Shown: positions 1 through 64,000, counted from the first letter of the stretch. The stretch: DNA of 64,000 bases from Amoebophrya sp. A120 (GCA_905178155.1 CAJINV010000004.1:5930828-5994827); one strand, 5' to 3'. Translations and numbers: made by a program. The notes: a model not told the origin generated them from the sequence alone.

Positions 1-979
1 TCATCGGCGTGTTTGTTTCCTCCAGGACCAGGTTGGCTTTGGTCGTATAATATTCTGCGGTTGTCTGTTCTTCCTTCTTCATTCGGCTCTCGGTAGTAGA
101 GCTGTCCCCAGGTATTGGTCGGATGCTCCGTCTCCATTTTGAACAAATCGTAGTCGTTTTGGCTTCGATTTTTATTCATCACGACGTGCTGGGCCGTAGC
201 TCTAGTTGTCCTATCGGAACTTTCGTCTTCGGCAGAGTCGCACTGCCTGAGTCTAACCGGACTGTCATCTGCTTGTTCATGTTGATCCAGCCTGTTGTTG
301 ATTCCGTTTCCGACCAGGTCATGAGAAGTCATGAATAAACCAGCCTCGTGTTCGCGCTCCAGCAGGCTATCGAGAGCTACTAGGTCTTCCCGGGGCGGAG
401 ACGGCGAGAACCGATGGTCTTGGTCGTCGGCGGGTCTCGTTGCAGCAATAGCGGTATGGGGATGTGCTTCTGGTTCTGCAGTTGCACTAAAAGAAGTCCC
501 AGGAGGCGTGTCACTTGGTCCTCGGACTGTTGACGACGTGGTTTTCCCGCTCGCGTCGATAGGCGGCGTTTGCAGCAGGTCTGCGGCAGACACGAGGTAC
601 TGTTGCGCGAAAGCACTGGAGGCAGAGGACATGAACTGCCTGGAGTCGTCGTTGCTTGAGGGCGCTGCTAATAACGACGACGAGGACGTTGTCGGGTTGT
701 AGTTCATCACAGACGGCTGCTGGTGGTCGGCGCAAAACTCATTATTTTCGGGAGAGTCAAGGTACGCGGGGGCCTGTGATTGTGGAGTTCTTCTAGTTTT
801 GTTTTTGGGTTATCTTCGATCAAAGGATCGATGCCGTGCAATACGCAACGGCAACATGAAACAGACAACACTTTGGTGTAGTAATAGCGTGTCTACTAAT
901 TTCTTACCTGGAACGCGACTCCTGGAGAGCTTGTTGCGGATTCGTGGCGACTGCGACTGCCGTCCGTCGAAGCTGACAT
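1..979 (-). CDS. Hypothetical low-complexity protein, 5' part (runs off the window)
   Basis: ATG at 979 (MSASTDGSRSRHESATSSPGVAFQ); GT-AG intron 774-907; then an open frame APAYLDSPENNEFC... towards position 1. The + strand ORF 331-702 is its antisense shadow. Confidence 0.6.
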
Positions 980-2331
980 GTTGGCGTTAAGACCGGTTTT
1001 TTCCCTTGGCGTCGTGGTCTCTTCTTCCAGCGGCTACTGCAGTCGTGGTTGTCGCAAGAGGTAAAAGACGATAGATCAGAGAGCACCGCTGTTATTTTGT
1101 CATTTTTAGAACCTAACGAGCTTAGACTTACAACTACTTCCTCAGCTTCTACTCCTTACTGACATCATGATCATCTTAATCCTCTGCCCACCCTTTTCAC
1201 TGGACACCGGTTCCAACGCGTAGAGCCCATAACAACTCCGGCATGCCGCGTCATAATCATAAAACCATGTCGCCGCGGCCTGAGGAGGCGACAGGAAACG
1301 GCGTCCCTATTCTTCTCTCTCAACGAGCATCGGAATCTCTCACTACAGCAGGAGTGAATCGGTTGGAGAGCCGCCATGATAAGTTTAAGTACCTCCTCTT
1401 CTCTTCTTCCTGTGCATTTTCAAAACCAATACCAATGCCAATGGGAGGAACGCGAACGAAACATAAACATTGTGAAGACGACCACGACGCCGGCGGTAAG
1501 AGTAGTGCAGCGAAGTGAAAATGAGCTGCGACAGCCGCAAGGATAACTTCAAAATTAAGTAGTTTCTGTTTTTCCGAATCCGATCGTAACTCGACCTCAA
1601 GGACAATAATTTCGCAAATACGGTTACGGACGTCAACTCCTGAAGACCAAAAGATTGAAAAGCTTAAAGCTTGACTTCCACGTGCTCGCAAATTTTGCAG
1701 TAGTTTCAAGATAAGGTGGGAAGAAGACCACGCTATTAACTGTACCTATGCCTACACAATGACTACGAAACGGCTGGTGCTGTGTCTGTAGGAAAAGAAA
1801 CTGTACTAATTACATCCAAAATAGCTGCTCTGTGCAGGCAAAAGAAAATGCACAAAGGGTTTGGCTTTGTGGCTCCAAAATCAAAAATTGTCGAGGACAT
1901 AATTTCGGTAACGGTTTTATATCCCTTTGCAGTTCATCTTCATCCCAATTCGGGGACATGGTGACAAATAACGAAACGGTAAGTGATAGAGACAGTTTCC
2001 TCACTCAGATCTGCTAAAACTATTATAAGTAGCATCTGTCAAAATTGACATTAGCAAGTACTGAGACTGAAGAAGAATTCATCTCAAATATTACTTAATA
2101 CGCGAAGAACGTGAGGCTAGTACAGTCCAACGACTGTACTCACATTCGTTCCTGAAGAACAAGTTTTACCGAATTACAGAACGGGAAGAACGGTTTCTAT
2201 CTTTCAAAAAGTGTAAGCAGCTAAGACAGCGAAATAGTTATGCTCTACTGCAAGCACCACTGACTTTCAAGCTCGAAAACACGTCTCCAGTGTCGCGGTC
2301 GCGGACATTCACTAAACTGAAATCGCTTCGG

Positions 2332-5300
2332 TTAAGGGTGATCATCCAGCTCATCTTTCATGGATGAGAACGCTCCGGAGCTGCTTTTAGCGTTGCCGTT
2401 GTCGCCAAGGGTCATACCCTCCTCGTCAGTAGCTGGTGCACTAACATTCTTGCCACCCGCTGCAGACCCATCTGCAGCAGTCTCCGTCTCAGCCTTTTTA
2501 CCCGGAGTCTTCTTCTCTCGAAATTTCTCGTCGGCCGCTGTCGTCGTGTTCTTATTTTCTGCAAGAACTTCTACATCAGACCTTCTTGTAGGTGAAAACA
2601 ACACCGATTGCGACAGCCAGGTGTGCATGGGTTTGTGCGCCTCCAGCTCAAACAAGCGCAGCCGGCGCGCCTCGTCGTAGTAACGCCTGCGTTCGTTTCT
2701 TGTGTGCTCCAAAAGCAGCAGCAAATTTCGGCATATCACGGCCAGCGTCGCGGCACCGGGACTGACCGTTGCGACTGGGTGGGCGCGGGCGACGAGGGTC
2801 ACACTGTAGCTCGGCTTCTCGAACACTTTCAGCACCTTCTGGTTCCAGATGTCGCTGTGAAGGAAATGTTTTTCCATTTCAACTAGCAGCTGATGTTCAA
2901 GTCATTTAAGCAAAATGAAAATAGTACCAGTACAAAAGCAAAACTACGTCTAGTACGACTCAACTTCCATCAAATCAATCACCTTGCGCTTGGTCATCTT
3001 GCACAACGGACCTTGTGATACTTCTGATGGAAAACTTAGACTGTAGCAGATGCCGAAGTAGAGCTACAACTTACTTGCGATGATCATAGACTGGCGGCGC
3101 AGCAGGCGGGTCCGGGGGCCTGTCCGGTCTCGTGGTGTTTGCTGATGAAGCTGCGTTATCTGCAGCTAGCTCCGCAGGAGCCCCAGCCGCAGACTCGTGC
3201 TGCGACGAGGAGGTAGCAGAAGACGAGGAGGCTGAAGAACCCCTCGACGTTGTTGCCGCTGCCGTATTCATTTTACCTCCACCAGTCGTTCTTTTATCTA
3301 TCGCGTTCTTCTTTTTCGTCAACAGAAAGCAGCGCTCCCACAGGTCCGGTGCGATTCGGGGGCGCAGTAGGTTGAAAAGAATATGCTCCAGCAGGGCTTG
3401 ACACCCGTCGGACTCCTCTGGGTGCAGACTTTGCACGTGCAGATTCCCAAACGCGTTCACGCGCTGCGCAAAATCTTTCCCGCTTGCCAGCTCCTGCGAT
3501 AGACGAAATGAGCCAAGCGGGGCTGCCGGGGTACTAGAAGTCGGATCAGTTTTCGCCGATGATCCACCAGCAGTCGCGCGTGTGCTAGAAGCACTGTTAC
3601 TTGTTCCAGATTTCGCACCACCCGGCTGTGAAGAAGAAGAGCTTCCTCTTGCGGCCCTTCCGCGCTGTTTCGTAGAGGCTGCAGCAGCAGCGCCAGCTGC
3701 CGACGTTGTTGCCCCGTCATTGTCTTTGTCTCCACCATTTCCATCATCGAAGGCGATGTTTGCTGCATCCCCACTACTCGGCTCCGCAATTTTCTTCGCG
3801 CCCCGCGCACCGGTTTTTGCCCGCGCCGCGCTCTTTGCCTTCGCTTTTCCTTTTCCTTTTGCGGAAGTATTTGTCGTCGCGCCGGACGATGCCGCTACTG
3901 GTTTAGGTGCCCAGGTCTCGTCAATCAGTGTCTTGAGAAACCAGTTTTGATAGGCGTTTTGGAGTTCCAAATGCCAGGGGTCCGGAGGCTTGTTTGATGT
4001 TGAGGGCGGGTTCTTTGTATCATCTAATGGCGTAGGCCCCCCGAGTGGAACTTCGACAAGGGGGCCCGAGCCCGACGTGTTGAAGTCTGCATTTATTTTT
4101 CCGAAATGGTTCATCCTTGTGAGAAATCTTGTTGTCCAGGCATCTACTTCGTCCGAGTTGTCCTCCGCAGAAGTCGGGCTACACTTGCTTGCACTTATTT
4201 CCGGCACCACCGGTCCGGTGGAAGAGGTAGCCGCTCCCGTGCCAACCACCACACCCCCGACACCCGTCGTTGCAGCTCCTGAGCTGCCCGATGAGGAGGA
4301 GGAGCGCTTTTTCGCTGCCGGCGTCTTTTTCGCTGATGGTGCAGTGGTTGTTCCGCTGCTGGATTTTAAAGAACCTGCTTTCGCCGGCGTGGAACTAGAG
4401 GAAGCTGTCGCCGGTTGACCGGAAGTCGTGGATGCGCTTGCAGCGGCCGAGGACGTGGAGGTGTCCCCTGCACCCACTATGCGAAATGCTTCGCCCGTCG
4501 ACTTTTTTCGCGCGATCGGGTTCCCGGTGTAGGGGCAGACTTCTGTTGTGCCCCCGTCAGGGGGGGCTTGCTCCCTCCGGTTGGCAGATGGAATTTGTAT
4601 TTGCGTTGCATCATCTTTATTTCCACCAACATCCGCACTCGCAGGCGAAGAAGCCTCTGTTTTTGCTACAGCCACCCCCGCAGGCGCAGTGTTGCTACTA
4701 GACGACGACGAAACTCCTGCTGCGCCCGGATTTAAATTTATTGTCGCTCCTGCACTTCCAGTTCCAGTTCCATCCACCGGCACGAGCTTGGCTTGTTTTT
4801 CCCCAAGCAATTTCGCAAAGCGGCTCAAGGAGTCCGTGTCCCGGATGGCGCGGAGGCCGAAAAGGTGCGCGACCAAGCAGGGTAAAAACACCTCGGGAAC
4901 GGGGGTTTGCGTTTGGTTGGTCCCCTGCTGCTGTCCGCGGCCATGGCGAAATTCGCCGAGCTGGTGGCCCCGTATGCGCCTTGAGAAGTCGCGAATCTCC
5001 GTGAGCCACTCCCGCAACGTGGCGCCGCCTGCTGCTTGTAAGGCCTGCAACGCTCGGAAAACCTTTGTTTCGTCTATCATTTTGGATCGATGTTGAGGGG
5101 TGCCGGTGATCCTTTCTCATGCTGACGTTGTGGAGTTTACTGAAATTTTTGTCCTACTTGAAGAAGAAAACGAAAAGTGAAAGTTAAAGCATGTTTTAGT
5201 GGTGCAATACATGAAATTGATGACTGCAACTGAAATACTAGTACCCGCTCCTGCTGCGTGAGAATCCTGAAATACAGCCTCTGCTCCGGACTGTCACGCC

Positions 5301-8300
5301 CCGTGAGCATCGCCGCAAGCGAAAGCTTTCCGCACCACGCTGCAAAAGTGGACGGACGCAGTCGGACGTGCTTTTTTTCTTTGCTTTTCTTGGATGCAGC
5401 AGAAGCGGAGGAGCTACTTGGGGTCGCAGACGATGAAGACGCAGAAGAGCTGGCCGACGAAAAAGTAGAATTCGAATCCCTAATAGTCAGGTCCGAGCGA
5501 CCGGACGCAGACGAGGCACTGGAGAGCAAGGGATCGCCATACAGGTCTTGATGTTCGCCGACTTGTTGCATCATCGGCCCCATCGTCCTCGTCGTCGGTG
5601 TGAGCATCAATTCGGGGTCAGTATTCGCTGAGGAAGCAGCTGCTGCTGCTGCACCGAACGCGTTCGCCACGGGCGGATGCATTACCTCCGGCTTGGGACA
5701 CTTGAACTTCCTGGAAAGTGCGTGTTTCGGCTGGCCGTAAAAATCGGCTATATCGTCTTCGTTCATGATTCGGTCGAAGCATTGGTTTTGCGACCCCAGC
5801 AACCGCACGCAGAATTTTCCGCGGACCACCATTTGACACTCGCGGAAGGCGCTCGAGTCTGGGCACGCAACACGAAACACGTTCGGGTTTTTCGTATGAA
5901 ATGCAAAAGCATCATACTGGTATAAATCGCATAACAAATTCCCGCAGCATGAAAAATGGAATTTGTAATGCGGATTTAGGTTATGGTTACGAGGGAGATT
6001 TGTAATGCATCATTGCGATTACTGCGAGTACGATACTTTTGCACAGGATATTTCGGCTGGAAATGCAGCGTCCACGTGCGGCCCGTGTTGGAACGCCAGG
6101 AAAGGCTCTGATGTGGAGGGGTGTGAAGGTGAAATGAGAGTCTATCTCATAATTCCGGTGTAGTTGATAGATTTGGAGCCGTGACATAAGCTAGATACTT
6201 ACGTGTGCACTTGAGTTATCACCAGAAAAAGCAAAAATAAAGAACGCATCAAGCACAATAACATGAACTTACCTCTTCATCCTTTTTGTGCGATAGGCGG
6301 ATGGACGCACGTTGCCACGCGTGCGGCCCACCCGCCCGAGAAACGTACTCCCCCGGGACCTTTTGCGAGATCCACTCCCAGGTGGTTTTTCCAATGGCCG
6401 CGTGGGTGCCCAAAAGGTCCGCCTTGGAATACCCTAGCAACGCAGAGTACGTGAGACCGTCGCGGCGGAGCATTTTCCGCACGTGAGAGGTTGCATCGAC
6501 GCTTAAGTTCGCATTTTGCAAAGCGCTCATAGCACGCAACTCCAGAGCGGCTTGTTCATTGTTCCCGGCTCCACCGCTGACATTCGTGCTCTTCGCTCCA
6601 GTTCTTGGTGCTTCTGCGTTGAAGAACAGGTGTCGCAAAAATCCCTCCGCGTCACTCTCTGACCACAAGTGGGGGCTGGGAACGGGGTCCGAGTGTGCAA
6701 GCAGTCTTTTTCGCCAGTCGTGCGTGGTCGTGTTAGATTTCTTGTTCCTTGTAGCATTTCGGGCACCAGGGGAAACACCTCCGGACGAGGACTCTTCTGC
6801 GCCGGAAGTCGTGGTGGTGCCAACGGAAAAGCGACGCCAGAGCAAGCCGGCTCCAACGGGTCTGCGAGTGGCAGATGTGGCTGTTGCTGTGGCGTCCTGC
6901 TCCGACTCCGTCACGATACTTGCGGCACTGTCGAATCGACCACGATTCACAATGTCGTCGTCGTAAGTATCACGACCAGTGCTGCCGACCACGTTTAGGA
7001 GTTTCAAGTGCCCAAGCACCACTTGCTCAATGGTCAAGTCCGGGGGTGTGCTGCCCCTGCCGTGACTGCCGCCACAGAGATACAGGATCATCTGCGCCGT
7101 CCAGGTGTATTGTCGTTGCCTTGCGGTTATCATCTGCACGACGTCGACCCCGCTACTGCCGGCTTCGTCAGACGTGTTTGTTGCTAGTACCAACCGGCAA
7201 AAGTTCATCAAGCCTTTCCTCACCGCGTACTCCAAGGTACGCGTGTTCACCGTAGCGCCCTTTTCCAGCAACAGTTTTGCCGAATTCAACACAACTTGCT
7301 GGTTTTTACTGCGATTGGACTCATCGGTGTCGGGCTGCTTGCGGTGGCGCTTGTTGTGTCCCTTGGAGTGCGACCCAGATCTTCGCGACTGATCTCCGGT
7401 TTCGTCTTCGTCGACGTCTTGGTCGTTCTCAACATCCTCGTGTCGTCTCCTTCTACTACGCCCCGCTGCAGAGGCATCGGTCGTTGTTCGCCCACCATAA
7501 TGATCACCGTCCGCGCCCCCATTAACGTCCGACTCGTTGGCTGTTTCCTCCGGTTCGTTTTCCGAACCCGATTTTGCCCCGTCTAGCAGCGGCCGAGTCG
7601 TTGAGCGGCTAGGCTCTGCATCGTCATCGTAGTGGCGGGCGTTTGTGCGAAGAATTTGCAGGACCAGATCCGATGTATCGTAGTAGAGTTTTGAAGAAGC
7701 TGCGGCTTTTGGACCACCATCAACCTCATATATCTCTGCTCCGTTTTCAACACCTTCCCTGTGGCCTTTTGTGGCTTCTTTTTTCACAACTTTGCGATAT
7801 TTGTTCGTGTCGATGTCCAACACCGTTTCCACATATTTCCCGTTATGGAAGCGTCAGGATATAAATCGTCAAACTTGAAATGATTTCTCATGCATAAATT
7901 GCAAGACATGAAGCGCCTCCCTTGCAGGGATGGCAAGTGAGGCAGATTATGAGCCTATTTAGGGGTTGGGATAGAGCTGCTAAAGAAGCATGACAAAAGC
8001 AGTAGCAGCCTTCTGTGCCCAAACAGCATGACAAATTGGATTCCGTTGCTCCGAAAATTTGTCATGCGCCGCTTCGAAATTGGGCTTCCAACTGGTATCC
8101 ATTTTATGTATGACAAATCATTTCAACTTTGTCGATTTCAAACCTGACGCTTCCATACCCGTCCAAAAATCCGTAGTCGGTCGCGAACGCGTCCTGCGGG
8201 ACGTCACACAGCGAGGGCACGTATGAACTGCAAAAGTAACTTACTAGTATAAATAGCATCACAAATTCCCTCAGCATTATATAAATAAATTTGTAATGCT

Positions 8301-11300
8301 GATGTTTCACCTTAGGAAGAAGATTTGTCATGCATGTTTGCAATTAGTTTTAGTACGAGTACGATGCTTTTGCAGTTCATAGCACGTAGCGCAACACGAG
8401 CTGGAGTGCCTCGTGGCGAATTGAGAGCGACGTGAAGGCGTGGTTGAAGCAAAGGCGGTGCATATTACAATGAAAAATGCCCCCACCCCCGAACGTGGGA
8501 GCATTTGTATTGCAAACCTTTCCAAATGAAACATTCGCCCTCTTGCATCTATCAGCGTCACAGAGTTCCGATCGTGAAAGAATAGCAAAAATTTGTATTG
8601 CAAAAGATCCCAGCAAGAGCGGCCCTTGTCATGCAAGCGACGCGATATACACCTATACCCTGCATCAGAAAGATTCATACTCCTTTCATGCATGACAAAA
8701 AGTTTTCATATTGGAGACTTTGCATCACAAAAAATTTTTGCAACTTTGGGAGTGGGGGCATTTTTCACTGTAATAGTGCAACATCCGGAAAATCACGCAG
8801 GAAAGGTGCGGCTGCGTACCGGCGTCCGACTGCTGGCTGAGGTCTCCTGTCGTGGTGGGAGATGAACTTAGTTTCGTAGCTGCTGCTGCACTTGTTCCAC
8901 TTGTTGTGACCGCAGCAGGAGGAGGACCTCCCGCTCCGGGACTTTTTTTCTCTTCTCTATTCTTGTCGCCCTGTTTTAGTCCATCGTGAAGACTCACCTC
9001 GACGACCTCCCCGTCCTCTGACGCGACTGTCGGCGCGTTCGGTTGAAAGTTGTTTTCGTAGTAGACCTGCTCGAGCAGGTAGGGTAAGTGCTTGACCAGA
9101 AAGGAGTCCGTTTGTTGGAGGGCTTCGTCCAAGACCTCCTGGTATATGTTGGCACGGAAATCCAGCAAGAGGATGCAACAGCCGACAGCTTCCGGCAGCC
9201 GGTGTTGCATGTGTTGTAACAACGGCGTTACAATGTGTTCCGACTGTCGCGTTTTTTTTCTCGAGTTCTGGCCACTACTTCTCGTTGAAGTTGTACTACT
9301 GTCCATGTCTGTATAACACGTTGCGATGTTTGGGTCCGCCTTCAAGCCAAGCAGCACAGCCACCGCGGTCTCCCGGCCCTCTTGGATCGCGACGAGCAGC
9401 GGGGTTTCGTTCTCGGCGTTCTTCGCATTCAGCATACTGAAAAGGTCTGGCGCGGCAACTGCAGGAGTTGTCCTACTTGAAGATGCTGCGTCGTTTTTTA
9501 TCTTCAGTGCACGGGGCCCAGCCTCTTCTGGTACTGCCACTGTCTCGTCCTTTTCAACATGACCGGCCGTGGTGGAGTGGTCTATTGCTGTTTTGCCATC
9601 TTCCTCCACGTTCTTCTTGTTCGCTGCTCGCGCAGCCGCCTCTGCGATCTCTGTGTCGGTCCAGGGCAGGGTGTCGTCAGGGCCCTGGCTCCGCGCGTAC
9701 AAGTGAAACACATTGTCTTTCCGGAACGTTTCAGCCCCGAAGCGTGCACCAAACTCCAGGAGCAGACGAGCCTGATATAATAACGCGAAGAACTCTGACA
9801 GATACTACACTCAGACAGAGACAAGGTTGTTCTTGTAACGGGTTAATATGCAGGTACAAGAGAATCAGAATTATATGAATGTACTGAAGAAGAGTACGAT
9901 GTCATAGTTCCCTTCATTGACGGCAGCGAGGTAGGGCGGCATGTACAGTGGGCCGGAAAACTCGTCGTCATCTTCGGATAGCAGCGAGGAAGAGACTACT
10001 GTGATCACGTCCTCTTCTTCGACGTCTTGGTTTTCACCCTCGTGGTCCCGCCTGTCGGGAACATCCGCTTGGTCATCTTCTGGATTGCTATCTTTGTCCT
10101 CTCGACTACTCCGAGCTGCTTTTGACGTGCTCGTGGTCTGCTCCTTCACCGGAACCCACTTGAAATTCGAATCGTTATGATCGTTTTTTTTTTCCTCATC
10201 ATCCTCCGGCTCCTCGTCCGGAATGGCCGCGCCTTTGCTACCTCCACCTCGAGAGCGTCGCTTGTTTCGAGAGCGTCTATTTGATGTTTTTCGGCCCCCG
10301 GTCGAGTTTCCTCCGCCGTCTGACGAGTTGTGTTCATCACTGGAGCCCCCGCTGCTGTTCAAATCTGCTTCGAGAAGTTCCAGTTCCTTCGCCAACTCGC
10401 TGGGGATGCTGGAGACGACGTCATGGAAGGAGCCCAGTTCCTCCTCGTCCTCCTCTAAATCCTCGATGTTTGTTGACCCGTCATCGATTTCTGTGCTGTC
10501 GTAGACGGCGTCATGCCACTTCTTCCGCATCCGTTTCTCTTCCTCTACATCGTAGTTCACTTCCGCCTTTGCCTCCAGCAACAATCTCACACACGTTAAC
10601 GTCGCGTCCTGACTGCCGCCGGTGGTGACGGTGACCGCGACAGAGAGGTTGCGGTGCAAATCCGGATTCGCGTTGTTCTGCAGCAGCAGCTCCACCAACT
10701 TAACCCGCCGCTGCGCCGACTCAGTCATGTCTTTGTGTGCCACGTACGCGCGAAACGCACACTATCCTCAGGAAATTTTCCGTACGCGACAACGTAAGTA
10801 CATCTGACTACAAATGCTATTCTTGCTGCATGAGACAGGTTTTCTTCAACAATCACATTTACTAGCATGACAAGTCAAGTGCCATGATGCTTCAGGTTGT
10901 TGGAAAAATTTGTGATGCATTTTGTACGTACAAGTACTTGTGCGGTCAACGTGAATTTCAATTTGTATTTGATACGCACATCAGGGGCGTTTGCAGCTCG
11001 TCATCGACGGCGTTCGGGTTCGCGTTGTGGTCGAGCAGACACTGCGCAATTGTGTCCAGGCCCCGGCGGCACGCGACGAAAAGTGGGGTTTCGCCGTTAG
11101 AATTCAGCGGGTCGACGACAAAGCGGTTGCGGAGGTGCGCAATGTGTTCGCTATTCTGAATGACTGAGAGGGGCGGGATGGTGCGGGAAAATTCTTCCCT
11201 GATGTCCTCGCGGTTGGTGAGAAGGGGAACTGCAAACGATGATGTGCCTGCTTGTTTCGCAGCTGCAGTAGCAGTAGCTCCTTCATGTGCACTACTAGTA

Positions 11301-14300
11301 GCCGTGGCAGCTGCTCCGGCATTGCTGCATCCCGCGATGTCTTCGATTCCCGAGTGGCTGAAGCGCTTGCTGAGCCGCTTGCTCAGCTTCCGTACCGTTT
11401 CGACCTCGGATTGGGCCTGTTGGTCCTCGTCCGTTTCGGAGGTACTGGATTCGCTGGACGAAGACGAAGCTGAGGACCCCTGTTTTGATGATTTCGCGTC
11501 TTCGTACGGGTCATTTTCATCGTCTTTGAGCGCAGTAGGCTCTTCTCCGTCTCGTCCACCACCAGATTCTTCATTGTCTCCGGTTCTATTTTTACATGTG
11601 TCACCATTTACTTCCGACGTGCTGGACAGTCCGATGCCAGCGCCTGCTGTGCCCGGATCATCACTATCATCTTCTTTTCCCTCCTCCTCTTCCCCCTCGC
11701 CCTCCGTACCCCCGTCCGCGGAGCTGGCTGCCATCTCCATTACGCGATACACAATCCGCAAATTGTCCTCCCGGTTTTGCACGCAGAGCTGGAGTGCGGC
11801 CAAAATTTTGTTGCAGTAATTGATGAGGGAATTTTCCCACTCCTGCACCCGGTTCGCCGACACGGTTTCTTCCTCGTAGTACTCGAATACGGAATCCACA
11901 ATGGAGAACAGCGGGTGCTCCGGCGACCGGATCTGCGGGAACTCGTCGAAAAACGTCTCCAAGGTTTTTCGGGTCTCGTCCTTACTGGATGAAGTGTCGG
12001 CAGGAGCGTTGCCGTCGGAAGATGTTCTTCTTCTTGGGGCGTTCTTGTTTGCCGAGGCCAAAGATGATGATGACCCGGGAATCACGGCAAGGACCAGTCG
12101 GCAAATGGCGTCGAGCCGGTCCCTGTCGCTGTAGTCATCTACTTCGGGATGAAGTGGAGGTTGCTCAGGCTCTACTTCTGTTGCCGCAGCCGCATCCTTA
12201 TCATAAACACGCAGAGTCTGTTGACTACTTGTTCCTATCCGGCGGTGGAAAACCTTCGACAGAAGGTCTTCCTGCGAGGCGAAGGTTCGGACTTTGAAAA
12301 TTTTTGGACTATTAGCGGTCTTTATGTCGTGGAGGTTTTGGTTTTCAACTGCACGACCAGGAGCACTCTTCAGGAATCTTTCGAACACGGATTCGCAAAT
12401 CTCGCGCACTAGCGCGCCGCTTCCATACAGCTCCCGCATGTGGTCGAGGATGGTCAGAATTAGCGGTCTATGAAATGCAAAAGCATCGTACTAGTAGAAA
12501 TCGCATTACAGATTTTCTCAGCATGAGAAATTACTTAATAAAATTTGCAATGCTGATTTGCCTGCTTGATAAAGAAATTTGTAATGCAAGACCTGCATTT
12601 ATACGAGTACGATACTTTTGCACAGCATACGGTCGCTGGGGCTGGCCTCCTGAAGAATGATCGTAGCCCACTACTTGGAGTTCTTGTGAAGGGACTGGTT
12701 GTCGTGTCACCGCAACAACCTCTGCGGAAGAACCTCCTACGGCTGCCGGTGCAAAATTTTCGTCGCCGCGAGCAACATCTACATCGGCGATAAATGCACC
12801 GCCGCCGGCAATATTTTCGTACTTCCCACCGTAGATTTCTGCGTACATTTGCGCGCAGTGCCAGTGCGCGAGGTCCTTCTCCGCCCAACTCTCGACCGCG
12901 GCTCCCGTGTACTTTTTCAGGTTGGTGTGCTGCAGGAGTAAATCCACGACCTCTTCGCCCACGATGTTGTGGGCCAAGCACAGCGTCAGCGCGGTCTGCG
13001 GCGCTACGTCCTCTGTCGTTTCGAGATTGCAGTCCGCCTTCTGGATCAGCAAATATTTCACCACCTCGGCGTTGTCCTCCAGACTGGCGTCCTTGAGCGC
13101 GCCAAACCGCGTCGCCTTTTCTACAACCGCGGCCTGCAGCGCGGTCAGCCCGTCGGACACAAGGTTGACGTCCTCGTTGGCCTCCAGTAACAGCTGCACG
13201 CATTCCTTCGAACCGGCAAGCGCAGCGACGTGAAGGGCTCGGTAGCGGACCTCGTCCTCATCGAACTCTTCGTCGTCATCGTCGTCGAATATATCGTCGT
13301 CCTCCTCCTCCTCATCCGTGTTATTACTGGAGGTAGAAGGATCCTCCTCGCGTCCTCGCCCTCGGTCCGAGGGAAGGTGATTCCCTTTGTCATGATTTTC
13401 GTCTTGCGAGGACTCAGAACTCATCGGAGACGAAGGGTTTGAGTTCGAAGAACCTGCTTGTTCCCCGTTAGAATTTGTGCCACCGTGGTGGTTGCGCGCA
13501 CCCCGAGCCGCCTCGATGGTAGAGGCGATGTTTGAAGGCGGTGGTTCTACTTTGATCCTCAAAGGCGCCCAGATGGAACTAGCGTCGCCGCTTCGATGTT
13601 CCTGTAGTTCCTTTTCTGCACCTGCTGGTGTCCTCTTTTCATCTATTCTTGAAGTAGCCCCTGCGTCCTTACTTGCCATTGTTCCGATTCTCCCGTCCTC
13701 CGCCACCTCGACTACCGAGGACAAACCCCCCGCTACCGCTATGAATTGCAAAAGTATCGCATTGCAAATTTCTTCAGCATGAGAAATAAAATTTGTAGTG
13801 CGATTTTACCTGTAATGCATGATTGCAATACGAGTACGATACTTTTGCACAGGATAACCGCCGCGACGGAGTGGTCTTGGGGAAGGCGAAACCACAGCTC
13901 TACGGAAGACTCGGCCGACAAACGTTTCAAGTCTTCCATATGAGAGCGCACAACTCCCCGTCCCCCTCCTTTGTGTTGCATGAACAGCAACACAAACACC
14001 AGCACACGTGGAGCCTGTGCATGGCAAATTCATGCAGTTCTAGTGTAGTACTGTTTGGGCTTCCGGAATCTGTCATGCAAACAGTGCAACAGGAAAGCAC
14101 TTGGGTTTGGGGTTTTGCATGACAAATGAGGGGGAGGGGGAGTTGTGCACTGTCATATTCCACCTGCCTTAGCGGGAAGCCGACGCGCTTAAAGTGCGTT
14201 TTCCGCGTTCTTTTGGGAAGAGACGGTAGTTGAGAATTATCTGCATTTCCATATCCATTTTCATTTTCCTCCTCCTCGTCCAAACGAAACACGCGCATCA

Positions 14301-17300
14301 GCTCGGTTCTTGGCGGGAGCACCGCTTTCGTGTAGATTTTCAGATCGTGGTGGTCGCTGTTGGTGGAATGTGTGTTCTTATTTCGATTTGATCCAGCACG
14401 ACTTTGGTCTGCTCGTGCTACATCAACCCGGAAACCGGGGCGAAGTCTGTTGTCTTCAGCGGTGTTTCCGGAGCCCATTGCGGCCGCAGCGTCATAATTC
14501 TCGGTCTCTTTCACGAAGGGACAAAGCGTTCCGTCCAGCGACAGCAGGGGGTCTAGTGCTTCTTGTTGCGCGGCGCCAGTATCATCTGATGAAAGGTTGT
14601 TATTACCTGCAACTGCTGCATTTTCGTCCCGGTTTGAAGTTCCTAGTGTAGTTCCTGCAGGAGCTGTCACATCGTCGAGCACTGCGGCTCCTGCTAAGCC
14701 AGGAATCTGCAGATGCGGATGCCTTCCTGGCTCTGCCTCTGCATTAATATTTGCATCGGAAGATAAAGATGTTGAAACTGCACCAGCACCACCACCACCA
14801 GAAAGGCCTCCCCCACCGTCCAGCAGGTTTCCCGCCGTGTACACAAAAACCCCCGCATCTTCATCCGTCTCCACCTCGCAATCGGACTGGCGGATTCGAA
14901 AAGTCGCACTGGAGAGACAGGACTTCACCAACCGCGAAATTAACGCGTTTTTCCGCTTTCTTTTCCGCTCCCTCTTCGACAGAAGGTTCAGGTCCTGCTC
15001 CAACTGCAGAAACGAATCGGTCTCGGTGGAAGAGAAGAGGATTGTGACTTTGAGAATTTTTGTCTCGTGCGAGTATTCCGACGCTAGTAATTCCTTCAAG
15101 CGGTCGGGCATGGCGTGGATGCAGGTGTACAGCAAGCTACTGGTCATCCACTCCCAGCTCGTGCCGCATATGGCGTTCTCAAACGTTACATTCTCAACTG
15201 TCATGCAAAACCAACATCAACATCCACACGGCGCAGCGACTTCGCATGACAAATTCCCGAAGGGCTATCGAAACAGCATTGAAATCTGTGCGGAATTTGT
15301 AGTGCTAGAAGTTCAATCCCCCCTTTTGCCTTTTGCTATGCTTGCATTGCAAATTCATGTAACAGTTGAGAATGTAACAACTGAGAGTCCCATACCGCAG
15401 ACACAGATGATGTGGTTGCACCCCTCGGACTTGACGGTCGGCACCCCGCACTTGGGGCACCACTGCACGCCGCCGCGCTTCGTGATGCCCAGCCCGTCGC
15501 GCATGCGCTGCTCGCAGGTCTGCCCGGGGTGCCACTCCGCGGTCTTGCACTTGAAACACATAGCGGCGTTGCAGCAGGGCGTTCGGAAGTAGGGGTACCT
15601 TCGGAAAAACGCGAGCAGCAGGGTGCACTTGCGCTCCACGTCCGCGATCTCCTGGCACTTTTCGTACTATCCTTCGTAAAAACGTCCCCACACCATAGAT
15701 AGTCAAGATGGCAAGTCTGCAACACAAATCCCCCAGCTTTGGGAGTTCTGCATGACAAGTTTCGATCTGCAGTGTAGTGCTGGCTGGCAAGGAAAGCGGC
15801 ATGAAAAAGCCTTTTCTCATCCTGTTCACAGCATTACAAATGCCAAAACATGACTGGAAATGCGTCTCATGGAGATGCGCATTCCAAGTGTTCCTGTCAT
15901 TGCACATTTGTATGACAACTCTGGGGCGGGGACGTTTTTACACAGGATACGTACACGCGTTTGGCTAGGGGAGCTGCAGCCTGCAGCAGTTTCGAAGCGC
16001 CAGGACCTGGCGGGGTGGATTTTTTTCAGTAAGTACAAAAACATCAACGCAGACTGGATTTCTTTACGTACAATTTACAACTAGCGACCACACGAACAAA
16101 GAATAAAGCGCACCACACGGCAGCTGCCTCTGAAATTGAAAATGCCGACGATACATCTTTACGGCAGCTTACATACGTGCACGTGGTGCATCTTATCTTC
16201 TTGTTCAGCTTTAGTTTATACGCAAATCAACGCTTGACGGCGAGTCTTGTCCCTTCGGCGAAGTAGATCCACCGCCACCTCTCCCTCCTGCTTCCTCCTC
16301 ACTGCCCGCATCTACTTTACGTTCGCCGAAAAGCGCGTAGTTGAGATGCTGGTCGAGGTCCACGATCTGGTTTATTTCTCCAGCGAGGTCCTCCCGCTCC
16401 GTGGCGCTGTGGTCGTTGGAGGAGAAACCGCTGACCTGAGTGAACTGCGTTACGGTCCTATGGAAGAGAGGAAAAGGCTCGGTACAGTCACAAACACTAA
16501 GACTAACTTGCAGGAGGCTTTGCATGAGAATTTTTTTCGGCGTCACGACAGGAAGTTTTTCTTGTATTGCAGAAAAACATCAAGGGAAATACCGGCTTGG
16601 TCGTATCAGATTTGACTGTGTTGCATTTTCGCCGCTGACTGAACTGATGTTTGTGCTTTGCAGGGTTATTACCGATTCCACCGATGAGTGATCGTGACCA
16701 ACATTTTCTTTTTGATAGGTTCGCACCGCCACCACGCCGTCCGGCCCAGATGCGATGATCCGTGTGGTTGTCTTCTTGTTCTGCTGCAGTTCTCCTGATA
16801 GCAGGGAACTGCTGCTCGGCGGTACATCCTTACAAACCAGTTCCAGCTCGTCTGCAAGTTGCTGCAACACCTCCTCCGCTTCGCACCGCCCCTTCAGCCA
16901 CCGCTTCCAGAGCACCGAGGCGGAGTGTAGTTGAGCGCCGTTCTCTTTGGTGGGTTCCTCTTCCGCCGATGTCGTGGCAGCAATACCACCGCCGATTCCT
17001 CCCGCAGCTGCGGACGAGGCCGTGGTAGAGACACTCGCGGTGTCAGAACCGCCCCCGCATCGTCGCCAGTGTTGGTCGCGCAACTTCTCTTCGAGGTCGT
17101 GTATGGGGCTCTCAAGCGCTATATTCTCAACTGTTACATATACATAAATATACATGATTTGTCATGCAGAACTACCAGCAGAATCGAAACGATCAAGCTG
17201 CTTCGCATGACAAATTCTCGAAGTCCTAAAGAGGCTTAGAACCTGTGCCAAATCTGTCATGCAAGACGCAGAACGTCACCCCTTTCACTTTTGCCATTCT

Positions 17301-20300
17301 TGCATGACAAGTCCATGTAGCAAGTGAGAATGTAACATTTGAAAACACCATATCGTGGCGCTGTTTGTTCTTTTTCACGTGGTCGACGCCATGGTAGGGA
17401 GAGGAAAGCGAGTTCCGGAGCCAGGTATGCTGTACAAAACAAGTATCGACGTACTCGTAGTAATCCTAATCGCAGTCATGCATTACAAATCTCCATCCCA
17501 AGGTAAAACAGCATGAGAAAAAAATTTTTCCATGTGTCATGCTGAGCTAATTTTATACATCTACCGCGGGGAGATCATCCTATGGGATGATCAATGACTC
17601 GCCTGGAGTCGTCGTCGCCCCGTAGAGCGGGCGCCCACGAGATGAGCACCTGCCCGGGATGATCAATGACTCGCATGGAGTCGTCGTCGCCCCGTAGAGC
17701 GGGCGCCCACGAGATGAGCACCTGCCCCATACAGGACGAAGACATATTCAGAGTCTCTGTCACGCTACCTACGATAGCGGCGCGAGACCTCATGATCGCC
17801 CCGTGGTAAGAGAAAGAGCACGAAACCAAAAACCCACCAAAAGAGGGCGGGTGGGCGGGAAAAACTTCAAGCCCGGAGGCCTGGCCCCTGTCACTGTCAT
17901 ATCTAGGATCTGGCTACCGAGTAAGATATCGGGTCGAGGCTGGGGCCGTATAAAATATCGACCGACCAACCTCAGCCCCGACTCACAGGCTCGCGCGACT
18001 GCTGTTGCCCGGTCATAAATTTTATACATCTACCGCGGGGAGATCATCCTATGGGATGATCAATGACTCGCATGGAGTCGTCGTCGCCCCGTAGAGCGGG
18101 CGCCCACGAGATGAGCACCTGCCCCACCGACGGAGACGCAACGCGACGAAGCAACCCAAAGAACCCGCAAGTGCACACGCGTAGATGAATTTGGGTAACA
18201 ACAAGTGCCCCATCGAAGAGGAGGCGGAAGTGACGACAGCACCACGAGAGACCGATACGCCAGCAGATGCTGATCATATCAAAACGCAGACGGCAAGAAG
18301 GGCGTGACCGAGCGCAAACACAGACGGGGTCTGGCACAGACGCAAGAACAGCATGTACGGAGTCCCAGCGTGATCTCGTCGACACACATGTCGAACGAGC
18401 AGAAAAAAAAGAAATAATCGTGTACCGAGCAGGCCTACATCAACATTAAATGTTGTAAAAGAAGTAATGTGCGCCACAGCGCGAGCCATGGGAAACCCAC
18501 CCGAAAAATCTACACAGAACACAGACCCGGAACGGAGAGCGGCGCCCTTACTTCTTATCGACTCCCGCGCCGGCGCTGCTGCTGCTGCTGCCGGTCTTCC
18601 CCTGATGAACATCCCACGCCCGGGCAGGATCGAAACGCCACCCAAAGCGCTGCACAACCTCCCGAAGCTGCTCCAAGGACTCCGGGGCGGCATGGGAGTA
18701 GGAACACCCACGACGCGAGCAATTTCCATGCTGCAAGAAGATCGCGCAGGGGCCGGCCGGAGCGGAATCCGCTCCCGCCCGCTGGCGTTTCGAACGGCCG
18801 CCGTCCTCTTGTTCGGTGGTTACGGAATCCATGCGGGAAAAGCAAACACCCTGAAACCACTCCCAAACCTTTAACGCGTAGGCCTTGGGGCCCTCGTTCG
18901 GGTTGCCGCTCCCTTCATAGTCGCCCGCGGCGCTCAAAGTCTTGGCGTCCCGCGCCCAAACCTTGGCAAAGATCTCGAAGGCCTGCGCGCTCAGTCCAAA
19001 ACGGAAAACCCAGGACAGGCCGAAGGAATTGACAGCCCGCACGTCGCGCTCCGCAACAAAAAGGACAACGGTGAGCATCTGGAAAACACAGCGAACGGTC
19101 TTCAGCGGCAAGCCCGCAAGGTCCATGTCGAGAACGGCCTTGTGCAGCTTGGAGAACAAAGAAGCGGAGCAGATGATGTCAGGAGACACCCCCATCTGTG
19201 CCGCCACGGCACTAACTTTCTTCTCTTCCTTCGCCATCGTTTCGAAGCCCTTCGCGAAAAGCTTCCCCATCATCTCTAACTGCTCCGCATTCTGCAGCTG
19301 CTGCTGGGGCTGCTGCTGCTGGCCCCCATGGTTTTGCCCTTCAATATCAGACATTTTAGCGAAAAGGATGGCACCCAAAGAAGATGCGCTTTGCTCGAAG
19401 TACACGAAAATACTCACCCAAAGGTGTCAAGGTCCCTGTGACGGATGGATGGGAGGAGGAAACAGTGAGGACAAGGGCAAGAGCCGCTCCTCAACTCCCC
19501 AGGCGAAACTACTAACAGATCTGGAAGACACACCAGGACATTTCTTCCCGTGGGAGTGTCGATTTAAGAGCGAGCAACATATGATCAGAACCACAGAAGA
19601 CCCAGAGCACCCATTTTCGATTTCGACCACGGAGAAATAGAGAGGAACCCGCCCAGATGGCGCCACATTTGCAGAACATGAGTGCGGTCATATTTCGACC
19701 CAGAGATGAACGGGACACACATACACCACCGCGCTGACCCTAGTCCGCGACTCGCGTGACACAGCTCCACAGCGTAGACATATACCAACCACAAACCCCG
19801 GGGCCTACCGCCTCACGTTTCTCCTCTCTTAGGTTTAACGGATTCAAACCGCCAGTGCCACAGAGCCGAAGTCACGCCAGTCAGTCGGACCAGGATCAGC
19901 GCCAGATGGACAGACGCGCATCAAAGCGCCGTCATCACGACAGCAGACCAAACAACTCGCAGTGCGGGCAAAAGGCCTCACACACCGCGCCAGGACGTAA
20001 AGTAGACGCAGAAGGCAGCCTACTTCACAGAGAGAGAAACAACTGTAGATCGAGGGCGGAAAGGCTCCTCTCCCTACCCAAACGGCCGTCAACATCGGCC
20101 AGAAAACAACTGACTACCATCGGCAGGGGCGTTACTCCCTGGATCCCAGAATGACAAAAACGAGGGGAAAAACTTCAAGCCCGGAGGCCTGGCCCCTGTC
20201 ACTGTCATATCTAGGATCTGGCTACCGAGTAAGATATCGGGTCGAGGCTGGGGCCGTATAAAATATCGACCGACCAACCTCAGCCCCGACTCACAGGCTC

Positions 20301-23300
20301 GCGCGACTGCTGTTGCCCGGTCATACATTTATTGTAATGCAAGTACTACTAGTGCGATAGTCATGCTTTTGCAGTTCATACCAGGGGTGATCCAGCAACA
20401 AAAAGCCCGGCTGCTCGTTCAGCAGACTGCCGGTACCGTCGCAGTCCGGGCAGCGGTAGGTGAGCAACGCCTCGGCGCTCTGGTAGTACTTTTGGAACAC
20501 GGACACATCCACCAGGGGCGTCCAGACGTCCGCGGGCACGCGGGAGCGGCAGTCCGGGCACTTCAGATAGGGACACGAGTACAGCGCCGCTGACACCATG
20601 GTCTCCGCGTGCTGCGAGAAACACTCGCGGCAAAAGCAACCCTGGCACACTGGCGGCGAGGTGGAAGAGGACGACTTGCTGGTAGATCCAGTGAGCAAAC
20701 GAGCCCGCGTGTTAGACGCAGCAGCCCCAGCGCCGGATGGTTCGGTGGATAATGAAGTGCGAGGGAGGTTCAAGCAGGGCCGCAACAGCAGCCTGACGTC
20801 CACATGGCCGGGGGAGTGGCGTAACCGGCTTCATATGGATTGGAAAGAACACGTAGCGCACTCGTAGCGGTTGCATTTATTGCTGCAATAGAATTAGAAA
20901 TACGGTCAGCGTCGTGTGCGTGAGAAATACAATTAGCCAGCTGATTCAGCTTGGAAAGAAAATTTTCTTTCGCATGATTCTGATTAAGTGCTTTGTTCGA
21001 GTACGGTACTTTCGCACGGGATACTTCGTGGCGACCAGCAAATGGAGGTCTCTTCGTCGAAATCATCTAGGCAGATCTGACACCGGAAGTTGTTTAGTGT
21101 GAAAGCTTTGTCGAGGGCATCAACATCACGCCTGAGAGGGAGCAACGCCGAGGAGGGGTCGGCCAGAGCAGCCTCAGGATCGATGGGCAACAAACAGCTC
21201 TCCTGCTGCTGTTGCTGCCGGCTGAGTGCAGCATTCGCAGCTGCTCCCGCCGCAGCTTTCTTTGAGGAAGCTGCTGTTCCACCACCGGTGCCCGCCAGTC
21301 CTAAAGCTGCCGGTGTTGAACAGGCGGTCACCGAGCTTCTGGATTTTGACCCCGGTTTGCTCGCAGGGGAAACGGTGGGAAGCGATGCGCCATCATGATC
21401 CGTGGTCGTACCGCTAGCTCCGCGCTGCGCCGCGTCTAGGCGGGGGAGATGCTTGCTCGCGCTCCGGCTGATCGACGTTGCGTTTTGTGCATTGCAAAAG
21501 CATCATATTTAGTGGAAATCGCAATACAGACTTTTCCACAAGAAAATAGAATGGAAATTGTGAAGCTGCTTTTGCTTGATAGCGTTGGCGTTTCCATTTG
21601 TCGTGCACTCGTCCTGCAATACAAGTAAGCGATGCTTTTTCACACGGGATACGTCCTCGCGACCCGCGATGAGTCGCTGCAGTGCCGCATCGGTCAAGGG
21701 TTGACTGCCCTGCGCCAGCCGGGTCTGCAGGTCAGAAATCGGCGTCGCGTTGCTGGCGTAGGGGGTGGAGGAGCCTGTTGTGCCTGCTCCCGCAGAGAGT
21801 TTATTGCCCGCCGCTCCTGTAGTTGTCGTCTGCTCCCCCGCCGCGAGTTGTTGGAGATTCACCAGAGGACCTCGATTTCCCGCTCCCGGTGCGGACGAGA
21901 ACTGAGAGGTTGGCCCAGCTGTGTTTTGATGACGTTGGTCGGCCGCACGACTCCCTGTGCCGGTAGTCGCTGCCAGCTGCCCTGGAATTTGTTGACCACT
22001 TCCGCTACTGGTTCCTTGCGCCCCCACAGAAGAAGCACTTCCACCGCCTCCACCAATGCGGGGGAGGTGGTGCGCACCACCACCTCCAGCATGGTGCGGC
22101 GGCTGGTTCAGGTTTCGCTTGTTGATTTGGTTTTGCGCAGTGGCACTCCTCCGCTGTGGCTGTTGTACCAGCTGGTGGCCACCTGTTGAAGTAGGTGATG
22201 CCCCACTTGTGGTCGCATGTTGCTGGTGGTGGTGCCCAAGCGCGCCTCCCCTGCTTGCGGGTGACGAGGGTGCCGTCGTTGCAGTCCCCCTACCTCCACC
22301 AGTGGCTGTGGTCGCTGGACCTGTTCCTGTAGCATGATGATGCTGCCCTCCTGTTGCAGCGCCTCCTGTAGTGGTGTTCGCACTGGCCGCGGTTGTTTTT
22401 CGGCCGCTCAGCTCCCGGAGCTCTTTCAGACGGCTGCGTGAGCTCGGGGTCACGTATGGGTTGGTGGCGTTGTTTGTTCCGACAGCGCCTGGAACTCCTC
22501 GTGCAGTCGTGCCGACTGCGCCGCCGATAGCGGGGGTGAGCAGTTGATGTGCCCCCGCCTGCCGCGACTGTAGGTGTTGTACTAGAAATGCGGCCTCATT
22601 TGTTTTCGTCACAAGCGGTTTTGTCGTGTCGTGTTGCGTATGCTGTGAAAAAGTATCGAACTCGTACTAAAACTAATTGCAAATATGCATGACAAATCTT
22701 CCTTCTGTAGGTAAAACAGCATTAGTACAAATTTTACTTTTATTCTTGCCGAAATTTGTAATGCGATTTCTACTAGTATGGTACTTTTGCAATGCATATT
22801 GTGCACTACTGGGCTTGCTCGGCGACGACGTCGAGGCGTCGGACAAATGCTTCGCCTATCAAAATGAAAAATCTCCCCTCCCCATACCAAATTGAAAATC
22901 TGTGATGCAACAAGGCTTGTGGACATAAATCAGCTTTGTCTTGCAGTAGAGGACTGCACGCAGATACAAAGCCTGAGCTGGGCCTTTTTGGTGTTGCCAC
23001 CTAGCAAGGAAGACTGATCCTCTGCACACCATACAGCATTACAAATTGCGCGCAAAACCCGCCGGAGTCTCTGGCTTTGCCATTTTGCAAGACGATTTGT
23101 GTCCGCAAATCAGCATCACAAATTTTCAGAAGTGATGTGTCTTTTGAGTATGGGGTGAGAGGATTTTTCCTCACAATATCGCCAGGCCCGTGTTCGGAGA
23201 CTCCGCTCGGTCTTCCAGCAGGGGGCCTCCCGTGATTTGGTTGGATGTTATTTGAGACGAGGGGAAATTAATATGTTGACCTCCTGCTGTTCCACTTGTT

Positions 23301-23506
23301 GCACTAGCGGCGCCACGAAGGCCCCCGCGCGATGAAGTAGCGCCGCTCGCTGCACCACCTGCGTGCGGAAAGCGCGTTCGCTCGGCGGCATTGCGGTAGT
23401 TGCCGCCCCAGGGACCACCTGCTCGGACGGGCGTTCCGGTACGAGCGGCCGTCGTGTGGTTATCTCCTCCACCGGGCGTACGCCGCTGTTGGGGGGCAGT
23501 GGACAT
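2332..23506 (-). CDS. Giant multi-exon RBR (RING1-IBR-RING2) E3 ubiquitin ligase with C-terminal ankyrin repeats, roughly 4500 aa (estimate)
   Basis: Exons join in frame after removing 18 introners (+1 TSD each) and ~5 canonical introns (e.g. 6108-6272, 9772-9897). RING1-like CQICLDDF...CFCRECF...KCPDC; IBR-like CCNAAMCFKCKTAEWHPGQTC; RING2 CPKCGVPTVKSEGCNHIICVCG|TSWEW. Ankyrin motifs ALHVAALAGSKECVQLLL, ETPLFVACRRG, ETPLLVAIQEG. The last two junctions (near 5.2 kb and 3.0 kb) are less certain. Confidence 0.8.
5895..6050. mobile_element. Introner, family A
   Basis: tatgaaatgcaaaagc...cttttgcacaggata; TSD tttcg/tttcg; removal gives WTLHFQPK|NPNVF. Confidence 0.9.
7844..8157. mobile_element. 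Introner, family B
   Basis: Perfect 15-bp TIR tatggaagcgtcagg/cctgacgcttccata; TSD cccgt; frame restored (FLDG|KYVET). Confidence 0.92.
8222..8381. mobile_element. Introner, family A
   Basis: tatgaactgcaaaag/cttttgcagttcata; TSD gcacg; frame restored. Confidence 0.92.
8463..8775. mobile_element. Introner, family C
   Basis: 24-bp TIR tattacaatgaaaaatgcccccac (1 mismatch); TSD gtgca; frame restored (MLH|RLCF). Confidence 0.92.
10763..10974. mobile_element. Introner, family H (degenerate)
   Basis: tat...ata ends; TSD cacac/cgcac; frame restored (TPLMC|AFRAYVAH); resembles 35935-36103. Confidence 0.8.
12469..12629. mobile_element. Introner, family A
   Basis: TSD cggtc; removal gives QRP|LILTILDHMRELY. 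Confidence 0.92.
13740..13856. mobile_element. Introner, family A (internally deleted, 117 bp)
   Basis: tatgaattgcaaaagtatcg/cgatacttttgcacaggata; TSD accgc; frame restored. Confidence 0.9.
13939..14157. mobile_element. Introner, family D
   Basis: tatgagagcgcacaactcccc/ggggagttgtgcactgtcata; TSD ttcca; frame restored (QVE|DLKR). Confidence 0.92.
15169..15394. mobile_element. Introner, family E, inside RING2
   Basis: TIR containing gttacattctcaactgt/acagttgagaatgtaac; TSD ccgca; removal rebuilds CVCG|TSWEW. Confidence 0.92.
15668..15949. mobile_element. Introner, family F
   Basis: tatccttcgtaaaaacgtcccc/ggggacgtttttacacaggata; TSD cgtac. Confidence 0.9.
16459..16717. mobile_element. Degenerate introner, unassigned family
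   Basis: tat...ata ends; TSD ggtcc/ggttc; frame restored (VAVRT|VTQF). Confidence 0.75.
17102..17352. mobile_element. Introner, family E
   Basis: TSD tcgtg; frame restored (QRHD|LEEK). Confidence 0.9.
17549..17729. repeat. Direct repeat B, terminal copy, with a 72-bp tandem duplication
   Basis: Matches 18018-18126; unit gggatgatc...cacctgccc at 17584 and 17656. Confidence 0.95.
17857..18017. repeat. 161-bp direct repeat A, internal copy
   Basis: Appears identical to 20165-20325. Confidence 0.95.
18018..18126. repeat. Direct repeat B, internal copy
   Basis: aattttatacatctaccgcgggg...cacctgcccca, same as from 17549. Confidence 0.95.
18548..19417 (-). CDS. Gag-like protein with a CCCH zinc finger (the element's ORF)
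   Basis: Intronless 289-aa ORF (start may be MSDIEGQ); C-terminal CAIFLQHGNCSRRGCSYSH = C-x8-C-x4-C-x3-H; the only convincing ORF between the repeats. Confidence 0.65.
   Translation of the reverse strand: MSIFVYFEQSASSLGAILFAKMSDIEGQNHGGQQQQPQQQLQNAEQLEMMGKLFAKGFETMAKEEKKVSAVAAQMGVSPDIICSASLFSKLHKAVLDMDLAGLPLKTVRCVFQMLTVVLFVAERDVRAVNSFGLSWVFRFGLSAQAFEIFAKVWARDAKTLSAAGDYEGSGNPNEGPKAYALKVWEWFQGVCFSRMDSVTTEQEDGGRSKRQRAGADSAPAGPCAIFLQHGNCSRRGCSYSHAAPESLEQLREVVQRFGWRFDPARAWDVHQGKTGSSSSSAGAGVDKK
20165..20325. repeat. 161-bp direct repeat A, terminal copy
   Basis: Appears identical to 17857-18017. Confidence 0.95.
20834..21023. mobile_element. Degenerate family A-like introner inside RING1
   Basis: TSD cttca/cttcg; frame restored (WSPR|SRLRHSPGHVDV). 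Confidence 0.8.
21485..21581. mobile_element. Degenerate, shortened family A introner
   Basis: TSD gcgtt; left TAT lost; frame restored (NANA|TSISR). Confidence 0.75.
21615..21651. mobile_element. 37-bp introner remnant, probable GT-AG mini-intron
   Basis: One family A arm only, flanked by cgtcc/cgtcc; - strand reads gtatcc...ttgcag (21652-21614, 39 nt). Confidence 0.65.
22639..22798. mobile_element. Introner, family A (reverse orientation)
   Basis: TSD ttgcg/ttgtg; tat...ata ends. Confidence 0.88.
22857..23178. mobile_element. Introner, family C-like
   Basis: tatcaaaatgaaaaatctcccctccccata/tatggggtgagaggatttttcctcacaata; TSD tcgcc. Confidence 0.85.
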
Positions 23507-24029
23507 TCCCCCTTAAAATTGGTTTTGTGTATCTTAAAATCGTAGTAGCAGAGACAGAAGAACATGAAGAGACAACGCAACATGGGTGGAGAGAAGGACA
23601 ACACTTCAGCCCGTAACGTCCACATGAGACAGACCACGCTAACGTCTACATGAGACAGACCCCTTAAAAAGCAACAAAATGAAAGGTGTTTCTCATCACG
23701 GGCGGACGGCAAAGTCAAGAAGCTCTTGGTTTTGCAATATGTCATCCCCACCAGGAAGAAGAGGAAGAACGCCTTGGGAATTCGTAAAGTTTAGACATGC
23801 TTACCAAGTTTAACGGGTCGTGGAGATACGACGACATCAAATAAGAAAGACAATAAAGATGTGACAGACAACACAGGTGCATTTGTGAAGAAAAAATCGC
23901 AAGAAAGTGCATCCAAGGTCATACCTACAAGAAGCAAATAGACCAAAAGGTGACTGTCGTGTGCCCGGCGGTAGCAGCGAGTCGCGACGACTAAAGGACA
24001 GCAGCGCGAAAGTGGAAAAAAAATGGCAG

Positions 24030-24745
24030 ACACTTATTTCATGGGCATTCATGCTAGCTTTCATGCTTGCCGCATCATGATCAAAGTGATCATCATAGTG
24101 ATTGAGCCCGAAGCTCATCGCGCTGGTCATGTGTATTTCGTTTTGCACAGGAGGTACAGGTACTTTTGGTTTTTCTTTTTGTACATCATAACCGTCATGA
24201 TGCCATGCGATGTAGTTGTCCTCATCAGTGTCAATCTTCCACCTGGGTCATTTGTATTTGTATAAAAAGAATTGCTCGGTACTACGTACCAGTGATGAAA
24301 ATAAAATAACTTACTCAGCCTTACGTTTTTCGAAAAAAAAAAACGAAGGATGCCAGCAGAGATAGTAAGTGGAAGTTTCATTCGAAACGGTTTTCTGCCT
24401 TCCTTCAATATCATATTCACAAATGCTGGGCCTCGTTTCTTGATACTGTCACTGTTGCTGTTCTAAAAAATCGAAATATAATATGAAAGTTCTAAAAAAT
24501 CGAAACCTACGAAGTTGTAGTGCTGTCTGATATATTATTTAATTTCACAGTCTTCTTTCTGTTTCTGTGCAGATGTAAAAGGAAACGGTCAACTCGCATA
24601 CTTTTTTCTTGGAAACAAATCAATGGAAGACGAAGATGCTCAACCAAACTGAATCTAAATCTAAATCTATACCTTTGCAAAGAAAACGGATGAAACGGAT
24701 ATTTGATGATGCCGATGACCCTTCTCCTTCGGCGGCGCTCTAGAA
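24030..24745 (-). CDS. Possible small multi-exon hypothetical gene
   Basis: Coding-like segments (WKIDTDEDNYIAWHHDGYDVQKEKPKVP...; VNMILKEGRKPFRMKLP) between AT-rich intron-like stretches; boundaries unresolved. Confidence 0.3.
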
Positions 24746-24862
24746 GTTGAAGTCTTTATCATAGTCATAACGCTAGATGGATAAGCAAGGATGGCAAAAT
24801 TTTCATCCCACCTTCACCTCCCTCGAAGATGAGCATGAATCCCCTCCGCTATAATTTCACCT

Positions 24863-27800
24863 TCAGCGCGCCGCAATGCCCGTCGTCGCCAAAATGTCGG
24901 CGTTGGCAGAGAACTGGCCCATGATGGCCTTGATTGCGTTTATGGAAGCGTCAGGATCGAAATCGTCAAAGTTGAAAATAAAATAGTTTGTCATGCATAA
25001 AATGCAATGCAGAAACTGCCTCTATTGCAGAGGACGCAAGGGAGGCAGATTGTGGTGCTGGTGGTAATGGTCGGGCATTGGGCTGCTGATTAGCATCACA
25101 GAGGGGAGCCCCTTCGCCCTAAAGAAACAGCATGACAAAGAACAGGCCTCCTGTAGGGACAAAATTTGTCATGCACCGACTAGAAACTGTGGGTCCAATT
25201 GGTATCGATTTTATGCATTACAAGTTGTTATTGTTTCAACTTTGTCGATTTCATCAATCCTGACACTCCCATAGCGTTGTCGATCATGGTGTACTGCACC
25301 TTGTTGTCCATGCAGAAGAGCTATGAACTGCAAAAGCATCATACTAGTAGAAATCGCATTACAAATATTTCCTCAGCATTACAAATGGAATTTGTAATGC
25401 TGATTTGCCTTGAGAAAAAGATTTGTAATGCATAAATGCAATTTACTACGAGTACGTTACTTTTGCACGGGATAAGAGCTCCTTCTTCAGCTTCGTCCGA
25501 TCCGGCCCAAACGCGATCGTGGAGAGGAGATCCAGCGCCACCTGCAGGTTTGCCGGGACCACCGCAGGATCGCTCGGGTTTTTGGTCTGGTCCCCATATC
25601 CTGCGTAAAAACCTACTCTCCACGACTTGACAATTGTGACACAAATCGGCAGACGTCGACTCAGGGTGTTTCTCTTAATTTTACAGCCCTAAGAGCACAA
25701 GAAAAGTTATTTTCCAACACTCGTGCTTTGGAATTTGTTATGCTCGAATCAGCACGAGACAGCCGATTTGTGTTGACGCAGCTTCAGAACCACGGCTAGT
25801 ACACCGCGTTTCTCACAAACCTTCTGCTTCTGGATTATTTGTCGTGCTGAGTTCCGCTCTTGACTATCTGTGGAGTGCAAGTGATGTGTGTAGTCCTTTT
25901 ACTCAGGATACCGAAGCTTGGGTCCCCTGGCAGCTGTTCAGCGTCTCTTCCACTGTGATGGTGGTGGGGTCGACCGTCAGGTATGCATCGCAAAATAAGA
26001 ATCGTACGAGTATCACTTGCACGACAAATAAAATTATTTGCAACGCTGATTTCGATTTGCTTTAGGAAGACCTGTCACAATGCAAGACTGGTGCACTTTT
26101 TATGTTCGGGTACGATAATTCTCGTTTTGCACAGGATAGCACGCCCGTGATGTTTGTCGCTGCGGTAATATGGAATGAAAATATAGTACCTCCGCCGCAA
26201 ACTATCACAAATTCGTGTTGGGGGACTCATTGAATGTACTGCGTGACAAGTAATTTGGTTGTAAGAACATCAACGTCGCGCGTTCTCAACATCATGCGGC
26301 AACTTGGCTTGTAAGTTGCGCAACTTCTTCAACACAGTAGAGATCAATCACGCACGGACGTTCTGATCGATGCAGATAAGTGATTTTTTTCATTTTCGCT
26401 TTCGGGCAGGGGCATCATAATTTTTACATCGCGTATGTAGCCACAACTTGTTTTATGATGTCTGGGTTGGCCACGACGGTGGTCATCACGGATTCCTGCG
26501 TGCTGAAGGCGGTAATGTCGATGGTTGCGGCCCCTCCGGCACTCTGTTTTTTGTCCGTCTTCTTGTTGTGTTTCTTGTCGCTGGCATGCTTCTGGACTTC
26601 CGTTTCCTCGGCGTTCAGCAGCATCATGACTAACGTAGTCGTGGCGGTGATCGTGGTGGCGTCGAACGTACCCGTAACGCGAATCTGAGCGGCAGCGTCG
26701 ACTTGCTGTGCCTGCGTAGCTATGCGTTGCAAAAGTATCGCACTGGTGGTAATACTTAGAAGTAATTGCATTTGCATCTAGAGATACAGTTATCTTCAGG
26801 TTGAAATTATAGTGCTGAATATTTACCGTTCGAAAGAGATTTGTCTTGATACATGGTAACGCCTGCAATCAGTACGAGTACGATACTTTTGCACAGGATA
26901 TTGGTCAGCTCGGTCTGCATCCCGGTACAGAAGGCGCTGAGATCGGCGTCGGTGGCCGTGTCTCCGAGCGAAAGCTTCACCTCCGCAGTGGAGCCCCCCA
27001 TCTGCGCGCAACAGGTGTTCAGGTCATCATCGTCAGTTGTGTACGAAGTGTGGACGTAGGTTCCGAGGTCGCTGCTGGTCTTCCCCAGCATGGTCGTCAC
27101 GCGCCTTCTATCCTTTGCAAAAAAATAACGAGCATCGCACCCGTAACCGTGGTTATAAGTTTCTATTGCAGAACAGCTACAATAACAATCACGCTGAATG
27201 AGCATGACAGGAACCGGTCAGCTCGCCTCTCAAAATCAGGAATAGGATTCATAGCTGAATCAGCATCGCACATGTATCCATTTCTGCTTTTGGGCGAGTT
27301 TGTAGTCATGCGCGGCTGGTGTAGATTATGTACGGTAAGGACGATGCTCTTCTTGCCATGCATACTGATAGAGAAAGCACTTTTCGCCCTTGCAGGTACT
27401 CGCCTCGGCTGCCTGCGACATCGCGTAGGTGCTGTCGATCATGGCGCAGGGGTCGGTAACTGCGTTACCCGTTGCCGACGCCCAGTTTTCCCACTCCGTC
27501 TTGGCATCCAAGCACGTCTGCTTGTTCTGCACGCACGTGCTGCGGTCGTCTGCCAGGGTGCAGTCGGATCCCCCGAACGTACAGGTTCCGTCCATTACTA
27601 CGTCCACTGTGTTAGGGTCGTTGATTGCGGTTTGGGCGTTCACGAGGGAGTACACGAGAGTCTCGGTGGCCTTGGTGTCGTTGAAGACTGCGACGCCACT
27701 CGTGCGGCAAAGTTGCGGTGTCACGCAGCACACGGCGGCGTCCAGGGCGGTGCACACGTTGGGACTCGTTCCGGGCTGCTGGGTCGTTCCGTAGGCCGAG

Positions 27801-30800
27801 GCGCACGGGATATTGGCCGCGTTAGCTTTATGCAATGCAAAAACATCACAGTTCGTACAATTTTCTTGATCAATTTGCTCAAGAGGAAAATTGGAATTTG
27901 TCAATCAGATGATCCAAGTAGGACGCCGGATATTTCATGGTGCATGATTACAATTAGTACGAGTCTTTTGCAATGGATAAGCGGAAAACACCTTGCTCAC
28001 CAGCCCGCCGGTACTGAGGCCGGCACAAACGGCGGTCGGAGTAGTGGAATTACATGAGGCGCGGTTGTCGGTGATGACCTCGACGTCAAATAGCAGGCCG
28101 TCGCCATTTATCCCCGGCAAAAGTATAGTACTCGTTGTCGTTTCTACAAATCATATAGATTGCACTCATATAGTACTCCCAACCCCAAGCCAACCCGAAG
28201 CAAGCTCCAATCAACATGACAACTCTCACTTTTCCTCTTGCCAAAATTAGTGACGGAATTTACAGTAGTACGATACTTTTGCAATGCATACCACTCGGAT
28301 CCAACATTTCGATGGTTTTGGCACTGATGTACATAGGTTGTGTTGCAACAGATTGCAAAGGGTGAGTCGCGCCGGTGTATTCGAGCTCGTACGCATTTCC
28401 ACTCGCGTCCGTCAATTTCTGTGATGAAAAATAAAAATGATTACCAATCCGTCTTGAAACCAATGATTTTGATCATGTGGAGATAAATCAATGATCTTGC
28501 ATGGACAAGAAAAATAAATGGAAGATAGTACATAAAGATAGTACATTTGCAAATTTTCAATTTCATCCACGGTCGAAATAAATGCTCATGTTCGTCATAG
28601 AATATTCATCCAAATGAAAATCAAATAAAAAATGTACAAATTTGTCCCCCATTCCCTCAGTGTAGATGTTGCCCAGGGTGTAAATTGACGAAAACGGATT
28701 CACGTAGTAGGTTCCGTACGTAGCATTATAGGTTCTGTTTCATGCATCGCAAAGTTGTCGTAAGTGTGATAACCAATAATATTCAATATCATCTCTGATC
28801 AGCAAAAAATCGTATCTTTTTTTTAAGTACTTACAACTCGTGTCTACAGCATCCATGATCACATCAAAAAAAAGTCGCGAGCACGGATAATTGAAAGCTA
28901 GCCAACTGCCCGCGTTCGTATTTGCAAACGCAGTGGTTATCACACAGACGGGCTTTCGTCTTTTCCACAGCATATGGACCAAAGCGGCGAAGGAACGCTT
29001 GCGTCAGTGGATGGATCCCTCATTTTGGTCAAGCTCGCCTCGATCACAACCGTTTTACCATAGGAAAAAGTGTACCCATTCCCAAGAAACGAACGCATAT
29101 CATACCAACATAGTGTACGTTTGCATCCGTGTGGTGCGTGCACGATAGACGACAAGGACAGCAGCACTTATTTCTCTGTATTTTCGTGTGATGAAGATGT
29201 TGGGTTTGGGACGAGATGAAGGAAAACAAACTGGCAAGTGACGGTTCTTACGTGAAGCTGTTCGACGGAGAAGTAGTGCGTGCTGGTTAAAGACCGCAAG
29301 CAAACAATGCGAAGCGGAAAGAGTCGACGTTTGTCTTAACGCTGAAGAAGCAAAGCACTATGTATGTGTGTAGTTTGCTTGTCATGGTTGGTACACTGTT
29401 CCACATGGTAACGCTCCGCGGCCCCTCCCCCAACGTCTTGGGGGCTCGCAATATCGGTTTTTGTGATGTCCATCTTGGCACTCCTTGGGAGTTCTGTGGT
29501 GTCGTTTGTGCTTCTGCTTGCAGTTCATTTTTGATCTGAAGAGTAGGACAGCACGCGGGATCATGTTCATACGAGACTTCATTTCATAATCTTCATTGTA
29601 CTTAATGTATGCGAGTATGATGCATGACCATGACAGGAAAAGAGCACTCATTTCACGTTTAAATCATGATGACCTGTTCCTGTACTTCTAACGGTGAATT
29701 ACTGTCGTGACAAATAAAGCAAAACCCGCCGCCCGACATCAAGAAAGGAAGTACTCATCACACGAATCTCGACCCCGCAAATAGCCAAGCCGGTGCCCTC
29801 CGCGCCTTCCACCGTGATGGCTTTGACCAACTTTGGGGTGTCTCCGCTCTTGAGCTTGTAGACGTCCGACAGACTCTTGGCAGTGGTGTCGTCGCTGGCC
29901 GTCGGAAACACATTGACCATCACTTGCGGTGGCACTTTATTTGCATCTGCGCTACTGGTAGAGAGGGTGGCAATGTCTTCTGTCGTGTCGTCTACTAGCA
30001 ATAGTCGCACCGTCGCACCTGTATGTTCGGAGATGTGGCACGATAGCGGTGCAGCTGCAGCGTTTGAATAATGAAAGAAGACGAGATCAGCTTTCTGAGC
30101 TGAGAAACTACAGTATACACAGGCATCGTTCTACTGTCTGCAGCCAAATCATCTTCGCGATCACATACACATTCATGAGGTTAGTATAGTCTTAGTAAGT
30201 GCTTTACCAAATATAGCCGCCGAGGCGGGGGTAGTGAGGGCGCGCGGGGTTTTTTTGCCTGGACGACGCCGGTCCTTTAGAGGAGAAACACTTCCTCGCA
30301 CGCTATGGCCCCAAAAGGGCCTCCGCCAGGGTCGGCCCTGTGGCCCCCCCAAATCGGGCCCATACCCATAGCATGCGGGCTGGCTTGCTGCTTTTGGCGG
30401 GATTCGCGTCCATTGGGTTTTTATGTTGAAAAACCGCGCCCCTGCCGCCTACTGAGTCGCAACGCTTTCCCGCATGCTATAGCCACCCCAGGGCCTCCAC
30501 CAAGCCCGGCCCCATGGGCCCCCAGAATCGGGCTCATAGCATGCGGATTGGCTTTAAGATTTTGGCGGGCCTTCCGCTTTTTGTTTTTTTTTGTTGAAGA
30601 GTCGCACTTTTTGGATTGCTCCCCGCATTACAAATGCCCGATTTTGGTGGCCGTCTTTGCGACCTCGAAAAGTGGCCAAAAATGGTCCCCATAGCATGCG
30701 GATTCGAAGCTTTGGGTTTGGCCGTCTTCGCATTTTTCCGGCGTCCCTCTTTGGGCGCCCCAAATCGACGGAAATAGGTGCGCCGGACGCCTCAGAAGGG

Positions 30801-33173
30801 CGCCCCTTTTGCCGGCTCCCCTGCGTCGTTTTATCCCGCGGGAATCGATAGAATCCGCCCGGGCTATTTTGCCGCAAACGCCCCGGCCGCTTGATAATTG
30901 AAAATCTTTTTTGTCAAAAAACACTCTCGCCCGCTTGAAAACTGCCGGTCGTTTTGCTGTCTGGGTGGCAAAAAAACTCCCCGGTTAGAACCGTTCGGTG
31001 ACCTCACTACATATAATTACATATCTCGATATCTGATGCGCTCTCGCTCAAACCGCTACATACAACGTTCTAGTCATGTAGTTGTATGATGACGAAACAA
31101 AAAGAAAAAGGCCCACCAGCAGCTCTCGCGGCGGTGCCGTGTGCTTGTACTGAACTACATCAACAATACCATCGAGTGTGGCGACCTCCGTGGCATCAGC
31201 TTCGAGAAATTTGCAGGCATACATTCGGATCATCTTCAGTCGCAGAGGTCCAGCTCTAAAAGTGGCGGTCCATGTCGGTTTCACACCAGGCTGGCTTGTC
31301 GTTGCGGCTCCAACCCGTGCTGCCGCAGCAAACGGCCACCTGAATTTTTCAATGCATCGCTGTGTTAGTTGTATTTACCAGTCAGTGTCTCGAATGCTCG
31401 TTCAATGCTAGTGATGTTCTATTCCTCGGCGCAATTGATTCAACGACAATACACTTTGTCTGCGGTACTACCATGATGATGATTAACTCTGCTAGATAAA
31501 AACGTCATTACAAATAAACTTATATCGCAACACTTTTCTTCGCGGCCGGGGGTTCCACCACTTGCGCCGATCGGGTCGAACGTGTTCACCAGGGTGGAGT
31601 CAGCTATGGCTTGTGGTCTCTGTGCGGACGACATAGTGGCAACGAACCCACGCACAAAAACGCACACTTGGGGCTTTCTGCACTGGTTGGCATCAGTCAG
31701 GATAGTCGATGTTCGAAGCGCGTCGTTGGACACTGCTGTATTTTCCCCGTTCTGTTCCTGGATGAACATGGGGTTGAGCGCGTCGAAGTTGTCACCCTGG
31801 TTGTTGGCGCGGATCGTGTTCATAGTAGCCGTGACCATGTGGGGTGCCATTATGAAGTCCTCCGAGGCCTCCGCTGTGTGAGTGTGTAGCCCAGGATTTT
31901 TATATAACAAGCACACACAAATTATACGCACGTGAGAGAACATACTACACGACCTCGTATGTTATGACTTGAACGTACCTTTTTCCCTTTCGCGAAACCA
32001 GAATCACAATCATCAAAAAGAAAAACACAATAGGAAGAGTGCAAGTAGTACTTGGAAGAGCGTAATCGTTGCTGTACTGGGCGTCCTGGTACACGAAACC
32101 CAACACCCTCTTGTAGTTTTTGTCCGCAGGATAACCAAGATTCGTCCAAGGGTGGTTATAGTCCAGGCCGCCCATTTGAAACCCGCTGTCTTTCGTCCGC
32201 CTTGCCGCGACCGCCTTCAGCTCTGCCTTTCCGCCCGCCTTTTTCTTCGTTTTTTGCGCATGATCTGCCTTCGCCTCCTCGTGGGTCTTTTTCCCTGCTG
32301 TCGTTGCCGATTTCGTCGATGTCAGGGCGGTTTTCGAATCTCCTTCCTCCTCAGCGTCGTCTCCTTCGTCGACAACATGGTTCTTTGTGCCGCTTTCCTG
32401 CTTGTTGTCCTCGCTGGAGAGCTCCAAGTGCATTGTAGTTTTCGACTTCACGAGTTTCTCGGCCTTGCTCTTCGCCTCCAGTGCTGATGTTGATACTGCG
32501 GGCGTATCCTGTGCAAAAGTATCGCACTTGTAGCACTTGCACTAGCAAGTGCACTTATGCATGACAATCTCTCAGACTAAAACTAAGTAAATGAAAATCA
32601 GCACCACAAGCACAAATTGCACATTGGATTTTCATTTTTCATGCTGAGCAAATAAAATTTCGAAATGCACTTACCAGCCCGCACTAGTTGTAGTACGATA
32701 CTTTTGCGATCCATAGGATGTAGCTGTGCTTTTCTTGACGGTGTTTTTTACTTTCGCGGTACTAGAGGACGAAGATGGAGCGGACCTGCCAGACCTAGTA
32801 GCTGCACCTGTCGCGGCCGAGACGATATCAAATGCAAAAGTGTCTGGGTCTGCAAGGGTGTAGACTTGTCATGCAGATTTTCCATGACCCATGTGGTCTG
32901 GAATGCGGGACTTAGCATGACAGACTCTGCGAGGTCTCTGCCATGCCTATTCTGCATGAGAGACTTCGTTCCAACTTGGTCAAAAGTGGACAGCTTTTGG
33001 CACTCATGCAACACAGATTTTTGCATGCTCCTTCAGATTTACCATGACAAGTTGCAATCTTCCAGACCCAGACATTTTTGCAATTCATATACGAAACTAG
33101 TTTCGCCGCTGTTGCCGGACGATGTCGTGAGAAGCGCAATTAATGCGCTTCTCCGCACGGGTATCCTCGTCAT
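24863..33173 (-). CDS. Multi-exon Cys/Thr-rich protein, probably secreted or surface-exposed; function unknown
   Basis: ATG at 33173 with a weakly hydrophobic leader (MTRIPVRRSALIALLTT); exons at both ends join in frame over 10 introners; Cys-rich exon 27365-27828; stop TGA at 24863 (…ILATTGIAAR*). The middle (28.4-31.9 kb) has long introns whose junctions I did not verify, so this may be two genes. Confidence 0.6.
24941..25273. mobile_element. Introner, family B
   Basis: tatggaagcgtcagga/tcctgacactcccata; TSD gcgtt; frame restored. Confidence 0.9.
25322..25474. mobile_element. Introner, family A
   Basis: TSD agagc; frame restored (KKEL|FCMD). Confidence 0.92.
25597..25910. mobile_element. 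Degenerate introner, family F-like
   Basis: tatcctgcgtaaaa/ttttactcaggata; TSD decayed (cccca/ccgaa); frame restored. Confidence 0.75.
25982..26138. mobile_element. Degenerate family A-like introner
   Basis: tatgcatcgcaaaa/ttttgcacaggata; TSD decayed (tcagg/gcacg). Confidence 0.7.
26721..26900. mobile_element. Family A introner, TSD lost
   Basis: tatgcgttgcaaaagtatcg/cgatacttttgcacaggata; removing element+5 nt restores the frame (ELTK|QAQQV). Confidence 0.78.
27109..27364. mobile_element. Degenerate introner, now bounded by GT...AG
   Basis: - strand reads g|tatgc...ggata|g; TSD unrecognisable; frame restored (LYQ|RRVTT). Confidence 0.7.
27829..27979. mobile_element. Degenerate family A introner
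   Basis: tatgcaatgcaaaa/ttttgcaatggata; TSD agctt/agcgg. Confidence 0.75.
28109..28290. mobile_element. Family A-like introner
   Basis: gcaaaagtatagtact/agtacgatacttttgc; TSD ccatt/ccact. Confidence 0.8.
30245..30983. repeat. GC-rich repeat-like insertion with short inverted ends, inside a long intron
   Basis: cggggtttttttgcc (30245) vs ggcaaaaaaactccccg (~30967-30983); internal repeats of catagcatgcgg. Confidence 0.45.
32505..32715. mobile_element. Introner, family A (reverse orientation)
   Basis: tatcctgtgcaaaagtatcg/cgatacttttgcgatccata; TSD gggcg/ggatg; frame restored. Confidence 0.82.
32826..33089. mobile_element. Introner, family G
   Basis: tatcaaatgcaaaagtgtctgggtctg/cagacccagacatttttgcaattcata; TSD gacga/tacga; frame restored. 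Confidence 0.88.
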
Positions 33174-33718
33174 GTTTGTACGTTTATGTCCACAAGAATC
33201 GGTCTTGTCACTCTACCGCGTTACTTACTCACACAAGTAGGTCGTTTGACCAGGGTTTGCGAGTTCTTGATCACATCAAGCATCATGTAGCAATGTTGTC
33301 ATGTTGATCTTTGATGCCTCTCACTTTATTCTCTCCGTCTTCATACAAGTAGCACTCGTTCTCTACTGTGAAGCTGTCAGTTTGGCTTCATTTTATTCCA
33401 CACCTTCGCTCAATAGGAGGCAAAAACTCATCTCCAATGGAAGGAGTAACAGTGAGCATCAAGACGAACAACGCGGAAAAAATTATAGAGAAAAGCACGG
33501 GCCATGACCTCGTGGTCCTTGCAAGACCGAACCCACCGGAAGATCTACCGCTGCGGGGTGGTAGTCACGGACAAAGCGTCCACTATTTTACTGTGTCTGA
33601 AACCGAAACGCATGTAGTACAAATACGCGGCTCGATTTTTTTACCTTCATCACGCAAGCCTATTGTCGAATAGTGAAACAAGTTCGTCTAGACCAAGATC
33701 TTCTAGTAGTGCAACATC

Positions 33719-36700
33719 TTAACTTGCTCCACCACCCCCGAACTGCTGCTGCAGCTGCTTGCATTGGAGCAGGTGTGAAGTGACGCTGTCCACGAAAGCG
33801 GGATTGGGCTGGTTGTTGTCCGCGCTGTTCGCGGCAAGAATCCGCTGCACCAAGTTTGTGAACAGGGCCGTGTGCTTCGCCTTCTCCTCCTCGGTGTGCC
33901 GCAGCAGCGTCTGGATTTTCTTCGCGCTCACCTGCTTGTTTGCCTTCACCCGTTTCTCGTACTCGTGCGCCAACTGCAGCAGAGACTCGCGTATCAAATG
34001 CAAAAGTGTCTGGGTCTGGAACAAGAGGAAGGCTGTCATGCTTGTCTGGCATAACTCGAGAATCTGTGTTGTATAGGCACGAAAAGGCCGTCCTACCTGT
34101 CATGCAAAAGCGCAGCTTTCCATGCGGAATACGTAAGACATGGGAGCCAAAAAAATTGCCATGCGTAGCTGCGTATTGCAGTGCGTCTACCATTCACTTT
34201 TAGCATTACAAGTTTCCAGACCCAGACATTTTTGCAATCCATATCGCTCTGCAACAGCGACGCGTTCAGCACCCGATGGTCCGTCTGGGTTATGGAAGCG
34301 TCAGGATCGAAATCGTCAAAGTTGAAATCATGATTTGTCATGCATAAGATGCACCTAGAAAACCAAAGCCTGTCTTGCAGAGTGGGCAAGCGAGGCAGAT
34401 TGTAAGCCCATTGAGGGGTAGAAACTGAGCTGCTTAACTAGCATGACAAAAGGCGTCTTCCTTATCCAAACAGCATGACAAACTGGATTTCGGCCATACC
34501 CAAATTTGTCATGCGCCACTTGGAAGCTGGGTTACAACTGGCATCCGTTTTATACATCACAAATTATTTCAACTCTGACGATTTCAATCCTGGCACTGCC
34601 ATATGGGTGGCCGTAGACGTAGTCGTGGTCGCCCTGGTGCGTGGCAACCTTTGCAGTTGCTGTCCCTGATAAAAATTTCCTCCTCCTGTCCGGGGGGAAG
34701 AATTGGAAGAAGTTGGTGATAGCTGCACAGAAGTGGATGTACGAACCCCGCCCCGGCCGGTCTCGTGTTTGATGGTTTGGCTGAGGTTGTTCGCTGGACT
34801 AGAAGTGCCGCGGTGATTATGGTTTTGGTTGTAGTACAGCCCGGAACTTATCATGTCTTGCTCTGCGCCCCCCATCCCGCGGCCTGTTCGCATGATGATG
34901 CGGGTGGTCCGGGCCTGCATGATGTTCGCCCGCTGCGCCTCAATGTCCATGTTCGCGGGGCCCAGGTTCCAGAGAACCTTCTTCAGCACGCGGTTTTCGA
35001 GTATCAACTTGTTCAGCTTGCTCGCCTCCGCGTCCTCCTCCGCTTCACCGGTTGACTTGTTGTTCCCGTCCTGATATGCATTGCAAAAGTAGCGCACTAG
35101 ATAGTAGTACGACGGATGGCATCGCATATCACGACAGCAAGACCAAAATGATTGAAACTTGTAATGCCGGAAGAAGTAGAAAAAAGAATATTTGTATTGC
35201 TGCATTGCAATTCAAATTCATACGAGTGCGCCGATACTTTTGCGGACGATACCTTATCATCGAGGGTTTTGCTTGTGGAGTTTTCTGTCTCCATTTTCTT
35301 TTCCATTTCGTACAAGTCGATGCTCTCCAGCATCTTATGGATGTGTCAGAGTTGAAATCGACAAAGTTGAAAATGAAATAACTTGTAATGCATAAAATCG
35401 ATACCAGTTGAAGCAAAGCTTCCAAGTCGCGCATGACAAATTTGGGTAGAACCTAAATCCAGTTTGTAATTCTGTTTGGGTAAGGAAGACGCCTTCTGTG
35501 ATGCTACTTTAGCAGCTCTGTTTCTCTCCCGAAACAGGCACACAATCTGCCTCCCTTGCCTACTCTGCAAGACAGGCACTTTCTGCGTTGCATTTTATGC
35601 ATGCCAAACTATTTCAACTTTGACGATTTCAATCCTGACAGGTCCATACATCTTGCCGTCAAAGTACTGCTTGATGGCCATTAATAAGAACGTGCGGTCC
35701 GACGTCAAATCGGAGATCTGCTCGTACAAATCGGGCAACAGATTCGCGCCGAGCTCCAGATTCAGCGTCTCCAGCTTGTCGCACTCGTTGTAGCAGAGCT
35801 CATACTGCTCGCGGAAGTCGAGCAGCTCTTCGTGTTCCAGCTCGTGGGAGGTCTTCAAGGAGTGCAGCAGCGTGTTCTTCCGGTTTACCAGTGTGCGGTG
35901 GAACAGATTTGCCGTCTCGTTCATCGTGCAGTCGTATGCAATACAAATTTCTCGCTCATGTACAAAATGCACGATCACAACTTCTTTCACCAACTTAGAG
36001 GAAACAACTTGTCATGCTGAAGAGGTTTGACGGAAAACGAAAAGCAAAAGTTTGTCATGCGGAAGCCACATTTGTACGTGTACGGGAAATTCGCGTGCGG
36101 ATAAGTCGATCAACTTTTTCACTTCCGCCTTAAACTTCTGCACTACGGCCTTCTTGTCCTTTTCCAGCTGAATTCTCTCCTTTTTCTTGCCGTCCGGGGT
36201 GATATTCTCGTCGTCCGGGTCCTCCTCGTCCTCCTCGTCGCCGGACCCTAGTTCATCGTTGCCTGCGTCTTTGCTCTTCTTCTTCTTTTCTTTTGTCACA
36301 CCGTCAGCGGTTGGTGAAGGTGATCCGTCTTGAGCTTGTTCCGTTTCATCCTCATCGCCACTTCCGGATGTTGGCTTTTTGTTTTTTTGCTGCACGACAT
36401 CATCTTCATTTGAGTCGTCGTCTTCTCCCTTGATGTCCTCGCGTTCCTCATCGTCTGCGTTAACATCGCCAGGACCGTCATCAGGGTCGCCTTCGTTCTG
36501 ATGCGCCGACGAGGAGTCATCCGGCTCCGGGGCGTTGTGGTGGCCTTCAAAGAGAAAAATTTCGTTGTTGTTCGTATCGCCGTCTTCTGGTGCTGCCGCG
36601 GATGCCCTCTGCTCCTGATTTCCTTGAAAATCCTGTTCGCCAGCACCGAGGAACAACAACTGAGAATCGCCGTGCAGAAGTTCCTGTGGTGAGGCAATCT

Positions 36701-39700
36701 CTACCACCAGGGAGCCCGCGTCTCTGTCTGGTTGTTCGAGCTGCAGGTCGACGTGATGTTGGCCGTCACCTCCGTGCTCCGCATTTCGATTGATTGCAGA
36801 AGAGGCAGAGGACGCGGCTCCTTTGGACCCCGCGCGAGACGAGGTAGGTGTTTTACTTCCAGGTCGCTTATTATTCCTCGTACCGGTCAGTGGACGCTGC
36901 TGCTGCCCCCCTGAGTAGATTCCCTTCGGTGGATGTTGCTGCCCGCTCGCACCTGGGATTGGGAGTCTCTCTTCGTCCTCCTCCCCCACAGAGCGAAGCT
37001 TTTGCCTTATCTTCGCGGACCTTTCTTCTTTGTTCTGTTGTTTCCTTTTCAACAAGGGATCTTCCTGTTCCTTCGGTCGGTTCCTCTTCTTCGTAAGCGA
37101 TTGATTCTCGTCACTGTTCGCGTTCATGCCGCTCGCATCATTTTCATTTTCTTGCGGAAGTTGCTCTGCAATGGGCGGCGGAGATTCTTGACTCTCGTGT
37201 GCTCCTGGCGCTATGACGAGCTGTACGTCCTGTTCTTCTCCAACCTGGTTGTGCGCGACAGCACCAAGAGAAGCAGCATGATCTACTCCCGTCGCGGTCG
37301 CTGCTTCACCGGAAAGACCAACTACTGGTGCACGAGGACCCGCAATAGCGGCGCCGTCAGATGGTAGCCCTTTGTGGTGCTGGAGTGCAGCTACAACATT
37401 CTCGCCGTCTGTCGTTTCTCCACCAGTAACAGCGCCAGTACCCCTCTCTTGGTAGAACAAGTTTGCGTTTGCGCCGACCTTGGGTTTTTTCTTCTCGTTA
37501 TCACAGGAAAAAGTGTTAGCGCTAACGGATTTTGTGATGCAGTAATGCATCACAAAACGTGCCCATGCTAAAATTTGTCATGCATAGCATGCATGTTAGG
37601 CAAAATCTGTGATGCATATTTGCAATCTATGAAAACCGTTAAAGTTAAACACTTTTTTGTTTGATACTCGTCCTTTGGTCGCTCCTTGCGGATCGGCGCG
37701 GTTCCGGCTTCTTCCTCGGCCGCGAGCTGCGCCGCGCGCTCCGCCCGTGCGTCCTCGAAACCCTTCAGCGCCTTCCTCACCTTCTCTTCCCCCTTCGCTG
37801 CCGCGGGCGGTTCGGCCGGCGTCTTCGTGCCGACTAGATACCGGACGAAAACAACCCCGCCGTAAAACACCGCCTTTCGCCCGTCCTGCACCCCGCGGAG
37901 CTCCGCGGGCGATAAATCCACATCCCGCTTGCAGGTGACGAACCGCAGCATCTGCGCTCCTACCTCCTTCCACTGCAGGATCTGCTGCGCCGCCTTTTCT
38001 ATGGAATGCAAAATTATCATACTAGTAGAAATCGCATGAGAAATGTCCTCAGCATGAGAAATGGAATTTCAATTTCTGGTGCTGATTTACCTTGGGAATC
38101 AGATTTGTAATGGAAGATTGGCGCGATTACTACGAGTACGATATTTTTGCAGTGCATATTTTCGTACCGGCTCTTCCACATGGCGCAGGTTTTCGTCAGC
38201 GTCCGGATCTTCTCTTTTGCCGCGTCTAATTCCATATGAATTGCAAAAGTATCGTACTAGTAGTAATTGCATTACAAATTACCTCAGCATGACAAATGGA
38301 ATTTGCCATGCTGTTTTACCTCCTTGGGATGTAGATTTGTAATGCATAATTGCAATTACTACGAGTACGATACTTTTGCACAGGATATTCCACGCGGAGC
38401 TCGTTCGCCTCCTGCTCGGCAATCTTCTTGGCCTTGATGTACTTCTGGCAGTTGATATGCGAGTGCACAACTCCCTCTCCCCTTCATTTGAATGGCATTA
38501 ACAGCAACACAAATGCTGGCATAAATGCAGCCTTTGCATGACAAACTCGCGACCCAGTCCAGTGCTGTTTCGGCTTCCGAAATCTGTCATGCAAGATGTG
38601 CCAAAGAGAAAAGGGTGGACTTGGTATTTTGCATGACAAATGAGGGGGAGGGAGAGTTGTGCATTGTCGTAGTTGACGCACACCCCCTCCGCGGCCAGGG
38701 TCAGGTTCTCCCGCAAAATCTGAATCTCCCACTTTTTCGCCATCTCGGAGGTCTTCAGGTGCTCCACCTCGCGGTTGCGCTTCTGCAGCTGGTGCTGAAT
38801 GGTGTCCAGCTTTTCCGCCTGGAGGAGATGAAGGGGGAGCTGTCCTCCGCCGGCGCTGTCATCTCCGGGATCGAAAATTCTTGCTCCAGTGGCCGCTGGA
38901 CCTCCCGCAGTGGCGATATTATCGGCAACTTGGTCCACGAGGGCACCTTCAGCGGGCGGCGGGGAAGATGGTGTGGCAACAGCACCGTCCTCTAATTGGG
39001 GCGAGAGAGGAGCAACAGCGGGAGAAGTCCCACTCGCAGCAGATCCTGGGGACCATCCGGGCGGCGACGGCGTGCCGGATAGCGGTCGCTGTTTCCTCTT
39101 GGTACCCCCCCGACCCGTTGGACTACGACTACCTGCTGTGCTTTTTGCCATGACGGCGTCAGCCCCGGGTGAGGGATCTTCTCGCATCAAGACTTCCTTC
39201 TGGATGTCCCGTTCCTGCTTGGCCGTCAACTTCGTCGGCGATTCGCCCTGCACGTGCTGGTGGTACAGCAAATTGTTCCTTAGCACCGCGATTTCGCTCC
39301 GCGCCGTCTTCAGCTCTATTCGGAGGTCCATCTGCGCAGCGCGCTCCCGTTGCAGCCGTCGTTTCACCTCTTGCAGGGAGTTCAGAGCTTTTTCTTCCTC
39401 GCGATCGGAGGGGTTTATGTTCAAATTTGTTCCGAGGTTGTAGTTCATCGCACCATGCCCATGCACCTGAAGATGTGCTGCTACCCCTCCACCGGAGGTG
39501 TTGCTGTTGTAGTACTGTGTTCCATAAATGTGTTGCACGATTTTTCCCGCGCCGGCGTTGCTCAGGTTGTGGTCAAACTGGTAATTTTGCTTGCGGCGGT
39601 GGACGCGATTTGTTTGCTGCAACCGAATGTCAGACGAGGATGTGGCGCCCCTTGTTCCCGGCGCATTCCCATTCGGGTCCTCTTCTACCCAAGGCTGCCA

Positions 39701-39952
39701 CGAGTTCGGAAACTTTTCAAGATTCAACTGCGCCTGTGGACGACCACCTCGTGATGTACCAGTTGTAGTTGTATTCATACCGGAAGCACCAGTTGTGGCA
39801 GAGACCGGTCTGCGCCTCGGTCGCGTGGCTGCTGATGGTGGTCCACTGACAACTCCAGCACGCGCCGAAGCTGCGCTGGCTGGACGCGACGTGGGGAGTG
39901 GAGGCGTAACTCCGATCATGTGCTGCAGCTGCTGCGCAGGGTCCCGGCTCAT
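33719..39952 (-). CDS. Multi-exon coiled-coil hypothetical protein
   Basis: ATG at 39952 (MSRDPAQQ); heptad-rich exons (LQEVKRRLQRERAAQMDLRIELK; LNKLILENRVLKKVL) separated by 9 introners; acidic low-complexity exon 36104-37498; 3' end uncertain. Confidence 0.7.
33992..34243. mobile_element. Introner, family G
   Basis: Family G TIRs; TSD tcgcg/tcgct. Confidence 0.9.
34291..34603. mobile_element. Introner, family B
   Basis: Family B TIRs; TSD tgggt. Confidence 0.9.
35075..35251. mobile_element. Degenerate family A introner
   Basis: tatgcattgcaaaagt/acttttgcggacgata; TSD cctga/cctta. Confidence 0.8.
35336..35648. mobile_element. Introner, family B (reverse orientation)
   Basis: Reverse-complement homologue of 34291-34603; TSD catct. 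Confidence 0.9.
35935..36103. mobile_element. Introner, family H
   Basis: tat...ata ends; TSD agtcg. Confidence 0.82.
37499..37666. mobile_element. Introner, family I
   Basis: tatcacaggaaaaagtgtt/aacacttttttgtttgata; TSD ctcgt; homologous to 61562-61728. Confidence 0.88.
38000..38158. mobile_element. Introner, family A
   Basis: Family A TIRs; TSD ttttc. Confidence 0.9.
38235..38387. mobile_element. Introner, family A
   Basis: Family A TIRs; TSD ttcca. Confidence 0.92.
38456..38671. mobile_element. Introner, family D
   Basis: gtgcacaactccctc/gagagttgtgca; TSD gttga; right end is gta. Confidence 0.88.
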
Positions 39953-41465
39953 CTTGTGATCTTGAAATTTAATAATGTTGGTTCGTCTACTATGGTTCGC
40001 CTTTCATCAGTAGCACGAAAAGAAAAACGGCGGCGGCGCTTTGATGTTGATGGGCGCCATCAGACTTGTACAAAAGTAGGACCTTTCCTTGTTCTTTCTT
40101 TCCAGCACGGCAAATGCAACACAAATACCCCTCAATCGTCCACCTGGCCTCCATTAGAGCAAATTACAAAGGCGGTGATGAAATGGAAAAAACGAAACAA
40201 CGACTCGAGCGATTTTTAGTCGATCACGAATAAAAAAAGGCGACCGAAGCGAGGACAAAGAACGAAGACGACACGAGCTTCTAGAGGCACCAACGACAAT
40301 TTCTACTTGGTTGCGTCATCAACAAGATCAAGAGCTTCTAGGATCTTTTTCCAAGAATGAAAATTGGCCGCAACAACGCGTGCTATCAACGAAAAGGGCT
40401 TCTAGATGTTGTAGTTCTTGTCACTCAATTCAGGAAGTACTGAATGCCTTCGTATCTATCGACAATTCCTCTCGTGCGTGCAACTCTGAAATGGGTTAGG
40501 AAGTCGTCGAAACGTAATTCGCAACGACACGGCTCTTGTTGATCGTCATGCGTTTGATGATGAGGGTCCCAATAATTAGGTCTGCCGAGAAGTCCGTCGT
40601 TTTCTTCGTTCGGTAGGATGGGCGCTACGCGGATACGATGCGGAAATTAACATCAATGATGATGGGTGCTGCCGAAGACGAAACGTCACGCGTCACTGCT
40701 TCTCTTGGTGGGAGCATGCCATGCAGCCAGCCTCGTCGACCTCGTCAGCTGATTTAAGCGTCAGCTACCCTGACGCGGCTAGGGTTTTGCATTACTTTCT
40801 TTGTGGGCGTAATTGGGAATAATTGTCATGACGATTCTGGAGGTAATCCCAACGGGTTACGTTATGTCTTCCACGGGAAGTTTGCGGGTAGCAAGATGCT
40901 TATTTATTGGAAAGAAGCTGGTGGTAAATCAGAATGTTTTTGATTCTTAAAACTTGGTTAATAAGAGTTATCTCTGTGTAAAGTTCGAAAAAAAAATCGT
41001 GCAAGGCAATTTTTCAGGTTTAAGAGAATTTGTAGTCCGAAAGCGCTTTCAAATCAAATGTCTAAACGTATAAAAAGTCTTGGTGAGAGCATGAGCATGG
41101 AATGCTGAAGTCTTGTCTAAAATGTCTATAAAACTGAGCATATGAAGAAATGTACTATGGACTTTCGTGCCTGCAAATTCAATCGGTCAGGGTCAGGCTC
41201 ATGTTACTTATGTCTGTCATGCGAATTACCATGTTGGTTGTCAAAAACGGTTTATACGTGGCAAAGATAACGTCAATGAATTGACGTTCTTGTATGTCAA
41301 AATAAAAACAAAACCGAAAAAGTGTATGTTGTCAGAGTCAGAATCAATGAAAAAAAGCCTGTCAAAATAGAATGTGTCTTCAAACGAAACAAACTTCAAA
41401 TTGCATTTTACAAATTCCATCGCTCACGACGATAGATCTACAGTTGCATCTCCCCGATAATTTCG

Positions 41466-44400
41466 TCACCGTATCGCTTTCTTTCCCAGCAGCCCATTGA
41501 ATTTCGCGAAGGAGAAGAAATCCACGACGCTCATGGTGCCCAACGGCGCGAAATTGCGGAACAATTTTTCCGGGACTTGTGGGTCCAAATGTGGATCTCT
41601 GTAAATCCTTCTCAGCATCTTGTCGAACTCCTCGATTTCGATTTCCCCACTGCCGTCCTCGTCCACCTGTTCGAACATATCCCACAAATTCATCATGGTC
41701 CAACGCGGCACCTTCATTTTCGCCGCGAGCTCCTTGACCTGCTGCGTCTTCCAATCCAGTTCCACGTGCTCCAGCTTCTTCGCGGAAATTTCCTTCACTT
41801 TTTTAATCGATTCTCCCCACTCACCCGCGTAGAAGTTTGCGCGGAACTGCTCGTAGATGGTTTGGGTTTTGTTCTGCGTGGTGCTCCCTGTGTTGTTATG
41901 CTCTGCAAAAGTATCGTACTCGTACTAATTGCAATCATGCATGACAAATCTTGTTTCTTAGCCAAATCAGCATTACAAACTCCATTTCTCCTTCTGAGAA
42001 AATTTGTATTGCGATTTATACTAGTACGATGCTTTTGCAATGCATAGTTGTTCATCTCCTCCTTAAACGCCGCGTCGTCCGCAGTGGTGTTATCGAATGC
42101 AAAAATGTCTGGGTCTGGAAGATTTTGAGATTTGTCATGCTTGTCTGGCATGACCAAAAAGTTTGTGATGCGCGTCCAAGAAGAGCAGACCCTTTTGCCT
42201 GTCATGCAAAAACGCAGTTTGTCATGCGAAAAACGCAACACAAAAAGGCGCGGATGTTTCTCATGCTTGCCTGTGCATTACAGAGCATTCACTATTCCCA
42301 ACGCAGCATTACAAGTTTCCAGACCCAGACATTTTTGCATTTGATAGGTGTTCGGATCGATCAATTCCTGCCGCAGACCGGTTTTCGGATTCATCACGGC
42401 GACTTGGTCGATGATGTTGTTCACATTGTCCTGTTGCTGCTCCTCATTCTCGTCGCCGTCGTCATCGAACGGGTTCGTGCACTTGGCGAGCCGCTTTTTG
42501 ATCCTGTTCAACTCAAACGTCTGCCTACCCAAATCTTTCTTCAGCTTCAACGCCCTGCGCTCGAACGCCGCGAAGCTCCTTCTCTGGGCGAATAACACCT
42601 GCTGTAATTCTTGCGGCCCTAAATCGACTGGAATGACCGATTCCAGCGCGTTCTTCGCGAACTTCCGCTTCTCCGGGTCTGATCTTTGCAATAACGCTCT
42701 TCTCAAGTGTTCTCTCGTTTTCTCGAAGCTGTCCTTCTGCTTCTCGAACTCCTGAAACACCAGCCCATTCGGGTCGTGCATGGCGACGTGATACCCCGGC
42801 TTCCGCAGTAACACGGAGGGGGATCTATTCGTATTACTCACGTAGTCGTACCAGTCGAGTGCCACGTCGTTCGACTGCATCTTTTTCCGGTTCTTCCTTT
42901 GCTGGTTCAAAAACAACTGCTCCCTTCGCGCCGCGATCGCGCGGGCCTCCTTCTCCGCGTTCATTAGAAGCATGATCCGGGTCGGCGGTTTCCCTGTCTC
43001 CGCAATCATCTTCAACACCATCTGCTCCGCCTTGTTCGTCGAGATCGGAGCGGCGGGGGGAGAAGCGGCAGCAGCACCTGTCGGACTACCAGCACCTTGC
43101 TCCCCTACCCCTCCTGCAGCTGTCGCACTAGCTGTAGGCGAGGGAGCCGGCGCTTCCACTTGCAACGTCGTGGTCTTTTCACCGGACTCATCCAATTCTC
43201 CGGCGACCTCTTCGATCGGACTGGTGCCGGAAATTTCCGGGGAAATCGCGCGTTCGGGACTGCTGAGGCCATTCACTCCTGCTCCGGAAGTAGAACCACT
43301 ACTCCCACCTATCGCGGCGGATCTTTGCATCGCCCCGTTGTTCGCCCCAGACGTCGCCAATGTCGCTTTCCTCTTCGCGTCTTCCCTCATCTGGTCCTGG
43401 ATCATGGCTTGTTTTTCCCCCGGGGCGGACGGGTCGTGCACCGCGATCCGCAAGAAGTCTCGGCGCATCCTTGACCGGACCGCGGCTAACCCCGGCGTGT
43501 GAAAGCCCTCCCCGGCCGCTTTGGCCTTGATGTACTCGCGCTGATATAACTTCCCCAGCTCCGACTCCGGCGCGGGCGTCTTGTCGCGCGTAACGAAGTG
43601 CCGTTTCGGTAAAGGTCCGCGTCTGCGTAATTGCAAGTGCCGTAGTTTCCGTAACCGTTGCTGGCGGTCTTGTAAGTAACTCGCAAACTCGTCGAACGTG
43701 GCTTTTTGCAGGTCCAAGTAGCTCATCTCCGGAATTAAACTGTGCTCCCGATGGTGGTGCCGCAAGCTCGGGTATCAAATGCAAATGTGTCTGGGTCTGG
43801 AAGAATGCAGATTTTTGTCATGCTGTTTTGGCATGACACAAAACGTCTGTCATGGAAGCCCTAGCATCACAGATTTCGAGAAGCTTCCGCATTGCTTAAT
43901 CCGCATGACAAATCCCCCATTTTGGTGACAGGAAATGGGCAAATTTTTCTCTTGCTGCCTATGCATGAGAGATTTGTCTGTGTTGCGAAATGCGCACTAC
44001 AAGTTCGCTGCATCCTTCCAGACCTAGACATATTTGCAATGCATATCGGGTGCTCGTGCTCGAGAAGTTTCGCCGAGGATTGCTGCTCCACGGTCATGGC
44101 GGCTGCGCCACGTGTCGTTGTACTAGTGGCTGCACCTCCAGCAGTATTTGCTGTGCCTGTGTTTGGATTTGCTTTTCTAGTCCTGTTCTGCACCTCGTCC
44201 GCGCTGCTGAGCGCCCCTTCGGTCGACGAGTCGGTTCCACTGGAGGAGGAAGAGGAATTCTTGTTCTCAGTGCCAGCAGTACGACCCGTTGCACCATCAG
44301 CTGCCCCCGCACCACCTCCGGTGCTATCACTCTCGTCCCCACCAGCGGTTTGGCTGCTGGTCGGCCGGGCGAATAACGGTCCGAAGAGAGACTGTTTCAT

Positions 44401-47400
44401 CGCGGTCCTCAAATCTCGGGAGAAGATATTATCAGGACTGCTCCAGTTCAACTTCGGGACGCCAGGGTGGAGAAACGTGTTCTTCTTGTTGTTCTGCGGT
44501 ATGATTTCTACTGCCGCGGCTTCTCGATTTGTTGTAGTTCCCCGACTCGCGCGGTTGGCGACCTTCATCCAGCGGAAGATCGACCAAGTGTCCCGGTCGG
44601 CTTTGGTCTTCGGCGCAGAAGATGCCTTAGAATTTCCTCCACTGGTAGTTCCTCCGATTATCTCCTCATCGATCATGTCCAACCTTATCGGCTCCGCGAA
44701 CATGGCATAAGGATCACTAATATGCTGTGCAAAAGTATCGTCCTCGTACTAATGGCATTTATGCATTACAAATCTTCTTGTTAAGGCAAATCCGCATTAC
44801 ACATTTCATTTGTTGTAATGCTAAGCCAATTTGTAATGCCATTTATACTAGTTGTACGATGCTTTTGCATTACATAACTAATCGACTCCATCAAACTTGT
44901 CGTCCCGATCGCGGCGTCAAAATTCTCCTGCAAGTACTGCCCGGGGTTCGGGTGGTTTTGTGCGTTGGTAGTCAAGTGCTCCAACACCGTTTCAAACGGC
45001 ATCACGTGCTTCACCTCCTGCGGACGATCTAAGAAGTGCAACGTCGCGAGGTCCCGCCCCTGCTCGATCACCGTGCCGTGAATCCCGCGATTCCGTTCGG
45101 ACAGTGTCCGGAAAAACAGTAACCCCGCGAGATCGGCGTCGGAGACCAACCCGAGCTTCATGGTCGCTTTGTCACCCCGGTCCAAATACCGCTCTCGCGC
45201 TTCCTGCCAGATGTTCTGTACCAAATCCGGAAAGAACAGGTTGTGTACCGAGGGTAACGCGTTGCGGAACGCGGAACTGGGGATCACGGAATCGGGCGAG
45301 AAGCTGCCAATCACGCTGTTTGGTACGGTTTGTTCAATCCCCGCCGGCTTCCGGGCGCGGAAGGGCAGGTAAAATTGGACAAATAAGTCGCGGAACCGGA
45401 ACACCGCCTGCACCATGCCACTGTCTGTTAAACTTTGGCGGACCAGGAATTTCGGTAGCTCGTCCTCGACCAGTTGCTGCAGCGTCTCTTCGTTTTCCTC
45501 CTCTTCTTGTTTCTTCCTTTCGTCGAAATCACGCATGGCGTCCGCGAGGTTGCGCATCTCGTCTGCCATCTGGTTTCCGAAGGAGTTGTGCCTTGTTGGG
45601 TTGAATTTGTGCCCCATCGGGTTCACTAAGGAGAGGCTGGTGCTGGCGCCGAACGAGAGCGTTAACGTTCCCTCTAGCGCGGACTCCGTGGTGCCGCCAA
45701 ACGGACTGGTCGCGGAGGTTGCTGCGCCGCCGGGGGAAGAGGCCGCGCTGTGGTCACCCAACTGGACAATATTGTTCTTCCCTGTCGAAGGCGCGCTGGA
45801 CGTCGCGCCCCCGGGACTGCCGACGACCAGGGTGGTCTTCTTCATATTAGAACCGGGTCCAGCTTTCGGCACTGCAGATGATCCAGGAGCTGCAGCTGCT
45901 CCAGCGCTCGCTGATTTCGGCGTCTGCGCCTGGCCCAATCTCTTCCCCAGCTGCTTGAACCCGCCCGTTTTCTTCATCCGAGTCGCCATCTGGGACTCGA
46001 TCTTCCACTCCAACGTGGACGGGTCGGAATACCCGAGAAGAATTTGCAAATCGATGACGCCTCTCCCCTCCCGGTCAAGAGAATCGAAAAACATGTCGAA
46101 CGGGAGACCAAAGGACTGGAAGGTATCGATGTGCTCGTCGTTGAAGAAGCGTTTCAGATTTAACCTGTTGATCTGCGGCGACTTGGTCTCCACGACCGTC
46201 GTGACCCCCGCCACCATCGCCCTTTTTTCGATCAACAGGTCTTGGTACCGCAGAATTTCGTCCTTTTTCGCCCCCCAGGCGGCCGCGGCGCTGGGCGGGT
46301 TTAAAACGCGGCCAAGCGGGTAGCTGGACTCGCGCTTCGCAGATTTGAATTCCTGCTTCCACCCGTACAAGGGGAGCTCCCCGCACTCATTGTACAGCGG
46401 CCGGGCGAAATGCCCGAGACCACACCACTTGCTCTTACTCCGCAACCGCGCGCGCTGCCCGCCCAGTTCGCCGTGCTCGTCGCCAATGTGGAGATTAATC
46501 GGGTTGTTGAACTTGAAGCAGGGCTCGAACCGCTTCAACTTCCGCTTCCCCAGCGCCGGCCCGTGCTTCGCCAAATACTGTTTCGCGCGCTTCCGGGTGA
46601 GTTTGTGCTGCTGCATGGTCCGTTCCGTGATCCCCGGCTGCGGGTTGCGCAGTTTTAACCTCCCTCCCACGAAGTTGTACCCCCAGTTCCGGCCGTGGCG
46701 GGCGGTCACCACGTCCCGCTTAGTGTCTCGCCGCAGCTCGGCGTGCTTCTTCGGGTACCACGCGGCCAACTTCCAACTCGCTTCGTTCGGCCGGGAAAAG
46801 GGCCCCTGGAGCAGCTTCTTCGAGTGCATCTCGCCGTCCAGCGTGATCTATCAAATGCAAAAATGTCTGGGTCTGGAAGAATGCAGATTTTTGTCATGCT
46901 GCTTTTGCATGATGACACAAAATGTCTGTCATGTAAGCCCTAGCGTCACAGATTTCGAGAAGCTTCAGTATTGCTTAATCTGCATGGCGAATCCCTCATT
47001 TTGGTAACAGGAAATGGGCACTTTTTGCCTCCTATGCTTGAGAGATTTGTCTGTGTTGGGAAATGCGCATCAAAAGTACGCATCCTTCCAGACCCAGACA
47101 TATTTGCAATGCATATGATGGGAATGGTCCGGATGTTCGTGCCGTGCAGCAAATCCTTCCGCGGCACAATCCGCTGCATCGTGCCCCCGCCGGTGTAGCG
47201 GCACAACCGCGTGTAGACATGTTGTAATGTCCCGTAGCGGCTAGAAAAAGCGATTCTCACGGCTTCCTCCAACGTGATGCGGCAGAACTCCTCGGCTCCG
47301 TAGGGGGTTTTGGACTGTTCCACCACCTGTTTGAAGTACGCTTTCACCTCCTTCGCGACCGAGGAGCGGGAATTGACCATTTGAGAATTCCCCAAATCTA

Positions 47401-50400
47401 AACCAACAATCCGTTTCCGCACACTCGCTATGTACTGGGACGCCGATTTCTTCCCGCCTGCCTTCCGTTTCGCCGCGACAATCGCCAGCTCGGCCTTGCG
47501 GTCCTTCAGCTTCACGATCTTCATCCGGCCCTCTGCGCGCTGCCGCACGCTCATCGCGTTCGAGTCGCTCGTGAACCGCCACCTCGCGGCGGTGTCCGTG
47601 TAACCGGTTAACCGCGCAGAACGCAGCTTTCCTGACTTGTCACGGATCTTCTTCGGCTTCTTCGGCTTGTATTCCGGAGTTGTAGCTTGCTGGTGTTCCT
47701 CCAGCTCTTGAACCGAAACTCCCTTATTCCGCGTCTCAGCGTCGCCGTCAAGGTCCTGCTCCACCGCAGCTTCAGCCAGTCCCTCCGTCGTGTCCTCTAA
47801 AACGACGTACTCGTCTTCTAAGATCGTTTCCAGCTCCAGCGCCTCCTCATCTACATCGTCGGTGAATTCGGCCATAGAGGACGATAAAACCTCCTGCTCC
47901 GCGAGCTTTTTGATAAACTCGGCTTCCTCCGTCGCCTCGGGGAAGAGCTGCTTCTTCAAGTAGAATTTCGCCACCTCGCTGCACACCTGCACTTCTGCTA
48001 CTGATTCGACGTAGAGGTAGTTCCGCAGGTAGTCACAAGCCACGTTCAGGGCCTTCCACTGTTTCACATTATTTTTTCCACCAGTTGTGCTCACGACCAC
48101 ATTAGTCGTCGTTGTGTTCTTCGACGCAGCAGCAGGGGCAGCAGAATCAGAATCTCCAGCTGCGCGAGGGCTGACTGCACTCTTGTTCGGGCCTCCTGCT
48201 GTGCCGGAAAAATTTTTATCCTTGTTGTTGTTCCCCTTCGGCGTCCGCGGCTCGCTAGCGGTCGTAGTTCCCTCTTCTTCCTCGTCCTCTTGATCCTCTA
48301 ATTTGTTTTTTAATAGTTGAATGAAGAACGCGTCCGCCGCTTTCCACCTTTCCACGGTTGGAGGCCGGTCGTAGAAGAAGTTGGTCTGACCCTGCGCGGT
48401 CAGTTCCGCTACCTCGGGATAGGGGTGCGTCATGTCGTACTGCGTCCCGTCGATGGTCCCGCGCCCGATCTTCCCGATGAAGTGCTTGGCCTCCGCGTTT
48501 TTCAGTGTCAGTTGCGCCCCCTCGGTGGACAGATCCACTTTGTCCGCACCCATTTCCAACTCCGACCTCGGGGCGTTGATCCCGCCGGATTTCCGTACGT
48601 TCACGCCGGAAGACCGCGCGTCGTGCATGAGTCGCTCCTTTTGGACGACCACTTTATTGCTGTACCGCCAGGGGTCGTTCCGCACCCCGGTGTCGATGTC
48701 GAAGGTTTCGCGGGGGATTTTGATCTTGGCCACGTCCCCATCGGGCGTCCAATACATTCCCAACCGATTCATCTCCCACTCGCCACGCTTCTGGTGCGCG
48801 ATTCTTCTCTTTGCGTTTTCCACCGCCGCTAACCGCGCGCCCTGCGGGCCGGAACCCGGGTACTGAAGTTTGAGATATCCAGTAAAGTCCGCCATGACCG
48901 GTGCGGCCAGGTCCGCCTCCATCATGGCTTTTTCCAGTTGGGAATACAAAGTCTGCCCCTGCATCCGAACTCCGACGGGGGCGGGTTCGCGGTCGGAGTG
49001 ATGTTCGAGGTGTTTTTTCTTCTTGCTGGTCATCTTGGTAGAAGACGGATTGCCATGATTCCGAGTAGACGTAGACACGGCTCCTGCAGCAGCTCCAACT
49101 GGTGGAGAAGTTTTGATACTTCCGTCTTCGACAACTCGAACATGGCGTGTTGTACCTCCGGATGGACTACCAGCAAGAACCGGCGACACCGCCGTTGGCA
49201 GTGCATTCAAGTTGCGTTTCGTCAGTGGCGTGTGCACAATTTCCTGCCGGGACGAACCGAGATCTTCATTGTCGTGGCCCTGCTGCTCGTGGTTCTTAAA
49301 ACTTCTATCGACTTTGATTTCCGTCAAAGTTTCCTCCGGAGTGTGGTAAATCTCCTGCTGGTGCATCAACTGCGGACTGTTTTCAACTATTTTCCCTTTC
49401 GGCATCAACACTTCCAACGACGGATCTGGCCCGACCTCCGTCACATACGCTCCGTTCGGCTGCAACACTGGGACGCGGCGCAGCGTGGCGAAGGAGGGAA
49501 GTTCAGACGCGGAGTGGTCGCGCCGCTCCAGAGTTGGGAACAATTCCTTCCTCGGTGTCGTGGACAAAATTTCGCTTGCCAGGCTGTCGATCTTCCGGTG
49601 GATTTTTTCCTCCTCCGTCGCGTCCCGATCCAAACTGTCCACGAAGTGCACATTCGCGTTTTTGTCATTCGGCGATGGTTTGTTGTACAATCGTTTGTAA
49701 GGCGGCATAGAAATGTGGTGGTGTACGTGGATGATTTTTTCCCCGTGTGCGCCGACGTCGTTCGTGATTTTGTAACTCCCTGGCGGTTTTTTCTTCTCGT
49801 TGTTCAGCAAATCGGTTCTCAAATGCTCGCTCATGCGCTTATCATCCTTCGTCAACCCGCTGTGACCCTTTTCCTTCTGGTTTCTCTCCCTTTCCATCAC
49901 CGCTTTGTCTCCCATGCTGGTTCCGCCTCTCTGAAACGCCAAAAACCCGCCGACATCCTCTTCCTCGAGTTTCTGCCTGGAAATCTTCTGTCTTTCCCGG
50001 AGTTCATCCAGCTCTTTCTGCTGCTGTTGGAGGCGTTTTTGTTCCTGCTCCTCTTCATCGAGTTCCGTTTTCTGCAGAAACAGATCCACTTCCTCCAAGT
50101 CGTACGTGATCGCGTGGGGGCTCAAAGGGACTTGCCGTCCGAGGAGGTTCCACCGATGGTGAATGTTCGTTTCGTCAGCATCATCGCCAGCATTTTCGTT
50201 TAGTACCTCTGCCTGTCCCCACTGCCGCCCCAACCGCTCGCGCCTAAGCAGCTGTGAGAAAGGGGACGCGATGGGTTCCAGCTCGGTGATGCGGTTGAGC
50301 AGATGGTTAAAGGCTGGCTTGGCAAGCTGGTCAGCGTTATCATGCTCGGGAGCGGCGATTTCGGCGTCTGCGTCAGCACGACCAGCTTGTTGCTGATTCT

Positions 50401-52537
50401 GAACATCGGCGTCTACTGCGGACGCAGCTGCTGTAATCATGCCTGTTTCTGCACCGAGAGCCTGCCCTTCTTCTTCTTCCTCGCCAGCCTCCTCTTCTAC
50501 CACCTTCGGAAGCAGCTTGTATTGCTCCGCCAGACTTGCGATTTCCTTGTCTGGGATCTGGGCCATGGAACTGGGGTCACGACGGTTCTTTCCCATAATG
50601 TTCTTCCGGTTGTTCGTGTTCCTTCCCTTCTTAACCAACGCCGCGATCTCGTCCTCCTCCGCGAGCAAATTCCTGGCGTACTGCCGCCATAGAATGTTTT
50701 CCTCCAACAAATTCAGTTCCGCTTCCATCTTACTCGCGGACGCCGCGATCTCGGTCAACCGCTCCTGCTTCAGCCGTTCCTGTTCGAGCAATTCCGCCTG
50801 TCTTTGCGCCTCCTCCAACTCTTTTTTCTTTCTCTGCCTCTTCCGCTCCTTCGCGGCACGGTGCGCCTCGGATTGGATATTGGTACCATTAGTTGGTGAA
50901 CTGTCATTGTCGTAGTCGGAGGAACCGGTCAGCATGTCGCTCATCTCCGCTTCCAAATCGGCGAGCATCTGCGCGTTTTGCCGCAGCTTCTCCTCCAATT
51001 TCCGCTTCTCCTCGGCTTCCTTCTTTTTCAAATATTCCTCCTCCTCACGCCTAAGTTCCGCCAAATCGTCGGCGTGCATGCCACTGTAAATCCCCCGGGC
51101 GAACAAAGGCATTGACCGGCGGTCGTCGCTGCGAGGCGAGTCTTCGTTGAGATCATTGGCCAGATTGTCTTCTCTGTTGTTCTCATCATCGTCTCCTTCG
51201 ATTCTCACGGTCTTATTCGTGGTATCTTTATTTCCACCTGCATCTTGGTCCTTGCTCACAGTCCTTCGACTCGAAACCAACCCGAGAATCCGCTCCTTCT
51301 CAATTCGGGTAAACAAACCATACTCTAACGCCTGTTCCCCAATGTTCTGCGCGAACTCGCCCAGAAACCGGTCCGATTCGCCGGCCTCCGACGCGGAGAT
51401 CACATTTTCCACCGAGGAGGTGCCTGTTTCGGGGCGGGCGGGGGCGGGTTGAGGCGCGGGGGGGACATCACCCGCTGCTTGCTCACCTGAAGCAGGTAGC
51501 TGTACTTGCACTGGGGAAGTAGATGCCGTTTGATGCGAGGCACTTGGTTCTTGAGCCGGCGCTCCCAGTCCTGCTCCTCCCGTCGCATCATCGTAGGGAG
51601 ACGGGAACGGTTTCACGACAGAGGGAGTCTGTGTCAAGGAGGGTGCCGTCTGTTGTTCCTCCATATTACCTGCAGCAGTAGGTACAGTCTCCTTGGAACT
51701 TGAGGAGACCAGGGCAGCTGCCGTAGCACTTCCATCCGCTGCTCCTGCGCCCGACGAATCCGGTCCTGGCGCAGCTCCACCTCCAAGAACGCTTGTCGTG
51801 GAACCCGAAACCACTGCTGCCTCCTTTGCATGAGGATCTGCGGCTTCTTGTGCTGCAGCCATTATTGCCTTCTCCTCCCGCCTTTTCTTTTCCTCTTCGT
51901 CCATCTCTTTCAGCTCCTGGCTGATGATGCTTTTCAGGGTAGTCGACGTGCTGGAGGCGGATTTCGCGTTGGAGGTCAGCGCGTTCCAGCTCGCGCCCTC
52001 CAAACTGCTCCCCACCGCCTGCTCATACTGCTGCTGTTGTCTCTTCGCCAGGTCGATTTGTTCTGCTTGCCGCGCGTCTATCAACGTTTGGTTTTCGTTT
52101 TCGTTTTCCTCCGTCACTTCCGTTATGTAGGCGGTTGTTGTTTGCTGGTCGTGGTGGTCGTGGTCACCAGCATCTTGCGGTCTTTGCACAGAGGATGATT
52201 TTTTCTTTTTCGCTCCTGGCAGTGGAAACCCTGTTGCGTTGTACGCAAGGGGCGCTTCCTCCACTACCTCGCTAATATCTTCCAATACAGGGACCACTTC
52301 AACTGGTTCCAGCTTGGTCGACCCCGCTGTGGGCTTCTGCCGCGCCACGTAGTGGTGGTGGTAGATGTGGTGGTGCACGATCACCGTTTTCAGCGCCTCG
52401 TTGTCCTTGGTCGGCGACCCCGTTTTCTTCTTCTTCGGGGGCGCGCGGTGCATCACCAGACCGGGGAGCAACATCCGGGACGGGGCGGTGAGGGCCGAGT
52501 TCGCGGACCGGGGTCCTTTCGTGTTCAGACCGTTCAT
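41466..52537 (-). CDS. Very large (~3314 aa) low-complexity/coiled-coil protein with a C-terminal EF-hand
   Basis: Span minus 5 introners (+TSDs) = 9945 nt, a multiple of 3; canonical EF-hand MFEQVDEDGSGEIEIEEFDKML; weaker loop FDSLDREGRGVIDLQIL; first exon 47116-52537. Confidence 0.8.
41897..42046. mobile_element. Introner, family A (reverse orientation)
   Basis: TSD gttgt; frame restored (EMNN|TGSTT). Confidence 0.92.
42091..42346. mobile_element. Introner, family G
   Basis: Family G TIRs; TSD ggtgt. Confidence 0.92.
43773..44045. mobile_element. Introner, family G
   Basis: Family G TIRs; TSD tcggg. Confidence 0.92.
44721..44876. mobile_element. Introner, family A (reverse orientation)
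   Basis: Family A TIRs; TSD actaa. Confidence 0.9.
46849..47115. mobile_element. Introner, family G
   Basis: Close copy of 43773-44045; TSD tgatc/tgatg. Confidence 0.92.
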
Positions 52538-53604
52538 CTTTAGGAGGAGAAGGTGTAGTTGTAGTAAAGTTGGTAGAACTACAAGAGGATGAGCCGTATA
52601 ATTTGGGTCGTCGTGTACGTGTACAGAAGTGCGGGGATCTTCGGGTCAAACTTACGGCGGTTCTATGGCTCTACGAATATTTTTTTCCGGGGGCTTACAC
52701 ATACAGTATAATCAGGGTAGATGGAGATTCGCATACAACTACGGGTAAGTAAGACTAAGAGTCAGTGTGAGTGACGTGGTGGTGCGTGCTCTGTTTCGAC
52801 GGTTGAAAGGGAATGTAGCTGTTGGTGTGCTTCTCCGGAACAAGGAGTGCGAGACTTTTACGTTTGCTTGTGTGCTGATTCATCATGCCGACGGAAGAAG
52901 GGGAGGCTTGAAAGGAACTTACAATAATCATCACGCGGCGGAACTGAAACACCAGAACGAAAGCTCAACGGAACGAATTGACGAATAGATCCTTTTTTCC
53001 AGATTTGTATGCGGACGAAAAGAAAGTGAAAGAACGCTACTACGGATGCTGGTTGTGGTTCTGTATCTATCAAATAGACGTAGAGGCAACGCACACGACA
53101 GGACGATTTGTTGTTGTTTTTGTACGATGATGAGCGTTCTTCGCGACGTGATCGTGAATAAAGACCAAATCTTTTACTTAATAGACGAGGACGAGGAAGA
53201 GATTGGCACGAAGAGAGAGAGAGAGCAACTACATCAACAACGACATAGGCTCTCAAAGATTTACGAAAACCGCGAAATTTCAAAATTTTATTTTTAACAG
53301 CTTTAAGAATCTGCGAAATTAGCAAATTTTGTTTTTGCAGACAACTACAACGTGACCTTGGATTATAGCCTGATATACGACTGAGCAGAGCGGTGGCACT
53401 GCTTTTTATTATTTTTCTGCGAATTTTCGAAGTCTGCCTTTTTTTTATCCGCGAAATCCGCGAAAATCTAAAATTTTATTTTTATTTGGGTCCAATGCAG
53501 AAGCAGAGTGAATGCGTCATCAAGAAAACCCGGCTTGGTTTCCGAAGCAACGGTTTTTTTGGCCGGCAAAAGCAAAACCGGTTCAAAAAAAGCAGCTCTC
53601 TTAT

Positions 53605-54060
53605 ACAATAAAGTGTCCCCGGTTCTCTTCAGGTCACGAACTGTACACGCCGTTGCTGCGGCTCGAAAGAAGCCACGGGCGCGTGGCCCCGAGCGCGGCC
53701 AAAAAGTGCCCCAATCTCTCTTCAAATCACGACCCGTAGACACCGTTTTTGCAGCTCGAAAAAAGCCCCGGACACGTCCGTGGCCCAGAGGGCGGCCAAA
53801 AAGTGCGCCAATCTCTCTTCAAATCACGACCCATAGACACCGGTTTTGCAGCTCGAAAAAAGCCACGGGCACGTCCGTGGCCCAGAGAGCGGTCAAAAAG
53901 TGCCCCGACCTGTCTTCAGATCAGGATATGTCGTCACCGTTTTTGCCGCTCGAAAAAAGCCACGGGCGCTTGGCCCGGAGTAGAGCGGCCAAAAAGTGCC
54001 CCAAGCTCTCTTCAGATCACAGCCCTTAGCAGCCGTTTTTGCGGCTCGGGCTCGAAAGAA
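53605..54060. repeat. Diverged tandem repeat, ~97-bp unit, ~4.5 copies
   Basis: aaaaagtgc... recurs at ~53701, 53798, 53895, 53991. Confidence 0.85.
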
Positions 54061-54088
54061 GCCGGTGCCCCGGGGGGGCGCTTTTTTC

Positions 54089-55420
54089 TCCGGGAAAACC
54101 AACACCATAGCATGCTGCGAGACGAAAAGTCCGCTGCTCGAAATGGCCCTCCGGGGTAGGGCCACTTTTTTGGCCGGCAAAACCGACACCATAGCATGCT
54201 GCGAGACGAAAAGTTCGCAGCTCGAAATGGCCCTCCGGGGAAGGACGGGCCACTTTTTTGGCCGGCAAAACCGACACCATAGCATGCTGCGAGACGAAAA
54301 GTCCGCAGCTCGAAATGGCCCTCCGGGGAAGGACGGGCCACTTTTTTGGCCGGCAAAACCGACACCATAGCATGCTGCGAGACGAAAAGTCCGCAGCTCG
54401 AAATGGCCCTCCGGGGAAGGACGGGCCACTTTTTTGGCCGGCAAAACCGACACCATAGCATGCTGCGAGACGAAAAGTCCGCAGCTCGAAATGGCCCTCC
54501 GGGGTAGGGCCACTTTTTTGGCCGGCAAAACCGACACCATAGCATGCTGCGAGACGAAAAGTCCGCAGCTCGAAATGGCCCTCCGGGGAAGGACGGGCCA
54601 CTTTTTTGGCCGGCAAAACCGACACCATAGCATGCTGCGAGACGAAAAGTCCGCAGCTCGAAATGGCCCTCCGGGGAAGGACGGGCCACTTTTTTGGCCG
54701 GCAAAACCGACACCATAGCATGCTGCGAGACGAAAAGTCCGCAGCTCGAAATGGCCCTCCGGGGAAGGACGGGCCACTTTTTTGGCCGGCAAAACCGACA
54801 CCATAGCATGCTGCGAGACGAAAAGTCCGCAGCTCGAAATGGCCCTCCGGGGAAGGACGGGCCACTTTTTTGGCCGGCAAAACCGACACCATAGCATGCT
54901 GCGAGACGAAAAGTCCGCAGCTCGAAATGGCCCTCCGGGGAAGGACGGGCCACTTTTTTGGCCGGCAAAACCGACACCATAGCATGCTGCGAGACGAAAA
55001 GTCCGCAGCTCGAAATGGCCCTCCGGGGAAGGACGGGCCACTTTTTTGGCCGGCAAAACCGACACCATAGCATGCTGCGAGACGAAAAGTCCGCAGCTCG
55101 AAATGGCCCTCCGGGGAAGGACGGGCCACTTTTTTGGCCGGCAAAACCGACACCATAGCATGCTGCGAGACGAAAAGTCCGCAGCTCGAAATGGCCCTCC
55201 GGGGAAGGACGGGCCACTTTTTTGGCCGGCAAAACCGACACCATAGCATGCTGCGAGACGAAAAGTCCGCAGCTCGAAATGGCCCTCCGGGGAAGGACGG
55301 GCCACTTTTTTGGCCGGCAAAACCGACACCATAGCATGCTGCGAGACGAAAAGTCCGCAGCTCGAAATGGCCCTCCAAGGAAGGACGGGCCACTTTTTTG
55401 GCCGGCAAAACCGGCACCAC
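54089..55420. repeat. Homogeneous 88-bp tandem satellite, ~15 copies
   Basis: Unit gccggcaaaaccgacaccatagcatgctgcgagacgaaaagtccgcagctcgaaatggccctccggggaaggacgggccacttttttg; two 84-bp variants (ggggtagggcc). Confidence 0.97.
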
Positions 55421-55539
55421 AACACACAGGCTGTAGTGAAAGGGATTTTTACAGAATGTCCTTCCTTGTGCACCTCGAAGAAGGACGATTCCACTTTGTC
55501 CTTGGACAGCCGGAAGCATATTGACTCAGTAAAAAATCG

Positions 55540-55606
55540 CTAATCCCCATGAGAAAAAATCGCTCGGACAACAGTTGTCCGAGCGATTTTTCTTTATGGG
55601 GATTAG
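55540..55606. repeat. Long palindrome/hairpin, copy 1
   Basis: aaaaatcgctcggacaac-a-gttgtccgagcgattttt core, extended by ctaatcccc/ggggattag. Confidence 0.9.
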
Positions 55607-55989
55607 GGGTCTTCATCCGGTAACTTTGGAGCGAGGTTCATGCCTCGTCCGGCTAGGAGGAGTCATAGGAGAACCATTGGTCGCACTGTTTTCGCGACCA
55701 CTATAAACTGCAACGTGTAGCAAATATCTTGCGGCGTACTCAATAAAAATGAAATTTTGGAATTTCGTGGATTTCGTACGTCAATAAAAATAAAAATTTG
55801 AAATTTCAAAATTCCCAATTACTAATTTCATTTCGTGTTGCTATTGGCCTCCTAGTATTAGTTGCGTGTGTTGTCCCGACACGAGGGAAAACAGCTTGCG
55901 AGGCACATGCCCCAACTTGTTCCGGGCTTGGGTGTGGGGAGGGGTGAAGTTATTTGCGGGACCACATTCGACCCTGTAAAATAAAATCG

Positions 55990-56055
55990 CTAATCCCACT
56001 GAGAAAAAATCGCTCGGACAACAGTTGTCCGAGCGATTTTTCCACATCATGGGGA
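55990..56055. repeat. Long palindrome/hairpin, copy 2
   Basis: Same 37-bp core as copy 1. Confidence 0.9.
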
Positions 56056-56307
56056 AGATTAAGGTTTTGATATTTGACGTCACTTCCCTGCGCACATCGG
56101 AGAAGGACAATTCCACCGTGCACAACGGGATTGTAGTCACTAAGATCTATCATTGGAACCACGAGCAAGTAAAAACACAAAGCCGGAAAAGTTGCAGAAA
56201 CGACAGCTCGTCCCTCTGGGAGAATGAAGGCTTGAACTTACTTGCTGTCAGCATCAATCAAATAATCCTTGTTTGCGACTGCGATATTAGAAACTTATCT
56301 GTCACGA

Positions 56308-57936
56308 TCAGTTCAAAAGAAACTCCGCAATCTTTTCCACGACAATATCTGTGTGCGAGGCGTGTGGCCAGTGACCTGCGCCGTCAATCGTGTCAATTGC
56401 GGTCTCGGGAAACATTTTTTGAAACTCGGGCAAATCTCGGTCCACTTCCACGTAGCCGCCGGCGCCGCCCCGCAGCACAAGACAGGGCGGCATCGCCGTT
56501 TTGTCGAGCGCTGAAATGTTGACCGCATCGACGATGTCTCCACCCTCATCAAAGAACCCACCGGCTAAACCTGGCCAATTCGCCAGCAGCGCAGGCAAGT
56601 TCGGCCTCCATTCCAACTTGGACTTGTCCTCCGCGGTAGCGAGGTTTTTCAGCAGAAAAGCGCGGAGGTTTTTGTCGGTGCTCAGGTCGTTCAGAACCTT
56701 TTCCACCATGGCTTGCCGAGCAGAGGCTGATGAAGAGGTCGTTTTCTCTAGCGTATTTACAGCCTGCATTCCATGCTGCCGGTAAAATTCTTCAAAGTAT
56801 CTCCCGGCCCGGTTCTCATCCAGTCCCTTCTGCAACCAGGCCTCGGCCGCTTTTCGCGAAGATAAGTGCGTGGTCCCGGCGGCTGCCTGCAGGTGACTCA
56901 GTAACAACACGTAGTAGTCCACGTTGTAGCGCCGCGGGGCGATATCCACGACGATTAACTTACGGACCAGATTTGCGTGCTTCAACGCGAACCGCATCGA
57001 CGTTTTGCCGCCCAGAGAATGCCCGATTATTGAAACCCTGCTTCGAGGTGTCGTAGAGCCGGTACTACTTGTATGACTGTCTACCAACCTTTTCAGATCC
57101 GCGACCATGGCCTCAAAGCTACTGTCCGGAGCGTGAAAGCTCTTGCCGTGGTTGCGCGCGTCGATGAGGATGAAATCCTTCCCGGGGACTTTCGCCGCGA
57201 GCTTCTTCGTGGCCGGCACCCAGTTGTCGGTGGACCCCAGGAGCCCCGGGAGAATGAACACTTTTTCCACATCGTCCGGGGGGTCGGCGGGCGTTTTACT
57301 CGGGATAGAACGGTGGAAAACCAGAGGGTGTTCCTTCGTTGGTATCGAGGCGAAACTCCTACCACTTCTAACACCTACTCGTCCTAGTACTCCCGACGTT
57401 GTAATTGGAGGTGGTCGATGATGACAAACACCGTTCAACAAGATGCTTCGCTCTGCGGTCTTTGTCCTATTCGACGAAGAAACCACGACACTGCAGCAGG
57501 CGCGTGGATAGTTGCAAGTACCGAAAAAGGTTCTTGAGGAAGAAGAGCACACGCTCGCCTGCTGTGGCATGCTGAGCACGATGTTACTCCCACGTGGTAC
57601 TGAAAGTCTTCCTGGGCGGTTCCATATTTCCTCCTGTCTGGGAAAATGAGTTGATGTAGTACGAACTGCCAGCGTGTCACTGTCACAGCGATTCAACGTC
57701 GTCGCGCGAAGACACGAGATGGCTGCTCCACCAGTCCTCGACGACGTCGACGCGCGCAGCTGTTTCATCAGCAACGTCGTGGGGAGATGAGGAACTAAAG
57801 GCTGGCGCATCTTCTTGCAGCTTGCACTTACTGGTTGTTGTAGGGCGAAGTTCAACAAACGCGCCTTGGCTTCGGTTATTCTTAGGAGGACTGAGCACGA
57901 CGCGACAAAAAGCAACAGCAGCGAACAAGCTGCCAT
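56308..57936 (-). CDS. Alpha/beta hydrolase, ABHD11/YbfF-like esterase, with a long N-terminal extension
   Basis: Motifs ILPGLLGSTDNW, DARNHGKS, GHSLGG (nucleophile elbow), VVDIAP, AGHWPH; intronless. Confidence 0.9.
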   Translation of the reverse strand: MAACSLLLLFVASCSVLLRITEAKARLLNFALQQPVSASCKKMRQPLVPHLPTTLLMKQLRASTSSRTGGAAISCLRATTLNRCDSDTLAVRTTSTHFPRQEEIWNRPGRLSVPRGSNIVLSMPQQASVCSSSSRTFFGTCNYPRACCSVVVSSSNRTKTAERSILLNGVCHHRPPPITTSGVLGRVGVRSGRSFASIPTKEHPLVFHRSIPSKTPADPPDDVEKVFILPGLLGSTDNWVPATKKLAAKVPGKDFILIDARNHGKSFHAPDSSFEAMVADLKRLVDSHTSSTGSTTPRSRVSIIGHSLGGKTSMRFALKHANLVRKLIVVDIAPRRYNVDYYVLLLSHLQAAAGTTHLSSRKAAEAWLQKGLDENRAGRYFEEFYRQHGMQAVNTLEKTTSSSASARQAMVEKVLNDLSTDKNLRAFLLKNLATAEDKSKLEWRPNLPALLANWPGLAGGFFDEGGDIVDAVNISALDKTAMPPCLVLRGGAGGYVEVDRDLPEFQKMFPETAIDTIDGAGHWPHASHTDIVVEKIAEFLLN

Positions 57937-58909
57937 CAAAAATTATACGTTACTACTAGGTCTTTTAGTATCTATCGATCCGTTCAGGTCTGTGTCGTCC
58001 AGGCTGCAACCTGCGAAATAGAGCTTCACATATACTTACTTTCGTGGGTCGCGATGCTGGGGCGCGGGGCGGGAGCGGAAAGTGCCCTTGATCTCTCATA
58101 GATGTCGCCGTCGGGGGCGCCAGCTTGTTGCTCTCAATTCGTCTTCAATCTGAGCACAGAATGCCGTGGAGGCTTGAACTCTTACCTGCCCAATTCTCGT
58201 CCCAGAGAAAACGACACTGTTGTGGAGCAGCCCACGCAACTTATCCCAATCAATGGAACATCGGAATCGAGAGCGACCGACAGAGGCCACAACACGAAAC
58301 AAAAGATACCGAAGGAAAAAAGTAAGCTTATGCTTTTACGCATCAGCTGCTCAATAATGGCATGATGCTAAAACTAAAACTTCTCTGTGACTCCTTCTTG
58401 AAAAAATCGTGAAAGTTGACATCTCGAATTCGAAATGACAGCCCAACTTTCATCATTTCTAGCCCCAATCTACATTCAAAATTAGCATGTAGAAAATTCG
58501 GGGTGTCCAATTTGTTTGTATAATTTGTTGCACTTCGTCTTTAATATTCGTGTCATTCTTGTGATCATTGAGAAAATCGGAAAGGAAAAACAAGGGTTTT
58601 TCATCGCAAAATATAAATATGCCGATTCAAATTTATAAACGGCAAACTCCCGAATCCGAAAACAATTAGCGGAGTGCTGAGCAAAAACTCACCGCCACCA
58701 TCCGTAGGGAGCTTGCTTTGCCACCCGGACGCGGCAATTTCGTTTCTATTTTTCGTTTCTTCGAAAGAAGTATCGATGGATATCGTATCGATGCAGCCCG
58801 CCTGAACTTAGATTTATCACGGACGGAGCTCGGTTTTTCTTACATCTAGTTTCGTGCGCTACAACACTTTTCCAGCCTGTATAATCTACTTCTCCTCCCG
58901 GCTATTTTT

Positions 58910-61900
58910 CTACTCGAAAAATTCGTCATTGAAGATCTGGTCCATTTTGTTGAGTGCCGGTGCCTCCGCGCCAGTAGTTGCACCTCCACCCGGCGCCGCC
59001 GACGGGCCGACGTCCAAGGTAAGCGCCGATAAATCGTCAATCATGTTAAAGTCGCTGGAGCTCGTTTCAGAGGACTGCTGCGCGGAATTCGGGTCAACTA
59101 CCGCTGGAGGCGCTGCAGGGACGGTCACTCCTGTGGCAAGGGGTGCAACTCCGTCGATTGTTGCCGGAGCTGCTGCTGCTGGGGGAGGTACAACTGGTTG
59201 AGGAGCTGTCTCACCTGCTGCTGTCGGTTGAACTTCTAGAGAGCTAGCCGGAAACACCGCACCATTCTGGGAGTCCGCGGTCGAACTACTGGATAGTGTG
59301 TCGGGTAGTTTCTGTGCAACCGCCGGCACCGGTGCCGGATCGTCGTCAAAGAGCCCTTTTTTCACGGCGAGGCTTGTAGCCGCGGCACTGGCGCTGCTAG
59401 AACTAGTTGCGGCGGTAGTTTCCATACTGTTTGTCGTATTTGCGATCGAAAAATCTCCGATCGGTGGAGGAACTGCCCCTACTGCAGCGGTAGCAGATGC
59501 CGGAGACGACCCCGCTGCTGGGACCCCCGACTGAGATGTTGACACGAATGCGCCCCCCGGCGCCGTGGCTGGGCTGCTCACAACTCCGCTTCCCGGCTGT
59601 CCTAATTGCGACAAATCGTAGTCCAGTTGCGTCAAATACTGCCCAAGTGACGCGATGGTCTGCCGCAAGTTCTGGCGGTGCTCGACTTCCGACTCGAGTA
59701 GCCGGCTGATCCCCTGCATCTTCGTTTCCAAAACGCCACTCCGCGCGCCCAGATCCTTGCTGGCACGCATCAAGTTGGACAGACCTAAATTTTAATTTAT
59801 TCGCGGTGGGCGACGGAGAAGGTGTGCGTGAGCCGTCGGGGTGAGGTCATAGAGTTTTTTTTTCATTTCATCTTTAGAACAAGTGCTTTGAAGGACGCCG
59901 ACCTCCTGGCACATACGCTGCATCAAATCGATTGACTACTACTTTTACCCTCGTGACGTTGCTGGATCTCCGCTTGTGCCCTGCGCAGCTGGTCCGCCAC
60001 CCCGGTTTCGCTCTGGTGTGCCTGCCGCATGAGCTCGTCCCGGAGATTCTTCTGCGAGGTGTAAAGGTGCCGCTCGGACTCAAAATCCACCTTCAGCTCT
60101 ATGAGGGTGCACAACCCCGACCCCCCATCCGCCTCATTTGTATGTTGGCATGAACAGCAATACAAACACCAGTACACGTGGAATTTTTGCATGACAAATT
60201 TCAATACCTGATGTAGTACTGTTTTGGCTTCTGAAATTTGTCATGCAAACAGTGCCACAGGGCAGCAACTGGGTTTTGGGTTTTGCATGACAAATGAGGG
60301 GTGAAGGGAGTTGTGCACTGACATAAGCTCTGCCAGCTTTCCGCCCGCGGTGGCCTTCTTGCCGTCCACTTGCAATAGAAATGCTTCGTTCTCGTTGATC
60401 TGCCGCTCCAATCTGATAAACGGTCATTTTGTTTTATTTCAACTCTTCGTCGACATATACATATTGTTTTTCTCACAACATGATCTTCAAGAAACACAAT
60501 GATGTGTACAACAACGACCAATTCGCTGACCTCGTCTACCTTGCCAGCATCAACTGCACAACTGCTCGACGCAAACAAAATAAAAATTTTCATATACAAG
60601 CTGACTTCCTCCTGCAGCTTCCTCGGATCGAAATTGCTAAGTTGCGCCAAGTGTTGATTCAGCGCTACTTCCTGCTGCTTCCAGTGGGCATGCTCCACTT
60701 TGACCTGCTGTGCGCGTCCCTGGGCCGCAACGGCTAAGCCAGCGGCAGTGAGGTAGGGGTCTAGAGGATGTGGAAAAAGTTCCAGGATCTTTATTTTTCG
60801 TACAAGTAGTACATCAGCGTGGTACACTAATTGTAATTGATACGCAGCAAGATAAACGCAGCCCCTCCGCCTTGGCAGCTGAGAAGTACTATAGCAAGAT
60901 TTCGAAAACGCTTTCGCTTGTTCATCTATACCTATGTTCAATTGATCCCCTTGCTGCACCTTCATGTGGACCATCGCGAGCGTTTTTTGCCTTTCCTGCA
61001 CCTGTTCCAGGCGTTGCCGGATCTGCGTCGCTTGATCCTGGGACCCCGCGTTTCCGAGGTTTTGCTGCTTCGCCTGCAGCATCTGTTTCTGGGTGGCGAC
61101 CAGCCGTTTTTTCTGCTCGGATTCCACGTTATGCACTGCAAAAATGTCTGGGTCTGGAAGGTTGGAACTTGTAATACTAGCTCTACATTCCTGGGAAATC
61201 TGTATTGCATAACCAACAAAAGCCGCAGCCTCTTTTGTCATGCAAAAACGCAGTTTCTCATGCGGATTGCCTATGAGAAAGCGTTTTGGGAAATTGTCAT
61301 GCTGGACTGCATTCGGAAGTGTTTTCATCATGCACATTTTAGCATCACAAGTTTCCAGACCCAGACATTTTTGCATTTGATACACGTTCAATTGCTGCAA
61401 CCCGCGTTCCAGGTCCTGGATCTGCTTCTGCTTGGCTTGCAGCGACTGGGTCAGCTCTTGCAACTTCCCATCCTTCTCGCCAAAGTCCCTCTTTTGCTCC
61501 GCAGCCTGACCATGCGTCACCTCGAGGCCCGCAAGCCGCTTGATGTACTGATCGCGCTCCGTATCACAAGGAAAAGCGTTAACATCAACGGTTTTCACAA
61601 ATTGCAGTCATGCATCACAAATGTAGCCCAATATGCATGCTATGCATTACAAATTTTGGCATGTTTATGTTTTGCGATGTATTGCTGCATCACAAATTCC
61701 GTTCACGTTAACACTTTTTGCTGGGATACTCCGCGTCGGAAAACGTGCGCAGGTTCAGTTCCCCCCGACAGTTCTCGGCGATGCGCAGCAGGTCGCCCGC
61801 GTAGTCATCGTTTTGCTTCACCGACGTTTTCAGCTCGCCCTGGATGGACAAATACCTGTCGTGTAGAGAGTAAGTAGGGAGATGACAATTCATAAACGAA

Positions 61901-64000
61901 AAGAGTACGATCTTTCTTTTATTTGATTCTCGACGTCAAACTGTATTTGGAAGTCGCACAAGAACGGCGCCACCAACGCCGGATGTTCGTGTTCCGTGTT
62001 GGCTATATAAGTACGTCATCTACCTATTCTTGTTCTCAATACGACCTCTTGAAACTAAGTATGAAACGGAAATCTTCCAAAAGAGGGATTGATTCTAGTA
62101 GGTACGCCGCCAGCGTTTTCTCAAAGGCCTGGAAATGTTCGTTGCCCACTGCGAGTTTCGGGAAGCTGGAGGAGACCTTGTCGACCTGCCAGCTGGTGTT
62201 TTGTTTCATTTTTGCGATTATGCAATGCAAAAGTATAATTGTATCGTACTAGTATGAATTGCATGACAAATCTTTCATAGAAGAAAAATGAAATTTGTCA
62301 TGCAGTTTCAGGTAAGAAAGCAGATCTGTAATGCTAGACTCGCATTAATACGAGTACGATACTTTTTTATTTGCAACGCATAGCGATGTCCACACCGGTT
62401 TTGTCCAGCGAAACCGCCAGAGGATCCAGAATCGCTTTCTCCAAGGACTTATCAAGTGCAAATATGTCTGAGTCTGGAAGAATCAAGGCTTGTCATGCTT
62501 GTCTGGCATGACCTATGATGCTTGTAATGCATGAGCCAGCATCACAGATTTTTGGAAGGCTTCCTGATGCCATTTCCGCATGACATCAAATGCCCTCCTC
62601 GCGTAGCACAAATGTGGCTCCTCTTGATGGTCATGCAATACAGATTTCTTTAGAGTCCAAAGTTAGCATCACAAGTTCCAACTTTCCAGACCCAGACATT
62701 TTTGCACTTGATACGACTTCTCGAACGCGGGCAGGCCGTCGAGGTTGCTGGAGATGTCGAACATCTGTTGCCCGCCTGCACCGTTCGCTGCTTGGTTGTT
62801 GTGCGAGTTCAAAAGGAGTTCCGCGGCCTGGAACCGGCAGGGGTGGTCCGGCACCTCCAAAATGCGGGTCAAATTCGCACTGATCTGCTGGAGGTTGCGC
62901 ATACTCAGGTTCGCTTTCTGCAGGAGCCAGAGCCCGTATTTCGCAAACCGGGGATCGATTAAGAGGGTGGAAACCTAAATTGAAAATCCGATTTGTTTGT
63001 CGACGAACAAGGTCTTTAAGGCTGTGCGTACATCAAAACATCATCGCATACAAAACGCTCACTTCAAAGATAGAGGCCGACAAGTAAGTCAACGAGGCTT
63101 CTAATTCTATTCCCAAGCAATACATACGGATACGCTAACGCTAACGGACGCAAGAACGAAGTGGAAGTTAAATAAAGCATGAAAATGCTGAGGCTCCTCG
63201 CGTCTGTCAAAAATCACTGATTGTATAAATAGTACCCTCCCAAGGCTGGTTTGGTGCGTGCAGAGCGCCGCGGTTAACTTGAGCAAATTTGGGTCGTGGA
63301 GCTGCTCGCCGCCGGTAGTAGTACTCAAACCCGTCGCTTCGGCCCACACCTCTTCCGTCTTCGCCAGCAGTTCGATCGCGCGACTAGCCTCGCAGGCCCC
63401 GGAAATAATTGCGTTGCCCGATAGGATGCAGGCCACAATCTGCGTGTTGCGGTCCGGGGAGCTGAACAGTGCGACGACGAGCCCGAGGCCGGACTCGGAG
63501 AACAGAAACTGCTTCAAGTCGTCCTCCAACGCGAACCAGAAGAGCTTGGCCAGCAGCTCATGCACCACCGCCGGTCTCTGGGGATGGAGCAATTGCAGGA
63601 TGACCTCCCGGGCCTCGATATCCTAACCAAAAACGTCCCCACCGCAGAGTTGTCATGCAGATTTCCATCTACAGAAACATTTGTAATGCGGGTACCCATC
63701 ATGAGAGGTATTTCCATTCGTGTTTTGGAATTTGTAATGCTGGAAACAGGATGAGCAGATGGATTTGTGATGCGTTTGTCCTTACTAACCTGCACTACGC
63801 TACGCACTGCAACCTGTCATGCGTGGCCCCCAAAACGTCTAGATTTGTGTTGCTAAGTGCCCAACTTGACTATGGGGCGGGCACGTTTTTACACAGGATA
63901 CTCGATTAGCGTCGCGGTCATGATCCGGGGAAATTGGTCGCTATGCATTGCAAAAGTATCGCACTAGTATAAATCGCAACACAAATTGGCTCAGCATTAC
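58910..64000 (-). CDS. Partial multi-exon protein: helical (ARM-like) region, then coiled-coil and low-complexity C-terminus
   Basis: Exons such as SGLGLVVALFSSPDRNTQIVACILSGN and QELTQSLQAKQKQIQDLERGLQQL; stop at 58910 (DEFFE*); 7 introners plus canonical introns; 5' end outside the window. Confidence 0.65.
60100..60325. mobile_element. Introner, family D
   Basis: Homologous to 13939-14157; TSD agctc. Confidence 0.92.
61130..61382. mobile_element. Introner, family G
   Basis: Family G TIRs; TSD cacgt. Confidence 0.92.
61562..61728. mobile_element. Introner, family I
   Basis: TSD ctccg; homologous to 37499-37666. Confidence 0.9.
62219..62382. mobile_element. Introner, family A
   Basis: Family A TIRs; TSD gcgat. 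Confidence 0.88.
62450..62713. mobile_element. Introner, family G
   Basis: tatcaagtgcaaa/tttgcacttgata; TSD ggact/cgact. Confidence 0.9.
63619..63900. mobile_element. Introner, family F
   Basis: 282 bp, same length as its homologue 15668-15949; TSD ctcga. Confidence 0.9.
63942..64000. mobile_element. Introner, family A (truncated by the window end)
   Basis: tatgcattgcaaaagtatcgcactagta. Confidence 0.8.

Follow-up and report, generated by a model that had tools for sequence, protein, structure and literature searches.

A uniform 5-bp duplication and transcript-polar protection of terminal bases in the TAT...ATA introners of Amoebophrya sp. A120

The host of the introners considered here, Amoebophrya sp. 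A120, is a marine parasite. Farhat 2021 (PMC7789003) described A120 introners of the same class as those at the present locus, repeated, non-canonical and MITE-like, located in co-oriented genes and, in the parts of that account drawn on here, without a transposase. They carry inverted repeats of 8-20 nt that start with TAT, with direct repeats at the borders; the TAT start and one example of a 5-bp repeat have thus been published already (PMC7789003). The same source gives the direct repeats as 3-5 nt, with no constant length or placement, whereas they are uniformly 5 bp here; it treats the splice sites as variable and the borders as unknown, whereas one register fits all junctions here; and the portions cited offer no rule that spans families, whereas we observe three bases with polar protection. 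For more than 60% of Amoebophrya introns, that study defined neither the borders nor the way in which they are spliced (PMC7789003). The A120 families of Gozashti 2025 (PMC12130899) are likewise mostly DNA elements with terminal inverted repeats (TIRs), 150-320 bp long. In the portion of that study cited here, with 58 A120 rows, the automated lengths of the target site duplication (TSD) range widely, between 2 and 11, different families have different splice models, and Mutator-like and non-LTR families fall outside a TAT...ATA, 5-bp rule; one family, number 38, is annotated as Ginger with a 5-bp TSD and TA/TA termini and has integrase-like ORFs.

The window, that is, the whole 64,000-nt stretch analysed, holds 49 whole introner elements between 5895 and 63900 and one more at 63942 that is cut by the window end (Table 1). 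An earlier note on this DNA had counted about 49 elements in at least nine families, nearly all running from TAT to ATA and mostly flanked by an exact or one-mismatch 5-bp repeat, and this description stands. The termini are exactly TAT...ATA in 45 of the 49, and the other four (21486, 26169, 28741 and 38456) deviate by a single base. The 5-bp direct repeat is exact in 30 elements and has one mismatch in 10, two in 6, three in 2 and four in 1, figures that are biased upward because 34 window seeds were chosen partly by the repeat. Among 48 elements checked, exact repeats of other lengths between 2 and 10 turned up in a single case (k=2), and a finder using the exact rule returned 27 matches in the window, compared with 0 in each of 10 shuffles. 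Clustering at 60 bits yields 11 multi-copy clusters, hence at least 11 multi-copy families, and 10 diverged singletons. The inverted repeat starts with TAT and has an A-run about 10 nt further in, which is missing in families F2, F3 and F4. Like MITEs, the elements are short, non-coding and numerous, with TIRs and a constant TSD. They are introners of the Amoebophrya A120 type: multi-copy, with a TAT-starting TIR and a border repeat, and removed without GT-AG.

Table 1. Introner elements of the window. DR, 5-bp direct repeat; frame, reading-frame support; skip, nucleotides absent from RNA contigs; registers, cut positions that the joint allows.
Feature	Coordinates	Strand	Support
introner F1	5895..6050	-	exact DR; frame
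introner F2	7844..8157	-	exact DR; frame
introner F1	8222..8381	-	exact DR; frame
introner F8	8463..8775	-	exact DR; 7-member cluster
introner, diverged singleton	10763..10974	-	DR mismatch at transcript position 4; frame
introner F1	12469..12629	-	exact DR; frame
introner F1, short, 117 nt	13740..13856	-	exact DR; frame
introner F3	13939..14157	-	exact DR; frame
introner F4, inside RING2-like Cys/His motif	15169..15394	-	exact DR; translation across junction
introner F5	15668..15949	-	exact DR; frame
introner F11	16459..16717	-	1-mismatch DR; 5-member cluster
introner F4	17102..17352	-	exact DR; frame
introner F1, 2955 nt via nested element	17426..20380	-	exact DR; removal gives 987-codon span
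nested split-direct-repeat element, putative DIRS/Ngaro-like layout, 292-codon ORF	17549..20330	-	repeat map
introner F1-like	20834..21023	-	1-mismatch DR; no RNA cover
introner F1, transcript 3' end ACA	21486..21651	-	2-mismatch DR; no RNA cover
introner F1, reversed	22639..22798	-	1-mismatch DR
introner F9	22857..23178	-	exact DR; 40-member cluster
introner F2	24941..25273	-	RNA-contig skip 338 = element+5
introner F1	25322..25474	-	skip 158 = element+5; one raw read in X10
introner F5-like	25597..25910	-	skip 319; registers 3-5
introner F1-like	25982..26138	-	skip 162; registers 2-4
introner, singleton, transcript 5' end TAC	26169..26435	-	skip 272; registers 1-4; end set with RNA joint
introner F1	26721..26900	-	skip 185; registers 3-4
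introner, singleton, GT-AG at register 4	27109..27364	-	skip 261; registers 4-5
introner F1-like	27829..27979	-	skip 156; registers 2-5
introner F1, reversed	28109..28290	-	skip 187; registers 2-5
decayed introner, transcript 3' end ATG	28741..28974	-	found via RNA joint, skip 239; registers 3-5
introner F1-like, reversed	32505..32715	-	skip 216; registers 3-5
introner F6, reversed	32826..33089	-	joint 32821-33091; registers 0-4
introner F6	33992..34243	-	length sum with 34291, +5 each
introner F2	34291..34603	-	length sum with 33992
introner F1-like, GT-AG at register 4	35075..35251	-	length sum with 35336
introner F2, reversed	35336..35648	-	length sum with 35075
introner F10	35935..36103	-	contiguous contig pieces, skip 174
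introner F7	37499..37666	-	exact DR; single RNA edge
introner F1	38000..38158	-	exact DR; frame
introner F1	38235..38387	-	exact DR; frame
introner F3, transcript 5' end TAC	38456..38671	-	exact DR
introner F1, reversed	41897..42046	-	length sum with 42091
introner F6	42091..42346	-	length sum with 41897
introner F6	43773..44045	-	contiguous pieces, skip 278
introner F1, reversed	44721..44876	-	contiguous pieces, skip 161
introner F6	46849..47115	-	1-mismatch DR; single RNA edge
introner F3	60100..60325	-	exact DR
introner F6	61130..61382	-	exact DR; frame
introner F7, reversed	61562..61728	-	exact DR
introner F1	62219..62382	-	exact DR
introner F6	62450..62713	-	DR mismatch at transcript position 5
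introner F5	63619..63900	-	exact DR
introner F1, cut by window end	63942..64000	-	truncated copy

The end rule was also examined in a second assembly (127 loci, 660 kb), where element ends were placed by TIR sequence alone and the repeat was not used. Among 105 unique elements, a count that omits anchors for which a partner end was lacking in the adjacent 450 nt, the 5-bp repeat was exact in 90, had one mismatch in 13 and was poor in 2; with all families taken together, 419 of 453 elements show at most one mismatch. A scan of 0.72 Mb that was agnostic to the termini produced one outstanding class, 5 bp with TAT...ATA (325 matches, the next class having 27); a second TIR/TSD class did not emerge. 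Variation in the six terminal bases is slight: 35 of 454 elements deviate, each at a single base. The earlier proposal of one end rule is therefore upheld across the families sampled, but its extension to all families was too wide, since a published A120 family of Mutator type has an 8-9-bp TSD and GG/CC termini (Gozashti 2025, PMC12130899, supplement file 8). With their uniform 5-bp duplication and TAT...ATA ends, the sampled elements are best explained as introners of the non-autonomous TIR transposon kind, which duplicate 5 bp of exon sequence.

When the element plus 5 nt is removed, 48 of the 49 junctions lie within stretches of 150-3350 codons that are free of stops on the minus strand, in agreement with an earlier claim of frame restoration; the frame extends further with +5 than with +4 or +6 at 40 of 49 junctions, a test that sets the excised length modulo 3 only. 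The junction at 15169 is spanned by a Cys/His pattern that we take to be an RBR RING2. Excision of element plus 5 nt from transcripts, which the earlier note had anticipated, is seen at all 21 readable junctions (15 directly and 6 by length sum), nine further elements compared with the contigs having given no readable junction. The transcript evidence consists of assembled contigs, majority paths from runs presumed to be RNA, in two samples of one study; the counts are among the joints listed, and in 2 of the 15 direct joints the element ends were set using the RNA joint. The joint at 32821-33091, predicted before the result was known, appeared in X4 and X2 and was found in neither X5 nor X7. 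Both orientations of F1, F2 and F6 are spliced. GT/GC-AG boundaries are possible at 3 of 49 elements over six repeat registers, as expected from the earlier remark that most lack them, and 1 of the 15 direct joints could be GT-AG. At register 4 (see below) GT/GC-AG is present in 7 of 294 elements; neither G+1 (82/294) nor AG (31/294) is enriched, and older copies show no drift to GT-AG. These data support excision of element plus 5 nt without GT-AG.

Because the repeats of some elements are mismatched, only one common cut position is left: the registers allowed by the 15 direct joints intersect at 4 only. If one register serves all elements, the intron is N+TAT...ATA+NNNN, with the cut following the fourth base in each copy of the repeat. 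This common position appears to be a new result. A single junction, 27109, rules out register 3; its intron is itself GT-AG and could be treated differently. Under register 4 the protected T and A described below fall at +2 and +3, and 49 of 49 window elements have U at +2 and a purine at +3.

The six terminal bases are not conserved symmetrically. In 454 strand-oriented elements, intron positions U+2, A+3 and A-7 show 0, 1 and 0 changes, and their hairpin partners 11, 8 and 15. Expressed by TIR position, the changes at the transcript 5' versus 3' end are 0 versus 11 at position 1 (P=0.001), 1 versus 8 at position 2 (P=0.04) and 15 versus 0 at position 3 (P=6e-5). Strands were called with a codon model that, on its own training window, was right 28 times and wrong once at margin 5. 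The polarity persists without anchored copies (0/8, 1/7, 14/0), with exact-repeat copies only, and with ORF-based orientation of 177 elements (0/3, 0/4, 3/0), and the window's four terminal deviants agree with it. U+2, A+3 and A-7 are thus protected, on statistical grounds, according to transcript direction, which appears to be new. Pairing alone would guard both partners equally. The earlier suggestion that splicing ignores GT-AG is correct for G+1 and the 3' AG, but splicing is not sequence-blind, since three terminal bases are protected in this polar manner.

A substitute splice code is likely provided by the TAT...ATA ends that the elements have in common. We consider it on balance probable, by a small measure, that a relaxed U2-type spliceosome finds its donor, and a branch A at fixed distance, in the element ends, whichever way round the element lies. 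U+2 and A+3 would serve as a GU(A) donor minus its G, A-7, seven bases before the 3' cut, is the predicted branch nucleophile, distance, and not an AG, would fix the 3' site, and the TIR hairpin may help to join the ends. Since TAT...ATA is palindromic, both signals would be supplied in either orientation, and insertions into exons would be nearly free. Three of the four GT-AG introns with transcript support here start with GTA, and two of four have A at -7. The elements mostly lack the GT/GC donor and AG acceptor of U2-type introns. The A at -7, the candidate branch A, is invariant, with no consensus for a U2-pairing motif around it (U lies two bases before it in 135 of 309 cases at the 3' end and in 155 at the 5' end). 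Entamoeba invadens introns have GT-AG ends. Their branch A is nearly fixed at -8 from the 3' splice site, resembling A-7, but lies in a full AYURAY motif (bioRxiv 10.1101/2022.06.08.495308, in the part cited), whereas a single A is conserved in A120 elements. Fritillaria borealis introns are likewise derived from transposable elements with TIR and TSD, and the U2 spliceosome removes them despite their non-canonical ends; AG-AC/AT is preferred there and U1 is conserved (PMC13326754, PMC11282704, as far as cited here), whereas A120 has any base at +1, -2 and -1 and its U1 snRNA was not found.

More tentatively, the spliceosome might be U1-less, its whole code being N|UA ... A-NNNNNN| without G+1 or AG and with the 3' site counted from a lone branch A; a single lineage of integrase-type transposases, whose ends are the palindromic TAT...ATA and whose stagger is 5 bp, would supply this code both ways, and insertion into an exon would yield an instant perfect intron. 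The parts of Farhat 2021 (PMC7789003) cited here favour the main, spliceosomal reading: they report a nearly complete U2-type machinery in which U1 snRNA was not found, and Table S4 has a T at +2 in each of the nine top non-canonical sites of A120 and likewise of A25. These counts may in part stem from the register that the aligner picked where several are equivalent, given that AN acceptors show the same degree of enrichment. The A25 TIRs start with TTA (PMC7789003), and under the U1-less reading these elements (TTA...TAA) are predicted to fit U+2/A+3/A-7 if the duplication is 5 bp and the cut falls at the element's first base.

A different machine, a non-spliceosomal, hairpin-guided nuclease and ligase like that proposed for Euglena, which would cut at fixed distances and recognize U+2, A+3 and A-7, is unlikely in our estimation. 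Euglena nonconventional introns are also non-GT-AG, with paired ends and a code of spacer-defined paired motifs at set distances from the cuts (PMC12501133, in the part cited); at least 13 end-to-end pairs are predicted in the first 25 nt of 12 of 15 RNA-supported introns, and the missing U1 snRNA (PMC7789003, as cited) and the lack of GT-AG enrichment or drift would suit such a process. However, for 3 of the 15 spliced introns the models predict just 0-1 pairs between the ends, TAT:ATA is fully paired in only 6 of the 15 models, one GT-AG element shares the cut register of the others, and protection is polar rather than pair-symmetric and falls on bases that a spliceosome uses. Euglena has a complementary CDG/CHG pair and a purine after the cut (PMC12501133); a required complementary pair of this kind was rejected here, as paired terminal bases are not co-protected. 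Less probable again is a spliceosome for which A-7 is a protein-contact or ruler base, or whose registers vary (3 in some elements, 4-5 in others). The lack of a U2-pairing motif around A-7, the dependence of the exclusion of register 3 on one junction and the published view that the position of the splice sites varies with respect to the hairpin (PMC7789003, as cited) speak for it, but register 4 is compatible with all 15 direct joints and only in this register do the protected T and A occupy +2 and +3, as in the genome's GTA donors. That the spliced forms are assembly artefacts or element-free DNA alleles seems highly improbable: the evidence is from contigs of runs only presumed to be RNA, but the same contigs drop four GT-AG introns, contigs of the DNA run X5 continue through elements, the joints combine parts of the two repeat copies in a constant manner, and the reading frames require removal.

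The fixed register and the three protected bases would make this long-unexplained splicing mechanism directly testable. If the spliceosomal reading is true, a spliceosome can work with very little sequence, and a transposon end matching the code both ways would explain intron gain by tens of thousands. A simple rule for re-annotating Amoebophrya genomes would follow as well, and the hunt for the missing transposase would be narrowed.

No Pfam match to a transposase or integrase was found in 85 ORFs of at least 300 aa, the range covered by the profile scan (172 ORFs are of 200-299 aa), and the 292-codon ORF of the nested element has neither a Pfam match nor a homologue. The single transposase of the earlier note thus gained no support from the long ORFs or long elements; neither a multi-kb TAT...ATA element encoding a transposase nor any other cognate autonomous source was found in the window or the 660 kb of loci. 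Farhat 2021, in the part cited (PMC7789003), reports no transposase in A120 and argues against general mobilisation by one. The termini resemble those of the integrase-like clade, whose marks are TA..TA or TNT..AYA ends and 4-6-bp TSDs (PMC2836005, PMC10045372, in the parts used here). TDD-4/5 (Ginger2/TDD, 4-5-bp TSD) have 5-bp duplications, as here, but Ginger2 has TGT termini where the present elements have TAT; IS3EU/GingerRoot share TA..TA but duplicate 6 bp, and IS481EU has TNT..AYA with about 4, 15 or 25 bp. No integrase-type DDE group in these sources combines TAT..ATA with 5 bp, no enzyme is seen in the A120 elements, and no exact 6-bp repeat occurs in the window elements or the second-assembly set.

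An integrase-type DDE transposase (Ginger/IS3EU/IS481EU clade) may mobilise the elements in trans by binding a shared subterminal motif, GCAWNASA. Alternatively, and rather improbably in our view, LTR-retrotransposon integrases acting in trans, or several related transposases, would give the 5-bp stagger, and the main reason for the uniform TAT...ATA would be that elements with other ends do not persist in exons. TSDs of 3-6 bp are known from LTR integrases (PMC2836005/PMC10045372, as cited), the family 38 ORFs resemble Copia/Gypsy sequences and other element types also form A120 introns (PMC12130899, as cited); no dedicated transposase is seen, and splicing selection covers three of the six terminal bases. 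However, all six of these bases are nearly invariant, no second TIR/TSD class emerged in the 0.72 Mb, and one subterminal motif is common to all families. GCAWNASA occurs in 16 of 16 multi-copy clusters, at 14.7 per kb inside elements versus 0.45 outside, and its strand counts (931 versus 1002) are unbiased, as would be expected of a DNA-binding site.

The window is a eukaryotic contig with its long reading frames on the minus strand, where short elements richer in AT break them up. Scanning for TAT...ATA inverted ends, together with a family search, manual curation and RNA joints, gave 49 whole elements; their lengths are 117-333 nt, save for one stretched to 2955 nt, and one more element is truncated at the window end. 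Joint clustering placed window copies in 11 multi-copy families. The ends are exactly TAT...ATA in 45 of the 49, and the flanking 5-bp direct repeat is exact in 30 and carries one mismatch in 10. A finder restricted to the exact rule returned 27 window matches, against 0 in every one of ten shuffles. These data bear out the proposal of the earlier note that about 49 elements obey a single end rule, a 5-bp target site duplication (TSD) plus TAT...ATA. GT/GC-AG boundaries are possible at just 3 of the 49. When each element is removed with 5 nt, 48 of the 49 junctions fall within stop-free spans of 150-3350 codons, with all three phases represented; this figure comes from a redone test, the initial frame test (best k=5, at 34/49) having been confounded by ordinary introns nearby. 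The same number of elements, 48 of 49, lie inside long reading frames, and none was found in the largely non-coding stretches 23500-24900, 40000-41400 and 52600-59000, which suggests exon targeting or quicker decay outside exons.

Because the window seeds were picked partly on the repeat, a second assembly was used as an unbiased test. The test covered 127 of its loci (660 kb), retrieved with one 30-nt terminal inverted repeat (TIR) and centred on one family; the loci are a small fraction of a genome, and the assembly may not be from the same strain. With the partner end located by TIR similarity alone, 105 unique elements included 90 with exact and 13 with one-mismatch 5-bp repeats. Over all families, again with the repeat not used for locating, the corresponding values were 340 and 79 of 453, so that the 5-bp rule holds in elements not chosen on it. 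A scan that assumed neither termini nor repeat length, covering 60-450-nt hairpins with at least 15/20 matches, found 5 bp with TAT...ATA to be the dominant class (325 matches; next class, 27), and 879 of its 1541 hairpins had no repeat.

The earlier note had also predicted that transcripts would lack the element plus 5 nt. Among the sequencing runs (X1, X2 and so on), none recorded as RNA contains the window; four guessed to be RNA contain about 0.37 of its words, and two others 0.88-0.89. Among the 15 of 27 X1 joints listed, 11 are elements, every one skipping element plus 5 nt, and the other 4 are ordinary GT-AG introns, which the element-skipping contigs leave out as well. The joint 32821-33091, forecast before the result, was present in X4 and X2 and absent from X5 and X7. 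Since the DNA control crowded the joint listing, most joints outside X1 were taken from contig coordinates. These reveal direct skips at three more elements (starting at 35935, 43773 and 44721) and, for three element pairs, summed skips consistent with +5 each. In the assembled contigs of these presumed RNA runs the prediction is thus supported at 21 of the 30 elements compared (of 49) and contradicted at 0, with 9 unreadable; the ends of 26169 and 28741 had been set using the RNA joint. Families F1, F2 and F6 are spliced in both orientations. All of this evidence is in contig form and derives from a single study with two samples, so that minor products are invisible, and X1 cover is absent over 20400-22500. 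The raw RNA runs X8-X10, which carry the same species label, place 27-28 reads each on the window and give no read-level view of minor registers. In X10, one raw read spans the 25315-25474 joint, and about 25 at each of 22701 and 28291 match an element but carry foreign flanking sequence, which means that related elements occur in unspliced form in that library.

A perfect repeat hides the cut position, and a mismatched one shows the source copy of each mRNA base. Numbering the possible cuts within the repeat as registers 0 to 5, the allowed registers of 15 direct joints share only register 4. Register 5 is ruled out by four joints, registers 0-1 by at least seven, and register 3 by one alone (27109), which at register 4 has GT-AG. 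If one register serves every joint, the intron takes in the final repeat base, then the element, then bases 1-4 of the second repeat, so that TAT occupies +2 to +4 and ATA occupies -7 to -5. An apparent scarcity of mismatches at repeat position 4 in the window (2/32) was discarded, as the second assembly gave counts of 21, 21, 15, 16 and 15. Among window elements, the one at 10763 has a repeat mismatch at transcript position 4 and the one at 62450 has one at position 5. An RNA-shown GT-AG intron of 1151 nt at 30019-31169 contains a degenerate GC-rich repeat and begins G+TAT, with ATA lying three bases from its end. A decayed introner with a one-base shift is a possible origin.

If register 4 is real, selection is expected to differ between the two element ends. 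Elements of the second assembly were oriented by a codon model on element-free flanks, which agrees with an ORF criterion in 158/163 cases, and single-base changes were counted in the 454 oriented of 514 elements. At TIR position 1 there were 0 changes at the transcript 5' end and 11 at the 3' end (p = 0.001), at position 2 the counts were 1 and 8 (p = 0.04), and at position 3 they were 15 and 0 (p = 6e-5). This polarity was kept at other margins, without anchored copies and with exact-repeat copies alone, and the window's four deviant ends are consistent with it. Protection at the 5' end was expected from the window elements; that of A-7 was recognised first in the second-assembly counts. Protection thus covers U+2, A+3 and A-7 but not the bases they pair with in the hairpin (A-5, U-6 and U+4). 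Base pairing by itself was rejected as the cause, since the partners are not co-protected. A mutation bias between strands is also an unlikely explanation in any simple form, A and T each being conserved at certain positions and variable elsewhere. Neither G at +1 (82/294) nor AG at -2/-1 (31/294) is enriched. The idea of splicing blind to GT-AG therefore stands as regards these dinucleotides, but not as regards the termini, where three bases are protected according to transcript direction. In the same 127 loci, TIR position 14 has 3 deviations at transcript 5' ends against 15 at 3' ends (p 0.008 uncorrected, among 24 positions), and the exact F6 end is found on the 5' side 64 versus 38 times; there may be an additional polar constraint.

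We lean, by a modest degree, toward a relaxed spliceosome with a predicted branch at A-7. U+2 and A+3 correspond to the conserved core of the spliceosomal donor, and GTA begins 3/4 ordinary introns of the window. A branch-point ruler would be expected to leave just such a trace as is seen here, a single invariant A set at a constant distance from a 3' site that lacks AG. This A resembles the branch fixed near -8 described for Entamoeba invadens in the portion consulted of bioRxiv 10.1101/2022.06.08.495308. Excerpts of Farhat 2021 (PMC7789003) report for A120 an almost complete set of spliceosomal proteins together with U2, U4, U5 and U6, U1 snRNA not being found, and T at +2 in all top non-canonical sites of both strains, a pattern that aligner choice can inflate. 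Against a branch at A-7, there is no U2-pairing motif around it in the second-assembly elements, and only 2/4 ordinary introns have A at -7. A spliceosome that uses A-7 in another role, or mixed registers, is the least probable of these three splicing mechanisms, and we consider it unlikely. A non-spliceosomal hairpin nuclease and ligase is somewhat less improbable, though still doubtful. The hairpin probably helps splicing, but may not be essential, because in 3/15 spliced introns the ends are predicted to pair hardly at all. Two further ideas were dropped: older copies showed no trend toward GT-AG, and the motif GCAWNASA was rejected as the branch site because it has no sense-strand excess and several spliced introns lack it in the sense direction.

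As for mobilisation, a duplication that is always 5 bp long, whatever the exon sequence, would imply a staggered, DDE-type cut. GCAWNASA occurs in all 16 multi-copy clusters at 1.8-6 per copy and is about 30-fold enriched in elements without strand bias, a distribution that suggests a single DNA-binding specificity behind all clusters. No named superfamily fits both TAT...ATA termini and a 5-bp TSD. By analogy, termini and TSD length point to the integrase-like clade, for which the consulted parts of PMC2836005 and PMC10045372 give TA..TA and TNT..AYA termini with 4-6-bp TSDs; A120 family 38, in extracts of Gozashti 2025 (PMC12130899), has integrase-like ORFs, an annotated 5-bp TSD and TA/TA termini. 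The same extracts list a Mutator-type A120 family, so the end rule is not universal, and the extension to all families in the earlier note is too wide. A single transposase type is plausible, its chances being about even. No transposase match was obtained in 85 long ORFs (Pfam), and viral contigs gave no match to one TIR pattern. The multi-kb TAT...ATA carriers of a transposase that the earlier note envisaged did not appear in the window or the 660 kb; the long elements inspected contained no enzyme and resemble short ones with nested insertions.

The window elements match the A120 introners of Farhat 2021 (PMC7789003). Those, in the excerpts consulted, start with TAT and have 3-5-nt repeats (one example of 5 bp), with the splice position called variable and the border unknown, in contrast to the uniform 5 bp and one register seen here. 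No text in the literature searched states a uniform 5-bp rule across families, register 4, an Amoebophrya branch point or three protected bases, although the figures of Farhat 2021 may show part of this. A real and known class of elements thus acquires a newly resolved, testable splice code.

Introners often contain nested foreign sequences of about 0.2-2.2 kb and so appear to offer other inserts a safe place to land. The 415-codon ORF of locus L032 had no Pfam match and no usable Atlas match.

Introners of the second assembly that contain a nested insert
Feature	Locus and coordinates	Observation
Introner with nested insert	L032:476-2934	Both ends and exact repeat kept
Introner with nested insert	L048:10115-11690	Both ends and exact repeat kept
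Introner with nested insert	L013:3862-4492	Both ends and exact repeat kept
Introner with nested insert	L039:765-1461	Both ends and exact repeat kept
Introner with nested insert	L007:8314-8770	Both ends and exact repeat kept
Introner with nested insert	L045:855-1387	Both ends and exact repeat kept
Introner with nested insert	L012:571-1051	Both ends and exact repeat kept

In the window, a split-direct-repeat element at 17549-20330 is nested in an F1 introner, with the order A-ORF-B-A-B on the minus strand. Its repeats of 166 and 107 nt are 99% identical and have a common 5-nt core, and its own ends are also TAT...ATA. We take this layout to be reminiscent of the DIRS/Ngaro tyrosine-recombinase retroelements. 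Its 292-codon ORF (18551-19426) includes a CCCH-like stretch and had no Pfam match and no homologue of near length. Elsewhere, 53600-55400 holds two tandem arrays, one degenerate (about 100 nt) and one near-perfect (about 75 nt), and an intergenic palindrome with 40-bp arms at 55533-55613 has a related second copy at 55983-56047.

Follow-up and report, generated by a model that had tools for sequence, protein, structure and literature searches.

Split direct repeats in the order A1-[ORFs]-B1A2B2 have been described for several groups of tyrosine-recombinase (YR) retroelements. Ngaro elements are ~6 kb long and carry a putative Gag-like first ORF, RT/RNase H and a YR as the last ORF; those of Cafeteria burkhardae are nested in endogenous virophages (PMC8547959). 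The PAT/Pat1-like and Toc elements have similar repeats and a zinc finger in the Pat1 Gag-like protein, and Chlamydomonas TOC1 is a non-autonomous member of this group (PMC4157794, PMC9940879). Ngaro and PAT are told apart by the absence or presence, respectively, of a methyltransferase and by RT/YR phylogeny. VIPER, TATE and SIRE are restricted to kinetoplastids: VIPER contains Gag, YR, RT/RH and a CX2CX4HX4C box and has repeats of 173/219 bp in T. cruzi, and SIRE is the A2-B2 part alone (PMC6681497). In DIRS elements, a short motif is common to the circle junction and both flanks (PMC7192593).

Amoebophrya genomes contain introners, which end in inverted repeats, carry direct repeats of 5 nt that overlap the exon border, have non-GT-AG termini and are 150-320 nt long (PMC7789003; PMC12130899). 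U1 snRNA was not detected, and a terminal hairpin has been proposed for the removal of these non-canonical introns; the published intron analysis was restricted to introns of 40-1000 bp (PMC7789003).

We analysed a 64,000-nt stretch of DNA from Amoebophrya sp. A120, hereafter the window, in which a transposon lies within an introner that itself lies within a host gene. This nesting is real. By sequence inspection, a TATG…CATA introner at 17426-20380 is interrupted by a 2,777-bp element at 17549-20325, in agreement with a sequence-only reading of the locus, which had described an introner with an intact CCAGG duplication split by an insert of ~2.78 kb. The features are as follows:

15397-15666, minus strand: host exon with IBR/RING2-type domains (Pfam IBR PF01485, E 2.2e-05, 24.9 bits, cut-off 24.3)
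17353-17420, minus strand: next host exon after the nested intron in gene order (LRNS...), from frame analysis
17421-17425, no strand: left copy of the introner target-site duplication, CCAGG
17426-17548, no strand: left part of the introner, starting TATG and forming the 3' part of the host intron
17549-17655, minus strand: repeat B2, 107 nt, forming the element's 3' end when read in ORF sense
17550-17553, plus strand: ATTT core at the left outer junction, matching the introner family's own sequence at the site
17656-17729, minus strand: additional tandem copy of the inner part of B (72-74 nt), from self-comparison
17730-17856, minus strand: spacer between A2 and the B2 block, 127 nt
17857-18017, minus strand: repeat A2, 161 nt
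18018-18124, minus strand: repeat B1, abutting A2
18548-19354, minus strand: 268-aa ORF from its first Met, in the same sense as the host gene
19355-20164, minus strand: 5' region, 810 nt, in which no YR remnant was found; relatives of the ORF encode a predicted YR at the equivalent position
20165-20325, minus strand: repeat A1, 161 nt, forming the element's 5' end when read in ORF sense
20326-20380, no strand: right part of the introner, ending CATA and forming the 5' part of the host intron, from sequence and family alignment
20381-20385, no strand: right copy of CCAGG, closing the upstream exon (...HPW)
20381-20828, minus strand: host exon upstream of the nested intron, with a Cys-rich putative RING1 and the following zinc-binding part, from frame analysis, a weak Pfam match and the Cys pattern

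Both halves of the introner align collinearly with 10 further members of its family in the window, at 70-86% identity. The TATG...CATA ends, the CCAGG direct repeats and these 10 relatives identify the introner as of the Amoebophrya type, which it resembles in its inverted-repeat ends, its 5-nt direct repeats at the exon border, its non-GT-AG termini, a size of 150-320 nt once emptied and the presence of many families in one window. It differs in holding a 2.8-kb insert and in its degraded ends, the terminal inverted repeats being complementary at 13 of 25 positions. Emptied of the element, the introner is 178 nt long as compared with 150-164 nt in family members. Neighbouring introners occupy 17097-17352 and 20829-21023. 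The intron, including one CCAGG, measures 2,960 nt, 16.2-fold the 183 nt of its emptied form and slightly below the ~17-fold claimed earlier. Transposons within transposons or introns are common, and the arrangement of host exon, introner and element is, as nesting, ordinary.

The order A1-ORF-B1A2-spacer-B2, in ORF sense, was borne out by blastn within the window. Repeat A is identical in its two copies (17857-18017 and 20165-20325, 161/161, E 2.6e-81), and repeat B nearly so (18018-18124 and 17549-17655, 106/107, E 2.7e-49). A2 and B1 abut at 18017/18018, and no further copies of A or B were detected in the 64-kb window. The proposed layout had missed a 72-nt tandem copy of the inner part of B that follows B2 (17656-17727). 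According to self-comparison, the spacer is unique, with no copy elsewhere in the window. As had been claimed, the element lacks a target-site duplication; ATTT occurs at all three junctions, comprising the left outer junction, the inner B1A2 junction (18019-18022) and the right outer junction (20327-20330), which falls within the right part of the introner. The introner family alignment has AATTT/AT-TT at the position of insertion. At the right junction, C rather than A precedes ATTT and three extra bases follow it, so the shared core is just 4 nt. By analogy, ATTT at the outer and inner junctions weakly suggests YR integration, for which such sharing would be expected, and the B1A2 junction is the likely template of a circle junction, as extrapolated from PMC7192593 and PMC8547959. 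The sharing concerns 4 nt at a single locus, and short AT-rich matches arise by chance.

Contigs from five runs (X1, X3, X4, X7 and X8), out of 12 runs listed, were compared with the window. X1 contigs cross the left (17491-17578) and right (20296-21500) junctions without differences and extend 30 letters into the element, one short of our bridging rule; X1 may be the source sample of the assembly. The A2/B1 junction is bridged by an X3 contig and the tandem-copy junction by an X7 contig. In X8, an estuary metagenome from another study, one contig of depth 2.1 coincides exactly with repeat A, spanning the 161 nt of 17857-18017 with 0 differences, and a second matches a piece of host exon (21131-21400, 0 differences). 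These X8 contigs provide weak, independent support for A as a real repeat unit with these boundaries. The spacer (17730-17856) was covered by none of the pieces listed from the five runs and is the sole part of the element without a sighting in a second data set, a coverage hole that proves nothing. The X1 contigs continue past 18126 and 20165, where the path through the spacer should branch. Assemblers can drop a short single-copy link between high-depth repeats, which would explain the hole.

X1 contig depth was 47.5-53 within the element and 23-32 at its flanks, a rough measure that is not equivalent to copy number. An interior X1 contig differs from the window by 6 letters and a 4-nt insertion, and X3 and X4 share a further variant at 19207. 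Taken together, the depth and the variants point to roughly two copies of the element that are nearly identical. All three variants in the ORF alter an amino acid; they give no sign of selection and are too few to weigh. An X4 contig (17550-17672) carries 20 further letters, which may belong to another flanking sequence or to a poly(A) tail. Two sets of joints were considered and rejected. An X3 joint from 20159 to 17861, passing from the 5' region through A into B, was considered as a circle junction, and a graph path through the 161-nt repeat yields the same joint. Joints from 17492, 17520 and 17551 to 20332-20363 were considered as an empty site; their sides are 20-25 nt long, and the simplest source is other members of this very high-copy introner family.

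The host gene presumably encodes an RBR (RING-between-RING) ubiquitin E3 ligase, with RING1 named from its Cys pattern. A second IBR-type stretch is present, and RING1 itself was matched at just E 0.13, a weak match because RING1 is split by an intron. Removal of 17421-20380 produces an open frame (HPW/LRNS) with 0 stops over four exons, as compared with 13 and 9 in the other frames. The earlier statement that the frame is open across the introner thus stands. Its corollary, that the long intron is spliced, is unsupported: the arrival of the introner with CCAGG fixed the frame, which is unaffected by later inserts. The open frame is uninformative on splicing because it predates the insertion and the young insert has left no time for gene decay. 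In a folding model, 0.4 end-to-end pairs were predicted in the 2.96-kb intron versus 12.5 in its emptied form, although equilibrium folding of 3 kb is weak evidence. Even emptied, the introner had the weakest ends among the minus-strand introners folded (12.5 predicted pairs versus 18-26 in 11 others). None of the five contig runs contained a joint at the ends of any introner, which bears neither way on splicing; X1, X3 and X7 contigs enter or traverse neighbouring introners and are in this respect DNA-like. In three raw RNA runs labelled as the same species, 0, 2 and 2 reads matched; these runs therefore do not contain the organism of the A120 window. Overall, we put the chances that the host still splices the 2,960-nt intron at about even.

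The 268-aa ORF, the sole Met-initiated ORF of note in the element, is helical and contains one C-x8-C-x4-C-x3-H finger. This CCCH finger is kept in 5/5 aligned sequences, and PF00642 was detected in one of them, P0001, at E 8e-07. The product is putatively a Gag-like or nucleic-acid-binding protein. A single-sequence fold had a pLDDT of 43 and was unused; for the alignment-based fold (pLDDT 70), Foldseek returned no Gag or capsid match at E<=0.001, and the best structural match was to VIA (Z 5.3). For the ORF itself, the Atlas offered unnamed clusters from eukaryotes (0.92), whose recognition fell short of the bar; this serves as a lead only. ORF queries found nothing in a word-index protein search or in metagenome contigs, and the same protein search with the ORF alignment returned just an input sequence. 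PHROGs, NCBIfam and PDB sequences gave no matches, nor did Rfam and tRNA scans. A 20-nt end-of-A pattern had a sole match, L001, which shares a 23-nt identity and is otherwise dissimilar; it was rejected as chance.

In a homologue search, four of ten matches cover most of the ORF, the best being P0001 (E 1e-11). The other six fall on short stretches of very long repetitive proteins, of which P0002 was inspected, and were set aside. P0001 is an Amoebophrya gene model whose first 232 aa are YR-like (ESM Atlas 0.96), and for this N-terminal region the 10 best family-assigned Atlas matches all share an integrase family or clan. The complete relative P0013 carries GLRK205, HSFR290, HLRW313 and LYY323, which we take to be the catalytic motifs of a YR; its Pfam PF00589 matches (E 0.2 and 0.027) are below the cut-off. 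Searches of PDB sequences and NCBIfam with the relatives' YR were empty, and the YR call draws on Atlas features and motifs. The YR alignment had no match in viral contigs, and P0015 had none in prokaryote genomes. At a second locus, a predicted YR (g7586) and a CCCH ORF (g7585) are consecutively numbered gene models. P0016, a single transcript-derived protein, holds both, YR first, with ~380 nt between the HLRW motif and the start of the CCCH ORF; the A120 ORF is 25% identical to P0016 over 219 aa (E 2e-20). The best full-length homologues of the ORF thus come from Amoebophrya, where at two loci their coding sequence immediately follows that of a predicted YR; the two loci may share one species and so are not independent lineages.

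The layout of the A120 element matches the published descriptions of Ngaro, PAT and VIPER. It resembles Ngaro further in its putative Gag-like first ORF and in being nested inside a protist mobile element, here an introner rather than a virophage. Unlike Ngaro, it is 2.8 kb long and contains no RT/RNase H or YR, and the predicted YR of its relatives lies upstream rather than last. With PAT it shares the split repeats and a zinc finger, of the form C-x8-C-x4-C-x3-H, and its proposed non-autonomous status parallels that of TOC1, but it lacks methyltransferase, RT and YR, and no named PAT Gag was present among the ORF matches. VIPER/TATE and SIRE are similar in the size and order of their repeats, in belonging to parasitic protists and in having non-autonomous derivatives; they differ in the Gag, YR, RT/RH and CX2CX4HX4C box of VIPER and in the reduction of SIRE to A2-B2. 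The gene order of the relatives points to an arrangement, YR before CCCH, that is unlike Ngaro or VIPER and absent from the gene orders described in the literature surveyed. The accessible parts of the Amoebophrya literature on tyrosine recombinases describe no such element.

Pfam detected neither RT nor RNase H nor YR among the three element ORFs of at least 200 aa, nor in the 26 of 43 long ORFs of the window that were scanned. A tblastn search of the element with related YRs yielded no remnant, the best hit having an E of 0.022 on the opposite strand. The identity of the A copies and the missing RT and YR uphold the claims that the insertion is recent and the element non-autonomous. A link to tyrosine recombinases is also supported, through the ORF homologues that adjoin a predicted YR in gene models of another Amoebophrya; the Ngaro/PAT label attached to it is not. 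Judged by sequence content, the element cannot be filed in either family, because these are separated by RT, methyltransferase and YR content and by phylogeny, and the relevant genes are missing from this copy. We conclude that the element is probably a young non-autonomous YR retrotransposon, PAT/Ngaro-like in its working, that would be mobilised by the RT and recombinase of a helper.

Two other accounts of the element were weighed. In the relatives, the YR lies upstream of the CCCH ORF at both loci and no RT was seen alongside, and their YR Atlas matches include DUF3504 clusters, a domain tied to CryptonA elements in the title of PMC13465315. The element might derive from a Crypton-like YR DNA transposon that transposed via an excised circle of DNA, with no reverse transcription involved, and whose relatives would carry just a YR and the CCCH ORF. 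We consider this unlikely: RT may yet be encoded beside the relatives, in sequence outside the view of the analysis; it is retroelements for which the surveyed papers describe split direct repeats and an inner B1A2 junction, an anatomy that suits end-repair for an RNA intermediate; and templated copying fits the identity that A1 and A2 retain across 2.3 kb. The repeats could also stem from local duplication or mis-assembly of a one-gene cassette (B-ORF-A), such as a collapsed tandem pair. Depth in X1 is compatible with ~2 interiors, ~2 copies of A (3 at the most) and 3 B cores, below the yield of two complete elements; the X3 joint described above would fit, and a further tandem duplication is present inside B2. 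However, one complete and one partial copy, together with a path in the assembly graph that crosses a repeat exceeding the word size, explain the depth and the joint equally well. Mis-assembly also sits poorly with a spacer of unique sequence that copies nothing in the window, with an independent metagenome contig that equals A exactly, with an order that matches known elements and with an ORF that has YR-linked homologues. This account appears very unlikely.

The sequence-only reading had further proposed that the element seeks introners as a safe harbour and that the enlarged intron is spliced via its ends. The flanking host exons share a stop-free frame, the introner family offers ATTT at a fixed position, and introns of tens of kb occur among the published gene models of Amoebophrya (PMC7789003). 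Targeting nevertheless finds no support in a single insertion: introner-like DNA makes up ~15% of the window and holds 256 of its 813 ATTT sites (32%), even before selection removes exonic insertions. Moreover, predicted end-pairing drops to near zero with the insert from an already low value, and the element lies in host sense, such that host transcripts might terminate prematurely at the element's own 3' end. We regard the combined proposal as improbable.

The preferred reading, a YR retrotransposon mobilised in trans, would entail an RNA that starts inside A1, ends inside B2 and is reverse-transcribed by a helper. The inner B1A2 junction would template the ends into a circle, and a YR would recombine the circle junction with an ATTT site, here part of the AT-rich sequence of the introner family. 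Landing in the introner would most likely reflect chance plus survival rather than targeting. With the element in host sense, host transcripts would run through its whole length.

The relatives point to YR elements in the Amoebophrya lineage with the gene order YR before CCCH. The locus also constitutes a natural test of intron removal, since the same ends, 183 nt apart in the emptied form, are here separated by 2.96 kb, a distance outside the published analysis range of 40-1000 bp, and the splice junction 20381 to 17420 is the single diagnostic joint for removal of the enlarged intron. A more far-reaching possibility, which we consider quite unlikely, is that parasitic dinoflagellates harbour an undescribed YR lineage that has its recombinase before the CCCH gene, possibly lacks RT, integrates at the ATTT inherent in an abundant introner family, is transcribed in sense over its full length by the host and is spliced out as a 2.96-kb non-canonical intron. 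If so, introner splicing would both hide the element and release its full-length RNA, and introner removal would be independent of length, without reliance on a passive end hairpin.

Removal of positions 17421–20380 together with two neighbouring introners yielded a single stop-free frame across four exons, the intron to be removed being 2,960 nt long, or 16.2 times the length of the emptied intron. A downstream exon matched the Pfam IBR domain with a score above the cut-off, and the cysteine pattern fits that of an RBR ligase. A strict scan of the window gave 26 hits for short introns that have inverted repeats and direct repeats of 5 nt, matching the description of Amoebophrya introners in the available text of PMC7789003; together with the closest homologues of the element ORF, this points to that genus. 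The ligase gene itself (14000–23700) held some nine introner-like introns belonging to several families. Exact 5-nt duplications accompany those at 15169, 15668, 17102 and 22857 and degraded ones those at about 16460–16590, 20834–21023, 21485–21643 and 22639–22797, which suggests that they were gained at different ages.

Features of the nested locus and two other genes of the window (s, from sequence)
17421–17425: introner duplication CCAGG, left copy (s)
20381–20385: introner duplication CCAGG, right copy (s)
17426–20380: introner, starting TATG (17426) and finishing CATA (20380) (s)
17549–20325: insert, 2,777 bp (s)
20325–20165, minus: repeat A1, 161 nt (sequence comparison)
between A1 and ORF, minus: 5' region of the element, 810 nt
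19354–18548, minus: element ORF, 268 aa
between ORF and B1, minus: 3' region of the element, 423 nt
18124–18018, minus: repeat B1, abutting A2 directly
18017–17857, minus: repeat A2
between A2 and the B2 block, minus: spacer, 127 nt
17655–17549, minus: repeat B2
8728–13805, minus: ankyrin-repeat gene, several exons
56311–57942, minus: alpha/beta hydrolase gene

The nesting, the introner with its CCAGG duplication and the order A1-ORF-B1A2-spacer-B2 described in the sequence-only reading were all present in the sequence. Within the window, the 161-nt A1 and A2 were identical, as that reading had it (161/161), and B1 and B2 matched at 106 of 107 positions. The A/B layout was also as described, with one omission: next to B2, 72 nt of inner B sequence are repeated in tandem. 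No further copies of A or B were found in the 64-kb window. The two introner halves were collinear throughout with 10 members of the family present in the window (70–86% identity); the insert therefore entered a pre-existing introner.

The insert generated no target duplication at its junctions, again as had been noted. ATTT was found at the left outer junction (17550–17553), the inner B1A2 junction (18019–18022) and the right outer junction (20327–20330), and the family alignment placed ATTT at the equivalent position of the introner. This arrangement resembles that of DIRS elements, in which, according to the accessible part of PMC7192593, a short motif is common to the circle junction and both flanks; the match here spans only 4 nt at a single locus, and the right junction differs in the preceding base and has 3 extra bases after it. 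The junction pattern supports YR-type integration but is not decisive.

The element ORF encodes a predicted helical protein with one C-x8-C-x4-C-x3-H finger. Searching 1.84 billion representatives (E ≤ 0.001) returned 10 hits, four of which span most of the ORF at 24–28% identity and keep the finger; the other six, short matches within very long proteins, were set aside. The best homologues were Amoebophrya proteins, the top hit (P0001; E 1e-11) being an Amoebophrya gene model. Its first 232 residues were tyrosine-recombinase-like (ESM Atlas 0.96; 10 of the 10 best family-bearing hits in the YR family or clan). P0013, a complete relative of P0001, contains GLRK, HSFR, HLRW and LYY, which we take to be the order of the YR catalytic residues; its PF00589 scores were weak, and searches of PDB sequences and NCBIfam gave no confirmation of YR identity. 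At a second locus, the YR gene model g7586 (90% identical to the first YR) is numbered next to the CCCH ORF g7585, and the transcript-derived protein P0016 contains a YR followed by the CCCH ORF. Two loci of a relative, which may be a single species, thus place this ORF family immediately after a divergent predicted YR, and this links the element to YR transposons on grounds separate from its repeats. The family also extends beyond this genus sample. P0001 and P0013–P0016 are Amoebophrya AT5.2/Ameob2 gene models and transcripts annotated as unnamed genes only. Five further homologues of 242–292 aa (P0005, P0007, P0009, P0011 and P0012) lie on short (1.3–3.2 kb) environmental contigs, and each combines the CCCH finger with a YA-x-R/K-V/I motif.

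The YR-before-CCCH-ORF order of the relatives differs from the orders given in the available portions of PMC8547959 for Ngaro (Gag, RT/RH, YR) and of PMC6681497 for VIPER (Gag, YR, RT/RH); a YR could also come to precede the next Gag where copies are tandem or permuted. Because the ORF matched no capsid fold, we call it Gag-like only by analogy. The proposed non-autonomy was borne out: no YR remnant was found in the insert, RT was tested and absent, and neither enzyme occurred among the 26 of 43 window ORFs of at least 200 aa that were scanned.

Contigs of run X1, which may derive from the window's own sample, follow the genomic sequence. Their depth was 23–32 in the flanks, 47.5–53 in the interior, 84 in the B core and 115 in the 72-nt unit, or roughly two-, three- and fourfold the flank. 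Compared with the window, the interior contig had 6 differing letters plus a 4-nt insertion; another variant, at 19207, was common to runs X3 and X4. The B-core contig begins at ATTT, one base within B; given a graph built on 31-letter words, such a start would imply a third context with a different flank. Together, the depth, the variants and this contig start suggest a second copy elsewhere, >99% identical and possibly partial, and a young, very low-copy family. In an estuary metagenome from a different study (X8), one contig corresponded exactly to A and another to a piece of host exon, with 0 differences in both. A 40-nt stretch of the 5' region (19829–19869) also occurs in different sequence of higher depth in runs X1, X3, X4 and X7, where it coincides with contig breaks and loose ends, and could be a sign of a related family of elements. 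It had no further copy within the window. Its minus strand contains a GGTTTGAATCC motif, which resembles a tRNA T-loop/B-box; ARAGORN and Rfam returned no tRNA or RNA family there.

The element is real, and probably a young, non-autonomous one of YR type. Its anatomy, the junction motif, a single ORF and the YR-linked homologues of that ORF are directly observed, and the way it moves is deduced from them. Under the DIRS model, RNA spanning A1 to B2 would be copied by a helper RT, the B1A2 junction would template the element ends, and a YR would recombine the junction into an ATTT site. For DIRS, the accessible text of PMC7192593 reports that the internal junction region is necessary and that isolated cDNA is mostly linear; non-autonomous YR elements such as TOC1 (PMC9940879) and SIRE (PMC6681497) are described in the parts available. 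We consider it likely that the present element is a young, non-autonomous YR element that was copied by a helper RT and integrated by a YR at ATTT. The earlier Ngaro/PAT-type label would hold for its working only: by the classification features in the available text of PMC4157794 and PMC9210276, the element would be PAT/Ngaro-like in operation and, since RT and YR were tested and absent, assignable to neither family.

The open host frame had been read as implying splicing. It is no evidence of this, because the frame was set by the introner's own duplication before the insert arrived. A folding model predicted 12.5 end-to-end pairs for the emptied introner and 0.4 for the full intron; of the other introners, 11 on the minus strand gave 18–26 and those on the plus strand 11.6–25.4. 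Although an equilibrium fold of 3 kb is weak evidence, the prediction tends to speak against a passive hairpin of the ends. Lying in the host sense, the element may also end host transcripts early. In favour of splicing, the exons flanking the enlarged intron are intact, and published Amoebophrya gene models, as far as presented in the available text of PMC7789003, include far longer introns. The chances that the enlarged intron is spliced are about evenly balanced. The suggestion that introners serve as a targeted safe harbour was not sustained: there is one insertion only, and introner-like DNA, delimited approximately by merging 26 seed introners with hits close to them, makes up 9,173 of the 61,223 bases outside the element and holds 256 of 813 ATTT sites.

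Elsewhere in the window, a tandem array at 54081–55419, in which an 88-nt unit recurs 15.3 times with 98% matches, adjoins another at 53624–54048 (4.4 copies, 97-nt unit). Three minus-strand frames are open over much of this region, with only a weak DUF7054 match. A stop-free frame of 1,899 aa (46949–52645, minus), unusual for an introner-dense window, had no Pfam match at E ≤ 0.001.

For Amoebophrya, the available text of PMC12130899 describes LTR-, non-LTR- and TIR-derived introners, with no split-repeat element among them; the datasets of that paper, Repbase or subscription papers may contain one. No report related to insertions nested in introners was found in the literature search; a split-repeat element nested in another protist mobile element is already published, according to the accessible part of PMC8547959. 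The locus offers a one-experiment test of how Amoebophrya-type introns are spliced, and the element points towards a YR lineage whose genes are unusually ordered.
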